Below are positions 1 to 64,000 of a DNA stretch of 64,000 nucleotides, in pieces. The stretch is from the sequence record OZ035785.1, one strand, 5' to 3'. A program made the position numbers and the translations under genes. The stretch is from Tequatrovirus BCH953P2. The notes below the pieces were generated by a model. That model had not been told where the DNA came from, searched no databases, and was given only the letters and a program-made list of their open reading frames with translations. Every line of letters begins with the position of its first letter. The first letter of the stretch is position 1.

Positions 1-186
1 ATTTTCTAATGCAACATTTAACGCATTAATAGATGGAACGCTATGATACTCATTAACATGAGATTTAATTAATTTGAATGTATTTTTAGCTGGACCACTT
101 TCAAAATATTCTGAATCCATATATGGCCAAACTTTTGAAAAATAAGCTTGATCAAATATGAGATGAGAAAGAATAATTTCTACCAC
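1..186 (-). CDS. 41: DNA helicase gp41, N-terminal part (runs off window start)
   Basis: Minus-strand frame reads V/M-VEIILSHLIFDQAYFSKVWPYMDSEYF from a GTG at 186 preceded by AAGGAG; position downstream of gene 40 as in T4. Confidence 0.6.
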   Translation of the reverse strand, partial: MVEIILSHLIFDQAYFSKVWPYMDSEYFESGPAKNTFKLIKSHVNEYHSVPSINALNVALEN

Positions 187-195
187 ACTTACTCC

Positions 196-558
196 TTAAA
201 AGAATTTAAATTTTTTCTTTGACCTTTTATTAAATGCATCTTGCAGTTGCATTGTAATACATTTTTCTACATGAGGAGCTAACTCAGCTTTTCTTTCTTG
301 GTCAAGAACAGCAAAGTCCATTACAACCTTTCCATCAACCCAATCTAATTTTGTCACATACACAATGTGTGTAGAACCATCTTCTAGTTTAATGACAATC
401 TCCTGGATAACATTTTCCATAGCAGATTTAATTATCTTAAGAGACTCATTAAAAAGACGTTCTTTTCTTTCTTCTTCCCCCTCCGAAGAGGGGGATTCAT
501 CGATAATTTCTAGATCTAAATCTAAATCATCTTTATTCATTAAATTCTTCCATATCAC
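196..558 (-). CDS. 40: gene 40 protein (head assembly accessory), by synteny
   Basis: 120 aa ORF between uvsX and 41; acidic N-terminus; start may be the internal Met at 540. Confidence 0.5.
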   Translation of the reverse strand: MIWKNLMNKDDLDLDLEIIDESPSSEGEEERKERLFNESLKIIKSAMENVIQEIVIKLEDGSTHIVYVTKLDWVDGKVVMDFAVLDQERKAELAPHVEKCITMQLQDAFNKRSKKKFKFF

Positions 559-1714
559 TTAACTGTTCGAGGTCAGTTTCTAAATCAGCAGCTGATTTAC
601 TTTTACTTTCTGGGGATTTAAATTTTTCAACTTTTGAGTTAATCAATTCATCAACTTCCGCTTCAACAATTTCATTACTATCAATAGCACCTAACTGATA
701 AGCACGTTTAATAGCATCTCGGAATGGTTGATGCTTAAATAAAGGACCCCAGAATGTAGTGCAGTTGGTATCTTTTGCACGCCAAGATTTTTCTTCGCGA
801 ATCATCTCACCGGTTTCTTCATCAAGAAATTCACGGGCATACCAGCCATTTTTAGGTTTTACTACAAATCCTAATTCTAGTGCCATATCTAACAATCCAG
901 AATAAGGATCGATACCACCGTCAAATTTAACATCAATAAAGAATTTACTTTTTTCTTTAACGGTACGAGATTTTTCTACATTTAGAACAAATTGATACCC
1001 CTGAAGATCAGAACCATCTTTAATTTGACGTTTACCGATAATGAATACAGTATCAGCCGAATACATTACGCCTGTACCGCCTGTCATCACGGTTTTACTA
1101 AACATTTCAATTGTTTCAATTGTATGGTTAACCGCAACGCACGGAATATTTTTAATGCTAAAATAAGGAGTAACAATACGGAATAATGACTTCAGTGATT
1201 TAGCACGAGTCATATCTGCCACAGATTTTTCATTCAAGGCATCTTCCGTTTCTTTCTTAGAAGCCATATTACCGATTGAGTCGATGAATACAATAACCTT
1301 TTCACCACGCTCAATAGCTTCAAGCTGATTCACCATATCAATTTTCAGTTGTTCAACTGACTGGATTGGTGTATGAATTACTCGTTCCGGGTCAACTCCC
1401 ATAGATCGCAAATAAGCTGGAGTGATACCAAATTCGCTATCATAGAATAGACAAACCGCGTCAGGATATTTGTTCAAATATGCCGCAACCATAGTCAAAG
1501 ACATATTTGATTTAAAGTGTTTAGAAGGCCCTGCGAAAATAGTTAAACCAGACTGCATGCCGCCATCAATCGCACCAGAAATAGCAATATTAAGCATTGG
1601 GATTTTTGTACGGATTACATCCTTTTCATTAAAGAATTTAGATGTAGTCAGTTCAGCAGTCATTTTAGAAGTGGAAGCTTTAATCAAACGGGATTTTAAA
1701 TCTGCAATAGACAT
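533..1714 (-). CDS. uvsX: UvsX RecA-like recombinase
   Basis: 393 aa; MSxxDLKSRLIKASTSK N-terminus, RecA-fold ATPase core, acidic C-terminal tail. Confidence 0.95.
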   Translation of the reverse strand: MSIADLKSRLIKASTSKMTAELTTSKFFNEKDVIRTKIPMLNIAISGAIDGGMQSGLTIFAGPSKHFKSNMSLTMVAAYLNKYPDAVCLFYDSEFGITPAYLRSMGVDPERVIHTPIQSVEQLKIDMVNQLEAIERGEKVIVFIDSIGNMASKKETEDALNEKSVADMTRAKSLKSLFRIVTPYFSIKNIPCVAVNHTIETIEMFSKTVMTGGTGVMYSADTVFIIGKRQIKDGSDLQGYQFVLNVEKSRTVKEKSKFFIDVKFDGGIDPYSGLLDMALELGFVVKPKNGWYAREFLDEETGEMIREEKSWRAKDTNCTTFWGPLFKHQPFRDAIKRAYQLGAIDSNEIVEAEVDELINSKVEKFKSPESKSKSAADLETDLEQLSDMEEFNE

Positions 1715-1767
1715 TCATTTTTTCCATAGGCATCATTATATTTTCCTCACTGGTTAAAGATAGAGTA

Positions 1768-1793
1768 ATTATAACACAATAAATTTAGGCATT
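1768..1793 (-). promoter_or_regulatory. candidate MotA-dependent middle promoter upstream of uvsX
   Basis: Minus strand reads TGCCTAA (MotA-box-like), 11 nt spacer, TATAAT. Confidence 0.4.
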
Positions 1794-2634
1794 AATCAAC
1801 TGCTATTGGATGAATAGCATTAAACTTATGAAATGCTTCTGATTTTTCTTTACGCGAAACACACATGCGAAGAACCTTTAACGGCTCGTCTTCTTCACCC
1901 AACGATTTTCGTTTTTCAATATTAGAAGTTTTCCAACGAGCTTGCTCTGGAAACTCTCTATTGATTTGTTCAAGCGCTCTATTATGTTTAGAATTACTGC
2001 GAATTGAACTGCACCCGCCAGGAGCTTGTGCTTTTCCAGATACAACCAGATATTTGAACAAGGCCAAATGCGGATAACCTTGATTAATTAAATTGAGAAA
2101 TGCATACATATCTTCGCATAAATCAATTTTTCCATACCCAATTTGTTCTGTGGTAAGTTTTCCGAGGTCATACCATGTATTCGTGAATCCGTATGAATTT
2201 TCACGATAATTACCCCAAGATGAAGTAATTTTAAAAATTGGTAGACGAGCATGACCGTGATAATACCCGCAATCCATGGCATCTTCAACGTATTGAATCA
2301 ATTCATAGAACTGTTCACGAGTTAATTGATTAATTTTATCTACACATCGGCGATCATCTCTTTTTCGCATTGAACTCATACGAATAGTAGTATCATCGTC
2401 AATCATCCAGATTCGTTGACCTGCATACATATCAGTAATTGCTTTACGAGTACCGGCAATTCCATTTACATCATCAGGAATAGTTACAATTTTAGCTCTA
2501 GACCCATAGGCATCATAATAAGCTTTTTCTTCGTGTTCACGCACTACAATATGTGGTTCATAATCAGTCGGAAACATATCAAGGGCAGAAACTGCCCCTA
2601 CACGTTGATAGCTTGGAATTACGAATTGAATCAT
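1792..2634 (-). CDS. glycosyltransferase with DxD motif at the beta-gt locus (candidate beta-glucosyl-HMC-alpha-glucosyltransferase)
   Basis: 280 aa; IWMIDDD motif typical of GT-A enzymes; occupies the uvsX-to-42 position where T4 has 351 aa beta-gt; unrelated in sequence to T4 beta-gt. Confidence 0.5.
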   Translation of the reverse strand: MIQFVIPSYQRVGAVSALDMFPTDYEPHIVVREHEEKAYYDAYGSRAKIVTIPDDVNGIAGTRKAITDMYAGQRIWMIDDDTTIRMSSMRKRDDRRCVDKINQLTREQFYELIQYVEDAMDCGYYHGHARLPIFKITSSWGNYRENSYGFTNTWYDLGKLTTEQIGYGKIDLCEDMYAFLNLINQGYPHLALFKYLVVSGKAQAPGGCSSIRSNSKHNRALEQINREFPEQARWKTSNIEKRKSLGEEDEPLKVLRMCVSRKEKSEAFHKFNAIHPIAVD

Positions 2635-3271
2635 TTAAGTGCCTTACATTTGTCAAAATGGTATCTTGTCATATTTGGCCCACGTCCTTTTAGTCCGCAA
2701 TGCGGACATATTTTTTCTATCAAATTATGAGGTTTTCCTTTACGATTTTTAGACATCGTTTCTTTAATTATTTTAGCTTTTTCTGCGCCAAAAATTTCTT
2801 CATAAGTTTTACCAGAATTTTCCTTTGCTCGATTTATAATTCCATATGCCTGCTCATTTTTACCATACATTGGATTACCTTCGCCTTTCATTCTTTTAGA
2901 ATGATCAGGACGCTTGATTCCACGAAAGGCATTTCCGCACTTATATCTTTCTTCTGGAGATAGTTTTTACCGTACATTCCATTTAATTTGCCTGGAAAAC
3001 TTCCTCCCCATGCTTCATTCTTTAAATTATATGAATCCGGACAATTAGCAGCATCTAAACAAGTTAAAATAATTTCTTCAACCTGTCTAAACATTGGTCC
3101 TTCATATAATATTTCTTTATTAAAGGATTTTATTCCATATTTCTTTTTAGCATGTTGCCAAACTACACCCGAACCATCATAATTCGGGTTGTGACCATCA
3201 TGACTTCCTATATACCACTTTTTAGTTTTAGGATGTTTATACTTATAAACATGTGGCACATTTACTTCCAT
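2631..3271 (-). pseudogene. seg-like GIY-YIG homing endonuclease split by a frameshift
   Basis: N-terminal ORF (2888-3271) has VYKYKH...WYIGS GIY-YIG motifs then GKLNGMYGKN; the NUMOD3-like continuation (SPEERYK...GEGNPMYGK) lies in another frame (2631-2891); frames switch near an A5 run around 2962-2968. Confidence 0.6.
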
Positions 3272-4002
3272 TTTCCAGTATAATCCTTTTTAGCAATATG
3301 AGTCTCACCGGTGTTCCACCAATGGTCAACTAAATAAAACTGATTTTCGTACACATGAAGACTTCCAACGTTCCATATAATAGAACCTGCTTTATATTGC
3401 CGCGATGGGTCGCCTGCATTCAAATCAGATACTAATTTATCTAGTACGTATTTTTGCCAAGCATAATCATTACGATAGCCTGCCCAGCAATCATTGCTTC
3501 TCATGCTAACAACCGCATTGACTTTCTTATCACGAATCAGGTACTGTACTGTATTAGTACACATGAAATCTGACATACCATCTTTATTGTAGTCAAATTG
3601 CATGGATGGACGAGTATAAATCATGATACCACGTCGAGAATCAGGATTTTGACCAAGTTCAGCTAAACACATGTCATATTGAGCATAGTTATCTTCTGAC
3701 CAGATAGCCCAACCATAATTCGAGTTAATTTCGCCTTTAGAAGATGCTACCTGCTGCCAAATCTTTGGTGTTTCACCTGGAATATCTTTAACAAACAAGC
3801 TCTTAGATTTATACCATTCAAGTTCGCGCTGAATGTATTCATCATTAAGAGCGCCAAAAATAAACGGTTCATCTGCTACAAATGATGCGCCAATAATTTC
3901 AATAGTTTTAACACCGGTTTTATCAACTACGAAATCTTTTTCTTTTAATGCAAGCCCCAAATGAAGACGGATTTCTTCAACTGTCATAGAGTCACTAATC
4001 AT
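3262..4002 (-). CDS. 42: dCMP hydroxymethylase
   Basis: 246 aa thymidylate-synthase-fold protein at the conserved position downstream of the gt locus. Confidence 0.93.
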   Translation of the reverse strand: MISDSMTVEEIRLHLGLALKEKDFVVDKTGVKTIEIIGASFVADEPFIFGALNDEYIQRELEWYKSKSLFVKDIPGETPKIWQQVASSKGEINSNYGWAIWSEDNYAQYDMCLAELGQNPDSRRGIMIYTRPSMQFDYNKDGMSDFMCTNTVQYLIRDKKVNAVVSMRSNDCWAGYRNDYAWQKYVLDKLVSDLNAGDPSRQYKAGSIIWNVGSLHVYENQFYLVDHWWNTGETHIAKKDYTGKWK

Positions 4003-4009
4003 TTAAACC

Positions 4010-4159
4010 TCAATTGATACATTCATATTTAACTTGTAACAGTAATAAACCCCAACCTAAAATAATAGTTGGAATCATAAGAGGAACCGTTACACTATAG
4101 TATATACTTATTATAATCATCAAGATTAAAAGCAACACTGCTATAATTTTGCTTTTCAT
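4010..4159 (-). CDS. small hydrophobic protein
   Basis: 49 aa ORF MKSKIIAVLLLILMIIISIYY...; start overlaps imm stop (ATGA); not in ORF track (<60 aa). Confidence 0.4.
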   Translation of the reverse strand: MKSKIIAVLLLILMIIISIYYSVTVPLMIPTIILGWGLLLLQVKYECIN

Positions 4160-4407
4160 TCCTTCTCTCTGATGATAATTACCTGATTTGGTTGTGCAGA
4201 CTTTTTAGTTTCACCCGCAATTGACCAAATAAATGTAATAAACCAACCAATAATTGACCAGTTAAACAGTAAAGATGTGAAAAAGATTCCTACTGTCGAT
4301 TTTGACCCACGCATCAAGGCGATAAACCATGGAAGCATGTATATAATAATAGCCAACACACCTGAAACTAAAACCATAAAAATTGAACCTGCTACTAAAG
4401 TTTCCAT
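4156..4407 (-). CDS. imm: superinfection immunity membrane protein Imm
   Basis: 83 aa, two hydrophobic helices, position between 42 and 43. Confidence 0.8.
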   Translation of the reverse strand: METLVAGSIFMVLVSGVLAIIIYMLPWFIALMRGSKSTVGIFFTSLLFNWSIIGWFITFIWSIAGETKKSAQPNQVIIIREKE

Positions 4408-4414
4408 GTTTTCC

Positions 4415-4795
4415 TCACTTAGTCAAATTTTTTACACATGAATTATAAGAATTCACTACATACTCCATCGGAGCATTTTTACCAGTACGCCATTGGTAAT
4501 TATTAGCCCAATTAGCCCAAATTTCGGCGCAGTAGTTTTCAATTTTTTCTTCGCGTGTAATTACATCAGAATTACGATATGCTTGAGCAGATTCATCTGG
4601 ACGAATAGCTTCGTCAAAATTCGCCTGCATTTGTTCGACTGTTTGCTTTGGAGCTTCTTTATAACACTTGACATTAGGATTATAAAATTTGCTTGAACAG
4701 TTTACAATTTTTCCTACATCAGACTGATTTACTACCGGTCCTTGAGCTACACAACCAGTAAGACCTAATGCAATAACCAAAATAGCGATTTTCAT
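4415..4795 (-). CDS. predicted lipoprotein
   Basis: 126 aa; signal peptide with lipobox LGLTGC. Confidence 0.6.
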   Translation of the reverse strand: MKIAILVIALGLTGCVAQGPVVNQSDVGKIVNCSSKFYNPNVKCYKEAPKQTVEQMQANFDEAIRPDESAQAYRNSDVITREEKIENYCAEIWANWANNYQWRTGKNAPMEYVVNSYNSCVKNLTK

Positions 4796-4805
4796 AATAA
4801 TTTCC

Positions 4806-5042
4806 TCAAATGCAAGTAGTAATTACTCCAGTAGTGCTTATGCAGGTATTACCCATTTGCACACCTAAAGATCCATTTGTATTCACATGAAGATTATCAT
4901 CAATTTTAACTGATATTTTACCATTAGTGTGAATAACGGTGCTAGATTCAATCACAGGTTGAGTATCATTTTCAACACTAACAAATGGAACTGCTGCTAA
5001 TGCAACTAAACACACTGCTAAGCAACCATAAACAATTTTCAT
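4806..5042 (-). CDS. small secreted/periplasmic protein
   Basis: Signal-peptide-like N-terminus MKIVYGCLAVCLVALAAVPFVSV; track ORF starts at TTG, likely ATG at 5042 with GGAG upstream. Confidence 0.5.
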   Translation of the reverse strand: MKIVYGCLAVCLVALAAVPFVSVENDTQPVIESSTVIHTNGKISVKIDDNLHVNTNGSLGVQMGNTCISTTGVITTCI

Positions 5043-5078
5043 TTCATTCTCCAAATCCGTATCAGTAGTTGATAGTTG

Positions 5079-5109
5079 TATAGTACCATAGAAGAACAGG
5101 GATGTAAAC
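5079..5109 (-). promoter_or_regulatory. T4-type early promoter within a repeated promoter cassette
   Basis: Minus strand GTTTAC, 18 nt, TACTAT; about 60 bp nearly identical to cassettes at 31787-31850 and 46463-46545. Confidence 0.6.
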
Positions 5110-5191
5110 AGTTTTGTGAAAATTTTTTAGGGAATCCAAAGGGTCCAGAATCATCTCTTTTTCATAAGTATAGATTTATATTACTTGTATG

Positions 5192-5214
5192 AAAAAGGGA
5201 CCTGGAGGTCCCTA
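5192..5214 (-). terminator. intrinsic terminator after gene 43
   Basis: Minus strand GGGACCUCCAGGUCCC stem-loop followed by UUUUU. Confidence 0.6.
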
Positions 5215-5225
5215 GATTTATTCTA

Positions 5226-7922
5226 TCAGCCAAACAGGAAGTCTAACGAAGCTTTTTCTTCATAGTCCATGCCAGCCGATTCACACATACCCGCAAGCGG
5301 TTTAACAAACGATTTTTGGAACAAAGTTGAGTGGTCAATCCAAGATAGTACATCAGAACGAATTTCTTTTGGAAGTTCTGTACCCGACGGCCAAGCAATG
5401 CACTTGTCACCAAATGGATTTCCTTCACGTAATGGAAGAACCATTACTTTATTTCCATCCAAAATTGGAGCTACACCCAGACCACTAACAGCTCGACGAT
5501 AAGTTAGCACACCGCGAATATGGAACGGGCATTTAAATCCTGGCCAACCTTTATCATCATATTTCGCTATATCGTTCGCAGTTTTTACTTCAGCAATAAC
5601 TTTATAGTCGAGTTGACGATATTCTTTCTCGAAGTTCTTGTAATATTCTTGGACAGACTCTTCACCTTCCTGAAGAATACGACGAATACTTTCTTCGAGA
5701 GCTTCTTGTACTGCTTTTGGTGTTGAACTCTGCTGAGTTTCCATACCCATGATTTTTAGATGTGGTTCAGCAAATCGCTTATCTTCCATATCATAAACGT
5801 TCAGAGCATAACGCTTTTTCGCTTTCCAAAATCCACCAACACCCTTTGAACCAAGTGGAGGGCAAGAAATAGCTTCACGGTCCATATGCATCAGATGCTC
5901 GCGGTTATTCATATAATCACATAACTCACGATATGCAACATCAATCATAGGTTCCATCTTTTTCTTACCGAACTGATTCATGAATTCAACTAAATCGTTC
6001 TGCTCTTTGAATCGGTCAAGACCAACTTTTTCAATAACTTTATCTACACAAACATATACCGAATCAGTATCACCCGCGGCAATGAAATCTTCACCATCAG
6101 TTCCACATACTTTATTTAGATATTCATTAATTTTACGAGCAATCCACTGAATACCAACTTGGCCGAAAATTGTGATAGCAGTAGCATTTCGCAAATCATA
6201 GTAACGGAAATGAATATTACCAAGAGCACCATAAAGACTGTTAATAAGAATTTTACGGTTCAGCTGATTTGTGTTAGCAAGTGTAGCTGCTTTTTCACAT
6301 TCCTCAATCAGACTATTGAGAACGGATTCGGTGTAATTCGATAGTTCATTTAAGAAATCATCACTGAACTTAACATATCGTTCAACTTCTGGTTTAGTTG
6401 AACAAGACCCTGCGCCTTTCATAATAATCTTTTTAATAGCTTCGGCATTCATTTCTTCAGCGAACATTTTCTTTTTCCAGTCTTTACGCTGGAAAAATAC
6501 TTTAGCGATTTCCTTTGGAATGATACCTTCTTGATGCTTATCATACATCCATCCATTCGGAGAACAAGAATATTCATCACTCGGTTTAGGAGCTGTTCCT
6601 GCAATATATTCATGAATTGGATGAACTTTAAACTGCCCACGAATAGTCTCAGGACTAATGTTAACCTGACGAATAATGCTCGGATACAGAGACGTCAAGT
6701 CAAAACTCATAATATATCGACGAGCAATTGGTTTAGGTTCAAACACAAATGCACCCGGAAAACTCTGTTTAACGTGCGAACCCTGTTGAGGAATAACCTT
6801 ATGTTCACCTTTCAATGAGTTAAAAATAATAGCATCCCAAGTTTTAATAGGACTCATTACACCAGAAAAAGGCATTTTAGCATAATAAGACATACTTAAA
6901 ACTAGATCGATAAACCCGCGAATTTTATCAATTGCTTGAACTGATTCTACGTCAATGATGTTATAACTAATGTATCGTTGATGATTAGTCTCACGAAGTT
7001 TATTAATAGGACCGTCGTATGGTAATTTACCTTTTTTGGTTTCATGTTGAGCAACTGATTCCAAAGAGAATGACGGCAAATTAGTAAATGCGAATTTCTT
7101 ATACAAATCTAAATAATCAAGAATAGATACGCCATCAATAGAATAAATTTCTTTGCTACCGTACACATTTTGAATTAGTTTAGATTTTACTCGACCGATT
7201 GGAGAGAAACGTTTCATACTGCGTTCACCGAGAACCATTTTAACGCGATTCATGATATACGGAACGTCAAATCCCTCAATATTCCAACCAGTAAAAATAG
7301 CAGGTCGTTTCTGTTCCCAAAGATTGATATATTCCATGAGCATATCACGCTCATTATCGAATGGCATATAAATTACTCGGTCAAGAATTTCTTGAGGAAC
7401 TTCATCACCACCTTCACAGTCAAGCTTAGCAGCTAACTTTGCATCCCATTTTGATACTGAACCGTACATTGAATTCAAAAGGTCGAAAACATAAAAACGG
7501 TCATCAATTGAATCGTAATGAGTGATAGCATCAATTTCATATTCAGCTTTCATTGGGTCAGGAAATTTATCACCAGTAACCTCAATGTCACAGTTAGCTA
7601 CACGAACAAATTTTCGGTCATAAACAATTTCTGAACCATATGTATCACTAATGTAAGCGAGTTTAAAATCGTTCATACCGAGAGCTTCGAGACCGATGTC
7701 TTCCATTCGCTTCATCCAGTCTCGTGCATCTTTCATTGATGGAAATTTTTGAGGAGCGCAATTTTTACCATAAATGTCTTTGTACTTTGACTCTTCCTTA
7801 CAATGCCTAAACATAGTCGGAAGATATTCTACTTCACGAGTACGTTCCTTTCCGTTTTCATCAATATAACGTTCAACAATGTTATTTCCGACTGTTTCGA
7901 TAGAGATATAAAATTCTTTCAT
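5226..7922 (-). CDS. 43: DNA polymerase gp43 (family B)
   Basis: 898 aa; exonuclease and polymerase motifs (SLYPS, DTDS); MKEFYISIETVGNN N-terminus. Confidence 0.97.
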   Translation of the reverse strand: MKEFYISIETVGNNIVERYIDENGKERTREVEYLPTMFRHCKEESKYKDIYGKNCAPQKFPSMKDARDWMKRMEDIGLEALGMNDFKLAYISDTYGSEIVYDRKFVRVANCDIEVTGDKFPDPMKAEYEIDAITHYDSIDDRFYVFDLLNSMYGSVSKWDAKLAAKLDCEGGDEVPQEILDRVIYMPFDNERDMLMEYINLWEQKRPAIFTGWNIEGFDVPYIMNRVKMVLGERSMKRFSPIGRVKSKLIQNVYGSKEIYSIDGVSILDYLDLYKKFAFTNLPSFSLESVAQHETKKGKLPYDGPINKLRETNHQRYISYNIIDVESVQAIDKIRGFIDLVLSMSYYAKMPFSGVMSPIKTWDAIIFNSLKGEHKVIPQQGSHVKQSFPGAFVFEPKPIARRYIMSFDLTSLYPSIIRQVNISPETIRGQFKVHPIHEYIAGTAPKPSDEYSCSPNGWMYDKHQEGIIPKEIAKVFFQRKDWKKKMFAEEMNAEAIKKIIMKGAGSCSTKPEVERYVKFSDDFLNELSNYTESVLNSLIEECEKAATLANTNQLNRKILINSLYGALGNIHFRYYDLRNATAITIFGQVGIQWIARKINEYLNKVCGTDGEDFIAAGDTDSVYVCVDKVIEKVGLDRFKEQNDLVEFMNQFGKKKMEPMIDVAYRELCDYMNNREHLMHMDREAISCPPLGSKGVGGFWKAKKRYALNVYDMEDKRFAEPHLKIMGMETQQSSTPKAVQEALEESIRRILQEGEESVQEYYKNFEKEYRQLDYKVIAEVKTANDIAKYDDKGWPGFKCPFHIRGVLTYRRAVSGLGVAPILDGNKVMVLPLREGNPFGDKCIAWPSGTELPKEIRSDVLSWIDHSTLFQKSFVKPLAGMCESAGMDYEEKASLDFLFG

Positions 7923-7962
7923 AGATATTCCTTAGTTTATAGCCCGAGTTATTAGGCTCTTG
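7923..7962 (-). promoter_or_regulatory. gene 43 translational operator hairpin
   Basis: mRNA reads GAGCC-UAAUAACUC-GGGCU followed by AAGGAA and AUG; matches the known gp43 autoregulatory hairpin with loop AAUAACUC. Confidence 0.8.
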
Positions 7963-7982
7963 ATATATTATACTCCAATTAA

Positions 7983-7996
7983 GGGGCCGAAGCCCC
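7983..7996 (-). other. C(UUCG)G tetraloop RNA hairpin
   Basis: GGGGC CGAA GCCCC on plus = GGGGCUUCGGCCCC on the transcript; intercistronic between regA and 43. Confidence 0.6.
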
Positions 7997-8000
7997 TTGC

Positions 8001-8369
8001 TTAATTACCAATCGTATATTTAGGAACGAGTTTCCATTCATGTTTTTGTTTAAAAGAAATAACTCGGAAGTTATTAGTTAAATCTTTCATAAAAGTTCTT
8101 TGACCAGGAACGATTTCAATAAGTCCCCAATCTTCTAACAGCCATGCAATCGAATCACGACGAACTTCATCTTCTTCTGTCATTTCAACTTGACGACCAT
8201 CCATACGAAGCATTTCTTTAAAATGAACAATATAGTATAGTCCTTTTTTCTGAAGAATATGACAGGACTGATACAGAACTTTATCTTTATTATTAGCAAT
8301 TCCCATACGAGTCAAAGTTTCTTTTACTTTCAGAAAATCTTCAGGTTTTTTAAGAGTAATTTCAATCAT
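8001..8369 (-). CDS. regA: translational repressor RegA
   Basis: 122 aa; conserved position downstream of 62. Confidence 0.9.
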   Translation of the reverse strand: MIEITLKKPEDFLKVKETLTRMGIANNKDKVLYQSCHILQKKGLYYIVHFKEMLRMDGRQVEMTEEDEVRRDSIAWLLEDWGLIEIVPGQRTFMKDLTNNFRVISFKQKHEWKLVPKYTIGN

Positions 8370-8370
8370 T

Positions 8371-8934
8371 TTACCATTCCAATGCTAGTTTTTTGAGTTG
8401 TTTCTGTTCTTTTACGTTCTTAGTCACTTCTTTCAAAAAATCATCCGTGACTAATCCTTTTAGTTCTTTTAATACTAAAGGTAGTTTTCCATTTTTAGTA
8501 AGAATTGATTTATAGTTAATTGCATCATTTGTATTAACTTGATACCGCTTAGCAAGTAACTTAATAATCAATACTTCGGTGGAATCTTCAACCAGTTTTG
8601 CCCATTTACCATATCTTTTACCACGAGGAACTGCAGCCATTAGATAATTAAAATGAGCTTCATCACTTAAACCTGATCCAATTAAATTCATAGCATATAC
8701 AGCTGGCATGCACTCCGGAAATTGTGATAATGCATTTTCAACCATGAATTTTGAATAATCTTTTTGAGCAATAGAGCATTTAGTTTTATTATTGATAGCT
8801 CCAATTATTTCAAAAAATTCATTTTCAGCTTTTTCTTTAAAAGAATCAGCAGCGGATTGGACAGCTGTCCAATCTTTTGAATACCAAGCAACTTGATGCT
8901 CGTTTAATTGAATATCATCTTCAAATAAGCTCAT
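8371..8934 (-). CDS. 62: clamp loader subunit gp62
   Basis: 187 aa from [14 protein letters not shown]; start overlaps the gene 44 stop. Confidence 0.9.
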
Positions 8935-8935
8935 A

Positions 8936-9895
8936 TCACTTCCACTGCATTTCACATGCTAATTGAATGAAAAGATAAGCTAGATGCAATTCAGTATTAG
9001 CTGCAATACCATGATACTGATTATTTTCGCCGACAATTTCGTACATACGAATAATACTCTGTGGAGTTACACGTGAATAGATTTCTTCGGCAAGTTTACC
9101 AACGAACCACGAATAATCAGCTGCATATTTTGGTGCTAAAGCTCTGAGTTGTTTAACATCTTTATTTTTGAGAGACTCAAGAACATCATCAATAGCACCA
9201 CGATCGTTAGTAACCAGTGATAAAATACCAGCATCCAAAACACCTTTAGATGAATAACTATCGAGCTCGCCAATAGTTTTACGAAAATCAGGAAAATTCT
9301 TTTTAACCAAAGCTGCTACAACTTTCATATCAGCTATAGCAATTCCTTCATGCTTGCAGATTTCAGTCAATCGACGAATCATCTGCTTCATCATTTCAAT
9401 TTTATCTTCATCGGTCGGTTGACCGAATGTAATAACTCGGCAGCGTGACTGAAGCGGTTTAATAATACCATCAATATTGTTAGCAGTAATAATAATACTA
9501 CAGTTTGAACTATAAGCTTCCATAAAGGAACGAAGATGTCGCTGAGACTCTGCTAGCCCTGAACGGTCAAATTCATCAATAACGATTACTTTTTGACGAC
9601 CATCAAATGAAGCTGCACTGGCAAAATTAGTCAAAGGACCACGAACGAAATCAATTTTACAATCTGATCCATTCACAAACATCATATCAGCATTTACATC
9701 ATGACACAATGCTTTCGCTACAGTCGTTTTACCTGTTCCTGGAGAAGGAGAATGAAGAATAATATGTGGAATCTTACCTTTACTTGTAATAGATTTAAAG
9801 GTTTCTTTATCAAAGGCGGGAAGAATACATTCATCGATAGTAGATGGACGATATTTCTGTTCAAGAATGTGTTCTTTTTCATTTACAGTAATCAT
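8936..9895 (-). CDS. 44: clamp loader ATPase gp44
   Basis: 319 aa from MITVNEKEH; Walker A GTGKT, SRC motif. Confidence 0.92.
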
Positions 9896-9930
9896 AATTT
9901 CCTCATTCAAGTTTTAGTGTAAATTATAAA

Positions 9931-9944
9931 GGGCCGAAGCCCTT
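9931..9944 (-). other. C(UUCG)G tetraloop RNA hairpin
   Basis: GGGCCGAAGCCC between genes 45 and 44. Confidence 0.6.
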
Positions 9945-9946
9945 TA

Positions 9947-10633
9947 TTAAAAATCGTGGGTAGAATCAGCTTCAAGAGCTACCACATAATTCGCGTGTTC
10001 ACCTTCAAATTTAGCAGCACCTTGTTTACCTTTTGCCCAGAGCAGAAGTTTATAATTTCCTGGTTGCATTTTCATATTTGCCATATTGATAATGAAATTA
10101 AATGTATTTTCACCATCATAATCACCAAGAGTCAAAGAATATTTAACACGGGTCAGAGCAGAATCTTCTACTTTATTAAAACCGTTAATTACGATTTTAC
10201 CTTCTTTTACTGTGATAGCAATTGTATCAATCTGCAGACCACGAGATACACGCAACAGCTGTTGAAGGTCTTCAGCTTTAATTTCGGTAACAACAGATGC
10301 TACCGGGAATGGAATTGGTTTATTAGGAGCAACTACTGTACTCGGATCGGCTGCTGGCCAAAAAATTGTTGAGCGAGCATCTGCAATTTTGATATTTCCA
10401 TCTTCTGATTGCGAAATTTCTGCATCATCATTAACTAGAGACAGAATACCGAGAAAACCGTTCAAATCGTAAATTGCTACATCAAAATCAATAACGTCAG
10501 AAATATTTGCTTCCGCATAAGTTGTACCATTAACTGCGCGAGTCATAATAAATTGACCGGATTTAAGCATAATACCAGAGTTAATAGTAGCGAAATTTTT
10601 AAGCAGAGCAGTAGTATCTTTAGACAGTTTCAT
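9947..10633 (-). CDS. 45: sliding clamp gp45
   Basis: 228 aa; MKLSKDTTALLKNFATINSGI N-terminus. Confidence 0.95.
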   Translation of the reverse strand: MKLSKDTTALLKNFATINSGIMLKSGQFIMTRAVNGTTYAEANISDVIDFDVAIYDLNGFLGILSLVNDDAEISQSEDGNIKIADARSTIFWPAADPSTVVAPNKPIPFPVASVVTEIKAEDLQQLLRVSRGLQIDTIAITVKEGKIVINGFNKVEDSALTRVKYSLTLGDYDGENTFNFIINMANMKMQPGNYKLLLWAKGKQGAAKFEGEHANYVVALEADSTHDF

Positions 10634-10688
10634 GTAATTTCCTTCAATTCAAATGAGATTTAATTTTATAACTAATTAAATAAAGCAA

Positions 10689-11078
10689 TTAACGATTAAA
10701 ATCAGCTGCGATTGTTTCGGCAACAATTTGAGCAGCAACAATCAGACGTTCATCTGCATTGCCGCAATATTCATCTTCAAGGCGTTCACCACATGAAGTC
10801 ATAATAAATTTAGCACCGGCGTTTAGGGATTCTGTAGTATGTTTGCGCATTAGTTCAATCCATTTATTACTTACTTCACGATCGATAGCTTCATAATACG
10901 CATGACGAGCAGGTGCAGATTTAATTTTGTTCTGAATAACTTCCATTGCGTTATCAGAAAGAGACAAAACCCATGCTCGACGAATTTTATTTTGGTTTTG
11001 TGGATTTGATTCAGAACGCACGTGTTTTGGCTGAATATCTTTTACATCAACAGTATAATTCACAGTAATTTTAGTCAT
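10689..11078 (-). CDS. rpbA: RNA polymerase binding protein RpbA
   Basis: 129 aa at the conserved 45-to-46 position. Confidence 0.75.
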
Positions 11079-11087
11079 AATACACCT

Positions 11088-11276
11088 TTAGTCATAATAA
11101 TCAGTAACAGTCCAAGCTTCATTTCTATTGGACATTATTTTTGTATATTCTGCTTTAAATGCATTCCTAAGCATAGATTCAGTAACTATATGCTCTTCAT
11201 TAGAAAAATTATTTCTCAGAATATATCGTTTTATTTCAGGAATAGTTAATAGATGTTGTCCAGTTGAATATTCCAT
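11088..11276 (-). CDS. hypothetical early protein
   Basis: 62 aa ORF between 46 and rpbA. Confidence 0.4.
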   Translation of the reverse strand: MEYSTGQHLLTIPEIKRYILRNNFSNEEHIVTESMLRNAFKAEYTKIMSNRNEAWTVTDYYD

Positions 11277-11331
11277 GTTTTTCCTCCACAGAGATTATAC
11301 TCTAATAAATTAAAGCATAATCTCTTATAAA

Positions 11332-13014
11332 TTAAACCATTACAGTAAATCGACCAACTTTCTTCATTTGAAGATGCTGACCATATGCTTGCGGGTCATG
11401 GTCTCTATGTGAAATAACAAAAACATTAGTATTTTTTAAACTATCTAAAATAGTTGAAATAGCTTTTACACCTTCAACGTCGGTCGCTGAATCAAAAACT
11501 TCATCAAGAATTAGTGTGTTTATTTTAACACCTGAAACTTTTTCAGCAATATCACGCCAAGTAAATAAAAGAGCAATATCAATTCGTGCTTTTTCACCTT
11601 GACTGAATGAAGCATAACTAAAATCTTCGCGACCACGGGATTTAATTGTCTCATTAAATTCTTCATCTAATGTAAACACATAATCCGCTTCCATTATTTT
11701 AAGATAATGGTTAATCTGCTTATTAAATAATGGAATGTACTTTTTAATAATAGCACCTTTAATACCAGAATCTTTGAGCATATCAGTCAAAATTCCTCGG
11801 TGGTATTTTTCCATTACTAAATTAGTTTTTGTCTTAACAATTTTATCAAGTTCTTCTTGAAGCAGTGCTATTTCATCAGCATGGTCAATAAACTCAGAAG
11901 ATGCTTTTTCTATAGCTGCTTTAACTTTTTTGGCTTTATCTACCGTCGTGATTAGAGATTGCTTTTTATTGCGAATATCATTTGCCAACGACTGTTGGGT
12001 TTTAATATTATCTCGGTATTCATCAACAAGAACTTTTAAATTATCACGATGTGTTGAAAGCTGTTCAAACGAATGCGTACATTCAGAAACTTTATCTTTA
12101 ATTTTAGAAACAACTTTATCACCGGAACTCAATTGTGACAAACAGGTTGGACATAATCCACCTTCGTGATACATATTAATGACTTTATTATACGAGTCAA
12201 TTTTTGATTTAATTAAAAATGCTTCTTGACCGATTTTATTAAATGCATCAGTCGGGTCTTCATCTAAAACAATATTAACTAATCTTTCATTAGCTTCTTC
12301 TATTTCCGATTTTAGCGTTCTAGCTTCTTTTGCCAAATCATCATACATATTTTGTAGACGAGTAAGGTTGTCACCCGTTAATTTTTTCTGGCGTTCAACG
12401 TTATCATTATATATTTTAATTTGTTGGATAATACTATCTTTTTTAACATCAAGCACTTGGTTTTGTGAATTTAATTCACGTATTAGTGCTTTATTAAGCT
12501 TATCCATTTCAGCTAGTGTTCCTACCTCAAGCAGGTCTTCCACAAGCTTTCTTCGTGCAGGGGTCGACAAACCCATGAAAGGGGTATACCCTGCTGTACC
12601 AAGGACAACAATCTGCTTGAAACTGGCATATGACATTCCGATAAGCTGTTCAAATTCTGCTTGGAAATCTTTACTGCTGGCAGATTCATTAAGACGTGTA
12701 CCGTTAACGGTGATTTCGAAAACGTTCGGTTTTTGTCCTCTTTTGATATAGTACTTTTTCTCATCATATTCCATCCACAGTTCAACTAAAAGTTCTTTCT
12801 TATTTGTGCTGTTTATTAATTGACCTTTCTTTACATCACGAAATGGCTTACCAAAAAGCCCAAATGTGATGGCTTCTAGCATAGTAGACTTACCACCGCC
12901 ATTTCGTCCAGTAATAAGAGTTTTTTGAACCTTATCTAATTGAATGTCAACTCCATTTTGACCAACTGACATTATATTTTTATATTTTACTCTATTAAGT
13001 TTAAAATTCTTCAC
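11332..13014 (-). CDS. 46: recombination nuclease subunit gp46 (Rad50/SbcC-like)
   Basis: 560 aa; N-terminal Walker A GRNGGGKST, central coiled coil with CPTC hook, C-terminal signature. Confidence 0.95.
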   Translation of the reverse strand: MKNFKLNRVKYKNIMSVGQNGVDIQLDKVQKTLITGRNGGGKSTMLEAITFGLFGKPFRDVKKGQLINSTNKKELLVELWMEYDEKKYYIKRGQKPNVFEITVNGTRLNESASSKDFQAEFEQLIGMSYASFKQIVVLGTAGYTPFMGLSTPARRKLVEDLLEVGTLAEMDKLNKALIRELNSQNQVLDVKKDSIIQQIKIYNDNVERQKKLTGDNLTRLQNMYDDLAKEARTLKSEIEEANERLVNIVLDEDPTDAFNKIGQEAFLIKSKIDSYNKVINMYHEGGLCPTCLSQLSSGDKVVSKIKDKVSECTHSFEQLSTHRDNLKVLVDEYRDNIKTQQSLANDIRNKKQSLITTVDKAKKVKAAIEKASSEFIDHADEIALLQEELDKIVKTKTNLVMEKYHRGILTDMLKDSGIKGAIIKKYIPLFNKQINHYLKIMEADYVFTLDEEFNETIKSRGREDFSYASFSQGEKARIDIALLFTWRDIAEKVSGVKINTLILDEVFDSATDVEGVKAISTILDSLKNTNVFVISHRDHDPQAYGQHLQMKKVGRFTVMV

Positions 13015-13274
13015 AAAAGATTCCTTTTAATGTATCTTTTAGACCATTCTATCATATCATCATAATCTAAAAAGTATTCATCAAATTCAGCCATGCAAAC
13101 AACGCCTTGTGCTGCTTTTGATGTGATATAAATTATTCCAACATATCTAGAATCTTCTTCGGTATAATCAATGTTTGCTATGAATTCATCATTAATGTCA
13201 AATGTCGAAAACTTCACAATACGCATCCTTAATACAAGATACAGCCATATCTCGCAATGATTTAGGTGTGTCAT
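13011..13274 (-). CDS. hypothetical protein
   Basis: 87 aa ORF between 47 and 46; start uncertain. Confidence 0.35.
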   Translation of the reverse strand: MTHLNHCEIWLYLVLRMRIVKFSTFDINDEFIANIDYTEEDSRYVGIIYITSKAAQGVVCMAEFDEYFLDYDDMIEWSKRYIKRNLL

Positions 13275-13461
13275 TATCTAAAATGTTGAAGTTAAAAGAT
13301 ACAGCCCAATCTGTACAGACCGTAACCTTTTTAATACAATTATCTTCAACCTCTAGCGGTTCAAACCAATATTCAATAATTTCTTTATGACCAATATCAT
13401 CTTTTACTTCGCATTCAAAATGCTGACTCATCATAACATTTTTAAATTCATCAAAAGTCAT
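13198..13461 (-). CDS. hypothetical protein
   Basis: 87 aa ORF between 47 and 46. Confidence 0.4.
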   Translation of the reverse strand: MTFDEFKNVMMSQHFECEVKDDIGHKEIIEYWFEPLEVEDNCIKKVTVCTDWAVSFNFNILDNDTPKSLRDMAVSCIKDAYCEVFDI

Positions 13462-14477
13462 TGTGTTGCCTCTACATATAACTGATTTGCATATTGAATA
13501 AGTGCTTCACGGTCAGAATCAGTGATGTCTGGAATTGCATTAATGTATTCTTCCATCAACGTCTGAAGAGATTGAACTTCAACTTCTTCACTGTCATCTG
13601 ACTCGACAGAGTTATCAATCTTTGACACAACTCGTAATGAATGCACAACTTTCTCTAGTTCAGATTCGAACTTCGTCAGATTTTTGTCTACTTCAGTTAC
13701 TATAACACGTACTGATAGATTTGTAAAATCTTTATAGTCAATTTTTCCTTTAAATGGATAATGAATTCTACGATGCCAGGTAGTATTGTTTGGAATAAAT
13801 TCCATTCGTTCTGTTTCTGTATCAAACATCCAGAACCCACGAGGGTCATTCTCGTCACCTGCAGTTAGTGTCCATGGTGTCCCAATATATCTGACATTAG
13901 CAGCCTCAGAAATAGTATGGAAGTGACCAGACCACACTTCTTTATAAGTCTTAAGGAAATCAGGTTCAAGACCATGAGATTTCATTCCTTTATAAAAATA
14001 AAATCCATTCAGTTCCCAGTGACCAACACAAAAAGAAGCAGATGAAGTTTTGATGTGTTCAAGAATTTCACCAGTATTTTCTTCACACATCCAAGGAATT
14101 AAATCAATTAAACATCCGTCAAAATCTACCGTAGTAGGCTTATCATATACTTTAACATTAGGATATTTAGCCAAAAGCTCAGTAGAGGCATTTGGATGCA
14201 TTACATTTTTGTAGTGGAGATCGTGATTTCCTACAATAGTATGTAATGTGATTCCAGCATCATCAAGCATTTGAACTATTTCACGGGCAAACTCCATAGT
14301 TTTATGTGTGATCGCTTTTCGTACATCAAAAATATCACCATATTGAATCCATACAGTAATTCCATTTTTCTTAGAATATTCTATCGCTTGTTTAATTCCA
14401 TCAATTTGAATACCGCGAATCCACTCATCATCGGCTTTAACGCCTAAATGCCAATCACCTAAATTTAAAATTTTCAT
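13458..14477 (-). CDS. 47: recombination nuclease subunit gp47 (Mre11/SbcD-like)
   Basis: 339 aa; phosphoesterase motifs DWHLG, GDIFD, GNHD. Confidence 0.95.
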   Translation of the reverse strand: MKILNLGDWHLGVKADDEWIRGIQIDGIKQAIEYSKKNGITVWIQYGDIFDVRKAITHKTMEFAREIVQMLDDAGITLHTIVGNHDLHYKNVMHPNASTELLAKYPNVKVYDKPTTVDFDGCLIDLIPWMCEENTGEILEHIKTSSASFCVGHWELNGFYFYKGMKSHGLEPDFLKTYKEVWSGHFHTISEAANVRYIGTPWTLTAGDENDPRGFWMFDTETERMEFIPNNTTWHRRIHYPFKGKIDYKDFTNLSVRVIVTEVDKNLTKFESELEKVVHSLRVVSKIDNSVESDDSEEVEVQSLQTLMEEYINAIPDITDSDREALIQYANQLYVEATQ

Positions 14478-14614
14478 ATATCAAGAACCGTCATTGAAAT
14501 GCAAAATAAAATTATTGAAATAAATCCATCTGGAGTGCTAAAGAACCCAATCCAACATGCTCTAGTGAATAGATAAAATGCAAGAAAAAGTATCACATAT
14601 CCAAGAAATATCAT
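14474..14614 (-). CDS. small hydrophobic protein
   Basis: 46 aa ORF MIFLGYVILFLAFYLF...; stop overlaps gene 47 ATG. Confidence 0.35.
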   Translation of the reverse strand: MIFLGYVILFLAFYLFTRACWIGFFSTPDGFISIILFCISMTVLDI

Positions 14615-14640
14615 TATATCAAACTCCGTATAAAGCTAAA

Positions 14641-14654
14641 GGGCCGAAGCCCTT
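14641..14654 (-). other. C(UUCG)G tetraloop RNA hairpin
   Basis: GGGCCGAAGCCC overlapping the a-gt stop codon. Confidence 0.6.
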
Positions 14655-15856
14655 TATTTTGTAATAATGTCAAACTGTTCTTTAAAGCAGAAGCTTGAAT
14701 CTTGATGCTGATACAAAAATTCATATGCTTTTTCTCGCTCACGGTCATAAAGAGCTCGGTCAGATGACAGTTCTTTAATACGCTCGAATGTTGATTCCAT
14801 GTCATTTTCATCAAACCAAACGATACCGCTATCATGCGAGGTCAAAGGAGTATTATCAACACGGAATTTTAAATTTTCGCCAGTAGATTTCCAAAATACC
14901 GGAATTGTTCCACATGCACCAAGCTCGAGGTGAGTATATTCTAAAGAGCGCTGTAGATATTTTTTATCCAACTTACTCAACTGATAACCAAATCCAGATT
15001 TACTCATACGTTCAAGCATTTCGCTATTTACATAACGATCGAGAATTTGCGTTGGTAAATTAGGAGCAATTTTAATTTGGTCTACTTGATGAAGACGATA
15101 ATACTCGTATGGAATTCCTTTTTCTTTAATAGGAATGAACGCTGGAGAACGTTCCAGACCTTCCATAATAGTACTTAGTCCTGCAGGTTTAAGATGTTTT
15201 TCGTGAAAATCAAACATCTGATAAAAACCTTTCCATGTAGTCGTACGACCAATCCAACGGTTGATATTCATGTTAATTTCAGAAACATCTTTCCAGTAGG
15301 TTGATCGAACCTTCGCAATATCCATAGGAGGCTGAAAGTTGTATACGGTCGGTGCTTCTTCAATATCATCAAACAGAGAAACTGTTTCTGGATACCATTC
15401 TTTCATCAGAACTTTATTAAAATCGCCATTATCAGAATGGCTAAAAATAACATCAGCTCGACGAACAGTTTCTTCTAATCCCAAATTTCGACGCAAAGAA
15501 AGAGAAGAATGGTCATGTTGATAAACTACAACACGAACCGAAGGTTTAATGTTATCAATAATTTTTTTATAGTTATTAATAGTGTCTTCTTCAACTGAAG
15601 TAGCAGGAACTGAATTGATAATTAGAATATCACAATCATTTACCAGCTTAAGTGTTTTATCGTATTCTTTTGCCAATAAAACCGGAATTGAAAATGATTT
15701 ATAATCATGCGCGCAATTACGGGTAAATGATTTATCTTTAGCATAAACCAAAGTTACTTCATGACCATTTTTAATAAACCAATCACGCTGCTCAAGAGAA
15801 AATTTAGTTACACCACAACCTTCAAGACCTCGAGCCATAAAAATACATACTTTCAT
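14654..15856 (-). CDS. a-gt: DNA alpha-glucosyltransferase
   Basis: 400 aa; MKVCIFMARGLEGCGVTKF N-terminus and overall match to T4 alpha-gt. Confidence 0.95.
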   Translation of the reverse strand: MKVCIFMARGLEGCGVTKFSLEQRDWFIKNGHEVTLVYAKDKSFTRNCAHDYKSFSIPVLLAKEYDKTLKLVNDCDILIINSVPATSVEEDTINNYKKIIDNIKPSVRVVVYQHDHSSLSLRRNLGLEETVRRADVIFSHSDNGDFNKVLMKEWYPETVSLFDDIEEAPTVYNFQPPMDIAKVRSTYWKDVSEINMNINRWIGRTTTWKGFYQMFDFHEKHLKPAGLSTIMEGLERSPAFIPIKEKGIPYEYYRLHQVDQIKIAPNLPTQILDRYVNSEMLERMSKSGFGYQLSKLDKKYLQRSLEYTHLELGACGTIPVFWKSTGENLKFRVDNTPLTSHDSGIVWFDENDMESTFERIKELSSDRALYDREREKAYEFLYQHQDSSFCFKEQFDIITK

Positions 15857-15880
15857 TTAATATCCTCATTGTTTTGGTTT

Positions 15881-15905
15881 ATTTTACCAAAAATTTATAA
15901 AGCAA
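15881..15905 (-). promoter_or_regulatory. candidate MotA-dependent middle promoter for a-gt
   Basis: Minus strand TTGCTTTA MotA box, 11 nt, TAAAAT. Confidence 0.45.
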
Positions 15906-16099
15906 TATAGGAGCTGAAGCTCCTATCCGCATAATACACCATACAGAGGCTCATTAGAGCTTCTAAATTTTATGCGCTTATATGTTATAGTTCCTTCTGC
16001 TTTAGCTTTATCATGAGACTCTTTAAAGAGTCTCATGATTTCTACTTTAGAGGAACGAATTTTATTATAATCTATTTCAGAAGTCTGGGTGTTCATCTT

Positions 16100-16306
16100 T
16101 CATAACTGCCACCATTTTTTGACTTGATAAGAATCAACCCACACTTTCATATTAGGGTCTGCTCTTACAATAGGAGGATTAACTTCTTTAATTGAACTAT
16201 CATGGTATTCTTTTTCAGAAATTTTCACACAAAGATGACCATTCAAAGATTCAGTAAATCCTGCATTAATTTTAAGACGCTTGAATTTTACGTGTGTAAG
16301 CATCAA
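16100..16306 (-). CDS. hypothetical protein
   Basis: 68 aa ORF. Confidence 0.4.
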   Translation of the reverse strand: MMLTHVKFKRLKINAGFTESLNGHLCVKISEKEYHDSSIKEVNPPIVRADPNMKVWVDSYQVKKWWQL

Positions 16307-16589
16307 TCATATCCTCAATCTGCGATCTAGTAGTCTTCCAAAGAATACTGATGAGTTCATCGTTATATGGCTGTTTTAGAATATCCCGACTTTTCTTGAT
16401 AGCATATTCGTATTGAGCAAAATTATTATTTTCAGCTGCGATCTGAGCATGCTTATAAAGACGATTCAGTTCGCGTTTGTTTTTAGACAATAACTTATTT
16501 GCTTTTCTTTCTGCTTCAAGACGGTTCTTTTCTTCAATAGAAGAAATAAGCTTTTCCACTTCATCATTAATTTCGGGTTTATCAGTCAT
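16272..16589 (-). CDS. hypothetical protein
   Basis: 105 aa ORF. Confidence 0.45.
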   Translation of the reverse strand: MTDKPEINDEVEKLISSIEEKNRLEAERKANKLLSKNKRELNRLYKHAQIAAENNNFAQYEYAIKKSRDILKQPYNDELISILWKTTRSQIEDMIDAYTRKIQAS

Positions 16590-16590
16590 A

Positions 16591-16809
16591 TTATTTCTCT
16601 AATATAAAATAAAAATCATCATCTGTTAAATGATACCGATAGTTTAATTCTACACCATTAGATTTAAAAGCGGTATCATACGGATTTTCTGGATCAATAT
16701 CAATGTCAAGAGCTAAAACTTCCCTGAGATACATTTTAAGTAAATAGGGAATAGCTTCAACTTCAGGTATTTCTTCCAAGAATCCGGAGAGGTTAATCGT
16801 TAGCCTCAT
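16591..16809 (-). CDS. hypothetical protein
   Basis: 72 aa ORF immediately downstream of gene 55. Confidence 0.45.
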
Positions 16810-17350
16810 ATAAAAAATCCAAACTAGGAGAATCGTCTACAACACTTTTCTTTTCAGCCCCCGGTGTTCTATAGGTTGATTCTTCGTAATGCGTCATTTT
16901 ATCGTAGATGTCTTGAATAAAAGTTTCATCTACTAACGCAACCATATCGTCGTCACGACTGTCATAGACATTGTGAACGAAGTAACTATATTTCTTTGCA
17001 ACTTCCTTACGTTCTTTTTTAATACGTTGGACGAATGCATTAAAACAAGCTTGAGTTATATACGCATGTGGGTTTTTATATTTCGTTTCATCAAAATTAT
17101 GAAGCCCCTTAATAGAAGCTTCTATACCATCTGCAATCATTTCTTGTTTCCAAGACTGGGTGTATCCTGAAAAGTTGAAACGTTTAGATAAGCCTTCTGC
17201 AATAAGCATAATGGCTAATCCGATAGTATCATTCTGACGAACTACTTTATTTGGGTCTTTATTATTTGCTAATTCTGTTTTCCAATCAATAATAGCTTGT
17301 AAAAGCTCTTTATTGTTTACGTAATTATATTTAGGCTTAGTTTCTGACAT
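16793..17350 (-). CDS. 55: late sigma factor gp55
   Basis: 185 aa from [24 protein letters not shown]. Confidence 0.9.
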
Positions 17351-17432
17351 TTTCACCTCTTAGCTCAATTCATAGATCTATTATATCATAATATTTGAAG
17401 ATCTATCTTAAAGCATAGAGGATGAATCAATT

Positions 17433-17648
17433 TCAAGAATTCATCAGCTTAGCCGCTTCAAGAGCTGCATCTAGTGAATCAAATTGGTCAACATATTCAA
17501 TCAATTCGCCGTAATTGGCATATAACCACCATTGGCTAAATTCATACTCAAGGATGAATCCATTTCCTTCAATTTGAGTTAAACCAATGCCATTTGTATT
17601 TACTTCATATCCGGCAAGACGCAAATCGTTAATAAGAGCTTCGTTCAT
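17433..17648 (-). CDS. hypothetical protein
   Basis: 71 aa acidic ORF. Confidence 0.45.
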   Translation of the reverse strand: MNEALINDLRLAGYEVNTNGIGLTQIEGNGFILEYEFSQWWLYANYGELIEYVDQFDSLDAALEAAKLMNS

Positions 17649-17650
17649 AA

Positions 17651-17977
17651 TTATACCTTAGTAATTTTCAGGTCTGCAAATTTTTTCTTGCGTTGATTTT
17701 TCATACGACGAATAGTTTTATCGGAAATTTCATGCTTTTGATAAGCTTTAGATTCTACACCAAAAGCTTTAACATCAAATTCTGACAGGATATATTGAAC
17801 CAACAATTCACGGATAGTATTGCGTCCAATTTTCTGATCATTCTGTTTCATCGTCTGATGAAGCTCTTTTTCCCATTTATCCAAAATTTGAGGAGTTACA
17901 ATATCGCCTTTTTCTAGCAAAGAAACTACTTTATCATATGCGTAAGAATTGATGGCGTTTTTAATTTGAATAGTCAT
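17651..17977 (-). CDS. hypothetical protein
   Basis: 108 aa ORF. Confidence 0.45.
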   Translation of the reverse strand: MTIQIKNAINSYAYDKVVSLLEKGDIVTPQILDKWEKELHQTMKQNDQKIGRNTIRELLVQYILSEFDVKAFGVESKAYQKHEISDKTIRRMKNQRKKKFADLKITKV

Positions 17978-18017
17978 ACATTATCCTCAATTACGTTAAA
18001 ATTTTATTATCCAAAAA

Positions 18018-18033
18018 GGGCCGAAGCCCTTAG
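18018..18033 (-). other. C(UUCG)G tetraloop RNA hairpin
   Basis: GGGCCGAAGCCC adjoining the stop of the 18030-18230 ORF. Confidence 0.55.
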
Positions 18034-18230
18034 CTAAACTTTTTGGCACCCTTCCAGCCTTCATACATCATTGCGGCTGATATTAATATTGCTCCTGAGC
18101 AACTTGAATATTTGTGATTCCAAAACCAGTTTAGAAAAACTTCATCATCAATACCTTGGGCTATCATATTTTCAAAGAACTGACGACGAGCTTCGGCAAT
18201 TCGCTGCGATAATTTAGATTCAGGATTCAT
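18030..18230 (-). CDS. hypothetical protein
   Basis: 66 aa ORF. Confidence 0.4.
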   Translation of the reverse strand: MNPESKLSQRIAEARRQFFENMIAQGIDDEVFLNWFWNHKYSSCSGAILISAAMMYEGWKGAKKFS

Positions 18231-18362
18231 TTAAATTTTCCAATTACCGTTTTCATCAATGAATTTAATCCAGTCATTTACTGACCACTTAGTTGTATCA
18301 CCTTTTGGAGTAACATTTAAAGTGTATAACCCCTGCTTAAAAAGCATTCGTTTGATATTCAT
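18231..18362 (-). CDS. hypothetical protein
   Basis: ORF 18231-18446 trimmed to an internal Met to avoid overlapping the upstream gene. Confidence 0.3.
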   Translation of the reverse strand: MNIKRMLFKQGLYTLNVTPKGDTTKWSVNDWIKFIDENGNWKI

Positions 18363-18369
18363 ATTTTCC

Positions 18370-18663
18370 TCAGCTGTAACGATAACACTCGTTTGATTTA
18401 CGTTTAGCAACTCGTTGAGAAGTATTATAATCAAAATCATCGTCAATGTAAACTGATTTTTTCAACTTTCTTACTTCACCGCGTAATTGACGATTTAACT
18501 CATCTTTAACTTCTGAATCAATACCTTTCATTCTACGCCATTTATCTGAGCGAAAAATGTTTTCAACCATATCTTTATGACTTACACCGTCTGGAGCTTT
18601 ACGCTTTCCGAAATAGTCATAATCACGCACTTTTAAGTCTTTACGACGATACGTTTTACCCAT
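18370..18663 (-). CDS. hypothetical basic protein
   Basis: ORF 18370-18708 trimmed to MGKTYRRK; lysine/arginine rich. Confidence 0.4.
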   Translation of the reverse strand: MGKTYRRKDLKVRDYDYFGKRKAPDGVSHKDMVENIFRSDKWRRMKGIDSEVKDELNRQLRGEVRKLKKSVYIDDDFDYNTSQRVAKRKSNECYRYS

Positions 18664-18838
18664 GGAGTTTAATTTCCTTAGCAACTGAACTAAATACAGC
18701 ACGATCACAAATCATACGTTTATGTAACTTGAGTATAAGATAGTAAACATCAAAACCATTTACATAAGTAACACGAACAACATTACCATTAATAAAATAA
18801 TACTGTCCCTTTTTAATTTCTTTATCAACCACAACCAT
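18656..18838 (-). CDS. hypothetical protein
   Basis: 60 aa ORF directly downstream of an early promoter. Confidence 0.4.
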   Translation of the reverse strand: MVVVDKEIKKGQYYFINGNVVRVTYVNGFDVYYLILKLHKRMICDRAVFSSVAKEIKLHG

Positions 18839-18860
18839 ATCAATTCCTCAAAGGTAATTC

Positions 18861-18890
18861 ATATGTTAATAATACCACAGTTTGAGCTCG
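18861..18890 (-). promoter_or_regulatory. T4-type early promoter
   Basis: Minus strand GTTTAC, 18 nt, TATTAT. Confidence 0.55.
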
Positions 18891-18996
18891 TTGTAAACAA
18901 CTTTGTGAAAAATATTTTAGGGAATGATAAGAAAGGAACGATAGCTTAGAATGGTAATATACAGAATGTGAGAAAGAAAGGCCCAGAGGGCCCGTC

Positions 18997-19305
18997 TTAA
19001 TCTTCTATGATATCTCTATCATATCCAAGTGAAATGAGAGTTTCTTTGAAGTGTTTAATGTTCTTTTGTCTAGAATCATTAATGAAAATGACTGGATAAC
19101 GAATGTTAAGAGATGTGAATCCAGCGCGTTTAGCAAGAGATACAATCAGTGGACGATCATACTCAATCTTACCATTATTTGTAAGAACTTTATAGAAAGT
19201 AAAAGGAGCATTGAGCTCCTTTAGAAGTTTTGTAACTGATTGACATCCAGGACAACGACCTACTTCATCTGGAATTCCATAGACTTCAATCTTATTTTGT
19301 TTCAC
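18997..19305 (-). CDS. nrdH: glutaredoxin-like protein NrdH
   Basis: 102 aa with CPGC redox motif. Confidence 0.7.
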   Translation of the reverse strand: MKQNKIEVYGIPDEVGRCPGCQSVTKLLKELNAPFTFYKVLTNNGKIEYDRPLIVSLAKRAGFTSLNIRYPVIFINDSRQKNIKHFKETLISLGYDRDIIED

Positions 19306-19307
19306 AA

Positions 19308-19520
19308 CTATTCCTTACTAAGAGCAGCATTCAACTTATTAGTAATTTTATCCAGACGCTCATTAAACTCACTAGAAGATAAGCCCTTTTCTGGAGAAAT
19401 TAAACTAATCACGAAAAATATAGCAATAAAAGGAATAAGGAAAATAGCTCCAACTGCCATAAACAGAAAGAATGTTACAGTTGTAAGAAAATCAGCTAAA
19501 CCTTTACGAAATTTATACAT
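19308..19520 (-). CDS. small membrane protein
   Basis: 70 aa, one long hydrophobic segment. Confidence 0.4.
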   Translation of the reverse strand: MYKFRKGLADFLTTVTFFLFMAVGAIFLIPFIAIFFVISLISPEKGLSSSEFNERLDKITNKLNAALSKE

Positions 19521-19638
19521 TTACCTTTACCTTTAATTGATTAACCAAGCATTGATAAGCACTAAACTATATTGGGAATAAAATTCTGGACCAAAATGAA
19601 AAATCATATCATTTATAGTATCCATAATGTAATTCAAT

Positions 19639-20109
19639 TTAATCATGTTTCCACACCCCATCGGTATTTGACCAAAGTCGCTGATTATCTGATCCTCGCC
19701 ACAGCTTTTTAGTCGGAAGATTTTTCTCATACTTCCCATCAATAATAACATCAACATATTTAAGCATTTCTAGTTGTTTAATATCTTCAAACTTATATCC
19801 TGTCCACAACCAAATGCTTTTATTGGGATAAAGATTTTTTACTGTTTGAACAATGCAATGAATAACATCCCGGTTATCAGGATAGAGAGGGTCACCTCCG
19901 GTTATAGTCAATCCTTCTATATAATCATTATTCAAACATTCAATTAATTGTTCTAGTGTTTCACCAGTGAATGGAATACCATTTCTAACATTCCATGTTG
20001 ATTTATTATAACACCCTTCGCATTTATGCAAACAACCTGTAACGAAAAGAACGGTCCTGCAGCCAGGGCCATTCACAAAATCACAGGGATAAAATCTATC
20101 GTAATTCAT
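19639..20109 (-). CDS. nrdG: anaerobic ribonucleotide reductase activating protein (radical SAM)
   Basis: 156 aa; cysteine cluster CLHKCEGCYN. Confidence 0.9.
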   Translation of the reverse strand: MNYDRFYPCDFVNGPGCRTVLFVTGCLHKCEGCYNKSTWNVRNGIPFTGETLEQLIECLNNDYIEGLTITGGDPLYPDNRDVIHCIVQTVKNLYPNKSIWLWTGYKFEDIKQLEMLKYVDVIIDGKYEKNLPTKKLWRGSDNQRLWSNTDGVWKHD

Positions 20110-21923
20110 TGATGCTTAACCCTATGCATGATTTCTTTATTTTTACCGAGATTAAATCCGCGTTCGTTCGGGTTTCCAAGATATCCGCATGTTCTTCTTA
20201 TTGTGTTCATCTTTTTAGGATCAGTTTCTCCACAAATAGAACAAACAAATCCGTTTTCAGTAGGAGTCATTTCATGGGTACTTCCGCATGTAAAACATTT
20301 ATCTACTGGCATGTTAACACCAAAATAATCTAAATGTTGTGCAGCATAATCCCATACGGCCTCAAGACCTTTTAAGTTATTTTTCATATCAGGAAGTTCA
20401 ACATAAGAAATGTGACCACCTGTCGCAATGAAATGATACGGCGCTTCACGAGAAATCTTTTCAAACGGAGTAATATTTTCTTCTACTGAAACGTGGAAAC
20501 TGTTAGTGTACCAGCCTTTATCGGTAACATCTTTTACGCTTCCATATTTTTCTGTATCGAGTTTACAGAAGCGATAACAAAGGTTTTCAGCAGGAGTAGA
20601 ATATAAACTAAAAGCAAATCCGGTTCTTTCAGTCCACTGTTTAAGATGAGCATTCATTTTAGTTAAAATTTCTCGTCCAATATCACGACCGACAAGAATA
20701 TTCAATTCGTGAATACCAATGTATCCTAGGGACACTGAACTTCTACCGTTTTTAAATAACTCAATTATGTCGTCATCAGGTTTAAGACGAACCCCGAATG
20801 CACCTTCTTGGTAAAGAATAGGAGCAACAGTAGCTTTAACTCCTTTTAAGGAACTAATTCTACACATCAAAGCTTCAAAACACAAATCCATTCGTTCATT
20901 GAATAATTCAACAAATTTCTGTTCATTGAACTGTGTTCCAATATAAGAATCTAACGCGATGCGAGGAAGATTCAATGTTACAACACCAAGATTATTACGT
21001 CCATCAAGAATTTCATTACCAGTCGAATCTTTCCATACGCTCAAGAAACTACGGCAACCCATTGGAGAAACAGGAACAGATGAACCAGTGATAGCTTTAT
21101 TGTTCTTAGCTGAAATAATATCAGGATACATCCTTTTGCTTGCACACTCTAGAGCAAGCTGCTTAATATCATAGTTCGGATCGTCTTTGTAAAGATTAAC
21201 GCCTTCTTCGACGAACATAACAAGCTTAGGGAAAATAGGAGTTATCCCATCACGACCAAGACCTTTAATACGATTTTTCAGAATTGCTTTCTGAATCATT
21301 CGTTCAGTCCAGTCAGTTCCCGTACCAAATGTAATTGTTACAAAAGGTGTTTGCCCGTTTGAACTAAAGAGAGTATTTACTTCATATTCATAAGCTTGGA
21401 ATGCATCGTATACGTCTTTTTCTGTTTTAGATTGAGCATAATTCAACGCATCAGCGATTTGCCATTTTTCTGCATCTTCAATATGTTTTGCATAGGTGCG
21501 TTTAACATAAGGAGAAAGTACTTTATCTACATTCGCAAAAGTCGTTCCGCCATATTGATGGGAAGCAACCTGTGCAGTAATTTGTGCCATAATTGCAGTA
21601 GCAACACCGATTGATTTAGGAGTTTCAATCTGTGCATTACCGAGCTTAAATCCGTTCTCAAGCATTCCTTTTAAATCTACTAAACAACAATTAGTAAAAG
21701 GCAATGATATACTGTAATCTAAATCATGAAAATGAATTAACCCGGCATTATGAGCATTTACAATATGACTTGGAAGAATACTGCAAGCGATATGTTTAGA
21801 AACAATACCGGCCATTAAATCTCTTTTTGTTGGAAAGACACGAGAATCTTTGTTGGCGTTTTCGGTATTTAATTCTTTATCTTTATTTGAAATAAAATTT
21901 AAAACATCTTTCTCTAAAGACAT
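20106..21923 (-). CDS. nrdD: anaerobic ribonucleoside-triphosphate reductase, uninterrupted
   Basis: 605 aa contiguous ORF with C-terminal glycyl radical and zinc-ribbon region; no intron. Confidence 0.95.
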   Translation of the reverse strand: MSLEKDVLNFISNKDKELNTENANKDSRVFPTKRDLMAGIVSKHIACSILPSHIVNAHNAGLIHFHDLDYSISLPFTNCCLVDLKGMLENGFKLGNAQIETPKSIGVATAIMAQITAQVASHQYGGTTFANVDKVLSPYVKRTYAKHIEDAEKWQIADALNYAQSKTEKDVYDAFQAYEYEVNTLFSSNGQTPFVTITFGTGTDWTERMIQKAILKNRIKGLGRDGITPIFPKLVMFVEEGVNLYKDDPNYDIKQLALECASKRMYPDIISAKNNKAITGSSVPVSPMGCRSFLSVWKDSTGNEILDGRNNLGVVTLNLPRIALDSYIGTQFNEQKFVELFNERMDLCFEALMCRISSLKGVKATVAPILYQEGAFGVRLKPDDDIIELFKNGRSSVSLGYIGIHELNILVGRDIGREILTKMNAHLKQWTERTGFAFSLYSTPAENLCYRFCKLDTEKYGSVKDVTDKGWYTNSFHVSVEENITPFEKISREAPYHFIATGGHISYVELPDMKNNLKGLEAVWDYAAQHLDYFGVNMPVDKCFTCGSTHEMTPTENGFVCSICGETDPKKMNTIRRTCGYLGNPNERGFNLGKNKEIMHRVKHQ

Positions 21924-22735
21924 AATTCTAATTTATCCTTTTGAAATTCTTCGTCTAAATATGGGTTCCAACCCATTTTAAACCTTTTGATGAAATTATC
22001 AATTCTAAATTTCGGTAAGTTTAAATCCGCAAAAATAGATGATTTACTTTTAAAATCTGGACCTAAATAATCATATAAAATTTCTGCGTATTTTAACCAT
22101 AATATATAAGTACCAGATTTAATTGCTCTCGGAGTTTTCCAAGGTTTTACACCATACATCGGATTTCCACTTCCTTTATGCCTGATAGAAGATGAAATTC
22201 CAATTTTAATTTTAGCTTCCTCTGTATGCGAAAATCCATGATGTGGATTTTCTTTCCAATATTTTTTAGAAGCTTCTGATATTTTCTTTCTGGCTAAATT
22301 AGTATGATGCTTTCCATAAAATCCATGATTTTTACCTTTATTACGATTTCTTTTAATCATGGTTATTGATTGCTTTTTTCTAGTTTCTTTAGAAGGAGAA
22401 ACACCGTACGTTGTAAATTGACCATCAGCATATGCTAAATTAAAATACTCTTTATTCCATATATCTTTTTCTATATTCTTTTGAAATTCAGCTTCAATGC
22501 TAGTTATTTGCTCATCTCCGACTAATTGAAAATATAATATTTCAACTTTCGGCGTTTCTTTCAACAGGGCTTTTTGAAATTCGGAAGATGACGAAGACGA
22601 ATAATAAAATTTACCATTTTTATCAATAATATTCGTTCCGTCAAAAGCGCAATTAGTTTTACTTCCAATGTAATAATATGGCGGGGTTTTAGCATTAATT
22701 CTATTAATAAATGATAGTTTATATACTACATTCAT
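21914..22735 (-). CDS. seg-like GIY-YIG homing endonuclease
   Basis: 273 aa; VVYKLSF...YYYIGS GIY-YIG motifs plus NUMOD3-like HGFYGK and GSGNPMYG repeats. Confidence 0.65.
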   Translation of the reverse strand: MNVVYKLSFINRINAKTPPYYYIGSKTNCAFDGTNIIDKNGKFYYSSSSSSEFQKALLKETPKVEILYFQLVGDEQITSIEAEFQKNIEKDIWNKEYFNLAYADGQFTTYGVSPSKETRKKQSITMIKRNRNKGKNHGFYGKHHTNLARKKISEASKKYWKENPHHGFSHTEEAKIKIGISSSIRHKGSGNPMYGVKPWKTPRAIKSGTYILWLKYAEILYDYLGPDFKSKSSIFADLNLPKFRIDNFIKRFKMGWNPYLDEEFQKDKLELCL

Positions 22736-23205
22736 TTTAAACTCTTTCTAAGCTGCTTCTTAAATGAAGCTATTAATTGTGTTTTGGTGTCAGATTCATT
22801 ATATTCAAATCCTCTTTGAAGCATCTCAGCCATCATTTCCTCTTTTCCTAAACGAGAAAATTCCTTTGATTTATCTCCAACGAAGTTAGGGTGAATATTA
22901 TTTTGGGTGTAATCGGATTTTAAATAAGTAAGTAAATTTTCTAACCATTCAAGATAATCAACACCTTGTCCCTTTAAGCCAGAACGATTAAATTTATGCT
23001 TCATTTGACCTTCTGCGGCATTGCAGAGATTACAAAGCAATCCACGTACCTTTCCTGCTTTTGGTCCATTTAATTCATGGTCATGGTCAAGGTGATTAGC
23101 TTGAACGTCAGGATTTAGTTCTCGTTGGCAAATTAAGCATTTACCATTTTGTGCATCATAAAATTTCTGTTTTTCTTCTTTATATAATTTGCCAGTCAAT
23201 AACAT
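22732..23205 (-). CDS. 49: endonuclease VII (Holliday junction resolvase)
   Basis: 157 aa; zinc-binding cysteines and HDH catalytic motif. Confidence 0.9.
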   Translation of the reverse strand: MLLTGKLYKEEKQKFYDAQNGKCLICQRELNPDVQANHLDHDHELNGPKAGKVRGLLCNLCNAAEGQMKHKFNRSGLKGQGVDYLEWLENLLTYLKSDYTQNNIHPNFVGDKSKEFSRLGKEEMMAEMLQRGFEYNESDTKTQLIASFKKQLRKSLK

Positions 23206-23247
23206 AATAAAACCCTTACCTTAAATAGATAAGGGTATTTATTATTT

Positions 23248-23733
23248 TCAAGTATTGTAAAACATTTGATTCAATCGCTTATATTGCCGAATCTTTTGGT
23301 CAGAAAAAGAAATTTGGGTTTCAAGCCATTCAATATATTCTGCCGCAGCTTGCATCAAATTTCCTTCATAGCCATCGTTATTTTCTTGTGCAGCTAATTT
23401 AGCTAATGCGTATGAAATACGTTCACCTTGAAAATCGGCTTTAGGTATTTGAACATCTTGACTAGTTCTCTCTACAACTTCTTCAATTTCGCCATTTTCA
23501 ACGGATTCAGTATTCCATAAGCACCAATACGTAATTGGCTTATCGTAGATGTTAATAATCTTTCCATCAGAAAGTTCAATTTCAATAATTCCAGTATCAG
23601 GTTCTATATCATCTTCGCATTCTTTTGCAAGTTCACGAACTTTAAAGACAGTACCTGCACTAAGTTCCGGCCAGTAATTACATAGCCCTGTATCAGCACG
23701 ATTAATTCTAAACCACTTATCTACTGTAATCAT
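23248..23733 (-). CDS. pin: Pin-like protein (protease inhibitor), by synteny
   Basis: About 161 aa ORF adjacent to gene 49. Confidence 0.45.
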   Translation of the reverse strand: MITVDKWFRINRADTGLCNYWPELSAGTVFKVRELAKECEDDIEPDTGIIEIELSDGKIINIYDKPITYWCLWNTESVENGEIEEVVERTSQDVQIPKADFQGERISYALAKLAAQENNDGYEGNLMQAAAEYIEWLETQISFSDQKIRQYKRLNQMFYNT

Positions 23734-23856
23734 GTCCCATCTCCATATCAATTAAGTTATTTATCGTTGGTTCATTATATACTGTTTCTTCATCAGTGTA
23801 AACCGGTTCTTCCGGCTCTGGCTCTACAGTTTCCCATCTAGCCGCCCACCAAGGTT

Positions 23857-24177
23857 TTATAGCGTAATCCATTCTCGTACTGTCTGAGTTACTACACGTT
23901 CTCGAAGCTCAACCAGTTCAACGGTAGGAACTGCATAATACCAGTCAGAATGGTAAGAACCTGAGCGAGATTCATTTACGGAAACATATACGTAGTGTTT
24001 TGGGCTAAAGTAAATTACTCGACGATATTGGCATTTGCCTTGTTGAGTCCATTCTTCGGATTCAATCTGAATAAGATAGTCGGAAAAATCGAAATCATAG
24101 TTTTCCGAAAATGCATCATGGTCTTCGATGATTTCGCTCAGAACTGCATCAACATCTAATTTATTTTCAATAGTCAT
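23857..24177 (-). CDS. hypothetical protein
   Basis: 106 aa ORF. Confidence 0.4.
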   Translation of the reverse strand: MTIENKLDVDAVLSEIIEDHDAFSENYDFDFSDYLIQIESEEWTQQGKCQYRRVIYFSPKHYVYVSVNESRSGSYHSDWYYAVPTVELVELRERVVTQTVREWITL

Positions 24178-24188
24178 TTTTTCACCAA

Positions 24189-24383
24189 TTAATTTCGCAA
24201 TTTATTAAGTTCTTCATAATCAATCCAGGATTCTAATCCTGATGGCAAATCAGATTCAATTTCCCAAAGAAGTTCTTCAATTTTATGAAGACGATCTAAT
24301 TCTTCAGCTGGAATAGTAACCATTGATGGAGTTCTTGATACACTAATATCGTAAATCATATTTACCCCAGCTTGACCATGCAA
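24189..24383 (-). CDS. hypothetical protein
   Basis: 64 aa ORF. Confidence 0.35.
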   Translation of the reverse strand: MHGQAGVNMIYDISVSRTPSMVTIPAEELDRLHKIEELLWEIESDLPSGLESWIDYEELNKLRN

Positions 24384-24577
24384 TCACCGTATTTCCACTT
24401 AGAAATAGACTTTTCACCATTAGAATAATAAACTTCGAGTTTAGCACGATTATTTTTAATTTGAATAACCTTGGCTGTCATCAAAGTTCCATACCCATAG
24501 TAAACTGCAACTTCATCACCTACATATACCGCGCTTCCGCGGTAGTCATGGATATAATCAGTTCCTTCGAGAATCAT
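24362..24577 (-). CDS. hypothetical protein
   Basis: 71 aa ORF. Confidence 0.4.
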   Translation of the reverse strand: MILEGTDYIHDYRGSAVYVGDEVAVYYGYGTLMTAKVIQIKNNRAKLEVYYSNGEKSISKWKYGDCMVKLG

Positions 24578-24837
24578 TTAAAGTATTCCCGCAATTGGTC
24601 AAATCCACCAATATGACTTCCATCAGGAGCAAATACCTGAGGCATCGTCAATCCGATTTGAGTATCACGACCTAGTTTAGTCAGAAGCTCAGCGATTTTC
24701 TCATCATCAAAAACACCTTTTTCCGGCATAATGTTGATAAATTCAAACGGCTGTTTCTTCACGGTCAAAAGACGTTTTGCATTATCGCAGTACACACATT
24801 TGTGGATGTTGCTATCATAACCATATACTTTAAACAT
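24574..24837 (-). CDS. nrdC: T4-type glutaredoxin/thioredoxin
   Basis: 87 aa with CVYC active site. Confidence 0.85.
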   Translation of the reverse strand: MFKVYGYDSNIHKCVYCDNAKRLLTVKKQPFEFINIMPEKGVFDDEKIAELLTKLGRDTQIGLTMPQVFAPDGSHIGGFDQLREYFK

Positions 24838-24838
24838 A

Positions 24839-25096
24839 TTATTCCTTAATTCCTAGTACTTGTTTAAAAGTCTCGTCGTAATCAAGACTTTGGCCCGTTT
24901 GTTCTTTATGTTTGTATATAATATCACTTACTTCTGATAGCATATTTTTATATGAACGAGTTAAAGCAGATTTAAGCACGCTGTATCTATCAGGAAATTT
25001 ACCATGTTCATAATAATAAGCTATTGCTAATTCGCGGACTGCCATTTCAGCAGTCTTCATATATTCTTTACGCTTTGTCATTTTCTTCTCGGTCAA
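24839..25096 (-). CDS. hypothetical protein
   Basis: 85 aa ORF. Confidence 0.45.
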
Positions 25097-25382
25097 ATCG
25101 GTGTTTACAATGACGACATTTATAACGAAGATTACTAGTCTGCCAATGAACTAATTGTACCTGTTCAGTACCACACTCAGGACAATTAGGAACGTTTTTA
25201 GAAGCCCTTTCACGACGTTCAACCATGACCATTACAGAATCCCAATTAACAGGAGGGCTATAATCATCACAACCATGAATCTTTCCACGCATTTCCAGAT
25301 CGTCTTCTTCACCAGCCATAATAATTTTAATTAGACTAGAATTACTTGAAGCTGCAATGTCTTCTAATAGACGCTTTTTCAT
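25068..25382 (-). CDS. zinc-ribbon protein
   Basis: 104 aa; CPECG...CRHCKH cysteine pairs. Confidence 0.45.
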
Positions 25383-26308
25383 TTCAATACCTCAATAGCA
25401 TTACGTAAACCATTTGCTTTTGCATTAAGAGCTTTTAACAATTTGGTGTGTTCTGCAATTTGGGCTTCAACTTCAATCAAACGAGCATTGAGATATTCGC
25501 GTTCTTCACTCAGATTATCAGCCTTTTCTGCTTTAGGTTCTTTTACAACTTGCTTATATGTATTAGGGTTCTTCAGTTTAATTAGAATGCGTGAACTGTA
25601 CAGCATTGAACCATTATCTTCGGTTTCGTCATACATTTCCACTACGTCCATCATCTCCACCATCGTGCAGAGTTTATAAGACAACGAACGAATAATTTTG
25701 TTGTGCTTATTAATTTCTCTAGCTGTCATGGTGCCGAGATTACGTGAGTAATAATAAGGAACCTGGATATTAATTAATACTGATGAACCACCTGGCTTGT
25801 GTGTTACTTCATCAGCAATAACCCAATCCTTAACATGAACTGTATTTGTACGGTCATCGCCCGCGGTAAATAGTTTACGAGCATGCTTAAAAAGCATATT
25901 CACTTGGTCATTGAATTGACAAGCGAATTTATCAGCAAATTTAGTTTCGGGAATGGTAGATAACCAATCAGCCAAATGGGTCTTTTTAACATCGTTAACA
26001 ATAGTAAATTCAACCAAATCGGTTATAGATGTCTCAGATTTAATGAAGCTCGGCTTCATAAAGTTTTTAATGTTATCACTAGCTACAGTAGAAGATAACA
26101 GACGAGAACGTTTAAACCATTGAAGCAAATTGCCTAACGAATGAGAATAAGCGTTTTGAGTATCTTTACAGATATGATTTTCCTGGCCAACATATTGAAG
26201 GAAATCACGAAGAATATTATTGATTACTGCTCTGTGTCCTATCTGATAATTACGATGTTTAGTAATAAGACTGTCAAAATAATCAATATAATGTTTACGA
26301 GTTTTCAT
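25379..26308 (-). CDS. hypothetical protein with C-terminal coiled coil
   Basis: 309 aa. Confidence 0.5.
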   Translation of the reverse strand: MKTRKHYIDYFDSLITKHRNYQIGHRAVINNILRDFLQYVGQENHICKDTQNAYSHSLGNLLQWFKRSRLLSSTVASDNIKNFMKPSFIKSETSITDLVEFTIVNDVKKTHLADWLSTIPETKFADKFACQFNDQVNMLFKHARKLFTAGDDRTNTVHVKDWVIADEVTHKPGGSSVLINIQVPYYYSRNLGTMTAREINKHNKIIRSLSYKLCTMVEMMDVVEMYDETEDNGSMLYSSRILIKLKNPNTYKQVVKEPKAEKADNLSEEREYLNARLIEVEAQIAEHTKLLKALNAKANGLRNAIEVLK

Positions 26309-26360
26309 GTTCTTCTCACTTTGTTAATGATTTGTACTCCGAGCCATCCTTGGCTTTAAA

Positions 26361-27363
26361 TTACTTAATTAACTGTAAAGCTTGTTCAAGACGATCCAAG
26401 CGATTAACAGATTCTTCCCAAATCCTTTTAGCCCGCTCATATTCTTTCTGCGCTTTATTAGAAATTTCTAGAACTTCTTTATAAGCTTTTTCTAGTGCAA
26501 TAACTTCTGGACGAATTTCTATCGGTTCAGGTGAATCATCAAGACATTCCATTAGTTCCTCAAGGGTAGTTTCTTCTTTAGGAGTATTCACAATTTCATC
26601 ACATTTTTGTTGGTAAATTTCTTTATCAGTCGGTGAGTACGCGCACTTTACTTCACGAAGACTAATTACAATTTTATATCCTTCCCAACCGCATATATTC
26701 TTAAAAGGATAAGTATGAATATTTTCTACTGTTTCCATACAAAGTAATGCGGTCTCTAATTGACGAGTTATAGTGCTAGCAATTGAGAAAAATTTATTAA
26801 TATTCTTTTGGTTAGTTTCTGGTGTAAAAAATCCATAATTCACAAAAATAGATACTTTATTTTTATCAAGTTCATATTCTTTTATGATAATCATATCAGA
26901 AGCCAAAGGATGAATTTGACGATAATCGCCATAACATAATTTAGAAGCTGATTTTAGAATCTGTCCTTTGAAAAGTCTGAAATTACTAATCCAACGACGA
27001 GTAAAAATATTCTCAGGGTCTTCTTTATTATTAAGATGATAAGAATTAACATCACCGAACCAATTATATCCTACTACATCTTTGGTTCGTTTAATTTCTT
27101 TCCCAAAATTACCAAGAATATCCCGATTAACCAAATATGAAAGAAGACGAGACTCTTTAAAGGTTTTCTTGATAACATCTTTATCTACACGGCTAGAAAT
27201 TTTACGAATTTCATGAATAAATTTAGCAGAAGAAACAATACCTGCATCAACACTATTGAGCCATTGATTGATAATAGAAAGAACGCTATTTTGGCCAAAC
27301 ATCGGTATAGCTTTATCATCAATAACGCTATTGAATGATTTGATATATTCGTTACGAGTCATA
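26361..27363 (-). CDS. hypothetical protein with C-terminal coiled coil
   Basis: Track ORF 26361-27413 trimmed to MTRNEY because an early promoter overlaps the upstream ATG. Confidence 0.5.
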
Positions 27364-27391
27364 TTAATCTCCTCAGTAGAAAGTAAGAACA

Positions 27392-27421
27392 TTATACCAC
27401 ATCCTTGTGGCAAAGTAAACT
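27392..27421 (-). promoter_or_regulatory. T4-type early promoter
   Basis: Minus strand GTTTAC, 18 nt, TATAAT. Confidence 0.55.
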
Positions 27422-28445
27422 AGTTCAGTGCATTTAGTGCATTGTTCAGTTTAGAACGTTGCTTTGTCAGATTTTGAACCCTTGACTGAGCTTGTTCTAA
27501 CGCCTTTTCAGCTTCTAGCACTTCATTGGTCGCTTTAACGAGTTCATCATCTACTGCCTTAAGGGACTTCTCAATCGCATCCGCGTGCCATTTTTCAACA
27601 GGTTTAAGACTCGGATTTTCAATAGGAAGAAAATTCACTTTATTGAATTTCCATGCATCCTTATTACCTGAACTATACATCCAAAATTTAGGATCGTTTG
27701 ATAAGTAATTGGATAAATTTAAATTTAAGTTATCTTGTACTTCTTGCTTTTTCTCTTGCGGGACTTCGTCCTTTCTCAAAAAATCATATTTAAATGAAAC
27801 GATCATATCAAGTTCATATGATGTTGTATCTAACTTAAATCGTTCAAAACGAGGTAAAATCTTAGATTGAACAGCAGCAACAACATCCATATACTTAAAT
27901 GCTTCTGTCAACTGTGATTTAAGGCATTCACAAATTGAAAGAGAATTTTTTGTATTAGGCTTAAAGCTAATTCGTGCAGTTCTATTATTTTCTTTTAATG
28001 GTCTTACTTCCATTTGAAGAGTATAACCATCAAATTTCAGATTCTTTAAGTTAATATCAGAACCTTTTAATCGACTAGCAGTAGACAAAATTTGCTTTAA
28101 TTGTTTACGGAATAGAGCAATAAATCTCCATTCAAGACGATAATGATTTGGATTAAAAAATCCTGTTGATAAATCGACCTTACTCTGACCAACGCCTTGA
28201 ACAAATAGAGGATTTTTATAATCAATAGTTTTACAGAAATCGGTGAGCTGCTCACGAGCAGTCATTTGTGTAATATACCCCGCTTTACTAAAATGACGTA
28301 ACCATTCACTGCTATTCATATACTTAAAGTGAATATCACGATTAACTTTATCAGGGTCTAAATTATTTTGGCACAAAAATGTCATAACATCACGAGTATA
28401 GCTGGCATTACGAACCATATCTTCAATTTGAGAACGAGTTTTCAT
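27420..28445 (-). CDS. hypothetical protein with C-terminal coiled coil
   Basis: 341 aa. Confidence 0.5.
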   Translation of the reverse strand: MKTRSQIEDMVRNASYTRDVMTFLCQNNLDPDKVNRDIHFKYMNSSEWLRHFSKAGYITQMTAREQLTDFCKTIDYKNPLFVQGVGQSKVDLSTGFFNPNHYRLEWRFIALFRKQLKQILSTASRLKGSDINLKNLKFDGYTLQMEVRPLKENNRTARISFKPNTKNSLSICECLKSQLTEAFKYMDVVAAVQSKILPRFERFKLDTTSYELDMIVSFKYDFLRKDEVPQEKKQEVQDNLNLNLSNYLSNDPKFWMYSSGNKDAWKFNKVNFLPIENPSLKPVEKWHADAIEKSLKAVDDELVKATNEVLEAEKALEQAQSRVQNLTKQRSKLNNALNALN

Positions 28446-28453
28446 AGTGTTCC

Positions 28454-29356
28454 TTAAGATTTAAGTAAATCAACAATTTTAATTAACTTTTCACGCTCAG
28501 ATTTAGCTTTACTACTCAATCCAGATAGTCTGAAAATTTCATCGTCATATTGTTGAATAGAAATATTCAGCTCTTCAATTTGCTTATTAAAATAATCAAT
28601 TTGTTCAGAATGTTTTTCGTTACTACGAACTGGTGCAGGTTTTGTAGGTAATTTAGTTGAACTGGATTCATCCGGGCGATAAATTAAAATACAACTTGAA
28701 CCAATCGGACATTTAGCACCAGACACATATTCTAATGTTCCAGCTTCTTTTAAAATTTCAAAAGCTAAACAGAGATGATGACACATATTGACATAATCTG
28801 TAGAGTGAGCTCTGACGTAATAATCATCTCCACGAGTGCTAAATTTAAAGCATTTAAGGTCTTCTGTATTATTAGTTTTAAAAATCATTTGTTTATCTAG
28901 ACCTTTAGCTAATCGAGCGCCTAATGCTAATAATCGTCGTTGATTTTCCCACAAATCTGCGATCATTTGGTCAAATGATAATTTTGGCATTAGTCGACCA
29001 TAAAGGTCATATCCTTTATTATAATTGCGAAGAATTTCACTCGCGTTAATGCGAGACAACGCTCCAATTTTATTAAGGGCTTTCATGATGCGATTAGATA
29101 AAAGCATTCCAGACCCGTTTGTTCGTTGTAAATGTTTTTCTAATCCAAATCCAATATCAACTTTAAACTTATCTAAAATTTCGGCGTGAACATCTTTATC
29201 AATAACATTTAAATTTAGTACTGGGTTAAATTTATGAAAAAATTTATCTGACTCGTCGCGTTGAAGTACAGTCCATTCATTTGATTTTTTATTAACTAAA
29301 GATTTAATTACTGCATTGACATTATTAATTGCTACTGACATATTTTCCTCACTCAA
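28454..29356 (-). CDS. hypothetical protein with C-terminal coiled coil
   Basis: 300 aa. Confidence 0.5.
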   Translation of the reverse strand: MSEENMSVAINNVNAVIKSLVNKKSNEWTVLQRDESDKFFHKFNPVLNLNVIDKDVHAEILDKFKVDIGFGLEKHLQRTNGSGMLLSNRIMKALNKIGALSRINASEILRNYNKGYDLYGRLMPKLSFDQMIADLWENQRRLLALGARLAKGLDKQMIFKTNNTEDLKCFKFSTRGDDYYVRAHSTDYVNMCHHLCLAFEILKEAGTLEYVSGAKCPIGSSCILIYRPDESSSTKLPTKPAPVRSNEKHSEQIDYFNKQIEELNISIQQYDDEIFRLSGLSSKAKSEREKLIKIVDLLKS

Positions 29357-29757
29357 TTTTCAATTTTACTAAATACACAGAATATGATGGAAAAGACTAT
29401 ATAAGCACCGCATACAGATTGAACTAATACCATTCCAAAGAACCAAATAATATTATCAAACCATGTCTGTTTTACGTCGAAAGGACGTAAACTTACAGTA
29501 ATATTATCACCTTTTTCTATTGAAGAATACATCTCTGGCGAAATATATTCGCTAAATCTATAACCGTCTTTGAGTTCATATACGGCAATAAACGATAAAC
29601 TAGACCCCTTTCCTTGAGTTCCTGTAAGGGTATTAACTACAGTAACATCATAATCTTTATAATGCATATAATCATTAATAGCATAATAACCATATGCAAT
29701 TACTATACATAAACAACATATCAATAAATTCAATCTTTTAATTATCAACTGTTTCAT
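29353..29757 (-). CDS. membrane protein
   Basis: 134 aa with hydrophobic segments at both ends. Confidence 0.45.
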   Translation of the reverse strand: MKQLIIKRLNLLICCLCIVIAYGYYAINDYMHYKDYDVTVVNTLTGTQGKGSSLSFIAVYELKDGYRFSEYISPEMYSSIEKGDNITVSLRPFDVKQTWFDNIIWFFGMVLVQSVCGAYIVFSIIFCVFSKIEN

Positions 29758-29812
29758 AATAATCTCAATTAAAAGGGCTTAGAACCATTATACCATCCTT
29801 GGTATAAAGCGG

Positions 29813-30340
29813 TTATGCGAGTACCGTCTTTAACCGTTCTTCAAACTTCCGAAGAGTGTTCTGGCGTTCAGCTCTTTGCTTTTTGTAAGTTTCAATACGC
29901 TCTGAAATGAGAGTGTATCGTTCATTTACTGATTCTTTCATAAAATCAGGAATTTCACGAGAAGCTTTAATCTCATCAAATTTATCAATAACAGCTTGCT
30001 CTTCAGCAATTAAGTTATCATACATCAAAATATCTTTCTTGATGAACTCAATATCTTCTTGAGTTACACGAGATAATTTAGATGCTTTATCCTTTTTGTA
30101 CTGTTCGTTAGTATCACGAGACCAGTGTAATGTACGATTTTTATTCGTATTCTTGTAAATTTCTACAATACCAATCTCATCAATAATAACGATCCAATTC
30201 CAACGGGATTTGTAAATTTGTCCTCCATCAACAGTGATTTCACCTCCGATTGAGATGTCATTAAAGAACTTGCTTTGTGCTTCAGATTTAAATTTACCAT
30301 CGTTGTAATTTACCAGGTTGAAAATATCTTTAGCGTTCAT
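29813..30340 (-). CDS. hypothetical protein
   Basis: 175 aa; early promoter and RBS directly upstream. Confidence 0.5.
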   Translation of the reverse strand: MNAKDIFNLVNYNDGKFKSEAQSKFFNDISIGGEITVDGGQIYKSRWNWIVIIDEIGIVEIYKNTNKNRTLHWSRDTNEQYKKDKASKLSRVTQEDIEFIKKDILMYDNLIAEEQAVIDKFDEIKASREIPDFMKESVNERYTLISERIETYKKQRAERQNTLRKFEERLKTVLA

Positions 30341-30369
30341 TTTGTGTTCCTCCGTAGTTGATAGGGTAA

Positions 30370-30398
30370 TAGTACCACGGAAGAACAGTCTTGTAAAC
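30370..30398 (-). promoter_or_regulatory. T4-type early promoter
   Basis: Minus strand GTTTAC, 17 nt, TACTAT. Confidence 0.55.
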
Positions 30399-30400
30399 CA

Positions 30401-30715
30401 CTAAAAGAAACTTCTTTCACAATTTTTTCCACTGAACCAAGCGCTCACTGCTTTCTTAGTCTCAGGAGCAGTGTTATCCATAAACCATTCAAAGGCAGCC
30501 TTTTTATGATTCTGGAGGGCTTCTCGGGCTTTAATCTGCTCACGGTCTATTAACACTAACATATGAGCCTTTCTTGTCACCAAGGGCTTCTTATGATTTT
30601 TTGAATACTCCCAATCATTTGTCCATCGCATCGTTGTTGCGAATTGAAGTACAGCTTCTTTAATTTTAGTTTCGTAAATTTCACGAGCCTTTGAGTATAA
30701 CATCACTACCTCCAT
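30401..30715 (-). CDS. hypothetical protein
   Basis: 104 aa ORF. Confidence 0.45.
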   Translation of the reverse strand: MEVVMLYSKAREIYETKIKEAVLQFATTMRWTNDWEYSKNHKKPLVTRKAHMLVLIDREQIKAREALQNHKKAAFEWFMDNTAPETKKAVSAWFSGKNCERSFF

Positions 30716-30805
30716 TTACCAGTTTAATTCTAGTCATCTTTTTGATGGCGGTCCATATAATCTATTTCTGAACTGCCTTTTTGTCATAGAAGTCCTCTTA
30801 TGAAT

Positions 30806-31774
30806 TTATTTCAGAAGAGTAACCTCAGCGATTTCTTCCCAACCGTTTTTGTCGGTCATAATAAAGTCAGCAAGATAAAGAGCAGTACGCAGTGAAACAT
30901 TGCGTAAACGATTAACATTGACTTTCATCCATGATAATGCTTTATAAGTTTCTTCATCAGAAAGACCGCGCTTTTGCATCATGTCGGTTGAAAGAATAAC
31001 ATCTTCAACCCTGACCATAATTTCTTCATTAGTGTGAACACCCAAATCTAAATAAACTGAGCGGGACACTAATGCTTGTAAATGTGGAGCAAGTTTAGTA
31101 CCACGGTCTAATTCGCGGTCAATGTCAACGTTTGTGATAAAAACAATCGTTCCTTTAAATTCAAACTCACGCTCAATGCCTTTTTCTTCTAAGTAAGAAG
31201 ATGCAGTGCTCCAGCAGACTTTACGGGTCTCTCCAGTGTCCAGAGCAGCTTTTAGAAGATTAAGAATGTCCATATCAGAGAAAACATCCACATCATCAAT
31301 CAAAAGGACAGAATTCTCTTCACGATTATTCCAAAGCTGTTCATAAAGACCAATACCAGAGATTTTACCATTAATGCTTTTATATTCAATGTATCCAATA
31401 TCATTTGCTTTATTTAAAGCTTTATCTAAAGAATGCGTTTTACCAATACCTGCTGCACCAGAGATAATTAATGAACGAATGTTTCCGTTAATAATACCAT
31501 TCGTCATCATTCCCATAACATTAAATCTTTTATTAATGCGGGTTTTCATATCTTCATACGATTCTTTAACTTCTTCAACTTTTACACCATCATATGAAAT
31601 GTCTGATTTGTAAACCCAAACACCGCGACGTTTACCGTCAATTTCAACAAAAACTTTACCATCTCCTTGTGCATCTACCGGAGCATTATCTGGGAACCAT
31701 TCACCTAAGAGCTCAAAAGTTCCAGAGATTTCTTTACCGAAGTAGATACCCTTATTGATAGTTACAGTTTTCAT
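30806..31774 (-). CDS. P-loop NTPase
   Basis: Walker A GAAGIGKT, Walker B LLIDDVD; track start is TTG, likely ATG at 31774. Confidence 0.6.
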   Translation of the reverse strand: MKTVTINKGIYFGKEISGTFELLGEWFPDNAPVDAQGDGKVFVEIDGKRRGVWVYKSDISYDGVKVEEVKESYEDMKTRINKRFNVMGMMTNGIINGNIRSLIISGAAGIGKTHSLDKALNKANDIGYIEYKSINGKISGIGLYEQLWNNREENSVLLIDDVDVFSDMDILNLLKAALDTGETRKVCWSTASSYLEEKGIEREFEFKGTIVFITNVDIDRELDRGTKLAPHLQALVSRSVYLDLGVHTNEEIMVRVEDVILSTDMMQKRGLSDEETYKALSWMKVNVNRLRNVSLRTALYLADFIMTDKNGWEEIAEVTLLK

Positions 31775-31808
31775 TTTATTCTCCAAATCTGTATCAGTTG
31801 ATAGTTGT

Positions 31809-31838
31809 ATAGTACCATAAAGCTTTATGCTTGTAAAC
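31809..31838 (-). promoter_or_regulatory. T4-type early promoter within a repeated promoter cassette
   Basis: Minus strand GTTTAC, 18 nt, TACTAT; cassette near-identical to 5055-5110 and 46463-46545. Confidence 0.6.
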
Positions 31839-31862
31839 CGTTTTGTGAAAAATTTTTGAAAT

Positions 31863-31886
31863 AAAAAAGGGAGCCCGAAGGCTCCC
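31863..31886 (-). terminator. intrinsic terminator with UUCG loop
   Basis: Minus strand GGGAGCCUUCGGGCUCCC followed by UUUUUU, right after the nucleotidyltransferase stop. Confidence 0.6.
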
Positions 31887-31888
31887 TA

Positions 31889-32902
31889 TCATTTATAATA
31901 ACTTCGGTGGTTTTCAAGATAAACCCTCTCAAGGAAGTCATCCCAGAAACCCATGTCTACTTTTTGCTGCATACCGTTCTTAGAAGCTTCAGTAGATGCT
32001 GCTTCTACTTGATCGACCACATCTTCCAAAAACTCTTGAACCATTTTAAATGGATGTTTACCCAACTTCACGTCGAGAATAAATGGAGCGTCTTGAAGTG
32101 GATAAACTAAGTCACCAGTTTTGTAAATTTCCAATAGTTGAAGTCCACCACGGCAGGCATGGCTCAGAGCTTTCCAATCAATGCCTTCATTGGCTTCGGC
32201 CTTACGAGCACGTTCACCGTATTCAGCATCTAATTTGTTCAGTGACTGCTTAAGCTCAATAAGAGAAAGCGTTGTCTGATATTTACGACCCAACACAGTG
32301 TAGAACGTTTGTGGGCCTGTTTTCTCATGATTATGGAACACCCATTCACAGAATTCGTTTTCTGGAAGACGATGCTTAATATCTTCAACTTTAGTGCGAC
32401 GCTGCTTAATAGAACCATCTTCTTGGTAATCAACCCATTGCTCAGGGATTTGATTAACTACTTTCAATACATCACGTAATGCAGCCAAACGAGAACCCTT
32501 GACACCGTATTTAGAAGCTTGCTTGCGGACATATCCTAAATATGATTTCATGTTAGTCGTATAAAAACGAGAACGGTTGTCTTGAATAAACTTCCACACA
32601 TCAGGCAAATCAGATTTAACCACTAGTTCAGGTGGAGTATGAAGCATATCCAATGCTACAGTTTCACCATCTGCTGCTAATTTAAAGAAATACTTAAGAC
32701 TATACAATTCGTGGTCAATATCATCTTTAGTGTTTTTAGATGATGTGTTGTTAGTGTTTTTACTCATATGCTCTTTAACATTTCCGATAAGAATATCACG
32801 AGCAGGAGGAACAAAAATTTCTTTAAAATCTACATCAGATTCTGGGGTAGAAGTTCCATAAAGATGACTACCAAAATAGCTTTTCATTACTGTTTTCATC
32901 AT
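31889..32902 (-). CDS. nucleotidyltransferase-fold protein (Pol-beta superfamily motif)
   Basis: 337 aa; N-terminal GS-x10-DVD (FGSHLYGTSTPESDVDF) typical of the NTase fold, followed by a helical C-terminal region. Confidence 0.5.
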   Translation of the reverse strand: MMKTVMKSYFGSHLYGTSTPESDVDFKEIFVPPARDILIGNVKEHMSKNTNNTSSKNTKDDIDHELYSLKYFFKLAADGETVALDMLHTPPELVVKSDLPDVWKFIQDNRSRFYTTNMKSYLGYVRKQASKYGVKGSRLAALRDVLKVVNQIPEQWVDYQEDGSIKQRRTKVEDIKHRLPENEFCEWVFHNHEKTGPQTFYTVLGRKYQTTLSLIELKQSLNKLDAEYGERARKAEANEGIDWKALSHACRGGLQLLEIYKTGDLVYPLQDAPFILDVKLGKHPFKMVQEFLEDVVDQVEAASTEASKNGMQQKVDMGFWDDFLERVYLENHRSYYK

Positions 32903-33360
32903 TCAGCCTTATATTCAATAACAGGACATACTTTAGCTTTACGAGCTTTTAAAAATTCGACGATAATAGATTTCTTGGGTTGAATAGGAGGTAAACCTTT
33001 ATACGCCCTATCAATATTTTCTACATGTAAAGCATAATCCTTTTTCCATTTATAATCTTTATATTTTTCATGCAGTTGTACAGGAATAACAAATGAACCG
33101 ATAATAAGTAAAACAAGCAAAATGGCAAGTATAAATGCTGATGGAATAAGAGTCCATAAACTACCAAAAATAAGCCATTTCTGTATGATTTCTGCGCAGA
33201 TGATAGTTAGACCTACGAGTATAGTACATCCGAAAAAAGAAACGAAAAATGTAGGGATAACAATAGACCAAAAGTATGCGCACAGCGTCTTAGGTCGTTG
33301 CCATTCATCGTTAAACAATTTGAATAATTTATAGTGCCAAGAGTTTTCATTAATAATCAT
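32899..33360 (-). CDS. membrane protein with two predicted TM helices
   Basis: 153 aa with two long hydrophobic stretches. Confidence 0.5.
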   Translation of the reverse strand: MIINENSWHYKLFKLFNDEWQRPKTLCAYFWSIVIPTFFVSFFGCTILVGLTIICAEIIQKWLIFGSLWTLIPSAFILAILLVLLIIGSFVIPVQLHEKYKDYKWKKDYALHVENIDRAYKGLPPIQPKKSIIVEFLKARKAKVCPVIEYKAE

Positions 33361-33362
33361 AA

Positions 33363-33884
33363 TTATCCTTTCATTGAAGGCGTAACGGTTGTTAAATACT
33401 TAATCATAGCTTCAGCTTCTGATTTTGATAATGAAATTTCTCCATTGTTTTGACGAATAGAAATAAAATCCGGATGACGGTCACCACCAGCTTTTAAAAC
33501 ACACATATAAGTATCAGTTTCACCTTCAATATTTGAAATGATTGAAGCAGTTCCGCATGAATGTGGTTTTTGATAAATCAATACAGCTTTTCTTCCACCA
33601 TTTGACTGCTCATAGGCTTTTAATACATCAAACAAATCAGTTCTTTTATCAATAGCTAAGATGTTATTTTCATCTTCAATGTTAAATCCTTCGGATACTT
33701 CATAAAGCGTTACCCATAAATCACCGATGTCAATAACAGCATTTACTTTTCCACGGCTTTCAAGAGTATGACAAATTTTCTTGATTTCATCATAACTCAT
33801 TTTAATAATATCATCTCCTTGAATAAGGAAGATGTCATTTTTAAATTCAACGCGAATTAAACCGCTTCCACTTGAAATAAACAT
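33363..33884 (-). CDS. hypothetical protein, paralog of the next gene
   Basis: 173 aa; C-terminus SKSEAEAMIKYLTTVTPSMKG resembles NKDEAIALKTYLDSVIPTMISK of 33891-34424. Confidence 0.5.
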   Translation of the reverse strand: MFISSGSGLIRVEFKNDIFLIQGDDIIKMSYDEIKKICHTLESRGKVNAVIDIGDLWVTLYEVSEGFNIEDENNILAIDKRTDLFDVLKAYEQSNGGRKAVLIYQKPHSCGTASIISNIEGETDTYMCVLKAGGDRHPDFISIRQNNGEISLSKSEAEAMIKYLTTVTPSMKG

Positions 33885-33890
33885 ATTTCC

Positions 33891-34424
33891 TCACTTTGAA
33901 ATCATAGTTGGAATGACAGAATCAAGATAAGTCTTTAGCGCAATAGCTTCGTCTTTGTTTAATGTAATGATATGTGATCGAAAATCGTCAATTTGACGAA
34001 TAGATACTACATCTCCCTCTTCATAGCATTTTGACACATTTAAAATAGTTTCATCATTCTGATTACAGGAGTTAGTAATAATAGCATTACATTTTTTAAA
34101 CCATTTTAAATTATGTTTTCTTTTAGTAGAATCATAAAAATATTTAATCTTAGTTATAAAATTATCCCAATTATTAATTGATAAGCACATTGACTCACTT
34201 TTAATATTAAATCCTGGGCATGAAGAATAAAAATGAATTTTGTGCTCATCATTGATGCTTACTATTTTATCAGTATAAGCATATTCAATTTGGGTTAAAC
34301 GAACAATTTCACTAGGCGTAAAATATAACATATCATCTTCTTGCGTCAAACGATACATATTATTTACTTTTTCTATAGCCAATTCACCAAAAAGTGAACT
34401 AACTTCTAATACTAATCGTTTCAT
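33891..34424 (-). CDS. hypothetical protein, paralog of the previous gene
   Basis: 177 aa; see paralog note. Confidence 0.5.
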   Translation of the reverse strand: MKRLVLEVSSLFGELAIEKVNNMYRLTQEDDMLYFTPSEIVRLTQIEYAYTDKIVSINDEHKIHFYSSCPGFNIKSESMCLSINNWDNFITKIKYFYDSTKRKHNLKWFKKCNAIITNSCNQNDETILNVSKCYEEGDVVSIRQIDDFRSHIITLNKDEAIALKTYLDSVIPTMISK

Positions 34425-34425
34425 A

Positions 34426-34704
34426 TTAATCCTTTTTATTTGCGCTGATTTGTTCTAAAATTTTAGAGTATTCCTTTTTATCGGATTTACGTACAATCGA
34501 TACACAATAAGGCATACTGTCGGTGTCTTTAATAAAACGTTCTAAATGGCACTTTAATAAAATTTCTGGATTATAAAGAGTATACATCAAATTCCCAGTC
34601 GCTCCGCGATATTGACAAATTTCCACGGATTTGACATCATTCCATAAATTTGTTAAAACTAAGTCACCTACTTCTAATTTAGGAAAACTCATATTATTCA
34701 CCAA
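34426..34704 (-). CDS. hypothetical protein
   Basis: 92 aa ORF. Confidence 0.45.
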   Translation of the reverse strand: MVNNMSFPKLEVGDLVLTNLWNDVKSVEICQYRGATGNLMYTLYNPEILLKCHLERFIKDTDSMPYCVSIVRKSDKKEYSKILEQISANKKD

Positions 34705-34876
34705 TTAAAGTTTCAACAAAATTCACTAAATCGTTCTGGCGAGCGTCAACCTGTTTTTCATAGAAATCAGCAGCGCCATCATTTACTGCGTGATAAGCCA
34801 CATCATTTAAATCGGTATCGGCTTCACGTAAGTCATGAATAAGGTCCATCAACTTATTGGCTTGTTCACGGGTCAT
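34694..34876 (-). CDS. small acidic helical protein (paralog family)
   Basis: 60 aa; MTREQANKLMDLIHDL... Confidence 0.45.
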   Translation of the reverse strand: MTREQANKLMDLIHDLREADTDLNDVAYHAVNDGAADFYEKQVDARQNDLVNFVETLIGE

Positions 34877-35008
34877 TACATACTCCTTTGAATAATATCA
34901 ATAATGTTGTTCACCAGATTATAGGTAAACAAAGGATAATTATATTGAATCATCACATACACAACAAACAAAATTTTCATTCTCTTCTCCCCAGCAGTTG
35001 ACAAGATT

Positions 35009-35038
35009 ACTATACCATAACCTTATCAACTTGTAAAC
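35009..35038 (-). promoter_or_regulatory. T4-type early promoter
   Basis: Minus strand GTTTAC, 18 nt, TATAGT. Confidence 0.5.
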
Positions 35039-35040
35039 CA

Positions 35041-35214
35041 TTAAATGACGTTTTCAATAAAATTCTGAAGCTTTGTGTGAGCATCAACCATGATTTTCAT
35101 TTCTTCCTTTGCGAAAGCTGTACCTCTTTCCCGAGCAGAATACTCATAGTCAGAAACTGCATTAGCATATTCTTCAATTAGCTTCATTAAAAACATCTGC
35201 TTTTCAGTTTTCAT
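35041..35214 (-). CDS. small protein
   Basis: 57 aa ORF MKTEKQMFLMKLIEEYANAVSDYEYS...; not in ORF track. Confidence 0.35.
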   Translation of the reverse strand: MKTEKQMFLMKLIEEYANAVSDYEYSARERGTAFAKEEMKIMVDAHTKLQNFIENVI

Positions 35215-35398
35215 TATTCCACCTAATCATTTCAAGATATTGAACTAATTTAGCTTTAGATTTATCCAAATCCCTTTTAGCTGCTTCTATACCATCGTAT
35301 GAATATCCTTCACAATGCTCAACTGCTAATTGATATGAATCTATTTCAATATCACGTGCTAATTTAATGATTTTTTCAAACTGATCGCATGTTAGCAT
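35204..35398 (-). CDS. small acidic helical protein (paralog family)
   Basis: 64 aa. Confidence 0.4.
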   Translation of the reverse strand: MLTCDQFEKIIKLARDIEIDSYQLAVEHCEGYSYDGIEAAKRDLDKSKAKLVQYLEMIRWNNEN

Positions 35399-35400
35399 AC

Positions 35401-35604
35401 TTACACTCTCGTATTATGATCGATAATTTCATCAAGAAACATATCTAACGCTTCTAAAGCATTATCCACTTTAGTTTCAAAGTCTTTAATGCCTTTATTC
35501 GAAATACCCGATGAATACCAAGCAAAGTTAATGCGCTCCTCATCTGCTTTACGAATTAAAGCTACCAATTCCTTAATTTTATCAGCTTGTTCGATACTAA
35601 TCAT
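35401..35604 (-). CDS. small acidic helical protein (paralog family)
   Basis: Track ORF trimmed to [14 protein letters not shown]; TAATG overlap with upstream gene. Confidence 0.4.
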   Translation of the reverse strand: MISIEQADKIKELVALIRKADEERINFAWYSSGISNKGIKDFETKVDNALEALDMFLDEIIDHNTRV

Positions 35605-35792
35605 TATTCCACCACATATGAAAGAGAGAATATTGCACACGCCATGTGAGTTGCAACTTCATCACACATATTATAACGTTTCTTAAGAAGTTCTACAAGT
35701 TCTTCACTAGTAACTTCATCCATGTCGACGAAAAAATCACCATTAATGATGACGTAGATATTTCCTTCTTGATTGAGTGCTTCAATTTTCAT
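35604..35792 (-). CDS. small protein
   Basis: 62 aa from [11 protein letters not shown]; track ORF 35604-35939 is over-extended across an early promoter. Confidence 0.45.
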
Positions 35793-35820
35793 GATGTTCT
35801 CCTCTTTATCCGATGGTTGT

Positions 35821-35850
35821 ATAGTACCACAGCTCAAACGGAAAGTAAAC
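35821..35850 (-). promoter_or_regulatory. T4-type early promoter
   Basis: Minus strand GTTTAC, 18 nt, TACTAT. Confidence 0.55.
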
Positions 35851-35860
35851 CGGTAAAATG

Positions 35861-35883
35861 AAAAAGTCTCCCGAAGGAGACTA
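35861..35883 (-). terminator. intrinsic terminator with UUCG loop
   Basis: Minus strand AGUCUCCUUCGGGAGACU then UUUUU. Confidence 0.55.
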
Positions 35884-35886
35884 ATG

Positions 35887-36273
35887 TTATTCGAGGGAAA
35901 GAAGATACTTACTCTGGTAAAACATTCCAGTAATATCATCTATCGTGCTTTGGATGGCTGGAGGCATTTCTTTATAAATGCTGTTAGATTGGTCTAGTAT
36001 GCGATCAATCATTTTAATTGTGTCGGTAGGAAGTTTACTGGCATCTGGAATTGAAGGCGTGTATTTTCTACCAGAATACCCCAAATATTGCTCACCAAAT
36101 TTATCAATCAAATCTGGCAACTCGGAGAAAATAAAATCGTATGCTTTGTGTCTAGCATAATTTTTAGTTTCAAAATGTGCAGAATGAAAATAAGCTTGTG
36201 CAGCCATTAATAAACCTAAGTATTCATCTGCCTTTGAAGGTTTTCCACTTTGTGAAAAGTCGCTGAATTTCAT
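35887..36273 (-). CDS. hypothetical protein (rI-upstream position)
   Basis: 128 aa ORF. Confidence 0.5.
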
Positions 36274-36563
36274 TCAGTCTCCAATTTAATGTTCATAATT
36301 CTAGCGTATGATTGTGCCATCTCCGTGCCTCGTTCTATACATTCAAAATCAGAAGAGCACGGGTCATTTTTATAGGTCGTTCTCATAAAACTATAGAATT
36401 GTTCAGACGATTCTACGCTTTTATTTTCAAAAAGCATATAAACGTGCCTAATACCAGATTCCATAAATTTATCAAAATGAGGATCGACATTCGCTTCAAT
36501 CGATGGAGATAAAACAAATGACAATCCTAGCATGGCAAAAAGTGCCGTTGCTTTTAAGGCCAT
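36270..36563 (-). CDS. rI: lysis inhibition regulator RI
   Basis: 97 aa with N-terminal signal-anchor, directly next to tk. Confidence 0.75.
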   Translation of the reverse strand: MALKATALFAMLGLSFVLSPSIEANVDPHFDKFMESGIRHVYMLFENKSVESSEQFYSFMRTTYKNDPCSSDFECIERGTEMAQSYARIMNIKLETE

Positions 36564-36575
36564 AAAGGCCTCCTA

Positions 36576-36788
36576 TCATTTTTGTCCTGTATTTACTTTA
36601 TGCCGATGCACGGCCTTAACTTTATCAAGGTATTTTTCAAAATTTCGCAATCTAGTATAGTCTGCCGGAGATTGGTTGAGTGATACTTCTCGACGCAAAG
36701 CTGAAATGATATTTCCAACTTCCCTACGAATTTCATCTAATTGAAGCACAGTAAGATTGCGAAGTTGCTTTTCAGTTAATTGTAGCAT
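36576..36788 (-). CDS. hypothetical protein
   Basis: 70 aa ORF. Confidence 0.45.
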
Positions 36789-36830
36789 ATATACCCCTTT
36801 AGTTAGATAAACCTATTTATAACTTTTGCA

Positions 36831-37412
36831 CTAACCAAGCTTTTTAGTTAATTCATTCCAATGTTTTCTACACAAAGAAACATAAATTTCATCACCAATA
36901 CAGATTTGATTACCTTCTTTAACTGGTGTTCCATCTTCCATTAATCGAGCTGTCATAATCGCTTTTTTACCGCAATGACAAACTGCCTTTAGTTCAATAA
37001 GTTTATCTGCAATCGCTAAAAGTTCTTTAGAACCTTCAAACAATTTTCCAGCGAAATCAGTCCTTAGCCCATAAGCCATAACAGGAACATTATATGTATC
37101 AACAATTCGACTTAATTGATGCACCTGTTCAGTTTTTAAAAACTGAGCTTCATCTACAAATACGCAATGAATATCTTTTTGTGCTTCAGCCCATTTATAG
37201 AACTCGAAAATATCCATATCATCTGTAATAATATTCGCTTCCTGCTTAATTCCAATGCGAGAAACTACTTCACAGACAGAATCGCGAGTATCAATAGCAG
37301 GCTTAAGAACTAATACACTCATTCCGCGTTCTTTATAATTATGTGCAGCAGTCAAAAGAGAAGCAGATTTTCCAGCATTCATTGCTGCATAAGTAAAAAT
37401 TAAACTCGCCAT
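36831..37412 (-). CDS. tk: thymidine kinase
   Basis: 193 aa; P-loop AAMNAGKS, zinc-binding cysteines. Confidence 0.93.
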   Translation of the reverse strand: MASLIFTYAAMNAGKSASLLTAAHNYKERGMSVLVLKPAIDTRDSVCEVVSRIGIKQEANIITDDMDIFEFYKWAEAQKDIHCVFVDEAQFLKTEQVHQLSRIVDTYNVPVMAYGLRTDFAGKLFEGSKELLAIADKLIELKAVCHCGKKAIMTARLMEDGTPVKEGNQICIGDEIYVSLCRKHWNELTKKLG

Positions 37413-37413
37413 C

Positions 37414-37602
37414 TTAGTCCTTAGTTAAATTTTCTAAATATGTTTCTAAATCATTTTCAGCTTTATCGATAGATTTTACTAATTCGTAATATGTTTCGGC
37501 ATCTCCATAATCAGAAGATAATTCAAAAGACAAATCCTTTTCTAAACTAATAATTTCACCAACTAAAAATAATATTTCGTTCTTTTGTTCGCGAGTAATC
37601 AT
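37414..37602 (-). CDS. small acidic helical protein (paralog family)
   Basis: 62 aa; MITREQKNEILFLVGEI. Confidence 0.45.
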   Translation of the reverse strand: MITREQKNEILFLVGEIISLEKDLSFELSSDYGDAETYYELVKSIDKAENDLETYLENLTKD

Positions 37603-37790
37603 AAGGAATTTATATAATTAATAAGTTCTTGTTCTTTATTATCGAATTCTTTAGAAAGTTCTTCGTACTCGTTTGCACTAAAAGGACCGCATTCATTACA
37701 AACTTTTTCCAATTCACTATTTTTATCCATAACTTCGTGGATAAGAGAAAAGAGTTTGTCTTTTTGTTCTTTGCTTAAACTCATAACCAT
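37599..37790 (-). CDS. small acidic helical protein (paralog family)
   Basis: 63 aa; MVMSLSKEQKDKLFSLIHEV. Confidence 0.45.
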   Translation of the reverse strand: MVMSLSKEQKDKLFSLIHEVMDKNSELEKVCNECGPFSANEYEELSKEFDNKEQELINYINSL

Positions 37791-38008
37791 GTCACCTTTA
37801 AGCAGTATTCTTCTACATGCTGTTTACGACCTTTCTTATCAATAAAGGTATATTCAACGAATGTTCCAATGTAGTCTTTATCTACATCATGTGGACTATT
37901 AATTGGACATTTAGTACGGCAAATGCGTTCCCATTGACGAATAATTACTGCTTTATTCTTTGGGTCATATGGATGTGGATAATGTATATTCATAATAACG
38001 GTTCCCAA
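37781..38008 (-). CDS. hypothetical protein
   Basis: 75 aa ORF. Confidence 0.45.
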   Translation of the reverse strand: MGTVIMNIHYPHPYDPKNKAVIIRQWERICRTKCPINSPHDVDKDYIGTFVEYTFIDKKGRKQHVEEYCLKVTWL

Positions 38009-38457
38009 TCAACAATCACAATTTCTAATTTAGAGGAATACGTATCTAAAATCCCCTCAATAATATCCCAGTTCCCTTTACCTATGCCTGCACCAATCCT
38101 AGGCATATAGATTGTAGGTTTAATTAGTTTATTTTCACCAAACTCATTTAATTCTAACATACAATTCATTAAAGCGGAATACTCAAAATTTGGCCCTGGT
38201 TGAAATTGAGTATAAAGATTAAAGCAATACGCTTTATGAGTCCTAAAGTATTTTTCATAGACTGAGTAAGAACCGAGTTTAGTTACATCACCCCATTCAG
38301 TCTGTGATTTATCAGCTTCCAAAATTTTAGGGAAAGCTTTAGTTAATTGACCTGCGACTCCAGCTTTCATCATGTGAAAACAATTACATCCATGCGCAAT
38401 ATTTTTACCTTCAGTGAAAAGGGCGACAATATCGCCCTTGATATATTTTACAATCAT
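37990..38457 (-). CDS. macro-domain-like protein (ADP-ribose binding/processing fold)
   Basis: 155 aa; N-terminal IKGDIVALFTEGKNIAHGCNCFHMMKAGVAGQL and C-terminal IYMPRIGAGIGKGNW resemble the two glycine-rich macro-domain motifs. Confidence 0.5.
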   Translation of the reverse strand: MIVKYIKGDIVALFTEGKNIAHGCNCFHMMKAGVAGQLTKAFPKILEADKSQTEWGDVTKLGSYSVYEKYFRTHKAYCFNLYTQFQPGPNFEYSALMNCMLELNEFGENKLIKPTIYMPRIGAGIGKGNWDIIEGILDTYSSKLEIVIVDWEPLL

Positions 38458-38801
38458 CTAGTACTCAATCCTCGATTATAAGAATCTACCAAACGGTCAA
38501 CCATTGAATGACAAGCGGCTTTATCTTTCTCCTCCGCAACTGAGCATTCTAAGGTATTCCACTTTTTAGCATATCGTTTTAATAATGTATCGTTTTTGTA
38601 TCTGCTTGATTTATCTCTTTCTCCGTCTTTATATGCATATATTAATTTCTGCGCAAATTCAGCTTGGCATGCTTTATTTTTCCCACAATAATCTGCCGCA
38701 GTGCGATTTACATATTCTCTAATTTCAGTATATGATGTATCTGCTGACGCAGAAGCAGAAAATGAAATTAATCCTATACATAAAACCAAAATTTTAGTCA
38801 T
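38454..38801 (-). CDS. secreted protein (T4 vs-gene position)
   Basis: 115 aa with N-terminal signal peptide. Confidence 0.4.
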   Translation of the reverse strand: MTKILVLCIGLISFSASASADTSYTEIREYVNRTAADYCGKNKACQAEFAQKLIYAYKDGERDKSSRYKNDTLLKRYAKKWNTLECSVAEEKDKAACHSMVDRLVDSYNRGLSTR

Positions 38802-39339
38802 TTACTATTTCCAAAAGTTTATTATTTTTAAGGTAATTAGCCTTTTCTAGGACTTCAGAAGCATATTTAGAACCAGCTTTAACATTCCATCCCGAATTAT
38901 AAGAGGATATTGCTTTTCTTATATCGCCCTTATGTATATTTAACCAATAAGAAAGTTCAATGTACGCCCAGGAAGCTGAATTGGATCGTTTATTCAACAT
39001 TCTTTTTATTTCAGCATCGGTCATATTATAACCAAGTTCCTTAACTCTCGCTCGCATAGTAGGCAAATAATTTTGGAACATTCCGTAGGCGTGATGCTTT
39101 GGTTTAGATTTTAAATTAACTCCGCCAGAGCTTTCTTGCCATAAAATGGCTGCCATTATATGGCCCAATCCGCTCTTGTGGATGTTTTTGTGTGTTTTAT
39201 ATTTTCCATCCTTAGAAAATTGTTCCCCGAATTGATATGCGTAGCGCATGTTATCGAGTTGGACATTACTGAAAGTATGCTCGGAGCTATGTGCCATCAT
39301 TGAAATGGCCAATAGACCAGCGAGTAGTGCTTTTCTCAT
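38794..39339 (-). CDS. secreted lytic-transglycosylase-like protein
   Basis: 181 aa; signal peptide; QESSGG, YGMFQ and SYNSGW motifs resemble the SLT domain. Confidence 0.55.
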   Translation of the reverse strand: MRKALLAGLLAISMMAHSSEHTFSNVQLDNMRYAYQFGEQFSKDGKYKTHKNIHKSGLGHIMAAILWQESSGGVNLKSKPKHHAYGMFQNYLPTMRARVKELGYNMTDAEIKRMLNKRSNSASWAYIELSYWLNIHKGDIRKAISSYNSGWNVKAGSKYASEVLEKANYLKNNKLLEIVND

Positions 39340-39346
39340 GCTTACC

Positions 39347-39808
39347 TCATTGAGTTTTAATTACTGCTTTAGAAGCCTTTCCTGGTAAACGACGACTGTT
39401 GATAATTGCCATCCTACATTGAAGCGACGGGTCTTTGAACTTCGCATTAGGTTTACAAACTGTAAATCCAAGCCAAAGATTTCCATCTGTGATTTCTAAA
39501 CGTCCAGGGCGATATTCAACCCCATCAATAAAATCCTCGTCAATGTCAGGACGCGGAGGCATACTCAGGAATTCATTAACTTCTAAAACATGGTCTTTTA
39601 TTTTGTGGAATAATTCAAAAACATATGTCTCATCAATCTCCCGTTGAATTGCACGATCAAGAAGATGCTGAGAATATTTTAGATGAAACGATGAGACCCC
39701 TGCTGCTTTTGATGCCTCACGAATCTCATTGTTAATTTGACGAAACTCCGACTCAAAGTGACGACGAAGCTTATTTCGACGGATAAAAACTTCTGTGTTG
39801 ATAGTCAT
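39347..39808 (-). CDS. regB: endoribonuclease RegB
   Basis: 153 aa; MTINTEVFIRRNKLRRHFESEF N-terminus. Confidence 0.85.
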   Translation of the reverse strand: MTINTEVFIRRNKLRRHFESEFRQINNEIREASKAAGVSSFHLKYSQHLLDRAIQREIDETYVFELFHKIKDHVLEVNEFLSMPPRPDIDEDFIDGVEYRPGRLEITDGNLWLGFTVCKPNAKFKDPSLQCRMAIINSRRLPGKASKAVIKTQ

Positions 39809-39835
39809 GTTATTCTCCTCTTAACTGATAGAAAA

Positions 39836-39865
39836 ATTATACCACAGTCAAGAGGAAAAGTAAAC
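39836..39865 (-). promoter_or_regulatory. T4-type early promoter for regB
   Basis: Minus strand GTTTAC, 18 nt, TATAAT. Confidence 0.6.
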
Positions 39866-39867
39866 AG

Positions 39868-40146
39868 TTATTCTTTAAATCTAATCAATTTATTCATAGA
39901 CTTTGTAACTTCTGCACGAACCTCATGTAGATTTTTGAGCTGTTCAAGACGCTGCTCATAGTAAGCAATTTCATCTTCTTCGAGACAGTCCTGTGAATCT
40001 TCTTTAAGATAACGTGCATAGTCCTGGAAAGCGTTACGAACTACTTCCTGAAAGTCATCAAGACTTTGAATTTTCTTAGGAGCAACAGATACACGACGAG
40101 GGGCAGTATAATACTCATAACCAAACCCTGCGCTTAATTGAGCCAT
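39868..40146 (-). CDS. hypothetical protein
   Basis: Track ORF trimmed to MAQLSAGF (TAATG junction with upstream gene). Confidence 0.4.
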
Positions 40147-40448
40147 TAATATTTTTCCTCTGGTTGGAACACAGCACGACAAGCCCACATACTGGCTTCT
40201 TTGAGTTTCGTTTTAGCAATAGTTAACTGATCGAGGCTTTCGGCATAATTCTTCGCGAATTCACAGTCTTCACAATTATCTAGTGCTTCCCAGAATTCAT
40301 CGTATAAAGCATCAAAGATAAGTCCTAAACGAACTTCAGCGTCTTTGATGGCATTCACTTTACCGATTTTCTTTTCAGTATGCGGCTTATAACCCTTAAT
40401 ATCTTCAATCATATTTGACTTCCTCACCAGTACATAAATCATATTCAA
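40146..40448 (-). CDS. hypothetical protein at the T4 vs.4 position
   Basis: 100 aa; second ORF after regB. T4 vs.4 encodes the cyclic-nucleotide sponge Acb2, but identity here is by position only. Confidence 0.3.
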
Positions 40449-40626
40449 CTAAACGAATAGGTTCATGAATGCCATATCCCTGAACAGAAATTTCTGTAGT
40501 AGGATAAATTCCATCAATATCACCCATGTTCCATGCTTCGTTAAATTGCTGTTCGCCTGAATTACTAAACCATTCGGCAAAAGCATTTAGCACATCTTCA
40601 GAACCTTCAATAATTATCTTTGCCAT
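40405..40626 (-). CDS. hypothetical protein
   Basis: 73 aa ORF. Confidence 0.4.
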   Translation of the reverse strand: MAKIIIEGSEDVLNAFAEWFSNSGEQQFNEAWNMGDIDGIYPTTEISVQGYGIHEPIRLVEYDLCTGEEVKYD

Positions 40627-40988
40627 TACAAACTCTCGGTAAAGGTACGAGCGATAACATCGCGCTGCTGTTCCGGAGTCAGAGAGTTAAAGCGAACTGC
40701 ATAACCTGATACACGGATGGTCAGCTGCGGATATTTTTCCGGATGCTTAACTGCATCTTCCAGAGTTTCACGACGCAGAACGTTAACGTTCAGGTGTTGA
40801 CCACCTTCAATTTTAACTGTAGGCTGTTGCTCAATTTCAATTTCACGGGCATGCAAACCGTAGAAAATTTCTGGGTCTACAAAAGAGTCCTCTTTAAAGG
40901 TTTTAGAGACAATAATTCGTGCTTGAATACCATCTTCAAAATAAATAGTACCTTTATGTGTGCCTTCAAGAATTTGATATGCTTTCAT
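40626..40988 (-). CDS. autonomous glycyl radical cofactor (GrcA/YfiD-like)
   Basis: 120 aa; C-terminal RVSGYAVRF glycyl radical motif. Confidence 0.85.
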
Positions 40989-40995
40989 ATAAACC

Positions 40996-41376
40996 TCAAT
41001 TAGAAAATAAATTTATCCAAGATTGTTCTTTAATTAAAAATGGCTCAGAATCATATGCCATTAAACTCTGTGTGATTAGTCCTTTAAAAGGCCCATCAAT
41101 AAATTCCATGGTAAAATATGGAATTTTATTCATTAGCCGTGCATTAGGAGCAGTACATAAAACTCTGCATCCTTTGAATACACCCTTTTGTAATTTGTAT
41201 TGCTTGGGATAAAATTCGCTCAAAATGTTATTATTCGCTAAAATTTCAAAATGATTCACCAATTTATTTTTAATAGTTTTTGGTGAAAAATAGAGATATT
41301 CGAAAAGCTGTGCGTCTGTCATCATTGCATTCCGATTACGAAAAACTGTGGACGAGTAATACCACCAATGCAACAT
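40996..41376 (-). CDS. hypothetical protein
   Basis: 126 aa ORF. Confidence 0.45.
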
Positions 41377-41861
41377 TTACTATTGCAACAGTACTGTACA
41401 GTGTCAATATGAGCATCATAAATCTTATCCATATCAGGAGATTTGACAGGCTCATCAATTATATACAAAATTCGCGAAAGCGATAAACCTCTGAACTTGC
41501 TTCCTTTATTACCAATAAAACTGCGCACAGAATCAGTAAATAAACGAAAACGTATATCATCATTAGAATAACGCGAAAATTCCTTTTTAATGTTATTTGC
41601 AGAAATTTTAGCGTAAGCTGAAGTATTAGAAAGAACAATAACTGTTCCACCGTCATACAACCAATTAGCGGCAAAATTAGTTACTGCAGTTGATTTACCG
41701 GATTGACGTCCACCATCTAGTCGAAGTGTGCAATACTGCTTAAGTAAGTCTTCAAATGGTGGGATATAATCGTTTTTACAAATTTCTTCTACTCTAGCGT
41801 CAGAATGGTGTGTAAAAGCATTCATCAGGGATAGATAAGGACCAGTTAAAAATGTTCTCAT
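41322..41861 (-). CDS. small P-loop NTPase
   Basis: 179 aa; Walker A GGRQSGKST and Walker B ILYIIDE. Confidence 0.5.
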   Translation of the reverse strand: MRTFLTGPYLSLMNAFTHHSDARVEEICKNDYIPPFEDLLKQYCTLRLDGGRQSGKSTAVTNFAANWLYDGGTVIVLSNTSAYAKISANNIKKEFSRYSNDDIRFRLFTDSVRSFIGNKGSKFRGLSLSRILYIIDEPVKSPDMDKIYDAHIDTVQYCCNSKCCIGGITRPQFFVIGMQ

Positions 41862-42015
41862 TTTTGTTCTCTCTAGGTTTGGGCCATTCCATGGCGCATG
41901 AATTGTCCATTTCTGTATTTACCCATTACCGCACTTGGGCTCGACCTTATTACAGGTTGGCGGGAATCCCTCACAGAATCATGAGGTCCAGCTTGTTCCC
42001 ATATTTCTTATTTGC

Positions 42016-42489
42016 TTATTTGAATGATTTAACGTACTGAATAGAACCTTTACTATTCACAAAGGCAATTTTACCATTTTTGTTATACATGGTAGCAGTA
42101 CGCTGATAGCCATAAGTTTGTTTACCAGATTGATAACCAACTAATGCAAAATTATCTTCACCCATTTTATTCTGTTTAGCGCGAATGCGTTCATGGCCAT
42201 GTGCCATAAGAACCTTAGCATCACCAGTTGCAATGGATCTACGAGTTTTTTCATCTTCAACTGTATTAACAAAGTCGTCAAATGAATCAAATTTAGCATG
42301 AGATTTATTATACAGTTTTCCATCTACTGCATAATTATATCCCTGTACATCCATCTCAACTTCTGTACCATCATCCAATACAGCAGTGATTTTTTGACCT
42401 TTTTTAAATTTCAAAAGATCAGTAAAAGATTCAGCAATAATTTGAGAATTAATAGCTGCTTCAGTGATAAATTCTTGATATGTTTTCAT
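42016..42489 (-). CDS. internal-protein-like (capsid-targeted) protein
   Basis: 157 aa beginning MKTYQEFITE, matching the T4 internal protein capsid-targeting leader with I-x-E at residues 8-10. Confidence 0.6.
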   Translation of the reverse strand: MKTYQEFITEAAINSQIIAESFTDLLKFKKGQKITAVLDDGTEVEMDVQGYNYAVDGKLYNKSHAKFDSFDDFVNTVEDEKTRRSIATGDAKVLMAHGHERIRAKQNKMGEDNFALVGYQSGKQTYGYQRTATMYNKNGKIAFVNSKGSIQYVKSFK

Positions 42490-42498
42490 ATGTTTCCT

Positions 42499-42915
42499 TT
42501 AAATGTAAATATTTTTACCGTAATACTTATACCAATGTGGTTTCATTAAAATTTTTTCATCAAGTCGTTGTTGACTCAATTTAATAGCTGATTTGCATGG
42601 ATTATAATCATTTTTCCATTCTACTGGAATATCGCTGATGTCAGGAACTTCAGTATCTTTTATACTGAACCCTCGTTTTAAGCATTCCGTTATAATGTCC
42701 GATTGACGCTTTCGCAAAAATTCTAACTTATCGTAAAAGAAAGTAACATGACCAGAACCTAAAATAAATTTAGAAGATATTTTAAAATCTTTAACGCGCT
42801 TACCATTTGCCACATGCTTACGAACTATACCAAAAACACGTGGCAATTCACGATATTCTGCGATTAAATGTTGATCAGCAAGTTCAGATACTAAAGTCAA
42901 ATTAATACGAGTCAT
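42499..42915 (-). CDS. denV: endonuclease V (pyrimidine dimer glycosylase)
   Basis: 138 aa; [18 protein letters not shown]-terminus. Confidence 0.93.
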
Positions 42916-42940
42916 TTTATCCCTCCAAGTAACTGTGAAT

Positions 42941-42970
42941 ATACTATCACAATTCTAGGAGAAAGTAAAC
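42941..42970 (-). promoter_or_regulatory. T4-type early promoter for denV
   Basis: Minus strand GTTTAC, 18 nt, TAGTAT. Confidence 0.5.
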
Positions 42971-42974
42971 AACT

Positions 42975-43944
<970 letters not shown>

Positions 43945-43948
<4 letters not shown>

Positions 43949-44307
43949 TTTAATTTCCTGCAATCACTCACAAACTCTTTCATTGATTCATTTTCAATAT
44001 AAGACATGTAGCTATTATATTCTTTTAATTGTATTTTGTAATCCTTTTTTCTTTGCCAATTTATTTTAAAATTATCATAATGAAAATATAACATGGTACC
44101 AAAGAATGAAAATAATGAAATAATTTTAGTATAGTGAAGTTCACTCCAAACTTCTGTTATATTTACTGTGCCGTCGATGTTTAAAATAAGACAGTCAATT
44201 AACAATCCAAAAAGACTACCCGCAAGAGCTGCAGCCAACGCCACAGCAAAAATTAAAAATGACTCAGGAAGAGAATATTTGACTTTATTTAGTTTTGGCT
44301 TTTGCAT
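43945..44307 (-). CDS. membrane protein
   Basis: 120 aa with hydrophobic segments. Confidence 0.45.
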
Positions 44308-44702
44308 CGTGATTCCTTAACAAATTTCATAATTTCATCAAATTCGTATGCAGCAAGTTTAAGCTGGTGTTCCTTTTTAATCTTTTTACACTGTGCTTTC
44401 CAATCACGTACGCGTTTACGATAATGTCTTCCTTGATACCAGTATCCTACCCAATTTACCGGTACTAATAAAAGTGGAACTACCAATGGAAGAATTAGCA
44501 TTAACACAAGTATTTCGCCAGAATCAATATCAGTCATAACATCTAAAACACCTCCAATAATCAATAGAATTACAAATGATATAAGTATAACAGGACCTAT
44601 TAATACATCGGTAGAAATTATCTGGTGCTTTGATTCATACTTCAAAGGTTTACTTGGAAGGTATAGTGATGGTTTTGACATATTCTCTACATTCCTTAAC
44701 AA
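44289..44702 (-). CDS. membrane protein
   Basis: 137 aa with hydrophobic segments. Confidence 0.45.
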   Translation of the reverse strand: MLRNVENMSKPSLYLPSKPLKYESKHQIISTDVLIGPVILISFVILLIIGGVLDVMTDIDSGEILVLMLILPLVVPLLLVPVNWVGYWYQGRHYRKRVRDWKAQCKKIKKEHQLKLAAYEFDEIMKFVKESRCKSQN

Positions 44703-45261
44703 ATTTTTCTAATAATAAATCGCTTTCAAAATTGGGGTTTTCTACGAATTTATCAAAAAGATCATCAACAATAGTTAAGATATTCTTTTTACTAAGAATA
44801 CGTTTATTTTCATGCTTCGTTTCAGAATCAACTATAAGAGTAAAGAAATATTTCTTTCCCTGAAATTTTACTGTAGTATCAATATAGAATAAATTTGACT
44901 TTTGTAAGTTACGTTTAAACCATGCGTCACTTAAACTATAAACACCGAGATAATCAAAATCGTCGTTTAAATAACATACTGTCCATTCAGGAGAAATGAA
45001 ATCAGTAAATTCAACATCAAAATCACACGTCAATGAATGAATTGATTCAATACTGTTAATAAGTATTCCAGGACGTATTAAAGACTTTTTACCTCTAGAA
45101 AATCTTCCAAAAAGACTTTCATCAGTTTCATATGAAGAACCCCAATAATAATTACGTCCTTCTGCCATACGTTTAAGAGCATTTAATAATTGGTCTGGAA
45201 CATCAACTTGTCTTTGGAATTCTTCAAACATTGAATTGAAATCAATTTGCATTCTTCTCAT
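44650..45261 (-). CDS. hypothetical protein
   Basis: 203 aa ORF. Confidence 0.5.
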   Translation of the reverse strand: MRRMQIDFNSMFEEFQRQVDVPDQLLNALKRMAEGRNYYWGSSYETDESLFGRFSRGKKSLIRPGILINSIESIHSLTCDFDVEFTDFISPEWTVCYLNDDFDYLGVYSLSDAWFKRNLQKSNLFYIDTTVKFQGKKYFFTLIVDSETKHENKRILSKKNILTIVDDLFDKFVENPNFESDLLLEKFVKECREYVKTITIPSK

Positions 45262-45282
45262 TCCTATTTACTCCAAGTAATA

Positions 45283-45298
45283 GGGGCCGAAGCCCCTT
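45283..45298 (-). other. C(UUCG)G tetraloop RNA hairpin
   Basis: GGGGCCGAAGCCCC between two minus-strand genes. Confidence 0.55.
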
Positions 45299-45302
45299 AT
45301 CA

Positions 45303-45896
45303 TTATTTCAGAGAATTAATATATTCCTGAACATCGGCAGAGGTAGTTTCAACCCCAGAAATATTACCGTTAAAGGTTTCAACTCGAGCAAGAGTATCTT
45401 CAATATCAACCTTAGTCAGCGCTGCAATTTCAACTACATCATCGGCAGTACTAATTCCAAGGGCATTTGCTGCACGAGTTTCACGGATATATTCCAATTT
45501 AACTGCAAGTTCTTGGCGAGCATCATCCAATTCAACTACTTTCTTGGCGATTTCAATTCGCATTTCAGCATAACCATCAGCTTTAGTAGTCAACTGTTCA
45601 GCTGTTCGACGATATAGCAAACCGAGTTTAGCATGCATTGTTACATCTTGACCTTCAGAAAGAAGCTTGCGAATTTCACGCTCTTTTGATTCGGCCTGCT
45701 TATTCTTTTCAATAACAAGTTCACGAATACGTTTTTCTTCATTAATAGATTTAACAGAAGCAGTTTTTAGGTCTTTAATTTTATCAAGCAGTTTTGCTGC
45801 TGCGGCAGTATACTGTTCTTCAACAGATAGATTTTTAGCCATAGCAGAACCAAGTTTAGTGCGAATAAACTCAACAATTTTCTTCAGTGTGTTCAT
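45303..45896 (-). CDS. coiled-coil protein
   Basis: 197 aa, long predicted alpha-helical coiled coil. Confidence 0.5.
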
Positions 45897-45941
45897 AGTA
45901 TTTCCTTTAGTTAATTAAGGGTTTTATAATCCGTGGGAGTA

Positions 45942-46118
45942 TTATACTCCGGATAGTTTGTAAACTATTTCAACATCGCCTTTTGCTGCTTTATAACCTT
46001 CAGCCCAAGATACAACCGAGTTTTTATCCGAAGATTCAAATTCTGGCATTGGGCTTTCGCCAATGTTCACGCAGTATGTTTCTTCATTTTCGTCGAACCA
46101 AATAATTAAAGTAGTCAT
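45942..46118 (-). CDS. small acidic protein
   Basis: 58 aa ORF MTTLIIWFDENEETY... with GGAG upstream; not in ORF track. Confidence 0.35.
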   Translation of the reverse strand: MTTLIIWFDENEETYCVNIGESPMPEFESSDKNSVVSWAEGYKAAKGDVEIVYKLSGV

Positions 46119-46186
46119 TTATTTCTCCGTTTCTGTATTTGTTTTGATAAGTCTATAATAACACCGTCCTTGGTGTTTGTACACAA

Positions 46187-46450
46187 TTATTTCATATTAT
46201 TGAAATATTCTTCTGCGATTTCGTCGTTATCATGGTAAACTTTAGAAGACAGTTTAACATAACTTTCAGCAGTGAACATGTTAATCACAACCTTTACAGT
46301 ATACCACTGACCATCTTCATTACCCATTACTGCGTAAGTTTCAAACATCGGATGATCAGGACCGATAACTTTAATATCATTCACTGTACGACCGAAATCT
46401 TCTGAAACACATTTCATAAAGAAGTTGAACAGTTCGCCGTAATTATCCAT
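46187..46450 (-). CDS. hypothetical protein
   Basis: Track ORF starts at TTG; ATG at 46450 with GGAG upstream inside the promoter cassette. Confidence 0.5.
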   Translation of the reverse strand: MDNYGELFNFFMKCVSEDFGRTVNDIKVIGPDHPMFETYAVMGNEDGQWYTVKVVINMFTAESYVKLSSKVYHDNDEIAEEYFNNMK

Positions 46451-46493
46451 TTCATTCTCCAAATTGTTTTCTGTATCAGTAGTTGATAGTTGT

Positions 46494-46523
46494 ATAGTAC
46501 CATGGAAGAACAGGGATGTAAAC
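46494..46523 (-). promoter_or_regulatory. T4-type early promoter within a repeated promoter cassette
   Basis: Minus strand GTTTAC, 18 nt, TACTAT; cassette near-identical to 5055-5110 and 31787-31850. Confidence 0.6.
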
Positions 46524-46655
46524 AGTTTTGTGAAAAAATTTTTTAAAAAGTTTTAGGGAATTCTAGGGTCAGGAGGGACAATTAAAAGGTAGGATAATAT
46601 ATTATAAAGGGTATAAACTAAATGATGCCCAGAGAGGCCCGGAAAGGCCTAGATA

Positions 46656-46684
46656 CCAAAAAGCCCCAACCTTTCGGCTGGGGC
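46656..46684 (-). terminator. intrinsic terminator
   Basis: Minus strand AGCCCCAGCCGAAAGGUUGGGGCU then UUUU; preceded by a second hairpin at 46633-46650. Confidence 0.6.
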
Positions 46685-46692
46685 TAAGAATG

Positions 46693-47166
46693 TTATTTGA
46701 TTTGTTTAGCAGACCAAATGCGGTCTTTAATAATTTTTTGGATGTCTTCAACATATTCAAGAGAGTGAACATGTGGGTTATCTTTGAAACTATAAGCACG
46801 AGCTAGCTTTTGGCCTTCAGTTTTGATTATCAAAAGTTCTTTAAGAATTGCTTCATACCTAGAGATAATTCCTTTAGCAATATTTTTTTCTTGTGCTGCT
46901 TTAGGATCAGCCTTAGGAGCAGGTTTACCTGAAGCCTTTGCAAAAGCAGCTCCAGTAGCAACTAAACTTTTCCAAGCCATACTAACTGCATTCCCTGTAA
47001 ATCCTTCGGCTTTCATATCACGAGCAAATTGGAATCGTGATTCATCGGAAGCATCTTTATAGGAATATTTACCCGCGGCAATGGCAGCTTTTGCAACAGC
47101 TTGAATTTCAGTGCTAGATGCTTCATTTAACACCGCTTCATTTAAAAATTGAGCATATGATTTCAT
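46693..47166 (-). CDS. internal-protein-like (capsid-targeted) protein
   Basis: 157 aa beginning MKSYAQFLNE (L-x-E at residues 8-10). Confidence 0.55.
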   Translation of the reverse strand: MKSYAQFLNEAVLNEASSTEIQAVAKAAIAAGKYSYKDASDESRFQFARDMKAEGFTGNAVSMAWKSLVATGAAFAKASGKPAPKADPKAAQEKNIAKGIISRYEAILKELLIIKTEGQKLARAYSFKDNPHVHSLEYVEDIQKIIKDRIWSAKQIK

Positions 47167-47211
47167 CTTATTTCCTGTTTTAATTCGTGGTTTTAATATA
47201 CTTATTTATAC

Positions 47212-47240
47212 TAAAAAGCCCCAACCTTTCGGTCGGGGCT
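47212..47240 (-). terminator. intrinsic terminator
   Basis: Minus strand AGCCCCGACCGAAAGGUUGGGGCU then UUUUU; near-duplicate of the hairpin at 46661-46684. Confidence 0.6.
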
Positions 47241-47527
47241 AAGCCTTGCGGCAACCTTGTCGGGGTTCCACCTGCTAAGGCAAGTGTTTGTGCGAAACGC
47301 CGGGACTTGAACCCGGTTATTAAGTAGTTGACGCTACTCAATATTTTTAAAAGGCCATATCTCGACCATATCCGAACGTTCCGTCAAAAACGCTACTCGG
47401 CTTACGGCAAAGATATTTCCTCGAATCGATAATTCGGTGCGCCGTTTCTGCTGTGATGTAAGAGGACATCAATAAACGCAAAGATTATTAACGCAATTCC
47501 TTACTCAGGGAACATCAGTCCGACGAC
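47241..47527 (-). ncRNA. candidate structured stable RNA
   Basis: About 290 nt without a credible ORF; contains a tRNA-like T-arm (CCGGG UUCAAGU CCCGG) and ends at a terminator. Confidence 0.3.
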
Positions 47528-48082
47528 TTACCGGTAGCGACCCGGTTTCTCATTTGGTATTTCAAATTGTGTAGATTTAGTATCTAATTTTTTAACTATG
47601 GAACTTATGTCATGAAAGAAAAACCATTCACCATTTATATGGTCCTGATTATAAATGCTGTGCATATATTTTTCAAGTTCTACTGCATCCTGGGAATATC
47701 TAAATGATACTATTTTAAAACTTTTAAACGGTGAAAATGTATTTGCTGTTATAACTCTAACATCAGGTTCTATACTTCTTCCTATTTTATAATAATTAGG
47801 ATTTGTAGTATCTACCATTATGTATACGAAAGCCTGTCGATAGCTTTTTTCTATATCAAATTCATCTTTAAATTTCAAAAGATTTAGGGCGGCAGTCCTA
47901 CAAAATACTTTCCATTTTGACAAGCGTTTGGCTTCAGTCATAGAAAAGAATTTTTTCTTATCTGTTATTTTAAGAAAAGCAACATTTTCAATTAGTTCTT
48001 GTGTTATTTCAAAATTACCATGGTATATTAATCCAGCTTTTATAGCCAAATTAATTTGGTCCCAGTCTACATCACTTCTCAT
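47528..48082 (-). CDS. T5orf172-type (GIY-YIG-like) domain protein
   Basis: 184 aa; C-terminal FVYIMVD...YYKIGRS...GEWFFF resembles the T5orf172 domain. Confidence 0.5.
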   Translation of the reverse strand: MRSDVDWDQINLAIKAGLIYHGNFEITQELIENVAFLKITDKKKFFSMTEAKRLSKWKVFCRTAALNLLKFKDEFDIEKSYRQAFVYIMVDTTNPNYYKIGRSIEPDVRVITANTFSPFKSFKIVSFRYSQDAVELEKYMHSIYNQDHINGEWFFFHDISSIVKKLDTKSTQFEIPNEKPGRYR

Positions 48083-48103
48083 AATATTATTCTCTCAATA
48101 ATT

Positions 48104-48180
48104 TGGTCAGGGTGAAAGGATTCTAACCTTTAACCTGCGGTTTAGAGGACCGCTACTCTATACAATTGAGTTACACCCCG
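48104..48180 (-). tRNA. tRNA-like, anticodon UCU (Arg), non-canonical D and T loops
   Basis: Cloverleaf folds with 7 bp acceptor stem and encoded CCA; D loop lacks GG and T loop is UUAGAAU (no C56); anticodon loop CCUCUAA. Confidence 0.5.
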
Positions 48181-48306
48181 TAATTAGTTCACAGCAATAC
48201 CTACTCCAACAATCAAGATGTCTTCACACGAAATTAAGAGAAGTGTGATCAGTTCAACCCCTATAATCGCGTCAAGTAGATATTAATGTGACAACTGTCA
48301 CAAGTT

Positions 48307-48381
48307 TGGCGGACATGCATGGATTCGAACCATGGACCAATTGATTAACAGTCAACTGCTCTACCACTGAGCTACACATCC
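48307..48381 (-). tRNA. tRNA-Asn (anticodon GUU)
   Basis: Canonical cloverleaf, T loop TTCGAAT, CCA encoded. Confidence 0.65.
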
Positions 48382-48385
48382 AAAT

Positions 48386-48472
48386 TGGTGGGGAGTGGTG
48401 GAGTCGAACCACCCGAGTCGCAATGACAATGAATTTACAGTCCACCCCGCTACCCCTACCGGATAACTCCCC
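48386..48472 (-). tRNA. type II tRNA-like, anticodon GUA (Tyr)
   Basis: GGGGAGU/ACUCCCC acceptor stem, 3 bp D stem, long variable arm, T loop TTCGACT, CCA encoded; anticodon stem has two G-U pairs. Confidence 0.5.
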
Positions 48473-48492
48473 CCCCCCCCTAATTCTTAATT

Positions 48493-48567
48493 TGGTGGCC
48501 CTGGGTGGAATTGAACCACCATCTGGCGATTATGAGTCGCTTGCTTGAACCTTCCAGCTACAGGGCC
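48493..48567 (-). tRNA. tRNA-Ile (anticodon CAU)
   Basis: Canonical cloverleaf, CCA encoded; CAU would read Met unless modified, called Ile by analogy with T4. Confidence 0.8.
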
Positions 48568-48568
48568 T

Positions 48569-48644
48569 TGGTGCTGATTGACGGAATCGAACCGCCGACC
48601 TTCTCATTACAAGTGAGTTGCTCTACCTACTGAGCTAAATCAGC
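48569..48644 (-). tRNA. tRNA-Thr (anticodon UGU)
   Basis: GCTGATT/AATCAGC acceptor stem, CTTGTAA loop, CCA encoded. Confidence 0.85.
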
Positions 48645-48649
48645 AAAAC

Positions 48650-48739
48650 TGGCGGAGGCGATAGGATTTGAACCTATGAGTCGCCGGAGCGACTGCCGGT
48701 TTTCAAGACCGGTGCATTAAACCACTCTGCCACGCCTCC
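48650..48739 (-). tRNA. tRNA-Ser (anticodon UGA), type II
   Basis: 90 nt with long variable arm; matches recalled T4 tRNA-Ser. Confidence 0.9.
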
Positions 48740-48741
48740 AG

Positions 48742-48815
48742 TCTCCGCGGCAGGATTTGAACCTACGACATTCTGCTCCCAAAGCAGACGCTCTACCAAA
48801 CTGAGCTACACGGAG
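48742..48815 (-). tRNA. tRNA-Pro (anticodon UGG)
   Basis: CTTTGGG anticodon loop; no encoded CCA; 2 nt from tRNA-Ser. Confidence 0.85.
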
Positions 48816-48825
48816 TAAATTAAAT

Positions 48826-48899
<74 letters not shown>

Positions 48900-48904
48900 A
48901 AATT

Positions 48905-48991
48905 TGGTGCGAGAAGTGGGACTCGAACCCACAAGGAAATCATTCCGCAGCATTTTAAGTGCTGTGCCTTTACCAATTTGACCATTCTCGC
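48905..48991 (-). tRNA. tRNA-Leu (anticodon UAA), type II
   Basis: 87 nt, CTTAAAA loop, long variable arm, CCA encoded. Confidence 0.88.
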
Positions 48992-48992
48992 G

Positions 48993-49065
48993 CTGGGAAT
49001 AAAGGACTCGAACCTTTGCATCTAGCAGTCAAAGTGCTATGCCTTACCAACTTGGCTAATTCCCA
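48993..49065 (-). tRNA. tRNA-Gln (anticodon UUG)
   Basis: TGGGAAT/ATTCCCA acceptor stem, CTTTGAC loop; no encoded CCA; abuts tRNA-Leu. Confidence 0.88.
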
Positions 49066-49162
49066 ATTATTAACAAAGGCTCTCAAACAAGAACCCTTGA
49101 TGATAGAGGGTATTAATCAGTGCGGTATGAGTTAATAATAACAAATAATTCTTAAAGCATAT

Positions 49163-49450
49163 TTACCATTTATGATGATACATACTTACGATGCATTCAA
49201 GACCTAAAGGATTCTTGAAAATATCATATTCAAGAGGACCTTTTTCTGTTTCAATAAAGAAATCAAAATTTACTGTATTAAATTTACGGTCTTCCTTTAC
49301 TAATTTAACTTGAGAAGATGAACGGTCAATGTAAACCTTTTCAACTTCAAAACATGTTAAAACGCCATAATCATCAATCAAGGCTTTAGCTGCGTCTTGA
49401 TCATATTTATATCCATTTTCAATGGATGATACTTTAGCATAAAGAATCAT
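49163..49450 (-). CDS. hypothetical protein
   Basis: 95 aa ORF. Confidence 0.45.
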   Translation of the reverse strand: MILYAKVSSIENGYKYDQDAAKALIDDYGVLTCFEVEKVYIDRSSSQVKLVKEDRKFNTVNFDFFIETEKGPLEYDIFKNPLGLECIVSMYHHKW

Positions 49451-49452
49451 TA

Positions 49453-49872
49453 TCAGCCTTCATCAACAATAGTATGAGTGTGGGCATTTACAATTTGCCA
49501 CCAATCAAAGCGATTAGAACCATACATCGGTTTGTTTTCATTTTCTTTGATAATATCACGGAGTTCATCTTCGGTAGCGGCTTTCGCGATTAAATCAGCA
49601 TATCCACCACGAGGATAATAATTATCACCTGCAAAAAGTAAAAAGTTTGGTTTAATATTATTAAACTCTTCAAGAGTAATAACTGTTCCACCAGGTTGAA
49701 CAATCTCTACATAACTATATCCTAATTTTTGAGCAGCATCTACTGCTTCAAGCAGGGTATCATGAGCCCATCCAATTTGGCAATCTGGCTTTTCAGATGG
49801 ATTAGCCTGATAATCCGCGTACACTTTATACATTCTATTCACCTTTAGAAATTTTATCCATAACGATAGCAA
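49453..49872 (-). CDS. hypothetical protein
   Basis: 139 aa ORF. Confidence 0.5.
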   Translation of the reverse strand: MLSLWIKFLKVNRMYKVYADYQANPSEKPDCQIGWAHDTLLEAVDAAQKLGYSYVEIVQPGGTVITLEEFNNIKPNFLLFAGDNYYPRGGYADLIAKAATEDELRDIIKENENKPMYGSNRFDWWQIVNAHTHTIVDEG

Positions 49873-50020
49873 TTAAACCAATTAAAAATGCTACTACAAG
49901 TGAAAAAACATTTTCTGCTGTAGTCAATAATCCGCATATAAATCCAACAAACATTGAAAAACTAAAAGCGGAAGCAGAAATTGCAATAGCAACATTTCGA
50001 ATTAATTCACAACGTTTCAT
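49835..50020 (-). CDS. small membrane protein
   Basis: 61 aa, hydrophobic; early promoter directly upstream. Confidence 0.4.
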   Translation of the reverse strand: MKRCELIRNVAIAISASAFSFSMFVGFICGLLTTAENVFSLVVAFLIGLIAIVMDKISKGE

Positions 50021-50048
50021 TTTATTCTCCTCAGTAGTAGATAGGGTA

Positions 50049-50078
50049 ATAGTATCACTACCCTATCTAAAAGTAAAC
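50049..50078 (-). promoter_or_regulatory. T4-type early promoter with -10 inside an inverted repeat
   Basis: Minus strand GTTTAC, 18 nt, TACTAT; 10 bp arms AGATAGGGTA / TACCCTATCT flank the -10. Confidence 0.55.
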
Positions 50079-50312
50079 TTATTTTTTACGAAAAATTGAT
50101 TTATTTTCTGCTGCCCATTTTTCAATAACTGCAGCCGGACCAGTAACAACAATTTTATCACCGTAATCTTCTGCGGCGAGTTGACCGAAATTATCTAATG
50201 CATCACGAAGAACTCCATGAGGCATTTCACCCATTTTATCTTTCTTGCCAGTGTAAATAAACTCAACTTTTACATCAGAAGATTCAGCGATAAATTCTTT
50301 AAACGTTTTCAT
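50079..50312 (-). CDS. internal-protein-like (capsid-targeted) protein at the ipI position
   Basis: 77 aa beginning MKTFKEFIAE; located next to 57B where T4 has ipI. Confidence 0.6.
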   Translation of the reverse strand: MKTFKEFIAESSDVKVEFIYTGKKDKMGEMPHGVLRDALDNFGQLAAEDYGDKIVVTGPAAVIEKWAAENKSIFRKK

Positions 50313-50342
50313 TTTATTTTCCTAATTAATTTTGATGAGATA

Positions 50343-50372
50343 ATAGTATCACTACCTCATCAGCATGTAAAC
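50343..50372 (-). promoter_or_regulatory. T4-type early promoter with -10 inside an inverted repeat
   Basis: Minus strand GTTTAC, 18 nt, TACTAT; arms TGATGAG / CTCATCA flank the -10. Confidence 0.55.
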
Positions 50373-50384
50373 AACTTTATGAAA

Positions 50385-51081
<697 letters not shown>

Positions 51082-51082
<1 letters not shown>

Positions 51083-51807
51083 TATAGTACCTTTAGTGTA
51101 TTTTTAATTTTAGAAAAAAGTTCTTCAAGAGAACCATCGTTTGTAATTACTAAATCGCCATCACGAATTGGCAATCCAGCTTCTGTAATATGTGTATCAT
51201 TGGATTTTTGACCAGGACGAACTACATGAATTACTGTAGCACCCATCGCCCTAGCCGCATCCATTTCATGATCTTGACGAGTATCAGGAACGATATAATA
51301 ATCATAACCTGAGTTAAATTTATCAAGATAATCTAAAGCAAATAATTTTACCCAGTACATGCGATCGAAGTTATTAACAATCAAATCCGTACCTAGGGCT
51401 TGCATCAGACGACGGACTGACCATTGATCTTCAATATTATTTATAACGTCAATAATCTTGTTAAACGCTACGGAATTAACTGATTCTTGTCCTTCGTCAT
51501 CAAAAACAAACACACCTTTAATTGGGCTTTTACCATTAAGATAGCAAAATGCTTGTTCCATAATCGTGATTACTTCTGATTTAGTCAGATTTAAATTAGT
51601 CTCACGATCATAGTCAATTCCTTCAAACTCTTTACGAGTTAAGCAAGGATAGTCAGTGTTTTCTGCAAATACGCCCCATGCATAAGCCAATGCATCCTTA
51701 ATAGGACCAGCAAGTTGGTATTTAACTGCAGAATAATTGCTCATGATAAAATCAGCAGTAGTATCTTTTCCACTACGCTTTACACCGCTTAAAAAGATTA
51801 GTTTCAT
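51082..51807 (-). CDS. 1: deoxynucleoside monophosphate kinase
   Basis: 241 aa from MKLIFLSGVKRSGKDT (P-loop); track ORF is 5' over-extended. Confidence 0.9.
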
Positions 51808-51856
51808 GTGTTTCTCCTCAAATTTAATTAAGATTATAACACACAAAACTGAAGCA

Positions 51857-52387
51857 TTAAACTTCTGCTATAATTTTTCCATCTTTTTCTACTTGAAAAT
51901 ACGTATAAGGAATCGTTGCAGTACATACTAAAGCTGGGTCTGAATCTTCCGTATAGCTAAATTCTACTTCAGATAGGTCAGAAACCCAAGGCTTATAAAA
52001 ATTTATTGACATCACGATTTCAGTTTTGCTATTATCTAAAATGTAAAGCGTAATGTACTCAGGACCTGTTTTTTGGGCAGTATTTTCACCTGTAAGATAG
52101 TTGCTAGTTCCTAGCATCCATTCATACATTCCTATCCACGACTTAAGTTCTTCATCAACTATAAATCTCACGATGAGTGGATCGTACTCAAATGTAGCAC
52201 CCGGTCGTTGTGCTCGACCTAGTCCAAACGGCCCAGTCACGGTATCAGTAACAGGTATTCTAATTCCTGGAATAGGAACTGACTGAGCATTTAAAGTAAA
52301 AGCAGATGTAGTATTACTGTGTGGTATTGATACTACAAAGTTAGTTGTATTTGCTTGGTTAAAAATTTGTTGCAGAGCTTGCGACAT
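51857..52387 (-). CDS. 3: tail completion / sheath stabiliser gp3
   Basis: About 176 aa from MSQALQQIFNQ. Confidence 0.8.
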   Translation of the reverse strand: MSQALQQIFNQANTTNFVVSIPHSNTTSAFTLNAQSVPIPGIRIPVTDTVTGPFGLGRAQRPGATFEYDPLIVRFIVDEELKSWIGMYEWMLGTSNYLTGENTAQKTGPEYITLYILDNSKTEIVMSINFYKPWVSDLSEVEFSYTEDSDPALVCTATIPYTYFQVEKDGKIIAEV

Positions 52388-52493
52388 ATATTCCTCATAA
52401 TGCTTTATAATTGTTGGTGGTATAATGGGTCTAAGTCCCTTCCATTCAATTCCATTTAGAAAAAACAACAGAAAAGAATGGAAGATAATAGAA

Positions 52494-53318
52494 TTAAATA
52501 TTTGACCAGACTTTGTTTGCAGAGAAACGTTTTCCTTTTGAAACGAACTGCTGAAGTGGCATCAACACAACGTTCGCCCAGTCTTTCGGGGCGATTTCAA
52601 CAAGGCTACCCATAATATTACCAGGTATATATGCCTTAATCATTTGGTCTGCACCCCTAAATCCTTTCACTTGACTCCAATCAATTTTTAATTTCGTTTT
52701 ATTAGTAATAGTAGGTGTATTTGCATATTGCTTTAAAAGCTCTTCTAGGAATTGCTGACGAGCTTTAGGTGGAATATAGTGCAAGTTTAATCCGTACATT
52801 AAATTATGCTTACCTAAACCAAGGTAAATTATCAAAGGAAATTTATCCCAGTAAGGAAGAGTTTCCTTGTGTTTAGCATCATAAGCAAAAGCATATATTC
52901 GTCCCGGCTGCGGGCGAACAACTTTATGTCCTTTTACTTGCTTAATAGTTTCAGCAAACCACTTTCTGGTTTTATTATTAATTGCTGCACCTTCATTACG
53001 AATTTTATCGCGCAATGTTTGCCTGAATGAATTTATCATAAGCAGTTGTCTTTCTTGCTTATTGAGTTTATTCATTGGTTTTGATTCAAGTTTTTGAATC
53101 TTTTCAGCCGTTTTAATTCCTGAAGCATATTTTGACATTGCCGAAGTAAACGTGGAGTATTTGATTCCTCTTTCTTCAGCAAATTGCTTTCCTGTCATTC
53201 CTTTTGCTTTGGCCTTTTTATATTCAAGACCTATTTGAATCCATTTCTTTTCGTTTAATGATTGCTTAACCTTTGGAACTTGGGGAGTGCTTTCATTAAT
53301 TATTTGAAAAATAGCCAT
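52494..53318 (-). CDS. 2: DNA end protector gp2
   Basis: 274 aa at the conserved position. Confidence 0.88.
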
Positions 53319-53770
53319 TATGCCCCCTTAAAGCCAAGAGCTCGTAATCCATCTTCTGTTAGAATTCTAAATTTTATTCCACGCTTTTCAGCTAAAGATT
53401 GCGCTGCTTTCCATTTGTCGGTATTAACGGAATATGTATAAATTTCATTCATAAATCTTTTCTTCGCTGCGGTTGTTAGATGCGCTGGTTTAACTGGTGG
53501 TTGTGTTTCTTTTTTAGGTTTTATTTCAATAAAAAATTCTTGTCCAGAAGAATCTTTCATCCAAATATCCATGAAGTATCTACGTTTTTTCCCTTCTGCA
53601 TTACAAAAATAAGGAATTACTGCTGTTTCACTACCCCATGCAATAATTTCTGGATTTTTATCTAACCATTCAAAAAAGAATTTTTCCCAATTTGATCTAT
53701 ACGTAATTTTTTTAGGGTCACCTCTATACTTTGATATATTTTTAGGAACCCATTTTCCAGAATATGCCAT
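53318..53770 (-). CDS. 4: head completion protein gp4
   Basis: 150 aa at the conserved position. Confidence 0.88.
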
Positions 53771-53781
53771 TGGATTCTCCT

Positions 53782-53789
53782 TATAAATA
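53782..53789 (+). promoter_or_regulatory. late promoter TATAAATA for gene 53
   Basis: Exact TATAAATA about 29 nt upstream of the gene 53 ATG. Confidence 0.65.
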
Positions 53790-53796
53790 GATAATA

Positions 53797-53804
53797 TATT
53801 TATA
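53797..53804 (-). promoter_or_regulatory. late promoter TATAAATA for gene 4 (divergent)
   Basis: Exact TATAAATA on minus strand upstream of the gene 4 start. Confidence 0.6.
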
Positions 53805-53817
53805 AACAGGAGGGCCC

Positions 53818-54408
53818 ATGCTCTTTACATTTTTTGATCCGATTGAATATGCGGCCAAAACGGTGAATAAAAACGCGCCGACTATTCCTATGACAGATAT
53901 TTTTAGAAACTATAAAGACTATTTTAAACGCGCTCTTGCGGGATACCGCTTACGTACTTATTATATCAAAGGTTCACCACGCCCGGAAGAATTAGCAAAT
54001 ACTATATATGGAAATCCACAGTTGTATTGGGTTTTATTGATGTGTAATGATAATTATGATCCGTATTATGGATGGATTACTTCGCAAGAAGCTGCTTATC
54101 AAGCATCTATACAAAAATACAAAAATGTAGGTGGAGACCAAATAGTATATCATGTGAATGAGAACGGTGAAAAATTTTATAATTTAATATCATACGATGA
54201 TAATCCATATGTTTGGTATGATAAAGGTGATAAAGCTAGAAAATATCCTCAATATGAAGGAGCACTTGCTGCTGTTAATACGTATGAAGATGCTGTTCTT
54301 GAAAATGAAAAACTTCGTCAAATAAAAATAATAGCAAAATCAGACATTAATTCATTTATGAACGACCTTATACGTATAATGGAGAAATCTTATGGAAATG
54401 ATAAGTAA
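53818..54408 (+). CDS. 53: baseplate wedge protein gp53
   Basis: 196 aa; first plus-strand late gene. Confidence 0.88.
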   Translation: MLFTFFDPIEYAAKTVNKNAPTIPMTDIFRNYKDYFKRALAGYRLRTYYIKGSPRPEELANTIYGNPQLYWVLLMCNDNYDPYYGWITSQEAAYQASIQKYKNVGGDQIVYHVNENGEKFYNLISYDDNPYVWYDKGDKARKYPQYEGALAAVNTYEDAVLENEKLRQIKIIAKSDINSFMNDLIRIMEKSYGNDK

Positions 54409-56119
54409 TAACCTTAATTGGTTTGTTGGTGTTGTTGAAGATAGAATGGACCCATTAAAATTAGGTCGTGTTCGTGTTCGTGTGGTTGGTCTGCATCCAC
54501 CTCAAAGAGCACAAGGTGATGTAATGGGTATTCCAACTGAAAAATTACCATGGATGTCAGTTATTCAACCTATAACTTCTGCAGCAATGTCTGGAATTGG
54601 AGGTTCTGTTACTGGACCGGTAGAAGGAACTAAAGTTTATGGTCATTTTTTAGACAAATGGAAAACTAACGGAATTGTCCTTGGCACGTATGGTGGAATA
54701 GTTCGCGAAAAACCGAATAGACTTGAAGGATTTTCTGACCCAACCGGGCAGTATCCTAGACGTTTAGGAAATGATACTAACGTACTAAACCAAGGCGGAG
54801 AAGTAGGATATGATTCCTCTTCTAATATTATCCAAGATAGTAACCTAGACACCGCAATAAATCCCGATGATAGACCACTATCAGAGATTCCAACCGATGA
54901 TAATCCAAATATGTCAATGGCTGAAATGCTTCGCCGTGATGAAGGATTAAGACTAAAAGTTTATTGGGATACCGAAGGATATCCGACAATTGGTATTGGT
55001 CATCTTATCATGAAGCAGCCAGTTCGTGATATGGCTCAAATTAATAAAGTTTTATCGAAACAAGTTGGTCGTGAAATTACAGGAAATCCAGGTTCTATTA
55101 CAATGGAAGAAGCGGTAACTTTATTTGAACGTGATTTAGCTGATATGCAACGTGACATTAAATCACATTCTAAAGTAGGACCAGTCTGGCAAGCTGTCAA
55201 CCGTTCTCGTCAAATGGCGTTAGAAAATATGGCATTTCAGATGGGTGTTGGCGGTGTAGCTAAATTTAACACAATGTTAACTGCTATGTTAGCAGGAGAT
55301 TGGGAAAAAGCATATAAAGCCGGTCGTGATTCATTGTGGTATCAACAAACAAAAGGCCGTGCATCCCGTGTTACTATGATTATTCTTACGGGAAATTTGG
55401 AATCATATGGTGTTGAAGTGAAAACCCCAGCTAGGTCTCTATCAGCAATGGCTGCTACTGTAGCTAAATCTTCTGACCCTGCTGATCCTCCTATTCCAAA
55501 TGACTCGAGAATTTTATTCAAAGAACCAGTTTCTTCATATAAAGGTGAATATCCTTATGTGCATACAATGGAAACTGAAAGCGGACATATTCAGGAATTT
55601 GATGATACCCCTGGGCAAGAACGATATAGATTAGTTCATCCAACTGGAACTTATGAAGAAGTATCACCGTCAGGAAGAAGAACAAGAAAAACTGTTGATA
55701 ATTTGTATGATATAACCAACGCTGATGGTAATTTTTTGGTAGCCGGTGATAAAAAGACTAACGTCGGTGGTTCAGAAATTTATTATAACATGGATAATCG
55801 TCTTCACCAGATAGATGGAAGCAATACAATATTTGTGCGCGGCGATGAAACTAAGACGGTTGAAGGTAATGGAACTATCCTAGTTAAAGGTAATGTTACC
55901 ATTGTAGTTGAAGGTAATGCTGACATTACAGTTAAAGGAGATGCTACCACTTTAGTTGAAGGAAATCAAACTAATACAGTAAATGGAAATCTTTCTTGGA
56001 AAGTTGCTGGGACAGTTGATTGGGACGTTGGTGGTGATTGGACAGAAAAAATGGCATCTATGAGTTCTATTTCATCTGGTCAATACACAATTGATGGATC
56101 GAGGATTGACATTGGCTAA
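54392..56119 (+). CDS. 5: baseplate hub / tail lysozyme gp5
   Basis: 575 aa; internal lysozyme domain MAEMLRRDEGLRLKVYWDTEGYPTIGIGH; C-terminal VxGxxxxxVxG beta-helix repeats. Confidence 0.95.
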   Translation: MEMISNNLNWFVGVVEDRMDPLKLGRVRVRVVGLHPPQRAQGDVMGIPTEKLPWMSVIQPITSAAMSGIGGSVTGPVEGTKVYGHFLDKWKTNGIVLGTYGGIVREKPNRLEGFSDPTGQYPRRLGNDTNVLNQGGEVGYDSSSNIIQDSNLDTAINPDDRPLSEIPTDDNPNMSMAEMLRRDEGLRLKVYWDTEGYPTIGIGHLIMKQPVRDMAQINKVLSKQVGREITGNPGSITMEEAVTLFERDLADMQRDIKSHSKVGPVWQAVNRSRQMALENMAFQMGVGGVAKFNTMLTAMLAGDWEKAYKAGRDSLWYQQTKGRASRVTMIILTGNLESYGVEVKTPARSLSAMAATVAKSSDPADPPIPNDSRILFKEPVSSYKGEYPYVHTMETESGHIQEFDDTPGQERYRLVHPTGTYEEVSPSGRRTRKTVDNLYDITNADGNFLVAGDKKTNVGGSEIYYNMDNRLHQIDGSNTIFVRGDETKTVEGNGTILVKGNVTIVVEGNADITVKGDATTLVEGNQTNTVNGNLSWKVAGTVDWDVGGDWTEKMASMSSISSGQYTIDGSRIDIG

Positions 56120-56648
56120 TATACTTCCAATGAGCGCTGATTTAGGAGAATCCATGGAAGGTTCTTCTATCGACGTCACCTTTACCGCTCAATTAGAAAC
56201 AGGTGAAACGTTAGTATCTATAAATATAACTAGTTACGAAGAAACTCCTGGGGTTTTAGTAGAAGAAAATCGCTTATATGGAACATATGAATCTGTATTT
56301 GGTTTCGGAAATGACGCGTTAAAATATCGTTTAGGTGATGAATTTAAAACTGCTGCTTCATGGGAAGAACTTCCTACTGATTCTGATACTCAGTTGTATT
56401 TGTGGAAAGCTCCTCAGAATCTCCAGAAGACATTCACTTACGAAGTAACATTAATATATGACTACCAAGAACAGAGTGAATCTGGAGGTTCTGGCAGTAA
56501 TTCTAGGTCATCTTCTGATATTACTGAACCGACGAATCCTCCTGCTCCAGTAAGAAAAACTCTCGTTAAAAATTATACTAAAACTATAGTTGGAAATTGG
56601 AGTCGTTGGGCTAATAAATTGAGAAGCTATGTGTATGAGAGGTCATAA
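56091..56648 (+). CDS. 5.1: hypothetical baseplate-region protein
   Basis: 185 aa ORF between 5 and 5.4. Confidence 0.6.
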   Translation: MMDRGLTLANILPMSADLGESMEGSSIDVTFTAQLETGETLVSINITSYEETPGVLVEENRLYGTYESVFGFGNDALKYRLGDEFKTAASWEELPTDSDTQLYLWKAPQNLQKTFTYEVTLIYDYQEQSESGGSGSNSRSSSDITEPTNPPAPVRKTLVKNYTKTIVGNWSRWANKLRSYVYERS

Positions 56649-56942
56649 ATGCCAGGATTAAGTTATGATAAGTGTGTTACTGCTGGACATGAAGCATGGC
56701 CTCCAACAGTTGTGAATGCTACACAAAGTAAAGTATTCACTGGAGGAATTGCTGTTCTCGTAGCAGGCGATCCAATTACAGAACATACAGAAATTAAAAA
56801 GCCATATGAAACACATGGCGGAGTGACACAACCTAGAACTTCTAAGGTATATGTCACTGGAAAGAAAGCTGTTCAAATGGCTGATCCAATATCATGCGGT
56901 GATACTGTGGCTCAGGCATCATCTAAAGTATTCATTAAATAG
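56649..56942 (+). CDS. 5.4: PAAR-like spike tip protein
   Basis: 97 aa at the conserved position after gene 5. Confidence 0.75.
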
Positions 56943-56950
56943 GATTTAAA

Positions 56951-58933
56951 ATGGCAAATACCCCTGTAAATTATCAATTAACAAGAACAGCAAATGCTAT
57001 TCCCGAGATATTCGTCGGGGGTACGTTTGCTGAAATAAAACAAAACCTCATTGAATGGCTTAATGGCCAAAATGAATTTTTGGATTATGATTTTGAAGGC
57101 TCAAGATTAAACGTTCTGTGCGACCTTTTGGCTTATAATACATTATACATTCAGCAGTTTGGTAATGCTGCTGTGTATGAAAGCTTTATGCGTACTGCTA
57201 ACTTACGAAGTTCAGTTGTTCAAGCTGCGCAAGATAACGGATATTTACCTACTTCAAAATCCGCTGCGCAGACCGAAATTATGTTAACATGCACCGACGC
57301 ATTGAATAGGAATTACATTACAATTCCTCGCGGAACTCGCTTTTTAGCATATGCAAAAGATACTTCTGTTAATCCATATAACTTCGTTTCTACCGAAGAC
57401 GTTATTGCTATTCGTGATAAAAATAACCAATATTTTCCGCGTTTAAAATTGGCCCAGGGACGTATAGTAAGAACTGAAATCATTTATGATAAATTAACAC
57501 CTATTATCATTTATGATAAAAATATTGATAGAAACCAGGTTAAATTATATGTTGATGGAGCGGAATGGATTAACTGGACGAGAAAGTCAATGGTTCATGC
57601 TGGTTCAACATCAACGATTTACTATATGCGTGAAACTATTGATGGAAACACTGAATTTTATTTTGGCGAAGGTGAAATTTCTGTTAATGCTTCTGAAGGA
57701 GCTTTGACCGCTAATTATATCGGAGGTCTTAAACCTACTCAGAACTCTACAATTGTTATTGAGTACATCAGTACTAATGGTGCTGACGCGAACGGAGCAG
57801 TCGGATTTTCATACGCAGATACATTAACAAATATAACTGTCATCAATATTAATGAAAATCCAAACGATGACCCAGATTTTGTTGGGGCAGATGGCGGCGG
57901 TGATCCAGAAGATATTGAGCGTATTCGCGAATTGGGTACTATTAAACGCGAAACCCAGCAACGCTGCGTAACTGCAACTGACTATGATACATTCGTTTCA
58001 GAAAGATTTGGTTCTATTATTCAAGCAGTTCAGACTTTCACTGATTCTACTAAACCTGGTTATGCATTTATTGCTGCTAAACCTAAATCAGGTCTGTATC
58101 TAACTACTGTACAACGTGAAGATATTAAAAATTATCTCAAAGACTATAATTTAGCTCCTATTACGCCATCAATTATTTCTCCTAATTATCTTTTTATTAA
58201 GACTAATTTAAAAGTCACATATGCTTTAAATAAGCTACAAGAATCCGAACAGTGGCTTGAAGGTCAAATAATTGATAAAATTGATCGCTATTATACCGAA
58301 GATGTAGAAATTTTTAACTCGTCTTTTGCCAAGTCTAAGATGTTAACTTATGTAGATGATGCAGATCATTCTATAATTGGCTCATCGGCGACAATTCAAA
58401 TGGTACGTGAAGTACAAAACTTCTATAAAACGCCTGAAGCAGGTATTAAATACAATAATCAAATAAAAGATCGTTCTATGGAATCTAATACGTTTTCATT
58501 TAATTCTGGGCGAAAGGTTGTAAATCCTGATACTGGTTTAGAAGAAGATGTATTATACGACGTTCGCATAGTATCAACAGACCGAGATTCTAAAGGAATT
58601 GGTAAAGTTATTATTGGTCCATTTGCTTCTGGTGATGTTACAGAAAATGAAAACATTCAGCCGTATACAGGCAATGATTTTAACAAATTAGCAAATTCTG
58701 ATGGACGCGACAAATACTATGTTATCGGTGAAATAAATTATCCAGCTGACATGATTTATTGGAATATCGCTAAAATTAATTTAACATCTGAAAAATTTGA
58801 GGTTCAGACTATTGAATTATATTCTGACCCAACTGATGATGTTATCTTTACTCGCGATGGTTCACTGATTGTATTTGAAAATGACTTACGTCCACAATAC
58901 TTAACTATCGATTTGGAGCCTATATCACAATGA
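56951..58933 (+). CDS. 6: baseplate wedge protein gp6
   Basis: 660 aa. Confidence 0.92.
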   Translation: MANTPVNYQLTRTANAIPEIFVGGTFAEIKQNLIEWLNGQNEFLDYDFEGSRLNVLCDLLAYNTLYIQQFGNAAVYESFMRTANLRSSVVQAAQDNGYLPTSKSAAQTEIMLTCTDALNRNYITIPRGTRFLAYAKDTSVNPYNFVSTEDVIAIRDKNNQYFPRLKLAQGRIVRTEIIYDKLTPIIIYDKNIDRNQVKLYVDGAEWINWTRKSMVHAGSTSTIYYMRETIDGNTEFYFGEGEISVNASEGALTANYIGGLKPTQNSTIVIEYISTNGADANGAVGFSYADTLTNITVININENPNDDPDFVGADGGGDPEDIERIRELGTIKRETQQRCVTATDYDTFVSERFGSIIQAVQTFTDSTKPGYAFIAAKPKSGLYLTTVQREDIKNYLKDYNLAPITPSIISPNYLFIKTNLKVTYALNKLQESEQWLEGQIIDKIDRYYTEDVEIFNSSFAKSKMLTYVDDADHSIIGSSATIQMVREVQNFYKTPEAGIKYNNQIKDRSMESNTFSFNSGRKVVNPDTGLEEDVLYDVRIVSTDRDSKGIGKVIIGPFASGDVTENENIQPYTGNDFNKLANSDGRDKYYVIGEINYPADMIYWNIAKINLTSEKFEVQTIELYSDPTDDVIFTRDGSLIVFENDLRPQYLTIDLEPISQ

Positions 58934-61900
58934 CAGTAAAAGCACCTTCAGTCACTAGTCTCAGAATTTCCAAGTTATCCGCAAATCAGGTGCAAGTACG
59001 CTGGGATGACGTTGGTGCTAATTTCTACTATTTTGTAGAAATCGCTGAGACAAAAACAAACTCGGGGGAAAATCTCCCGAGTAATCAATACAGATGGATT
59101 AACTTAGGATATACAGCAAATAATAGTTTCTTTTTTGATGATGCTGATCCATTAACAACATACATTATTAGAGTAGCTACAGCTGCGCAAGATTTTGAGC
59201 AGTCTGATTGGATTTATACCGAAGAGTTTGAAACTTTTGCTACAAATGCTTATACATTTCAAAACATGATTGAAATGCAATTAGCTAATAAATTCATTCA
59301 GGAAAAATTTACTCTTAATAATTCTGATTATGTTAATTTTAATAATGACACTATAATGGCTGCATTGATGAATGAATCATTTCAATTCAGCCCATCATAT
59401 GTTGATGTTTCATCAATCAGTAATTTTATTATTGGTGAAAATGAGTATCATGAAATACAAGGTTCCATTCAGCAAGTATGTAAGGATATTAACCGTGTTT
59501 ATTTGATGGAATCAGAAGGGATTCTATATCTTTTTGAGCGTTATCAGCCTGTAGTTAAAGTATCTAATGATAAAGGACAAACCTGGAAAGCTGTAAAGCT
59601 CTTCAATGACCGTGTAGGATATCCTTTATCTAAGACAGTATATTACCAATCTGCGAACACAACATACGTTCTAGGATACGACAAGATTTTCTATGGCCGC
59701 AAATCTACTGATGTTAGATGGTCAGCCGATGATGTCAGATTTAGTTCCCAGGATATAACATTTGCTAAACTTGGCGACCAGTTACATTTAGGATTTGATG
59801 TAGAAATCTTCGCTACTTATGCTACTTTACCAGCGAATGTATACCGTATAGCTGAGGCTATTACTTGCACGGATGATTATATCTATGTTGTTGCCAGAGA
59901 TAAAGTTAGATACATAAAAACGAGTAATGCACCCATAGATTCTGATCCATTATCCCCAACATATTCGGAAAGACTTTTTGAACCTGACACAATGACTATA
60001 ACCGGAAATCCTAAAGCAGTATGCTATAAAATGGATTCTGTTGGTGATAAAGTTTTTGCTCTTATTATTGGTGAAGTTGAAACATTAAATGCCAATCCGA
60101 GAACTTCAAAAATAATTGATTCCGCTGATAAAGGAATATATGTTTTAAATCATGACGAAAAGACATGGAAAAGAGTTTTCGGTAATACCGAAGAAGAAAG
60201 AAGACGTATTCAACCCGGATATGCGAATATGTCAACTGATGGTAAATTAGTTTCTCTGTCTTCGAGTAATTTTAAATTTTTAAGTGATAATGTTGTTAAT
60301 GACCCTGAAACTGTGGTGAAATATCAGTTAATCGGTGCTGTTAAATATGAATTTCCTCGTGAATGGTTAACTGATAAGCATTATCATATGATGGCATTTA
60401 TAGCGGATGAAACATCTGATTGGGAGACTTTTACTCCTCAACCAATGAAATACTACGCAGAACCATTCTTTAACTGGTCTAAAAAATCTAACACGCGTTG
60501 TTGGATAAACAACTCTGATAGAGTTGTAGTAGTTTATGCTGATTTAAAATACACCAAAGTTATAGAAAATATTCCGGAAACATCACCAGATAGATTAGTT
60601 CATGAATACTGGGATGATGGTGATTGCACTATAGTAATGCCAAATGTTAAATTCACTGGATTTAAAAAATACGCATCAGGAATGCTTTTCTACAAAGCCT
60701 CCGGTGAAATAATTTCTTACTATGATTTTAACTATCGTGTGAGAGATACAGTAGAAATTATTTGGAAACCTACTGAAGTATTTTTGAAAGCATTTTTACA
60801 AAACCAAGAGCATGAGACTCCTTGGTCACCAGAAGAAGAGCGTGGACTAGCTGACCCCGATTTAAGACCATTAATTGGCACAATGATGCCTGATTCTTAT
60901 TTGCTACAGGATTCGAATTTTGAAGCATTTTGCGAAGCATATATTCAGTATCTTTCTGATGGATATGGAACTCAATACAATAATTTACGAAATTTAATTC
61001 GTAACAAATATCCACGAGAAGAGCATGCATGGGAATATTTGTGGTCAGAGATATATAAAAGAAACATTTATTTAAATGCTGATAAACGCGATGCTGTTGC
61101 GAGATTCTTTGAATCACGTAGCTACGATTTTTATTCTACTAAAGGAATTGAAGCATCATACAAGTTTCTTTTTAAAGTTCTTTATAATGAAGAAGTTGAA
61201 ATTGAAATTGAATCTGGGGCTGGTACTGAATATGATATAATCGTTCAATCTGATTCTTTGACTGAAGATTTAGTAGGACAAACGATTTATACAGCTACAG
61301 GAAGATGTAATGTTACTTATATAGAAAGAAGCTATTCTAATGGTAAATTGCAATGGACCGTAACTATTCATAATCTTTTGGGACGATTAATTGCTGGTCA
61401 AGAAGTTAAAGCAGAAAGACTCCCTAGTTTTGAAGGCGAAATTATTCGTGGCGTTAAAGGAAAGGATTTGCTTCAAAACAATATAGACTATATTAATAGA
61501 AGTAGATCATACTATGTAATGAAAATTAAATCCAATTTACCTTCTTCCCGCTGGAAATCTGACGTTATTCGTTTTGTTCATCCAGTAGGATTTGGATTTA
61601 TAGCAATTACCCTTTTAACAATGTTTATTAATGTTGGTTTAACTCTTAAACATACAGAGACTATAATTAATAAATACAAAAACTATAAATGGGATTCTGG
61701 ATTGCCTACTGAATACGCTGATAGAGTAGCTAAATTAACTCCAGCTGGTGAAATTGAACATGATCCAGTAACAGGCGAAGCAATTTATGAACCTGGTCCA
61801 AAGGCTGGTGTAAAATATCCTCTTCCTGATGACTATAATGCTGAAAATAATAATTCAATATTTCAAGGTCAATTGCCGTCTGAACGACGTAAATTAATGA

Positions 61901-62028
61901 GTCCTTTATTTGATGCATCTGGAACAACATTTGCGCAATTTAGAGATTTAGTTAATAAACGTCTAAAAGATAATATAGGAAATCCAAGAGACCCTGAAAA
62001 TCCAACACAGGTTAAAATAGATGAATGA
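58930..62028 (+). CDS. 7: baseplate wedge protein gp7
   Basis: 1032 aa. Confidence 0.92.
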   Translation: MTVKAPSVTSLRISKLSANQVQVRWDDVGANFYYFVEIAETKTNSGENLPSNQYRWINLGYTANNSFFFDDADPLTTYIIRVATAAQDFEQSDWIYTEEFETFATNAYTFQNMIEMQLANKFIQEKFTLNNSDYVNFNNDTIMAALMNESFQFSPSYVDVSSISNFIIGENEYHEIQGSIQQVCKDINRVYLMESEGILYLFERYQPVVKVSNDKGQTWKAVKLFNDRVGYPLSKTVYYQSANTTYVLGYDKIFYGRKSTDVRWSADDVRFSSQDITFAKLGDQLHLGFDVEIFATYATLPANVYRIAEAITCTDDYIYVVARDKVRYIKTSNAPIDSDPLSPTYSERLFEPDTMTITGNPKAVCYKMDSVGDKVFALIIGEVETLNANPRTSKIIDSADKGIYVLNHDEKTWKRVFGNTEEERRRIQPGYANMSTDGKLVSLSSSNFKFLSDNVVNDPETVVKYQLIGAVKYEFPREWLTDKHYHMMAFIADETSDWETFTPQPMKYYAEPFFNWSKKSNTRCWINNSDRVVVVYADLKYTKVIENIPETSPDRLVHEYWDDGDCTIVMPNVKFTGFKKYASGMLFYKASGEIISYYDFNYRVRDTVEIIWKPTEVFLKAFLQNQEHETPWSPEEERGLADPDLRPLIGTMMPDSYLLQDSNFEAFCEAYIQYLSDGYGTQYNNLRNLIRNKYPREEHAWEYLWSEIYKRNIYLNADKRDAVARFFESRSYDFYSTKGIEASYKFLFKVLYNEEVEIEIESGAGTEYDIIVQSDSLTEDLVGQTIYTATGRCNVTYIERSYSNGKLQWTVTIHNLLGRLIAGQEVKAERLPSFEGEIIRGVKGKDLLQNNIDYINRSRSYYVMKIKSNLPSSRWKSDVIRFVHPVGFGFIAITLLTMFINVGLTLKHTETIINKYKNYKWDSGLPTEYADRVAKLTPAGEIEHDPVTGEAIYEPGPKAGVKYPLPDDYNAENNNSIFQGQLPSERRKLMSPLFDASGTTFAQFRDLVNKRLKDNIGNPRDPENPTQVKIDE

Positions 62029-63025
62029 TTCAAGTGTTATCTATCGTGCGATAGTTACTTCAAAATTTAGAACAGAAAAAATGTTGAATTTTTATAATTC
62101 AATTGGAAGTGGTCCGGATAAAAACACTATCTTTATCACATTTGGAAGATCAGAACCGTGGTCATCAAATGAAAATGAGGTGGGCTTTGCCCCACCTTAT
62201 CCAACCGATTCTGTATTAGGCGTAACTGACATGTGGACGCATATGATGGGAACAGTAAAAGTTCTTCCATCAATGCTTGATGCAGTTATTCCTCGTAGAG
62301 ATTGGGGAGATACTCGATATCCTGATCCATACACATTTAGAATTAATGACATTGTAGTGTGTAACTCAGCTCCTTACAACGCTACTGAATCCGGCGCAGG
62401 CTGGTTAGTATATCGTTGTTTAGACGTTCCTGATACTGGAATGTGCTCAATAGCATCTTTAACTGATAAGGATGAATGCCTTAAATTAGGCGGAAAATGG
62501 ACACCTTCTGTTAGATCAATGACTCCTCCTGAAGGTCGAGGAGATGCTGAAGGAACAATTGAACCCGGAGACGGGTATGTGTGGGAATATCTATTTGAGA
62601 TTCCGCCTGATGTATCTATAAATAGATGCACGAATGAATATATCGTGGTTCCTTGGCCTGAGGAATTAAAAGAAGACCCGACTAGATGGGGGTATGAAGA
62701 TAATCTCACTTGGCAACAAGATGATTTTGGATTAATTTACCGTGTTAAGGCAAATACTATCCGTTTTAAAGCATATTTAGATTCAGTTTATTTTCCTGAA
62801 GCTGCATTGCCAGGAAATAAAGGATTTAGACAAATATCAATAATCACGAATCCTCTTGAAGCTAAAGCTCATCCAAATGACCCAAACGTTAAAGCTGAAA
62901 AGGATTATTATGATCCGGAAGATTTAATGAGGCATTCGGGTGAAATGATTTATATGGAAAATAGGCCACCTATTATTATGGCAATGGATCAGACAGAAGA
63001 AATCAATATTCTGTTTACATTTTAA
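62021..63025 (+). CDS. 8: baseplate wedge protein gp8
   Basis: 334 aa. Confidence 0.92.
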   Translation: MNDSSVIYRAIVTSKFRTEKMLNFYNSIGSGPDKNTIFITFGRSEPWSSNENEVGFAPPYPTDSVLGVTDMWTHMMGTVKVLPSMLDAVIPRRDWGDTRYPDPYTFRINDIVVCNSAPYNATESGAGWLVYRCLDVPDTGMCSIASLTDKDECLKLGGKWTPSVRSMTPPEGRGDAEGTIEPGDGYVWEYLFEIPPDVSINRCTNEYIVVPWPEELKEDPTRWGYEDNLTWQQDDFGLIYRVKANTIRFKAYLDSVYFPEAALPGNKGFRQISIITNPLEAKAHPNDPNVKAEKDYYDPEDLMRHSGEMIYMENRPPIIMAMDQTEEINILFTF

Positions 63026-63030
63026 ATTAA

Positions 63031-63056
63031 GGGAGCCCATGGGCTCCCTTTTTCTT
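63031..63056 (+). terminator. intrinsic terminator after gene 8
   Basis: GGGAGCCCAUGGGCUCCC stem-loop followed by UUUUUCUUU. Confidence 0.6.
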
Positions 63057-63064
63057 TATAAATA
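63057..63064 (+). promoter_or_regulatory. late promoter TATAAATA for gene 9
   Basis: Exact TATAAATA about 25 nt upstream of the gene 9 ATG. Confidence 0.65.
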
Positions 63065-63088
63065 CTATAAACTCATAAGGAAACCGCT

Positions 63089-63955
63089 ATGTTCATTCAA
63101 GAACCAAAGAAATTGATTGATACCGGCGAAATTGGTAACGCTTCTACTGGTGATATCTTATTCGACGGTGGTAATAAAATTAATAGTGATTTTAACGCAA
63201 TTTATAATGCGTTTGGCGATCAACGTAAAATGGCAGTAGCAAATGGCACCGGAGCAGATGGTCAAATTATCCATGCTACTGGATATTATCAAAAACACTC
63301 TATTACAGAGTACGCAACTCCAGTGAAAGTTGGCACTAGACATGATATTGATACCTCTACTGTAGGTGTTAAAGTTATCATTGAAAGAGGCGAACTTGGC
63401 GATTGTGTTGAATTTATTAACTCTAATGGATCAATATCAGTTACTAATCCTTTGACAATTCAAGCTATTGATTCAATTAAAGGTGTTTCAGGTAATTTAG
63501 TAGTAACTAGCCCATATAGTAAAGTAACTTTACGCTGTATTTCATCTGATAATTCCACGTCGGTTTGGAATTATTCTATTGAAAGTATGTTTGGACAAAA
63601 GGAATCACCGGCTGAAGGTACATGGAATATTTCTACATCTGGATCAGTTGATATTCCACTATTTCATCGCACTGAATACAATATGGCTAAATTGCTAGTT
63701 ACATGCCAATCGGTAGATGGAAGAAAAATTAAAACAGCAGAAATAAATATTCTTGTGGATACTGTCAATTCAGAGGTAATTTCTTCTGAATATGCTGTCA
63801 TGCGAGTTGGGAATGAAACCGAAGAAGACGAAATCGCTAATATTGCATTTAGTATTAAAGAAAATTATGTAACGGCGACTATAAGTTCTTCAACTGTCGG
63901 TATGAGAGCAGCAGTTAAAGTTATCGCTACGCAGAAAATCGGGGTGGCTCAATAA
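63089..63955 (+). CDS. 9: baseplate wedge / long tail fibre socket protein gp9
   Basis: 288 aa. Confidence 0.92.
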   Translation: MFIQEPKKLIDTGEIGNASTGDILFDGGNKINSDFNAIYNAFGDQRKMAVANGTGADGQIIHATGYYQKHSITEYATPVKVGTRHDIDTSTVGVKVIIERGELGDCVEFINSNGSISVTNPLTIQAIDSIKGVSGNLVVTSPYSKVTLRCISSDNSTSVWNYSIESMFGQKESPAEGTWNISTSGSVDIPLFHRTEYNMAKLLVTCQSVDGRKIKTAEINILVDTVNSEVISSEYAVMRVGNETEEDEIANIAFSIKENYVTATISSSTVGMRAAVKVIATQKIGVAQ

Positions 63956-64000
63956 TGAAACAAAATATTAATATCGGTAATGTTGTAGATGATGGTACCG
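63955..64000 (+). CDS. 10: baseplate wedge protein gp10, 5' end (runs off window)
   Basis: ATG at 63955 overlapping the gene 9 stop (TAATG); MKQNINIGNVVDDGT. Confidence 0.7.
   Translation, partial: MKQNINIGNVVDDGT

Follow-up and report, generated by a model that had tools for sequence, protein, structure and literature searches.

The uvsX–gene 42 interval

The window, a 64,000-nucleotide stretch of the ~168-kb genome of Tequatrovirus BCH953P2 (OZ035785.1), was analysed around the interval between uvsX and gene 42 and around its alpha-gt gene (Table 1). Its first 8 kb are collinear with many Tequatrovirus genomes at 98% identity. The ORF list gave a single intact, ATG-initiated ORF of 280 aa at 1792..2634, in the slot that holds the gene for beta-glucosyl-HMC-alpha-glucosyltransferase (ba-gt) in T2 and T6. 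In the T4 record the same interval is occupied by the 351-aa b-gt gene (1056 nt) together with segA. Megablast of the 843-bp window gene against GenBank gave 478 phage records in which the match spans 80% or more of the gene, and in 474 of these the identity reaches 90%. Codon differences were mostly synonymous, with 21 synonymous and 4 non-synonymous against T2 and 31 and 6, respectively, against T6. Together, this pattern of divergence and the carriage by 478 records indicated that the ORF is a real gene.

Table 1. Positions in the window of the genes and sequence features considered here
Feature	Position	Strand	Basis
ba-gt / ggt, beta-glucosyl-HMC-alpha-glucosyltransferase, 280 aa, TAGT, GT-A fold	1792..2634	minus	ORF, identity, PF20691, phrog_842, AlphaFold2, Foldseek
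IWMIDDD, ba-gt residues 75-81	2392..2412	minus	codons ATC TGG ATG ATT GAC GAT GAT
ba-gt codon 11, CGT, Arg	2602..2604	minus	sequence and family alignment
uvsX, downstream flank of the glucosyltransferase slot	533..1714	minus	PF21134 and PF00154 (RecA)
homing-endonuclease gene, frameshifted	2631..3271	minus	phrog_314; weak NUMOD3 match
endonuclease ORF, 127 aa	2888..3271	minus	ORF list
endonuclease ORF, 86 aa	2631..2891	minus	ORF list
gene 42, dCMP hydroxymethylase, hmC supply	3262..4002	minus	PF00303 (thymidylate-synthase family)
alpha-gt, DNA alpha-glucosyltransferase, 400 aa, intact	14654..15856	minus	PF11440, 786 bits

In T2 the stop codon of gene 42 directly overlaps the start of ba-gt, whereas in the window a homing-endonuclease gene of 640 bp is inserted exactly at this junction. 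The first 10 nt of this gene are also the last 10 of gene 42, and at its other end the stop codon runs into the ATG of ba-gt (ATGA), as the gene 42 stop does in T2. What precedes the ba-gt start codon in the window is endonuclease-gene sequence. The C-terminus of gp42 reads IAKKDYTGKWK in the window and IVKKDYNGEWK in T2. The endonuclease gene is intact in JK23, where it encodes 213 aa, and is split in the window by a 1-nt deletion that shortens an A6 run to A5 (2964..2968). It was found in 75 phage records, compared with about 478 carrying ba-gt. A 71-nt probe over the A-run matched exactly only in REP2 and REP3, showing that the window shares its A5 allele with these two phages; the remaining 73 records matched at 95-99%, and the ten listed at 98.6% have the value expected for an intact A6 as in JK23. 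The A5 allele could mean that the gene is a real pseudogene or that the run is prone to slippage, or it could be a sequencing error in the homopolymer. The homing endonuclease lies outside the glucosylation pathway.

A promoter and terminator scan of 1500..4300 returned sites no more numerous than in shuffled sequence. One terminator-like hairpin, at 2580..2600, falls within the coding part of ba-gt and was not considered functional.

Identity, fold and predicted active site

The protein encoded by the window gene was found to be 99% identical over 280 aa to the T2 enzyme in two independent records (MH751506 and AP018813), and 98% identical to the T6 beta-glucosyl-HMC-alpha-glucosyltransferase (MH550421 and AP018814). 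Three to six residues separate it from these enzymes, and none of them costs the window protein a family-invariant residue. Family searches gave the same assignment. PF20691 (TAGT, TET-associated glycosyltransferase) matched with 37.5 bits, above its gathering score (27.5), aligning residues 3-207 with positions 2-205 of the 205-position model, and phrog_842, named beta-glucosyl-HMC-alpha-glucosyltransferase, matched with 300 bits (E=3.5e-89). Homology to T4 beta-gt was absent: BLASTP between the two proteins returned only E=3.4, and PF09198, which matches T4 b-gt, did not match the window protein. A beta-gt gene elsewhere in the window was also considered and rejected, since tblastn with T4 beta-gt found no match in these 64 kb. 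Nothing in the sequence contradicts the identification of the gene as ba-gt.

We then considered the fold. A word-indexed search recovered 11 relatives, and a profile search extended these to 51, down to ~13% identity and nearly all already annotated as PF20691; an alignment of 47 TAGT sequences was used for both AlphaFold2 and conservation analysis. A single-sequence AlphaFold model was unusable (pLDDT 39.9) and was superseded by the run on this alignment, which gave a mean pLDDT of 93.9 and a pTM of 0.91. The model is a single Rossmann-like alpha/beta/alpha domain, like solved GT-A structures. Foldseek against the PDB returned 215 matches at E<=0.001, and the best 50 of these, with probability 1.00, E values of 7e-7 to 2e-5 and TM-scores of 0.43-0.53, were nearly all GT2 enzymes of GT-A type, together with two sugar nucleotidyltransferases. 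The GT2 matches included Staphylococcus aureus TarS and TarP, WrtF, Listeria monocytogenes RmlT, the Escherichia coli K4 chondroitin polymerase K4CP, and AvpGT. A predicted structure of the T6 TAGT has likewise been described as GT-A and sister to GT2 (PMC13216743).

Conservation analysis showed no variation among the 47 TAGT sequences at R11, R63, D79, D80 or D81, and little at R212 (45/47), R32 and T62 (43/47 each) and D175 (41/47). D79-D80-D81, a DxD-type motif, directly follows the model beta strand 74-78, and the end of the central beta strand is the normal position of the DxD motif in GT-A enzymes. A PDB search by sequence gave chance matches only (E>1), with no TAGT structure detectable in this way, so the roles of active-site residues were assigned from the model and from conservation. 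On this basis D79-D80-D81 would bind a divalent metal and the diphosphate of UDP-glucose, and R11, R63, R212 and D175 are further conserved candidates for the active site. GT2 enzymes are inverting. By analogy with these relatives and with the beta-linked product of the T2 and T6 enzymes, ba-gt is probably divalent-metal-dependent and inverting, a stereochemistry that would suit an enzyme making a beta-1,6 bond from UDP-alpha-glucose.

These results bear out a sequence-only reading of the same DNA in all but emphasis. That reading had described a 280-aa ORF with an IWMIDDD motif between uvsX and gene 42 where T4 has a 351-aa beta-gt, had taken its product for a GT-A enzyme unrelated to T4 beta-gt, and had noted a T4-like alpha-gt, an arrangement that it assigned to the T2/T6 type. 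The ORF list and the T4 record agreed with the first point, the AlphaFold2 model, the Foldseek matches, the invariant aspartates and the BLASTP and tblastn comparisons with T4 beta-gt with the second, and the alignments to T2 and T6 with the assignment. The window alpha-gt is 91% identical to that of T4, and its identity to the T2 and T6 proteins is 99% and 92%, respectively.

Predicted glucosylation pathway and extent of di-glucosylation

Gene 42, alpha-gt and ba-gt are all present in the window, and from the characterised orthologues, 98-99% identical to the window ba-gt, we infer the chemistry of the enzyme and the composition of the phage DNA. The product of gene 42, annotated as dCMP hydroxymethylase in JK23, T2, T6 and T4 too, would make hm-dCMP, leading to incorporation of hmC into phage DNA at replication. 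Alpha-gt would then attach an alpha-linked glucose to hmC in the DNA, creating the acceptor for ba-gt, which would use UDP-glucose to place a second glucose beta-1,6 on the first and so yield gentiobiosyl-hmC. The DNA is thus predicted to contain hmC, alpha-glucosyl-hmC and gentiobiosyl-hmC without beta-glucosyl-hmC, unlike that of T4. The alpha-gt gene contains homopolymer runs (A on the gene strand) of 6 at 14960..14965 and of 7 at 15562..15568; a homopolymer in T2 agt has been reported to be a contingency locus, turning glucosylation off and back on (preprint 10.1101/2025.10.21.683753).

Published work on homologous enzymes is consistent with this prediction. Gentiobiosyl-hmC made by such enzymes amounts to 5% in T2 and 72% in T6 (PMC6024577). 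In wild Tequatrovirus phages that carry an alpha-GT together with a TAGT, alpha-5-gent-mdC was detected by HPLC/MS and the beta-glucosyl form was not found, with gentiobiosyl-hmC at ~40% or ~66% in ten such phages (PMC13390438). The genetics of T6 point the same way: its gentiobiosyl-hmC DNA resists Brig1 in vitro and the BapA glucosidase, whereas deletion of ba-gt from T6 raises the sensitivity of the phage to Brig1 and opens its DNA to attack by both Brig1 and BapA, and such mutants behave in Brig1 sensitivity and BapA glucose-release assays as if only alpha-glucosylated (PMC11078745; bioRxiv 10.64898/2026.02.25.707755). The expectation of the sequence-only reading that gentiobiosyl-hmC gives this phage a modification pattern unlike that of T4 is thus supported, by analogy, from phages with the same gene pair and from the T6 mutants. 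Collectively, these data make it very likely that the gene is the T2/T6 ba-gt (ggt) orthologue of the TAGT family, acting with alpha-gt to give gentiobiosyl-hmC and no beta-glucosyl-hmC. Whether host defences such as McrBC, GmrSD, BrxU, the Brig1/Brig3 glycosylases and CRISPR-Cas can attack a T-even phage depends on how its hmC is glucosylated, and the alpha-gt plus ba-gt type of the window phage predicts gentiobiosyl-hmC DNA.

A TAGT-family enzyme might instead use another acceptor or donor than those of T2 and T6, glucosylating hmC directly or transferring another sugar. The family is functionally diverse, with many members that are solitary, without alpha- or beta-GT, and some that occur together with a beta-GT (PMC13216743), and identities within the 47-sequence alignment fall to 13-25%. 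However, few residues distinguish the window protein from the T2 and T6 enzymes, with the invariant ones retained, its partner alpha-gt and its locus are those of T2 and T6, and wild phages with an alpha-GT and a TAGT make gentiobiosyl-hmC (PMC13390438). We regard a different specificity as highly improbable.

The ba-gt might also be weakly active or inactive, as is apparently the case in T2, leaving the DNA almost wholly mono-alpha-glucosylated. The T2 gene is 99% identical to that of the window, and yet T2 DNA has only ~5% gentiobiosyl-hmC (PMC6024577). Lesions are moreover found in laboratory stocks, as seen in the two GenBank records of T6. In MH550421 (4138..4980) codon 10 is amber (CAG to TAG) and the gene is annotated from Met20, and in AP018814 (7135..7974) one Asp codon of the invariant DDD is lost in frame; either change might impair the enzyme. 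The occurrence of different lesions in two independent deposits suggests that laboratory T6 stocks differ in their glucosylation genes. Neither lesion is present in the window ba-gt. Its ORF is intact and keeps all the invariant residues, including the Arg11 that T2 has lost, its divergence is mainly synonymous, and the ten wild phages reach ~40% or ~66% gentiobiosyl-hmC (PMC13390438). Weak or absent activity of the window enzyme is therefore very unlikely, and we retain an active, gentiobiose-forming ba-gt as the preferred reading.

How far di-glucosylation proceeds is a separate matter. Mono- and di-glucosylated hmC stand at ~14:1 in T2 and 1:24 in T6, some 300-fold apart, and since the enzymes of these phages are 98-99% identical to each other, the ratio is not readable from sequence. 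One residue attracted our attention. Codon 11 of ba-gt is CAT (His) in all T2 records and CGT (Arg) in the window, and because T2 is the classical low-gentiobiosyl phage (~5%), R11H is a plausible hypomorphic change. When a 54-nt probe for the T2 allele was compared by megablast with GenBank (441 phage records), the only exact full-length matches were seven T2 records and SV76, a near-copy of T2 with a T2-sized genome. Pattern scans of IMG/VR found the His11 allele in no contigs and the Arg11 allele in two, numbers too small to use. It is possible, though we put it forward only tentatively, that R11H is a hypomorph of the laboratory lineage that explains the difference between T2 and T6, in which case the window phage, with Arg11, would be T6-like and its glucosylated hmC mostly di-glucosylated, even though over their whole length both its ba-gt and its alpha-gt resemble the T2 proteins most. 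If the proposal were true, a contrast between T2 and T6 that has been cited for a long time would come down to one residue.

Distribution, annotation and comparison with known systems

The carriers of ba-gt are nearly all Tequatrovirus-type phages of Escherichia, Shigella, Yersinia, Salmonella and Citrobacter. The TAGT slot is syntenic with T4 beta-gt, between uvsX and gene 42, and in a survey of 753 phage genomes the alpha-gt plus beta-gt pair of T4 occurred in six, the combination of alpha-GT and TAGT being common; an alpha-gt and ba-gt with an additional beta-gt is not a combination that the survey reports (PMC13216743). The sequence-only reading was right that a different enzyme occupies the beta-gt slot, and needs correcting in emphasis only, this being the common state. 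We considered an unusual replacement of beta-gt and rejected it, given that ba-gt in this slot is the majority state both in the 478 GenBank records and in the survey (PMC13216743); it is T4 that departs from the norm. The identification is right but already known, papers of 2018, 2024 and 2026 having stated every inference, and the classification of a phage as alpha-gt plus ba-gt is routine, is covered by published surveys and adds nothing new for biology.

Its practical value lies in correct annotation, because many GenBank records mislabel ba-gt. Records with sensible names give the gene as beta-glucosyl-HMC-alpha-glucosyltransferase, and it is often mislabelled as 'hypothetical protein', 'b-gt', 'beta glucosyl transferase' or 'putative beta-glucosyltransferase'. 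Gene 42 is labelled 'thymidylate synthase' in many of the records that carry ba-gt. Such labels could mislead predictions of DNA modification made from annotation alone.

Compared with known systems, the window enzyme resembles the GT2 enzymes TarS, TarP, K4CP and WrtF in its GT-A fold (Foldseek) and its DxD-type motif, but shares only 10-15% identity with them, and they act on teichoic acid or polysaccharide, not on DNA. Other PF20691 TAGTs, from phages and metagenomes, have R11, R63 and the DDD motif in common with it; the distant members differ in being only 13-35% identical and, in many cases, in occurring alone or alongside different modification genes. T4 b-gt (PF09198) shares the syntenic slot, the UDP-glucose donor and the formation of a beta linkage on phage DNA (PMC13216743), but has 351 aa instead of 280, a GT-B instead of a GT-A architecture and no sequence similarity, and its acceptor is bare hmC, whereas that of ba-gt is alpha-glucosyl-hmC (PMC13216743).

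The closest counterparts are the enzymes of T6 and T2. T6 ba-gt, the one genetically tested by deletion, agrees with the window in locus, family and Arg11, and differs (window residue first) by Y40N, V50I, D55G, I101V and R106H, with a partner alpha-gt that is clearly less similar than that of T2. T2 ba-gt has the same length, strand and slot as the window gene and the more similar alpha-gt, and differs, again with the window residue first, by R11H, V50I, I101V and P251S, the first of which places His at the family-invariant Arg11.

Follow-up and report, generated by a model that had tools for sequence, protein, structure and literature searches.

The stretch of DNA analysed here, 64,000 nucleotides of Tequatrovirus BCH953P2 (sequence record OZ035785.1; hereafter the window), contains a T-even (Tequatrovirus) segment with the minus-strand genes uvsX (533-1714), βα-gt, a split seg gene (2631-3271), gene 42, 42.1, imm, imm.1 and the DNA polymerase gene, in that order. 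The closest match to BCH953P2 in the phage collection was 97.7% identical over 25 kb, and the same phage was absent among the records. The seg gene and its two neighbours comprise the following features:

1792-2634, minus strand: βα-gt, encoding β-glucosyl-HMC-α-glucosyltransferase (280 aa, Pfam TAGT), the right neighbour of seg
2631-2891, minus strand: ORF-C, 86 aa, with Met128 of the intact protein as its first residue; upstream of this ATG the frame stays open as far as 2966
2631-2966, minus strand: second reading frame, corresponding to residues 103-213 of the intact protein, with NUMOD3-like repeats, helices and a C-terminal zinc finger
2646-2708, minus strand: zinc-finger module Cys189-x2-Cys192...His205...Cys209 (CPHC...NMTRYHFDKC), recognized from alignments and the structural model
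2711-2716, minus strand: second A6 run within seg, which is A7 in phage Shinka, truncating the finger there
2888-3271, minus strand: ORF-N, 127 aa; residues 1-102 comprise an intact GIY-YIG domain plus the first NUMOD3-like turn, and the remaining 25 codons are an out-of-frame tail; its TGA stop is at 2888-2890
2964-2968, minus strand: A5 homopolymer (plus strand TTTTT) at which the frame shifts; the run is A6 in intact alleles and A7 in PYps5T
2996-3271, minus strand: GIY-YIG catalytic domain, residues 1 to ~92, with key residues Y9 (VYKY), Y20-I-G22, E64/E65 and N82
3262-3294, minus strand: final 33 nt of gene 42 in a recoded version that includes the seg start codon (GGAAAATGG)
3262-4002, minus strand: gene 42, encoding dCMP hydroxymethylase, the left neighbour of seg; its last ~200 nt fall within a low-diversity tract

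The seg stop codon overlaps the βα-gt start codon (ATGA), and an AAGG Shine-Dalgarno sequence for βα-gt lies within seg at 2642-2645. A search around seg for the T4 late promoter (TATAAATA) found none within several kb, while sigma-70-like and terminator-like matches near the gene occurred at chance level only. Transcription of seg is presumably read-through from gene 42.

ORF-N and ORF-C are encoded on the minus strand in different frames and are colinear with the single 213-aa ORF of BF15 and similar phages. Alignment with four relatives revealed that the 641 nt of the BCH953P2 seg gene differ from the 642-nt BF15 ORF by one base, A5 instead of A6. In BF15 and vB_SsoM_113, the A6 run is read as GGT AAA AAA CTA (G-K-K-L). 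The protein sequence of each half matches the corresponding part of an intact protein, present on >200 contigs, at 100% identity, so the split is no chance pattern. Alignment to intact seg genes had been proposed as a check in an earlier reading made from the sequence alone (the sequence-only reading). In this alignment both ORFs fit one 213-aa protein (residues 1-102 and 103-213) and not two full-length proteins, and on this comparison we regard ORF-N and ORF-C as parts of a single protein. The same reading had placed the switch of frames between a catalytic half and a DNA-binding half, near an A5 run around 2962-2968. The different frames and the run were confirmed, with the run at 2964-2968 (at most two bases away), but the break does not fall exactly between the two domains: it lies ~10 residues beyond the nuclease domain, within the first NUMOD3-like repeat, whose turn in ORF-N is GKLNGMYGK. 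The ATG of ORF-C overlaps the TGA of ORF-N (ATGA), and from this arrangement it is conceivable that ORF-C is made by reinitiation. Phages REP2 and REP3 carry an annotated product identical to ORF-N, and in REP2 ORF-C is annotated as a separate CDS.

We then assigned the protein to a family. A single-sequence Pfam scan gave no GIY-YIG (PF01541) match and scored NUMOD3 (PF07460) at 17.9-18.1 bits, below the 20.4 cut-off; membership was therefore established through the family profile and the predicted fold. PHROGs placed the protein in the PHROG 314 homing endonuclease family (1.8e-31), with ORF-N matching PHROG 314 (3.9e-20) and the second frame (residues 103-213) matching PHROG 314/655. A database search retrieved 69 homologues, a few of which have precomputed PF01541 or PF19835 matches and many of which have NUMOD3 (PF07460) matches. 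In alignments of 29-57 homologues, Y20, G22 and N82 are invariant and Y9, Y31, S34 and G35 nearly invariant. The columns of the C189-x2-C192...H205...C209 finger, which is modelled as a β-hairpin and a helix, are likewise invariant or nearly so. The family profile aligned over the whole I-TevI catalytic domain (1MK0, 1LN0; E=0.0025), pairing Y9 (VYKY) and Y20 (WYIG) with I-TevI Y6 and Y17, and E64/E65 (FRxxEExIL helix) and the invariant N82 (SYNL) with the catalytic I-TevI E75 and N90. The I-TevI segment with Arg27, the Arg that is conserved after the YIG motif in the GIY-YIG superfamily, stands opposite a gap in the profile-to-1MK0 alignment, and residues 23-60 of the family contain no invariant Arg; the same is true of T4 SegA-E, so it seems to be a trait of the Seg subgroup. 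The AlphaFold model (pLDDT 88.9) has a β-β-α-β-α core (strands 7-12, 19-24 and 51-57; helices 36-45 and 61-72) that includes the three-stranded antiparallel sheet of the GIY-YIG fold, and its best PDB fold matches were 1MK0/1LN0 (prob 1.0, TM 0.64, rmsd 2.8 Å).

When compared with the seven T4 Seg proteins, the N-terminal domain alone aligned, showing 31-36% identity to SegA-E (E 1e-12 to 1e-6); SegC was the best match (36%, 1.8e-12), followed by SegB, SegD, SegA and SegE. Together with the colinear alignment to the intact ORF, the PHROG assignment, the profile and the fold, these matches bear out the claim of a frameshift-split, seg-like GIY-YIG endonuclease. Judged by sequence and model, we are dealing with a GIY-YIG homing endonuclease of the free-standing Seg type that is not an orthologue of any of T4 SegA-G. 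Two records label it as T4 SegD or SegE; we rejected this identity, the similarity being limited to the N-terminal domain at 31-36%.

With T4 SegA-E the protein shares the N-terminal motif series YxY...YIGxH...Y-GSG...KYG...E...YN and a free-standing gene that sits between conserved genes and is optional among relatives. In contrast, its C-terminal half, with NUMOD3-like repeats and a Cys2-His-Cys finger, cannot be aligned to theirs. The insertion site differs as well: the T4 42/gt junction has no seg gene, and T4 segA is on the other side of β-gt. I-TevI has the same GIY-YIG catalytic fold and a modular build, with the nuclease domain tied through a linker and zinc finger to DNA-binding elements (PMC2988022). 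However, I-TevI is intron-encoded (T4 td intron) and its Arg27 region has no counterpart here, whereas this Seg protein has its finger at the very C-terminal end, and no helix-turn-helix was recognized in it.

A lesion of a single base in a homopolymer, in a gene that otherwise is identical to intact alleles, could be a sequencing or assembly error, in which case the phage would truly have an intact A6 gene. This was one of three options raised in the sequence-only reading. Moreover, the sole contig that is 100% identical to the window, ERR12949624 (A5, 5,088 nt), may share reads with the window genome. However, the same A5 was assembled in at least three other distinct phages, from other laboratories and runs. 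The A/T runs of the window number 72 at a length of six and 327 at a length of five, and no other conserved long ORF is broken across ~50 kb. Over ~50 kb of comparison with Shinka, the few 1-nt indels are located at gene ends, between genes or in short unnamed ORFs, and the sole ones inside a long conserved ORF are the two in this seg gene. We therefore consider an error unlikely, and on these comparisons the A5 allele is probably real.

Some other places in the window also differ in length from Shinka. An 82-aa ORF between imm.1 and gene 43 (4806-5054, minus strand) has a C3 versus C4 difference at 4855, such that BCH953P2 and Shinka would read this ORF differently. At 15923-16306 (minus strand), adjacent ORFs of 57 and 68 aa lie 3 nt apart on the same strand with a G3/G2 difference from Shinka at 16087, and may be another small split or variable gene. 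A ~4.7-kb block at 31105-35818 (ORFs of 92-337 aa) is a presence/absence block without counterpart at this position in Shinka. Finally, a run of twelve C at 48469-48480, in a tRNA-gene region, is unusual for an AT-rich genome and could be length-variable or error-prone; Shinka has four C then A there (8-nt alignment gap).

We next examined the A run among relatives. About 74 of the 77 related Tequatrovirus records have A6 and one intact ORF. Among the 60 records listed of the 77 with seg, the gene is 642 nt long in 57, 641 nt in REP2 and REP3 and 643 nt in Shinka. A 90-nt probe over the A5 site matched exactly only REP2 and REP3 among phage records, and a larger protein collection had the exact 127-aa product on nine contigs, versus >200 for intact forms. 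IMG/VR contained a single close relative, with A6, and so added little to the allele counts. Apart from ERR12949624, the flanks of the A5 carriers REP2/REP3, GCA_033877295.1, SRR26820293 and SRR35864830 are merely 96-98% identical to the window (SRR35864830 97.4%; REP3 and GCA_033877295.1 ~97.8%; SRR26820293 ~96.1%). Four seg haplotypes with slight differences carry A5, and those variants linked to it that were checked, 3185A and 2785T, occur with A6 too. Given both observations, recurrent slippage is at least as likely as an A5 allele that arose once and then spread. The several haplotypes could mean that A5 is still spreading, which would be unexpected for a dead gene by itself; they can equally be explained by recurrent slippage or ordinary recombination.

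Other breaks of the gene also involve A tracts. Yersinia phage PYps5T has one product ending in GKKTISRRKI and one starting with MECTVKKLSPEE, a pattern that fits A7 at the same run, and Shinka has A7 in the second A6 run (2711-2716). A homologue with 65% identity, from a further T4-like phage, has lost one A from an A5 run and so consists of two pieces of 125 + 86 aa with the same ATGA overlap. From these several length variants, run-length change in A tracts is the recurrent breakage route of this gene family. The pattern agrees with T4 rII, where A6 runs are classical hot spots of spontaneous frameshifts.

The A5 allele might nevertheless be expressed if ribosomes shifted by -1 on U AAA AAC or the polymerase slipped on the A run, which would give a small quantity of full-length endonuclease from a down-regulated live gene. 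The shift needed is indeed -1, A AAC permits A-site re-pairing, as in the A6C of IS1, and A5 is found on several flanking haplotypes. The programmed -1 frameshift of IS1 insA-insB' offers a parallel, since there too a C comes directly after an A run and the two frames would be joined by a -1 shift. It differs in its longer run (A6, against A5 here), and at the seg gene no stimulatory element turned up and relatives are normally unsplit. The heptamer U AAA AAC departs from X XXY YYZ, with a P-site codon unable to re-pair properly (AAA to UAA). A search for a stimulatory RNA structure downstream of the A run found none, as the 90 nt following the run fold about as stably as shuffled sequence (z = -0.05). 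In most alleles (A6) the frame is continuous, and the split is not kept in homologues of 58-71% identity, which are single ORFs that have GRI, GRK or GKK codons at this point and lack a conserved A run. Five As are also too few for efficient transcriptional slippage. Thus ribosomal slippage, the second option of the sequence-only reading, found no support, and continued expression of the full-length enzyme by either route appears very improbable.

A further reading is that the two pieces function separately, a 127-aa nuclease protein and an 86-aa DNA-binding protein made by ATGA reinitiation, for example in a site-protecting or regulatory role. The overlap of the ORF-N stop with the Met128 ATG would allow this, and the independent split in the 65%-identical homologue gives pieces of nearly the same size (125 + 86 aa) with the same overlap. 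As both splits are 1-nt deletions, however, they lead into the same frame and to the same TGA, and the coincidence of sizes is largely mechanical. There is no Shine-Dalgarno sequence ahead of the ORF-C ATG, the A7 (PYps5T) and Shinka alleles break the gene differently, and the isolated I-TevI catalytic domain has no specific activity. We give separate function of the pieces very little weight.

We then asked how the gene is distributed at this junction, which the sequence-only reading had taken for a past homing site. The βα-gt/seg/42 stretch was matched by 510 records: 77 contain all three parts, ~390 have gene 42 and βα-gt abutting, and ~35 have gene 42 only, like T4 with its β-gt. The seg gene is therefore optional at the 42/βα-gt junction, where it is present in ~16% of βα-gt phages with precise boundaries; in the seg-less phages T2, RB3 and T4_ev151 the gene 42 stop overlaps the βα-gt start (ATGA). 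The tail of the gene 42 product reads IAKKDYTGKWK in seg carriers versus IVKKDYNGEWK in seg-less phages, and 10 of the 33 nt differ. Across seven distinct seg-carrying haplotypes, seg has a nucleotide diversity of 0.39%, and the adjoining 173 nt at the end of gene 42 one of 0.99%. Values for the remainder of gene 42 (4.4%) and for βα-gt (4.8-5.8%) are far higher, and toward βα-gt the rise occurs within a few bases of the seg stop. We read this diversity trough as the footprint of an element that has recently spread across diverged genomes, taking the gene 42 end along. As the trough covers the end of gene 42, it suggests a cut site on the gene 42 side.

More distant homologues occupy the same position. 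Those with 65-71% identity, from Yersinia phage MHG19 and three metagenomic T4-like contigs, start inside the last gene 42 codons, with a KKDYxGKW tail, and are followed by a T4-type β-gt (351 aa), by a pair of 276-aa and 358-aa proteins or by uvsX directly. In the pair, the 276-aa protein has no Pfam match and its 358-aa partner is β-gt-like. The presence/absence pattern, the trough and the homologues found at the same gene 42 end next to different glycosyltransferase genes uphold the homing-site claim. The sequence-only reading had added that such a site fits a glycosyltransferase swap beside it. A homing site next to a swappable gene is reasonable, but seg alone does not explain the swap, and because most βα-gt phages are seg-less we infer the link only tentatively.

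Two sequences bear on the surroundings of this junction. T4_ev151 (1270-1570), which is seg-less, is identical to the window in gene 42 until ~15 nt before the insertion point and then has the seg-less tail; it may show the unoccupied target within an otherwise matching gene 42, or a case of seg loss. In the Logan contig SRR26820293 (3001-5150), βα-gt is flanked on both sides, by the A5-split seg gene toward gene 42 and by a 221-aa segA-like GIY-YIG gene toward uvsX; the latter is missing from the window.

We consider it likely that the locus holds an ordinary Seg-family GIY-YIG homing endonuclease gene, recently inactivated by an A6-to-A5 loss. The proposed history begins with an intact 213-aa gene, which would have been inserted with its start in the last gene 42 codons and its stop overlapping the βα-gt start. 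By analogy with the T4 Segs, in mixed infections the intact enzyme would cut the DNA of seg-less phages close to the gene 42 end, and recombinational double-strand-break repair from seg-carrying genomes would then copy in seg together with ~200 nt of gene 42. Homing by double-strand-break repair has been shown for T4 SegB and reviewed for other Segs (PMC2330249, PMC2988022). In BCH953P2, replication slippage in the A6 run would have dropped one A at codon 103, such that translation would end at the 127-aa product, which would keep the nuclease domain and lose the DNA-binding repeats and zinc finger. Since the I-TevI catalytic domain needs a tethered binding domain, a split Seg should lose site-specific cutting, and the A5 gene is most likely dead as a homing element. 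It would thus be at the first step of the decay that is expected once a selfish gene has run out of unoccupied sites. A decaying selfish element, the remaining option of the sequence-only reading, is favoured by the presence of A5 in at least four phage backgrounds, the A7 at the same run and the lack of any other ORF-breaking homopolymer indel over ~50 kb. A precedent exists in vibriophage ICP1, where frameshifts have divided homing endonuclease genes such that nuclease and DNA-binding portions occupy separate ORFs (PMC10448857). In ICP1 gp115-gp116, as here, a frameshift puts the two parts in adjacent ORFs, and these genes vary and are unstable between closely related isolates (PMC10448857); the components differ, being an HNH nuclease and an AP2 DNA-binding domain in another phage.

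A more speculative idea is that the A run acts as a contingency switch, with A5, A6 and A7 interconverting to turn the endonuclease off and on, and with the off state yielding a functional 86-aa DNA-binding fragment through ATGA reinitiation. Were this so, the fragment might shield or regulate the gene 42/glycosyltransferase junction and, with the anchor at the gene 42 end, the element would be a regulated driver of DNA-glycosylation cassette exchange between T-even phages. We hold this to be improbable, and an ordinary inactivated homing endonuclease gene remains our preferred reading. The split is thus a genuine and ordinary feature, while the Seg lineage itself is uncharacterized: our literature search found no paper naming or testing a seg gene at the 42/βα-gt junction.

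As a textbook opening step of selfish-gene decay, the frameshift itself matters little, although annotators should merge or flag ORF-N and ORF-C. The locus is more useful, and of modest interest as a boundary of glycosyltransferase exchange, given that DNA-glycosylation genes decide how T-even phages meet host restriction. The Seg lineage is always on the 3' end of gene 42, and it is followed by four arrangements: βα-gt, a T4-type β-gt, the 276-aa + 358-aa pair or no transferase. This fixed anchor with four arrangements offers a testable case for homing endonucleases as markers, and perhaps drivers, of DNA-glycosylation gene exchange. One Logan sequence, SRR9616336 (1767-4376 of a 175-kb T4-like contig), contains gene 42, the 65%-identical seg gene split into 125 + 86 aa that was described above, and then uvsX directly, without a glycosyltransferase.

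What the first reader, a model, noticed from the sequence alone, without database searches (positions are those of the whole stretch)
4415..5110. Lipoprotein plus small secreted protein directly beside imm, behind a repeated early-promoter cassette
Between imm and gene 43 lie a predicted lipoprotein (lipobox LGLTGC) and a small signal-peptide protein, driven by an early promoter cassette that recurs nearly verbatim at two other loci. Imm itself is a membrane superinfection-immunity factor, and phage lipoproteins in other systems block receptor or injection steps. Envelope-targeted proteins clustered with imm suggest an expanded superinfection-exclusion or envelope-defence module.
Basis: partly seen in the sequence, partly recalled or inferred. 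Interest (0 to 1): 0.55.

Follow-up and report, generated by a model that had tools for sequence, protein, structure and literature searches.

The report
Lipoprotein partner gene beside T4 imm
This is the long-annotated but functionally unknown imm.1 region of a T4-like phage, and its lipoprotein gene stays next to the superinfection-immunity gene imm in most T4-like lineages, which makes it a testable, unproven candidate for a further exclusion factor.

Summary
The window is a Tequatrovirus (T2/T6-like, 99% to phage e11/2). On the minus strand, after gene 43, the order is: a terminator stem-loop, a T4 early promoter, ORF78, imm.1, imm, ORF49 and gene 42.

- **ORF78** is a 78-aa protein with a Sec-type N-terminus.
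- **imm.1** is a 126-aa lipoprotein (lipobox LTGC, Pfam DUF5481).
- **ORF49** is a 49-aa two-helix membrane protein.

The "promoter cassette" is the ordinary T4 early promoter or PeSL motif. It has 9 copies in the window. The two closest copies drive unrelated genes that show no envelope-family match.

Imm.1 is a known ORF of unknown function and is dispensable in T4 CRISPRi and Tn-seq screens. What I add is comparative. Imm.1-family lipoproteins lie beside imm in 11 of 15 T4-like lineages examined. This holds in both gene orders and at three genomic positions; in RB69 the pair sits next to spackle. Four lineages keep the lipoprotein without an adjacent imm.

ORF78 is a Tequatrovirus-only accessory gene. 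It is absent from T4 and evolves about 30-fold faster than imm.1 at nonsynonymous sites. No fold or family match suggests a mechanism.

The exclusion-module idea is partly supported, by linkage only.

The parts
5196..5213 (-). Intrinsic terminator stem-loop of gene 43 (AGGGACCTCCAGGTCCCT followed by TTTTTC). It is the stem-loop half of a PeSL-type cassette.
   Evidence: 7-bp stem with 5 GC pairs. It is identical in T4 apart from one G just 5' of the stem.
5080..5108 (-). T4 early (sigma-70 type) promoter: -35 TTTACA, 17-nt spacer, extended TG, -10 TACTAT. An A/T-rich tract lies upstream at about 5110-5128.
   Evidence: It matches the T4/PST PeSL promoter consensus TTTACW-N17-TAYWAT (PMC4122927). 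It is one of 9 window copies of the pattern.
5043..5079 (-). Shared 5' leader with Shine-Dalgarno GGAG (5049-5052). The same leader precedes genes at about 31.76 kb and 46.46 kb, and precedes imm.1 directly in T4.
4806..5042 (-). ORF78: a 78-aa accessory protein with an N-terminal Sec-type signal and a beta-prone mature part of about 60 aa. phrog_4189, no Pfam match. Found only in Tequatrovirus and absent from T4.
   Evidence: dN/dS is about 0.3 and dS about 0.3, so it is a real gene.
4415..4795 (-). imm.1: a 126-aa lipoprotein. Lipobox LTGC with Cys15; Val at +2, so predicted to sort to the outer membrane. Four further cysteines. Pfam DUF5481, phrog_1754.
4156..4407 (-). imm: the 83-aa inner-membrane superinfection immunity protein.
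   Evidence: PF14373, E = 7.7e-16; phrog_1039; 98-100% identical to T4 Imm.
4010..4159 (-). ORF49: a 49-aa protein with two hydrophobic helices. Its start overlaps the imm stop (ATGA). phrog_3610. It is not annotated in the T4 RefSeq record but is conserved there.
   Evidence: Homologues follow imm in L025 and follow the lipoprotein locus in Winklervirus X20 and Kanagawavirus PEi20.
46470..46542 (-). Near-verbatim copy (95%) of the promoter cassette. It drives an 87-aa protein of unknown function (phrog_2678).
31764..31857 (-). Second copy of the cassette (promoter 71%, leader and RBS 91%). It drives a 322-aa protein of unknown function with weak clamp-loader-like matches (phrog_1250).

Best explanation
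**Shown.** The region is the immediate-early envelope operon of a T-even phage. The gene 43 terminator is followed by a standard T4 early promoter with a shared leader. That promoter is positioned to transcribe ORF78, imm.1, imm, ORF49 and then gene 42.
- ORF78 is an exported small accessory protein.
- Imm.1 carries a canonical lipobox. [quoted passage not shown]
- The Imm.1 model has a low-confidence tether of about 35 residues that carries the family's most conserved motif (C-x2-4-QG-x-VV-x-x-S-x-VGK, then YNPNVK). This is followed by a helical domain whose last two long helices carry the nearly invariant Cys89 and Cys120.
- Imm.1 is under strong purifying selection.

**Inferred.** Imm.1 is the usual evolutionary companion of Imm. 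It most likely acts in the periplasm, within the first minutes of infection, as a further layer of the barrier that Imm (inner membrane) and Spackle (periplasm) build against secondarily adsorbing T-even phages. [quoted passage not shown] Its target should be conserved, such as incoming tail-tip or DNA-conduit components or a host envelope structure, rather than a variable receptor. ORF78 and ORF49 are accessory members of the same early envelope set, with no assignable role.
For: - **Anatomy:**
- **Family breadth:** Imm.1 of Tequatrovirus and Mosigvirus, and the lipoproteins flanking imm in Gaprivervirus, Dhakavirus and Jiaodavirus, all hit phrog_1754 (E = 3e-44 to 1.9e-15). Lipoproteins sit at the same place in Moonvirus and Muldoonvirus; the Muldoon protein also matched the family profile.
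- **Adjacency to imm in 11 of 15 lineages:** the lipoprotein is upstream of imm in Tequatrovirus, Mosigvirus, Jiaodavirus, Moonvirus, Muldoonvirus and three metagenomic lineages. It is downstream in Gaprivervirus, Dhakavirus and one metagenomic lineage. There are 4-bp overlaps in Muldoon and in the P0035 lineage.
- **The pair moves as a unit:** RB69 reads 61.4 | imm.1 | imm | sp. L025 reads frd.3 | imm.1-like | imm | ORF49-like.
- **Counts in cultured phages:** 656 + 127 + 148 records carry the lipoprotein family. By comparison, 1001 records match T4 Imm, and some of those are not T4-like phages.
- **Exported in every member:** 9 of 10 aligned representatives keep the lipid Cys. The exception has an ordinary signal peptide (AHA|S).
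- **Selection:** imm.1 dN/dS is 0.02-0.12.
- **Timing:** the early promoter fits the known rapid onset of immunity (background in PMC6832632 and PMC7677548).
- **Dispensability:** imm.1 is non-essential in the laboratory, as is imm in Tn-seq.
Against: - There are no functional data. All support is guilt by association.
- Gene order is generally conserved in T4-like phages. Adjacency at the 43-42 locus may therefore partly reflect inheritance, with the lipoprotein anchored 'just after gene 43'.
- Kanagawavirus, Winklervirus, Karamvirus and contig L018 keep the lipoprotein without an adjacent imm. Enterobacter phages carrying the lipoprotein do not appear among the main Imm hits.
- Imm works in many phages that lack the lipoprotein. 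From my recollection of Lu & Henning 1989 (not checked here), plasmid-borne imm alone excludes T4.
- CRISPRi knockdown of imm.1 had no fitness effect while imm did. The imm effect could be polar on gene 42.
- The structure models are low confidence overall (pLDDT 64-66) and gave no informative fold match.
Confidence: 0.4

Rival explanations
1. Imm.1 is an independent early envelope protein whose job is unrelated to Imm. Candidate roles include outer-membrane or peptidoglycan stabilisation, countering a host envelope-associated defence or colicin-like attack, and tuning lysis or lysis inhibition. On this view it sits next to imm only because both are small early genes in the ancestral slot downstream of gene 43.
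For: - The lipoprotein occurs without an adjacent imm in four lineages, always right after gene 43.
- In X20 and PEi20 it keeps ORF49-like nearby but not imm.
- Imm is widespread without it.
- imm.1 knockdown or insertion has no effect, while imm knockdown does.
Against: - The pair relocated together twice, to the sp locus in RB69 and to frd.3 in L025.
- Adjacency survived an inversion of gene order.
- Start and stop codons overlap in two lineages.
Confidence: 0.35
2. Imm.1 is an Llp/Cor-type exclusion lipoprotein. It would bind the phage's own outer-membrane receptor from the periplasmic side and inactivate it.
For: It is an early-expressed, small, cysteine-containing lipoprotein predicted to reach the outer membrane. 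This resembles T5 Llp as described in PMC9586334, which I saw only as a listed title and abstract.
Against: - Imm.1 is at least 95% identical in about 500 Tequatrovirus records. From general knowledge, those phages use different receptors (OmpC/LPS, FadL, Tsx, OmpA).
- T4 exclusion is known not to block adsorption (PMC6832632).
- A PDB profile search returned no phage exclusion lipoprotein, only signal-peptide matches.
Confidence: 0.06
3. ORF78 is an exported accessory ORFan carried in and out by recombination at the promoter and leader. It has a strain-specific role unrelated to superinfection exclusion, or only a marginal role.
For: - It is absent from T4 through an exact 247-bp indel bounded by ATGAAAAT.
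- It is present in 325 records, against about 500 Tequatrovirus records that carry imm.1.
- It is restricted to Tequatrovirus.
- Its dN is about 0.1, against 0.003-0.007 for imm.1.
- Its signal peptide tolerates 7-aa repeat expansions.
- It has no family, PDB or defence-library match.
Against: - dN/dS of about 0.3 shows it is maintained by selection.
- Wherever it occurs, it is the first gene of the imm operon.
Confidence: 0.5

Closest known systems
T4 gene imm.1 (NP_049661; Pfam DUF5481 / PF17578; phrog_1754)
   Same: It is the orthologue: 98% amino-acid identity, the same position between genes 43 and imm, and the same promoter and leader.
   Different: In T4 the promoter leader runs directly into imm.1. 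Here ORF78 is interposed. T4 has LAGC rather than LTGC and a 125-aa product. Its function is unknown in the literature I could search, and the RefSeq product name 'iduronate sulfatase' has no support.
T4 Imm and Spackle (the two recognised T4 superinfection-exclusion proteins)
   Same: All are early, small and envelope-located. Imm is the adjacent gene, and in RB69 imm.1, imm and sp are contiguous. Background: PMC7677548 and PMC6832632.
   Different: Imm.1 is a lipoprotein, not an integral membrane protein like Imm and not a soluble lysozyme inhibitor like Spackle. There is no sequence relation: Imm.1 has no PF14373 hit, and PDB profile searches with the Imm.1 and ORF78 alignments returned no Spackle entry. 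No phenotype is known.
T5 Llp / phi80 Cor-type exclusion lipoproteins
   Same: Phage-encoded, early, small lipoproteins destined for the outer membrane.
   Different: No detectable sequence or fold relation. Conservation across phages that use different receptors argues against receptor masking.
PeSL cassettes (promoter-early stem-loops) of T4-type phages (Arbiol 2010, PMC2839356; Comeau 2014, PMC4122927)
   Same: A terminator stem-loop followed by a conserved early promoter that matches TTTACW-N17-TAYWAT, repeated through the genome and lying next to a gene indel between close relatives.
   Different: The ORF78 indel is bounded by an 8-bp ATGAAAAT repeat at the two start codons, not by two PeSL copies.

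Membership tests
Imm.1 / DUF5481 (PF17578), phrog_1754 | Profile match above the curated threshold | tested here: met
   PF17578: 237.6 bits against a cut-off of 27, E = 1.7e-71. phrog_1754: E = 3e-44.
Imm.1 / DUF5481 (PF17578), phrog_1754 | N-terminal lipoprotein signal peptide with a lipobox cysteine | tested here: met
   LTGC at residues 12-15. The Cys is kept in 9 of 10 diverse members. LipoP and SignalP were not available.
Bacterial lipoprotein sorted to the outer membrane (Lol pathway, +2 rule) | No Asp at position +2 after the lipid cysteine | tested here: met
   The window protein has C-V-A. Other members have G, A, Q or V at +2. Actual localisation cannot be tested here.
Phage superinfection-exclusion lipoproteins (Llp/Cor type) | Sequence or fold homology to a characterised member | tested here: not met
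Phage superinfection-exclusion lipoproteins (Llp/Cor type) | Binds and inactivates the phage receptor and gives an exclusion phenotype | not testable with these tools
   Needs expression and plating or binding assays. At least 95% identity across Tequatrovirus argues indirectly against receptor specificity.
Imm-linked module (conserved gene pair) | Adjacency to imm is kept across lineages and through rearrangements | tested here: inconclusive
   Adjacent in 11 of 15 lineages, in both orders and at three genomic locations. Not adjacent in four lineages.
PeSL / T4 early promoter cassette | A stem-loop terminator followed by an early promoter matching TTTACW-N17-TAYWAT, repeated in the genome | tested here: met
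   (9 copies against 0.02 expected).
Sec signal-peptide protein (ORF78) | Positive n-region, hydrophobic h-region and a small-x-small cleavage site | tested here: inconclusive
   MK, then a 13-15 residue hydrophobic core (KD15 = 2.77), then a conserved A-L-A. This is heuristic only. An uncleaved signal anchor is not excluded. In the HY01-type allele a repeat expansion creates an LAAC lipobox, and UniRef names that cluster 'Lipoprotein'.
gp5-type triple beta-helix repeat (ORF78 mature part) | Significant similarity to the VxGxxxxx octad repeats of the central spike | tested here: not met
   Smith-Waterman against the window's gp5 gives p of about 0.05 relative to shuffles. hhalign probability is 1.4%. 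The PDB hit to a central spike has E = 4.6. Only a weak lag-8/16 self-similarity is seen.

The most novel reading that the evidence does not exclude
Imm.1 (outer-membrane lipoprotein), Imm (inner membrane) and possibly ORF49 form a trans-envelope exclusion apparatus. It would intercept the tail-tip or DNA conduit of incoming T-even phages between the two membranes. This would explain how Imm diverts superinfecting DNA into the periplasm. ORF78 would be a fast-evolving periplasmic add-on aimed at variable competitor components.
Probability: 0.15. Interest if true: 0.7.

Novelty: new member of a known kind. Interest (0 to 1): 0.4.

Why it matters
How T4 Imm stops DNA entry has been unclear for about fifty years, and only imm and sp are recognised as T-even exclusion genes (PMC6832632, PMC7677548). 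A conserved periplasm-facing lipoprotein that usually travels with imm is a concrete, cheap-to-test candidate for a missing component of that barrier. If it turns out to be unrelated, the result still assigns a cellular address and an evolutionary profile to three unnamed early genes found in hundreds of therapeutic-type coliphages.

Full report
**What the window is.** The 1.2-kb stretch 4000-5230 is 98-99% identical to hundreds of Tequatrovirus genomes; the best match is phage e11/2. The neighbouring beta-glucosyl-HMC-alpha-glucosyltransferase marks the window as T2/T6-like. All relevant genes lie on the minus strand.

**Anatomy.**
- Gene 43 ends at 5226.
- Its terminator stem-loop lies at 5213-5196.
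- An early promoter lies at 5108-5080: TTTACA, a 17-nt spacer, an extended TG, then TACTAT. An A/T-rich tract lies upstream of it.
- A 37-nt leader carries the ribosome-binding site GGAG.
- Four short genes follow, separated by at most 11 bp or overlapping, before gene 42 (3262-4002):
  - ORF78 (4806-5042)
  - imm.1 (4415-4795)
  - imm (4156-4407)
  - ORF49 (4010-4159), whose ATG overlaps the imm stop codon
- The ORF listing starts ORF78 at a TTG (5054). The ATG at 5042 is the one served by the ribosome-binding site, and it is the position where imm.1 starts in T4.

**Checking the observation.**
The lipobox is LTGC, Cys15 is the lipid cysteine, and Val at +2 predicts Lol sorting to the outer membrane. 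Four more cysteines are present.
- Imm.1 matches Pfam DUF5481 (E = 1.7e-71) and phrog_1754.
- ORF78 begins MKIVYGCLAVCLVALAAVPF, a short positive n-region and a strong hydrophobic core, and keeps a conserved A-L-A site in all alleles. I could not run SignalP, so 'cleaved signal peptide' remains a heuristic call.
- The promoter cassette 5056-5128 recurs at 46470-46542 (95%) and at 31785-31857 (71%, with the leader 91% identical).

**What the cassette is.**
- It is the ordinary T4 early promoter. GTTTAC-N15-TGGTACTATA with up to 2 mismatches occurs nine times in the window, all on the minus strand, against 0.02 expected.
- Together with the preceding stem-loop it fits the PeSL composite motif of T4-type phages. 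The published T4/PST promoter consensus is TTTACW-N17-TAYWAT (PMC4122927; PMC2839356).
- The two closest copies drive an 87-aa protein and a 322-aa protein with weak clamp-loader-like matches. Both have unknown function and neither shows an envelope-family match.
- The cassette therefore indicates early timing and recombination potential. It does not indicate a shared function.

**Comparison with T4.**
- T4 has the same terminator, promoter and leader, running directly into imm.1.
- Relative to T4, the window carries an exact 247-bp extra segment, which is ORF78 plus its spacer. The segment is bounded by the 8-bp repeat ATGAAAAT at the two start codons.
- ORF49 is present in T4 DNA at 98% identity but is not annotated in the RefSeq record.
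- The RefSeq product name for T4 imm.1, 'iduronate sulfatase', has no support from Pfam.

**ORF78.**
- It occurs in 325 phage records. About 500 records carry the Tequatrovirus-type imm.1.
- Wherever I looked it occupies this position, and profile-guided scans of viral contigs found it nowhere else.
- There are two main allele classes, about 82-85% identical in protein.
- Against the second class, dN is about 0.1 and dN/dS about 0.3. In the same phage pairs imm.1 has dN of 0.003-0.007.
- It is therefore a real, selected gene that evolves roughly 30-fold faster than imm.1 at nonsynonymous sites.
- Its hydrophobic N-terminus carries 7-aa (21-bp) repeat expansions in some alleles. One expansion creates an LAAC lipobox, and UniRef names that cluster 'Lipoprotein'.
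- It has no Pfam, NCBIfam, PADLOC or PDB match.
- A weak octad periodicity and a marginal alignment to the gp5 beta-helix are not significant.

**Imm.1: family and structure.**
- The family is narrow. An exhaustive phmmer search of 1.84 billion representatives returned six clusters.
- phrog_1754 also covers the lipoproteins flanking imm in Gaprivervirus, Dhakavirus and Jiaodavirus (E = 3e-47, 4e-52 and 1.9e-15).
- Lipoproteins sit at the same place in Moonvirus and Muldoonvirus. The Muldoon protein also matched the family profile.
- Tblastn with the Gaprivervirus protein also reaches lipoproteins just downstream of gene 43 in Kanagawavirus, Winklervirus and Karamvirus.
- Shared features are:
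  - the lipobox Cys; one member instead has an ordinary AHA|S signal peptide;
  - a conserved post-cysteine motif, QG-x-VV-x-x-S-x-VGK;
  - an aromatic motif, YNPNVK or GTGLxY;
  - two nearly invariant cysteines, Cys89 and Cys120 in window numbering.
- Cys33 and Cys44 appear and disappear together across members, as expected for a disulfide.
- AlphaFold gives a confident C-terminal helical hairpin (pLDDT about 90), helices at 53-75, and a low-confidence first 50 residues.
- No informative fold match was found.
- The remembered resemblance of the N-terminal motif to SlyB did not hold up against a control lipoprotein.

**Linkage with imm.**
- Imm is adjacent to the lipoprotein gene in 11 of the 15 lineages I examined.
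- The lipoprotein lies upstream of imm in:
  - Tequatrovirus;
  - Mosigvirus (RB69);
  - Jiaodavirus;
  - Moonvirus;
  - Muldoonvirus, with a 4-bp overlap;
  - three metagenomic lineages.
- The lipoprotein lies downstream of imm in:
  - Gaprivervirus;
  - Dhakavirus;
  - one metagenomic lineage, with a 4-bp overlap.
- In RB69 the pair has left the 43-42 locus and lies between 61.4 and sp. There imm.1, imm and spackle are contiguous.
- In contig L025 the trio imm.1-like, imm and ORF49-like follows frd.3.
- Co-relocation, survival through an order inversion, and overlapping start and stop codons all argue for selection on linkage.

**Evidence against an obligate pair.**
- Kanagawavirus (CIP9, PEi20) and Winklervirus (X20) read 43 | lipoprotein | arabinose-5-phosphate isomerase, with no imm in the locus. 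X20 and PEi20 then carry a 47-aa ORF49-like gene.
- Karamvirus VPA32 and contig L018 also lack an adjacent imm.
- Imm itself occurs in about 1,850 phage records, including siphoviruses and mycobacteriophages that have no such lipoprotein.

**Experimental knowledge.**
- I found no functional study of imm.1.
- In CRISPRi-ART tables T4 imm.1 is listed as 'Unknown' and 'Not Fit' (score -0.77, p = 0.98). imm is listed as 'Fit' (1.40, p = 0.02) (PMC11879866 supplements).
- In HIDEN-SEQ Tn-seq, 31 of 31 sites in imm.1 and 20 of 20 in imm tolerate insertion. Both are scored non-essential (bioRxiv 10.1101/2025.11.20.689424).
- Reviews name only imm and sp as T4 exclusion genes and describe Imm's mechanism as poorly understood (PMC6832632; PMC7677548).

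**Interpretation.**
- The anatomy is secure: this is an immediate-early operon of four envelope-targeted proteins.
- The most likely role for Imm.1 is as a periplasm-facing, outer-membrane-tethered companion to Imm. It would help protect the already infected cell against secondary adsorption. I put this at about 0.4.
- Almost as likely (0.35) is an independent envelope function, with adjacency explained by ancestry.
- A receptor-masking role of the Llp type is unlikely. Imm.1 is nearly invariant across Tequatroviruses, and T4 exclusion does not block adsorption.
- ORF78 is best treated as a fast-evolving accessory exported ORFan of unknown role.

**Verdict.** The genes and the promoter are long annotated and ordinary for a T-even phage. 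What this work adds is a comparative argument, with explicit exceptions, that imm.1 belongs functionally with imm. Interest is moderate and the hypothesis is cheap to test.

Noticed in passing
window 4010-4159 (-): ORF49 is a 49-aa protein with two hydrophobic helices, and its ATG overlaps the imm stop. It is unannotated in the T4 RefSeq record although the T4 DNA is 98% identical. Homologues (motif PVMIPT..W..LQ.K..C.N) follow imm in metagenomic contig L025. They also follow the lipoprotein locus in Serratia phage X20 and Edwardsiella phage PEi20, which have no imm there.
   Followed up: partly
window 4975-5042 (-); alleles in L005, L026, P0008, P0013, P0015: The hydrophobic N-terminus of ORF78 carries 7-aa (21-bp) tandem repeat expansions (CLVALAA units) in some phages. 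One allele thereby gains a canonical LAAC lipobox, so the same gene may be a secreted protein in some phages and a lipoprotein in others.
   Followed up: partly
window 2631-3271 (-): Two abutting ORFs (127 aa and 86 aa) between gene 42 and the glucosyltransferase match homing-endonuclease PHROGs (phrog_314, E = 3.9e-20; phrog_655, E = 5.8e-4). They look like a split or decayed endonuclease. Phage e11/2 has gene 42 directly next to the glucosyltransferase, so this appears to be an insertion in the window's phage.
   Followed up: partly
L001 (T4 NC_000866) 26636-27013: RefSeq names T4 imm.1 'iduronate sulfatase', and many GenBank records call Imm.1 'immunity protein'. Neither name has support from Pfam or from any experiment I could find. 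PMC5885020 also states that Imm.1 is absent from the RB69 group, whereas RB69 has a 33%-identical imm.1.
   Followed up: yes
window 46653-46688 and 47208-47243: Two 92%-identical GC-rich stem-loop terminator-like elements (AAAAAGCCCCAACCTTTCGGCTGGGGCTAAG) lie 555 bp apart, just upstream of the near-verbatim promoter copy. They may be further PeSL-type stem-loops.
   Followed up: no
L029 (Shigella phage CT01) 907-1446: In CT01 only residues 28-64 of ORF78 are recognisable. The annotated CDS runs from that remnant into imm.1 as a single 179-aa product, suggesting decay or fusion of ORF78 in that phage.
   Followed up: no
L015 (Serratia phage Muldoon) 395-799: Muldoon has a 134-aa protein with a classical signal peptide (…TPAAFA|S) two genes upstream of its lipoprotein-imm pair. 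It is unrelated in sequence to ORF78 but sits in a comparable position, upstream in the same gene cluster between gene 43 and imm.
   Followed up: no
window 55835-56002 (+): Six 24-nt tandem repeats encode the VxGxxxxx octads of the gp5 central-spike beta-helix. This is a known feature, and it was used here as the comparison for ORF78.
   Followed up: yes

Follow-up and report, generated by a model that had tools for sequence, protein, structure and literature searches.

Early-promoter cassettes of the PeSL class in a Tequatrovirus genome and their probable role as portable homology for gene swapping

A PeSL (promoter-early stem-loop) is by definition an early-promoter cassette with a terminator-type stem-loop adjacent to the promoter on its upstream side. 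The PeSLs of the T4/PST pair are composed of the promoter TTTACW-N17-TAYWAT, an AT-rich upstream region, a Shine-Dalgarno sequence (SD) and an ATG (Comeau, Arbiol and Krisch, 2014; PMC4122927), and such T4/PST units have been described as recombination substrates near indels (PMC4122927; PMC2839356). A further mark of PeSLs is the formation of mini-circles excised by recombination between cassettes, which is assayed by inverse PCR, with infected cells or virions as template, as in PMC2839356. In RB49 and phi1, Arbiol et al. (2010; PMC2839356) placed crossovers either in the AT-rich region or in the stretch separating the -10 from the ATG; the same authors called the T-even elements analogues, not homologues, of the RB49/phi1 PeSLs, and raised but left undecided the idea of sequence-specific recombination at PeSLs. 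T4 early promoters are ‘uber’ UP/-35/TGn/-10 promoters with extra consensus regions (Hinton, 2010; PMC2988021).

The window analysed here, 64,000 nucleotides of Tequatrovirus BCH953P2 (OZ035785.1), is collinear with T4 21.8-88.1 kb, and its repeats are members of the T-even early-promoter/PeSL cassette class (Arbiol 2010; Comeau 2014; Repoila 1994). The initial annotation held that portable early-promoter units had already been described in T4-type phages, and the literature agrees, including that on the T4/PST pair (PMC4122927; PMC2839356); the phenomenon, the sequence anatomy and the shuffling model are all published for Tequatrovirus, and the finding is correct but ordinary. The five sites noted previously are all present, on the minus strand, which is the early-gene strand. 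Cassettes A, B and C are strong early-promoter/leader/RBS units of T4-like phages, their activity and starts being predicted. The features, in which “driven” likewise denotes a predicted relationship, are as follows.

Cassette A, 5032..5129, minus strand: A/T-rich tract, -35 GTTTAC at 5104-5109, TGG and -10 TACTAT at 5080-5085, 37-nt leader, SD GGAG at 5049-5052, ATG at 5040-5042; orthologous to the T4 imm.1 promoter (T4 about 27014-27100).
ORF78, 4806..5042, minus strand: 78 aa, driven by cassette A, phrog_4189 match.
Terminator-like hairpin, 5197..5212, minus strand: GGGACC-TCCA-GGTCCC then a T-run, downstream of gene 43.
Cassette B, 31764..31861, minus strand: -35 at 31833-31838, -10 at 31809-31814, ATG at 31772-31774.
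SD and RegB-consensus match of cassette B, 31774-31784, minus strand: GGAGAATAAAA.
nrdC.10, CDS 30806-31774, minus strand: driven by cassette B.
G+C-rich hairpin, 31868..31887, minus strand: AGGGAGCCTTCGGGCTCCCT and a T-run, about 20-30 nt 5' of the cassette B -35; extended fold 31859-31894, dG -17.2.
Cassette C, 46441..46547, minus strand: -35 at 46518-46523, -10 at 46494-46499, SD GGAG at 46457-46460, ATG at 46448-46450; orthologous to T4 70624-70715.
e.8, CDS 46187-46450, minus strand: driven by cassette C.
Hairpin direct repeats of 36 nt, 92% identical, 46653-46688 and 47208-47243, minus strand.
ORF of 157 aa between these repeats, 46693-47166, minus strand: phrog_2280; absent from T4 and T2, about 130 nt 5' of cassette C.
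Cassette D (variant), 30338..30398, minus strand: -35 at 30393-30398, -10 at 30369-30374, ATG at 30338-30340.
nrdC.8, CDS 29813-30340, minus strand: driven by cassette D.
Cassette E (variant), 50018..50078, minus strand: -35 at 50073-50078, -10 at 50049-50054 (spanned by an inverted repeat), ATG at 50018-50020, GGAGAATAAAA match at 50020-50030; T4 homology ends at 50058.
trna.4, CDS 49835-50020, minus strand: driven by cassette E.
Cassette F, 50310..50372, minus strand: -35 at 50367-50372, -10 at 50343-50348, ATG at 50310-50312.
Internal virion protein gene, 50079-50312, minus strand: 77 aa, driven by cassette F, phrog_8111; ip6 in one relative's annotation, taking the place of T4 ipI.

The near-identity previously reported for 5055-5110, 31787-31850 and 46463-46545 was borne out by gapped local alignment: A (5032/5034-5129) and C (46441-46545) agree at 93/96 aligned bases with 9 gap columns, A (5032-5128) and B (31764-31857) at 82/93 with 5 gap columns, and B (31772-31861) and C (46448-46547) at 79/89 with 12 gap columns. 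From the ends of these alignments the repeats are therefore some 20-25 nt longer on each side than first delimited, giving units of about 100 nt. The variants at 30341-30400 and 50020-50080 are real, yet clearly more diverged (D against A, 40/47 identical; E against D, 37/43; gapped local alignments). When 15 early-promoter-like sites were scored pairwise over -65 to +55, A, B and C gave mutual scores of 41-66, every other pair containing one of them scored 24 or less and the top-scoring pair outside the trio was E/F with 33; the three are therefore far more alike than a shared promoter consensus explains. Exact direct repeats of at least 20 nt in the window were confined to the cassettes (32, 31, 24 and 23 nt) and to a pair of terminator hairpin families. 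In 30 first-order Markov simulations the longest repeat averaged 16.3 nt and never exceeded 18 nt, against 32 nt observed.

The RBS, GTTTAC -35 and TACTAT -10 of the initial annotation were all found in A, B and C. The T4-type arrangement GTTTAC-N18-TACTAT is complete in A, B, C, D, E and F, with an extended -10 of TGG-TACTAT in A-D and TGA-TACTAT in E and F; an A/T-rich UP-like tract, AAAAATTTTTCACAAAAC, lies 5' of the -35 in A, B and C, and in these three the repeat continues through the GGAG SD to the ATG, as in PeSLs. Allowing at most one mismatch, GTTTAC-N18-TAYTAT matched the window 16 times, always on the minus strand, against 1.36 expected. Additional family members, overlooked before, have -10 hexamers at 50348, 35826 and 18874, with remoter ones at 27396, 35014, 39841 and 42946. 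A generic sigma-70 scan was non-discriminating in this AT-rich window (91 sites against 86.6 expected), and terminator hairpins alone were taken from its output. Like the T4 early promoters (PMC2988021), the cassettes have a UP-like A/T tract, -35, TGn and -10, and are intergenic, co-oriented with early genes and orthologous to T4 sites; unlike them, they show an identity of 93/96 through spacer and leader for which the class consensus cannot account.

Compared with the PeSLs of T4/PST (PMC4122927), the window shares the genus, the promoter consensus and the composition, and its copies are likewise multiple, in hyperplastic early regions and beside sites where close relatives differ by an indel or a replacement. 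With the hairpin at 31868-31887, cassette B is a canonical PeSL and, together with a tandem pair in T2, an exact fit. The window differs in that A, C, D, E and F are without a hairpin directly upstream, one being present at B and the 35826 promoter alone (D, E and F have none); the gene 43 hairpin, nearest to A, is 88 nt 5' of its -35 and so not adjacent to the promoter, and the nearest to C is about 99-130 nt away. A second difference lies in the genes downstream of B and C, which are conserved and not variable. With RB49/phi1 (PMC2839356) the likeness is in the proposed mechanism, in which recombination between direct copies deletes or inserts an intervening ORF, and in the placing of junctions, those at 31822-31871 and 5062 of the window being in comparable positions; the unlikeness is in the near-perfect TTGACA/TATAAT promoters and poly-G/poly-C stems of those phages. 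The T-even internal-protein non-coding blocks of Repoila et al. (1994), as recounted in PMC2839356 and PMC4122927, resemble E and F, which flank an ipI-type slot, with breakpoints in the promoter and in the conserved N-terminal internal-protein leader; as recounted there, these blocks are limited to two internal-protein loci, unlike A, B and C at imm.1, nrdC.10 and e.8.

T4 itself has A/B/C-type units at matching loci, upstream of imm.1, nrdC.10 and e.8, and a 106-nt query of cassette A found 4176 places in 558 phage records, about 8 per genome; the copies are multiple, in direct orientation and dispersed in variable early regions, as in the PeSL class. A scan of IMG/VR with an exact 20-mer recovered 21 loci in a handful of contigs, with up to 6 copies in one genome, the exact-match requirement biasing this sample of alleles. 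An assembly artefact or chimera was rejected as the source of the repeats because T4, T2 and hundreds of records carry them at identical loci.

We consider it probable (about 85%) that the repeats are T-even early-promoter expression cassettes (PeSL with hairpin) that provide portable homology for gene swapping and patch exchange. Each would be a strong host sigma-70 promoter, having a UP-like tract, a GTTTAC(A) -35, TGG-TACTAT and a 17-nt TTTACA/TACTAT spacing, followed by a G-poor, unstructured leader ending in a GGAG Shine-Dalgarno sequence and ATG; judging from the sequence and from what is known of T4, unmodified host RNA polymerase would fire the cassettes immediately after infection. 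The GGAG(A)ATRAAA stretch is a match or near-match to the strong RegB cleavage consensus, so that the module would also carry a built-in early shut-off site; the consensus is that of PMC3014915, a match to it being the sole link to the cassettes, and GGAGRAYARAA has two occurrences in the window, where 0.32 would be expected, each of them coinciding with a cassette SD. As units of about 100 nt in direct orientation along the early region, the cassettes offer portable homology, and comparative patterns suggest that recombination between or within them inserts, deletes and replaces adjoining small genes and also swaps patches among cassettes.

Slot A exists in three states: 321 records have ORF78 there, 31 have a T2-type ORF unrelated to it, and T4 has nothing. 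About 57% of relatives have ORF78, whose N-terminus resembles a signal peptide and whose family (phrog_4189) is of unassigned function; T2 has an unrelated 83-aa ORF in its place, and the left junction against T2 (window position 5062) falls within the leader of the cassette. Against T4 the ORF78 indel is 240 bp, bounded by the 8-nt repeat ATGAAAAT at two start codons, and for this indel cassette-cassette recombination was rejected, the junction being ATGAAAAT microhomology. At the cassette B locus, T2 has an extra 486-bp ORF (the T2_95 slot) between two tandem PeSLs; window positions 31822-31871 align to both T2 copies, so that a single PeSL stands here in the window and in T4. The ipI-type slot at E/F contains an ip6-like gene in the window, ipI in T4, and ip7 and ip5 in T2. 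Indels or junctions of the PeSL type were thus found at slot A, the T2_95 slot and the ipII/ipIII and ipI loci, and with T4 and T2 as the two genomes compared, five of the 12 strong cassettes (A, B, P42946, E and F) contained breakpoints. No indel junctions were seen at C or D among the relatives examined, the flanks there being conserved, and most window indels against T4 consist of homing-endonuclease genes or are at a distance from cassettes.

The proposal that the driven genes are recent acquisitions stood only in part. ORF78 at A and the internal-protein gene at F are variable, whereas 1099 phage records contain nrdC.10, T4-like phages of Klebsiella, Acinetobacter, Aeromonas and Vibrio among them, 567 contain e.8 (about equal to the 558 with cassette A), and nrdC.8 with its flanks is 97-99% conserved in every relative examined. 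With nrdC.10 and e.8 so widely conserved, the proposal therefore largely fails at B and C. Similarly, cassettes do flank variable genes at slot A, the T2_95 slot and the E/F internal-protein locus, but only A and F drive them, the variable content at B and C being upstream of the cassette. When the cassette-driven genes were searched against Pfam and PHROG, a function was returned for none except the internal virion protein (50079-50312), nrdC.10 giving weak sub-threshold AAA/NTPase matches only.

Patchy sharing of alleles between cassettes points to ectopic exchange, as far as can be judged from sequence comparison in a small set of 8-9 genomes, five of them chosen via the exact 20-mer and hence subject to ascertainment bias. 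At locus A, the window and two other genomes have a spacer of e.8 type (ATCCC..), and T4, DalCa and three others have one of nrdC.8 type (AAGAC/AAGAA..); in T2, locus A is of nrdC.8 type all through to the ATG. The nrdC.8 leader of the window (cassette D) contains a trna.4-type patch, TACCCTATC, where five other genomes have ACAACTATC. In the window A and C differ by 3 mismatches, in five other genomes by 7-10, and window A has 2-13 differences from its own orthologues, mostly more than it has from C; A and C would be almost identical in the window genome because patches have been exchanged between cassettes. A stronger form, which we regard as doubtful, is that the dispersed cassettes evolve in concert by frequent ectopic gene conversion of spacer, leader and SD-RegB sub-modules, re-homogenising distant promoters (A = C), the family being a self-maintaining, integron-like insertion platform with a sigma-70 on switch and a RegB off switch. 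In its radical variant, a sequence-specific recombination activity, and not general homologous recombination, may target the cassettes.

It is unlikely that the likeness reflects only functional convergence or constraint from a long consensus, with no recent common descent, exchange or role in recombination. The T4 early-promoter consensus is indeed known well beyond the -35 and -10 (PMC2988021), GTTTAC, TGn and TAnnnT are common to all 12 or more early promoters of the window, and orthologous cassettes are kept at matching loci in hundreds of genomes. However, A and C agree at 17/18 bases of a spacer that is unconstrained, the locus A spacer has three allele types among relatives, each matching another cassette, and blocks of 4-5 adjacent differences (ATCC/AAGA; ACAAC/TACCC) switch together, unlike independent point mutations; the matrix scores of A, B and C and the indel junctions inside cassettes also argue against it. 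That the 35-45-nt leader is instead a cis-regulatory RNA (a riboregulator or RegA-like repressor site), making the three genes a post-transcriptional regulon, is highly improbable: the conserved block does run from -10 to ATG, beyond RNA polymerase contacts, and its SD-to-ATG stretch resembles a strong RegB site, but the leaders fold no better than shuffled controls (z -0.21 to +1.25), Rfam finds 10 tRNAs only and nothing at any cassette, for which reasons a structured leader RNA was rejected, the leader tolerates a 3-nt ACT slippage and a 6-nt insertion between copies and orthologues, and the RegB element is a short linear motif common to many early genes and compatible with expression cassettes.

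For the portable-cassette reading, the window supplies further examples and some evidence that cassettes have exchanged patches, and no new principle. The cassettes show the places at which T4-like phages take in, exchange and drop small accessory genes, among them anti-defence or exclusion candidates such as ORF78, beside imm/imm.1, and injected internal proteins, which makes them helpful guides to variable slots during annotation. In addition, they are predicted to be ready-made modules for strong early expression.

The window is collinear over its full length with ~21.8-88.1 kb of T4 (AF158101), passing through uvsX, gene 43, the nrdC.x block, tk, regB, e, the tRNA cluster, the internal-protein locus and the baseplate genes, and across 28000-36000 (8 kb) hundreds of Tequatrovirus genomes match at 95-97% identity. 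Because the early genes are minus-strand, the cassettes of the initial annotation have to be read as reverse complements. Many other differences from T4 are accounted for by homing-endonuclease genes (mobB, mobC, I-TevII, mobD, segC and others): mobB, mobC, I-TevII (nrdD being intron-less) and segC are missing, whilst mobD and segB are replaced by other sequence (sites at 15847-15872, 20089-20109, 21385-21388, 32903-33866, 47560-48548 and 56645-56650). A stretch of ~868 bp between nrdD and gene 49 (21864-22732) is without counterpart in T4 or T2. Ten tRNA genes were found by Rfam at 48107-49065, compared with eight annotated in T4, in an arrangement nearer to that of T2. Six 24-nt (8-aa) tandem repeats (GTTGAAGGTAATG.., 55835-56002) coincide with the C-terminal portion of gene 5, where gp5 has a beta-helix.

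The cassettes and their relatives are as follows.

5032-5129, minus strand: cassette A, before ORF78
31764-31861, minus strand: cassette B, before nrdC.10
46441-46547, minus strand: cassette C, before e.8
30338-30398, minus strand: variant D, before nrdC.8, clearly more diverged than A, B and C
50018-50078, minus strand: variant E, before trna.4, clearly more diverged than A, B and C
50348 (F, before a 77-aa internal-protein gene), 35826, 18874 and elsewhere: further family members

Cassettes A, B and C begin with an A/T-rich tract (AAAAATTTTTCACAAAAC) and the -35 GTTTAC, continue with an 18-nt spacer with TGG at its end and the -10 TACTAT, and finish with the leader ACAACTATCAACT(ACT)GATAC..TTTGGAGAATRAA and ATG. 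In gapped alignments, A and C are identical at 93 of 96 aligned bases, A and B at 82 of 93, and B and C at 79 of 89. When 15 early-promoter-like sites were scored against one another over the region -65 to +55, the three gave mutual scores of 41-66 and no other site exceeded 24 against them, the best pair elsewhere being E/F (33). Exact direct repeats of at least 20 nt in the window are confined to the A/B/C units (32, 31, 24 and 23 nt) and two terminator hairpin families; in 30 Markov simulations the longest repeat had a mean length of 16.3 nt and never exceeded 18. The motif GTTTAC-N18-TAYTAT, with up to one mismatch, has 16 matches, all on the minus strand, against 1.36 expected. Alignments and repeat statistics thus bear out the near-identical dispersed cassettes of the initial annotation, with units slightly longer than reported and on the minus strand, and its variants D and E are genuine, though further removed. 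The A and C leaders (GGAGAATGAAATG) also hold an out-of-frame ATG-AAA-TGA mini-ORF overlapping the true start codon (5040-5048 and 46448-46456, minus strand); B and most A orthologues have ATAAAATG there instead.

T4 carries a near-identical pair before imm.1 (~27014-27100) and e.8 (~70624-70715), and the B unit before nrdC.10. As a query, the 106-nt A unit found 4176 places in 558 phage records, ~8 per genome, and the exact -10/leader 20-mer reaches six copies in one related genome. T4 early promoters have been described as 'uber' UP/-35/TGn/-10 promoters with additional consensus regions, a description which the cassette elements match (PMC2988021). The promoter-early stem-loop cassettes (PeSLs) of the T4/PST pair, named by Comeau, Arbiol and Krisch, have the consensus TTTACW-N17-TAYWAT and share with the cassettes a composite of AT-rich region, promoter, SD and ATG that may also include a hairpin (PMC4122927). 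Elements of this kind had been described earlier for RB49/phi1 and, by Repoila 1994, for the T-even internal-protein loci (PMC2839356). By sequence the cassettes are orthologues of the early promoters of T4 itself and members of an already published class. Sequence and literature together point to promoter activity.

Hairpins and inverted repeats occur near several of these sites.

46653-46688 and 47208-47243: copies of a 36-nt G+C-rich hairpin (AAAAAGCCCCAACCTTTCGGCTGGGGCT), 92% identity
9922-9947, 14632-14657, 18009-18034 and 45275-45300: near-identical terminator hairpins AAAGGGCCGAAGCCCTTTAT, a family including a 22-nt exact repeat
50040-50067 (E) and 50334-50361 (F), minus strand: inverted repeats around the -10

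Strictly defined, a PeSL includes a terminator hairpin directly upstream. B (31868-31887, 20 nt from the -35) and the 35826 promoter have such a hairpin; the nearest terminator-like hairpins to A and C are ~90-130 nt off, and none was found upstream of D, E or F. Leader RNA folding gave no significant structure (z-scores -0.21 to +1.25), and Rfam matched tRNAs only. The strong RegB cleavage consensus GGAGRAYARAA has only two matches in the window (0.32 expected), both in the SD-to-ATG stretch, of B and of E (GGAGAATAAAA), with A and C one base off; the cassettes would thus carry a putative early shut-off site. At E and F, a 9-bp inverted repeat spans the -10 hexamer (GATAGGGTA-gtga-TACTAT-TACCCTATC and GATGAGGTA-gtga-TACTAT-TATCTCATC), the sequences differing with the symmetry kept, and T2 has the same arrangement. 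These repeats could be an operator, or form a hairpin in read-through transcripts, and may be the 'weaker AT-rich stem-loops' mentioned by Arbiol et al.

Behind cassette A, the 78-aa ORF78 (4806-5042, phrog_4189), which sits in the imm/imm.1 operon, is absent from T4 and found in 321 records, ~57% of the ~560 Tequatrovirus records; T2 and 30 others have an unrelated 83-aa ORF in this slot. Identity between the window and T2 runs across the promoter as far as ..TATCAACTAC in the leader (5062) and resumes at the imm.1 SD, which places the replacement junction inside the cassette. T4, which has no ORF here, differs by 240 bp, and copies of the 8-nt repeat ATGAAAAT at the two start codons mark the ends of this difference. 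In T2 and 43 other records, a 486-bp ORF, annotated in some as RNA polymerase ADP-ribosylase, lies at B between nrdC.11 and nrdC.10, with one of two tandem PeSLs on either side. Both copies in T2 align with window 31822-31871; the window and T4 thus have a solo PeSL, as recombination within the AT-rich region would be expected to produce. Upstream of C, the 157-aa ORF157 (46693-47166, phrog_2280) is missing from T4 and T2, present in 510 records and bracketed by the 36-nt hairpin direct repeats, an indel for which the terminator hairpin, and not the promoter, looks responsible. The ipI slot at E/F holds an ip6-like internal-protein gene (50079-50312), with breakpoints at the -10 of E and within the first codons past F. 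Neither ipII nor ipIII of T4 is present (42919-42926); the promoter at 42946 is instead joined straight to denV. This promoter has its orthologous counterpart in T4 downstream of gene e, and denV is only 78.6% identical to T4 over its 5' part.

In this comparison with two genomes, breakpoints touch 5 of 12 strong cassettes. The initial annotation was correct as to the class and the shuffling role. That the cassettes flank variable genes holds in part, for slot A, the T2 ORF at B, ORF157 upstream of C, E/F and 42946. To regard the driven genes as recent acquisitions was an over-reach: 1099 records carry nrdC.10, T4-like phages of Klebsiella, Acinetobacter, Aeromonas and Vibrio among them, and 567 carry e.8, about as many as cassette A, while the flanks of B, C and D show 90-99% identity wherever examined.

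The cassettes themselves appear mosaic when their loci are aligned across 8-9 genomes, a small sample partly ascertained via the exact 20-mer. The spacer at locus C is always ATC(C/T)(C/T)TGTTCTTCC, and that at locus D is AAGAC(C/T)GTTCCTCTG in five of six genomes, whereas the D spacer of the window, AAGACTGTTCTTCCG, combines this type with the A/C-type TTCTTCC. Several alleles exist at locus A: the window shares the C-type (ATCCC..) with two other genomes, T4 and DalCa share the D-type (AAGAC/AAGAA..) with three more, and T2 is D-type from the spacer right through to the ATG. The D leader of the window, TACCCTATC, is that of cassette E, compared with ACAACTATC in five other genomes. In these alleles neighbouring bases differ together, in blocks of 4-5. 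Alignment of A with C shows 3 differences in the window and 7-10 in five other genomes, and the window A differs from its own orthologues at 2-13 positions. Patches have thus moved between cassettes. From sequence and literature we infer both RegB cleavage and a recombination mechanism at the cassettes, and the patch movement is read as probable ectopic gene conversion or crossover between dispersed copies.
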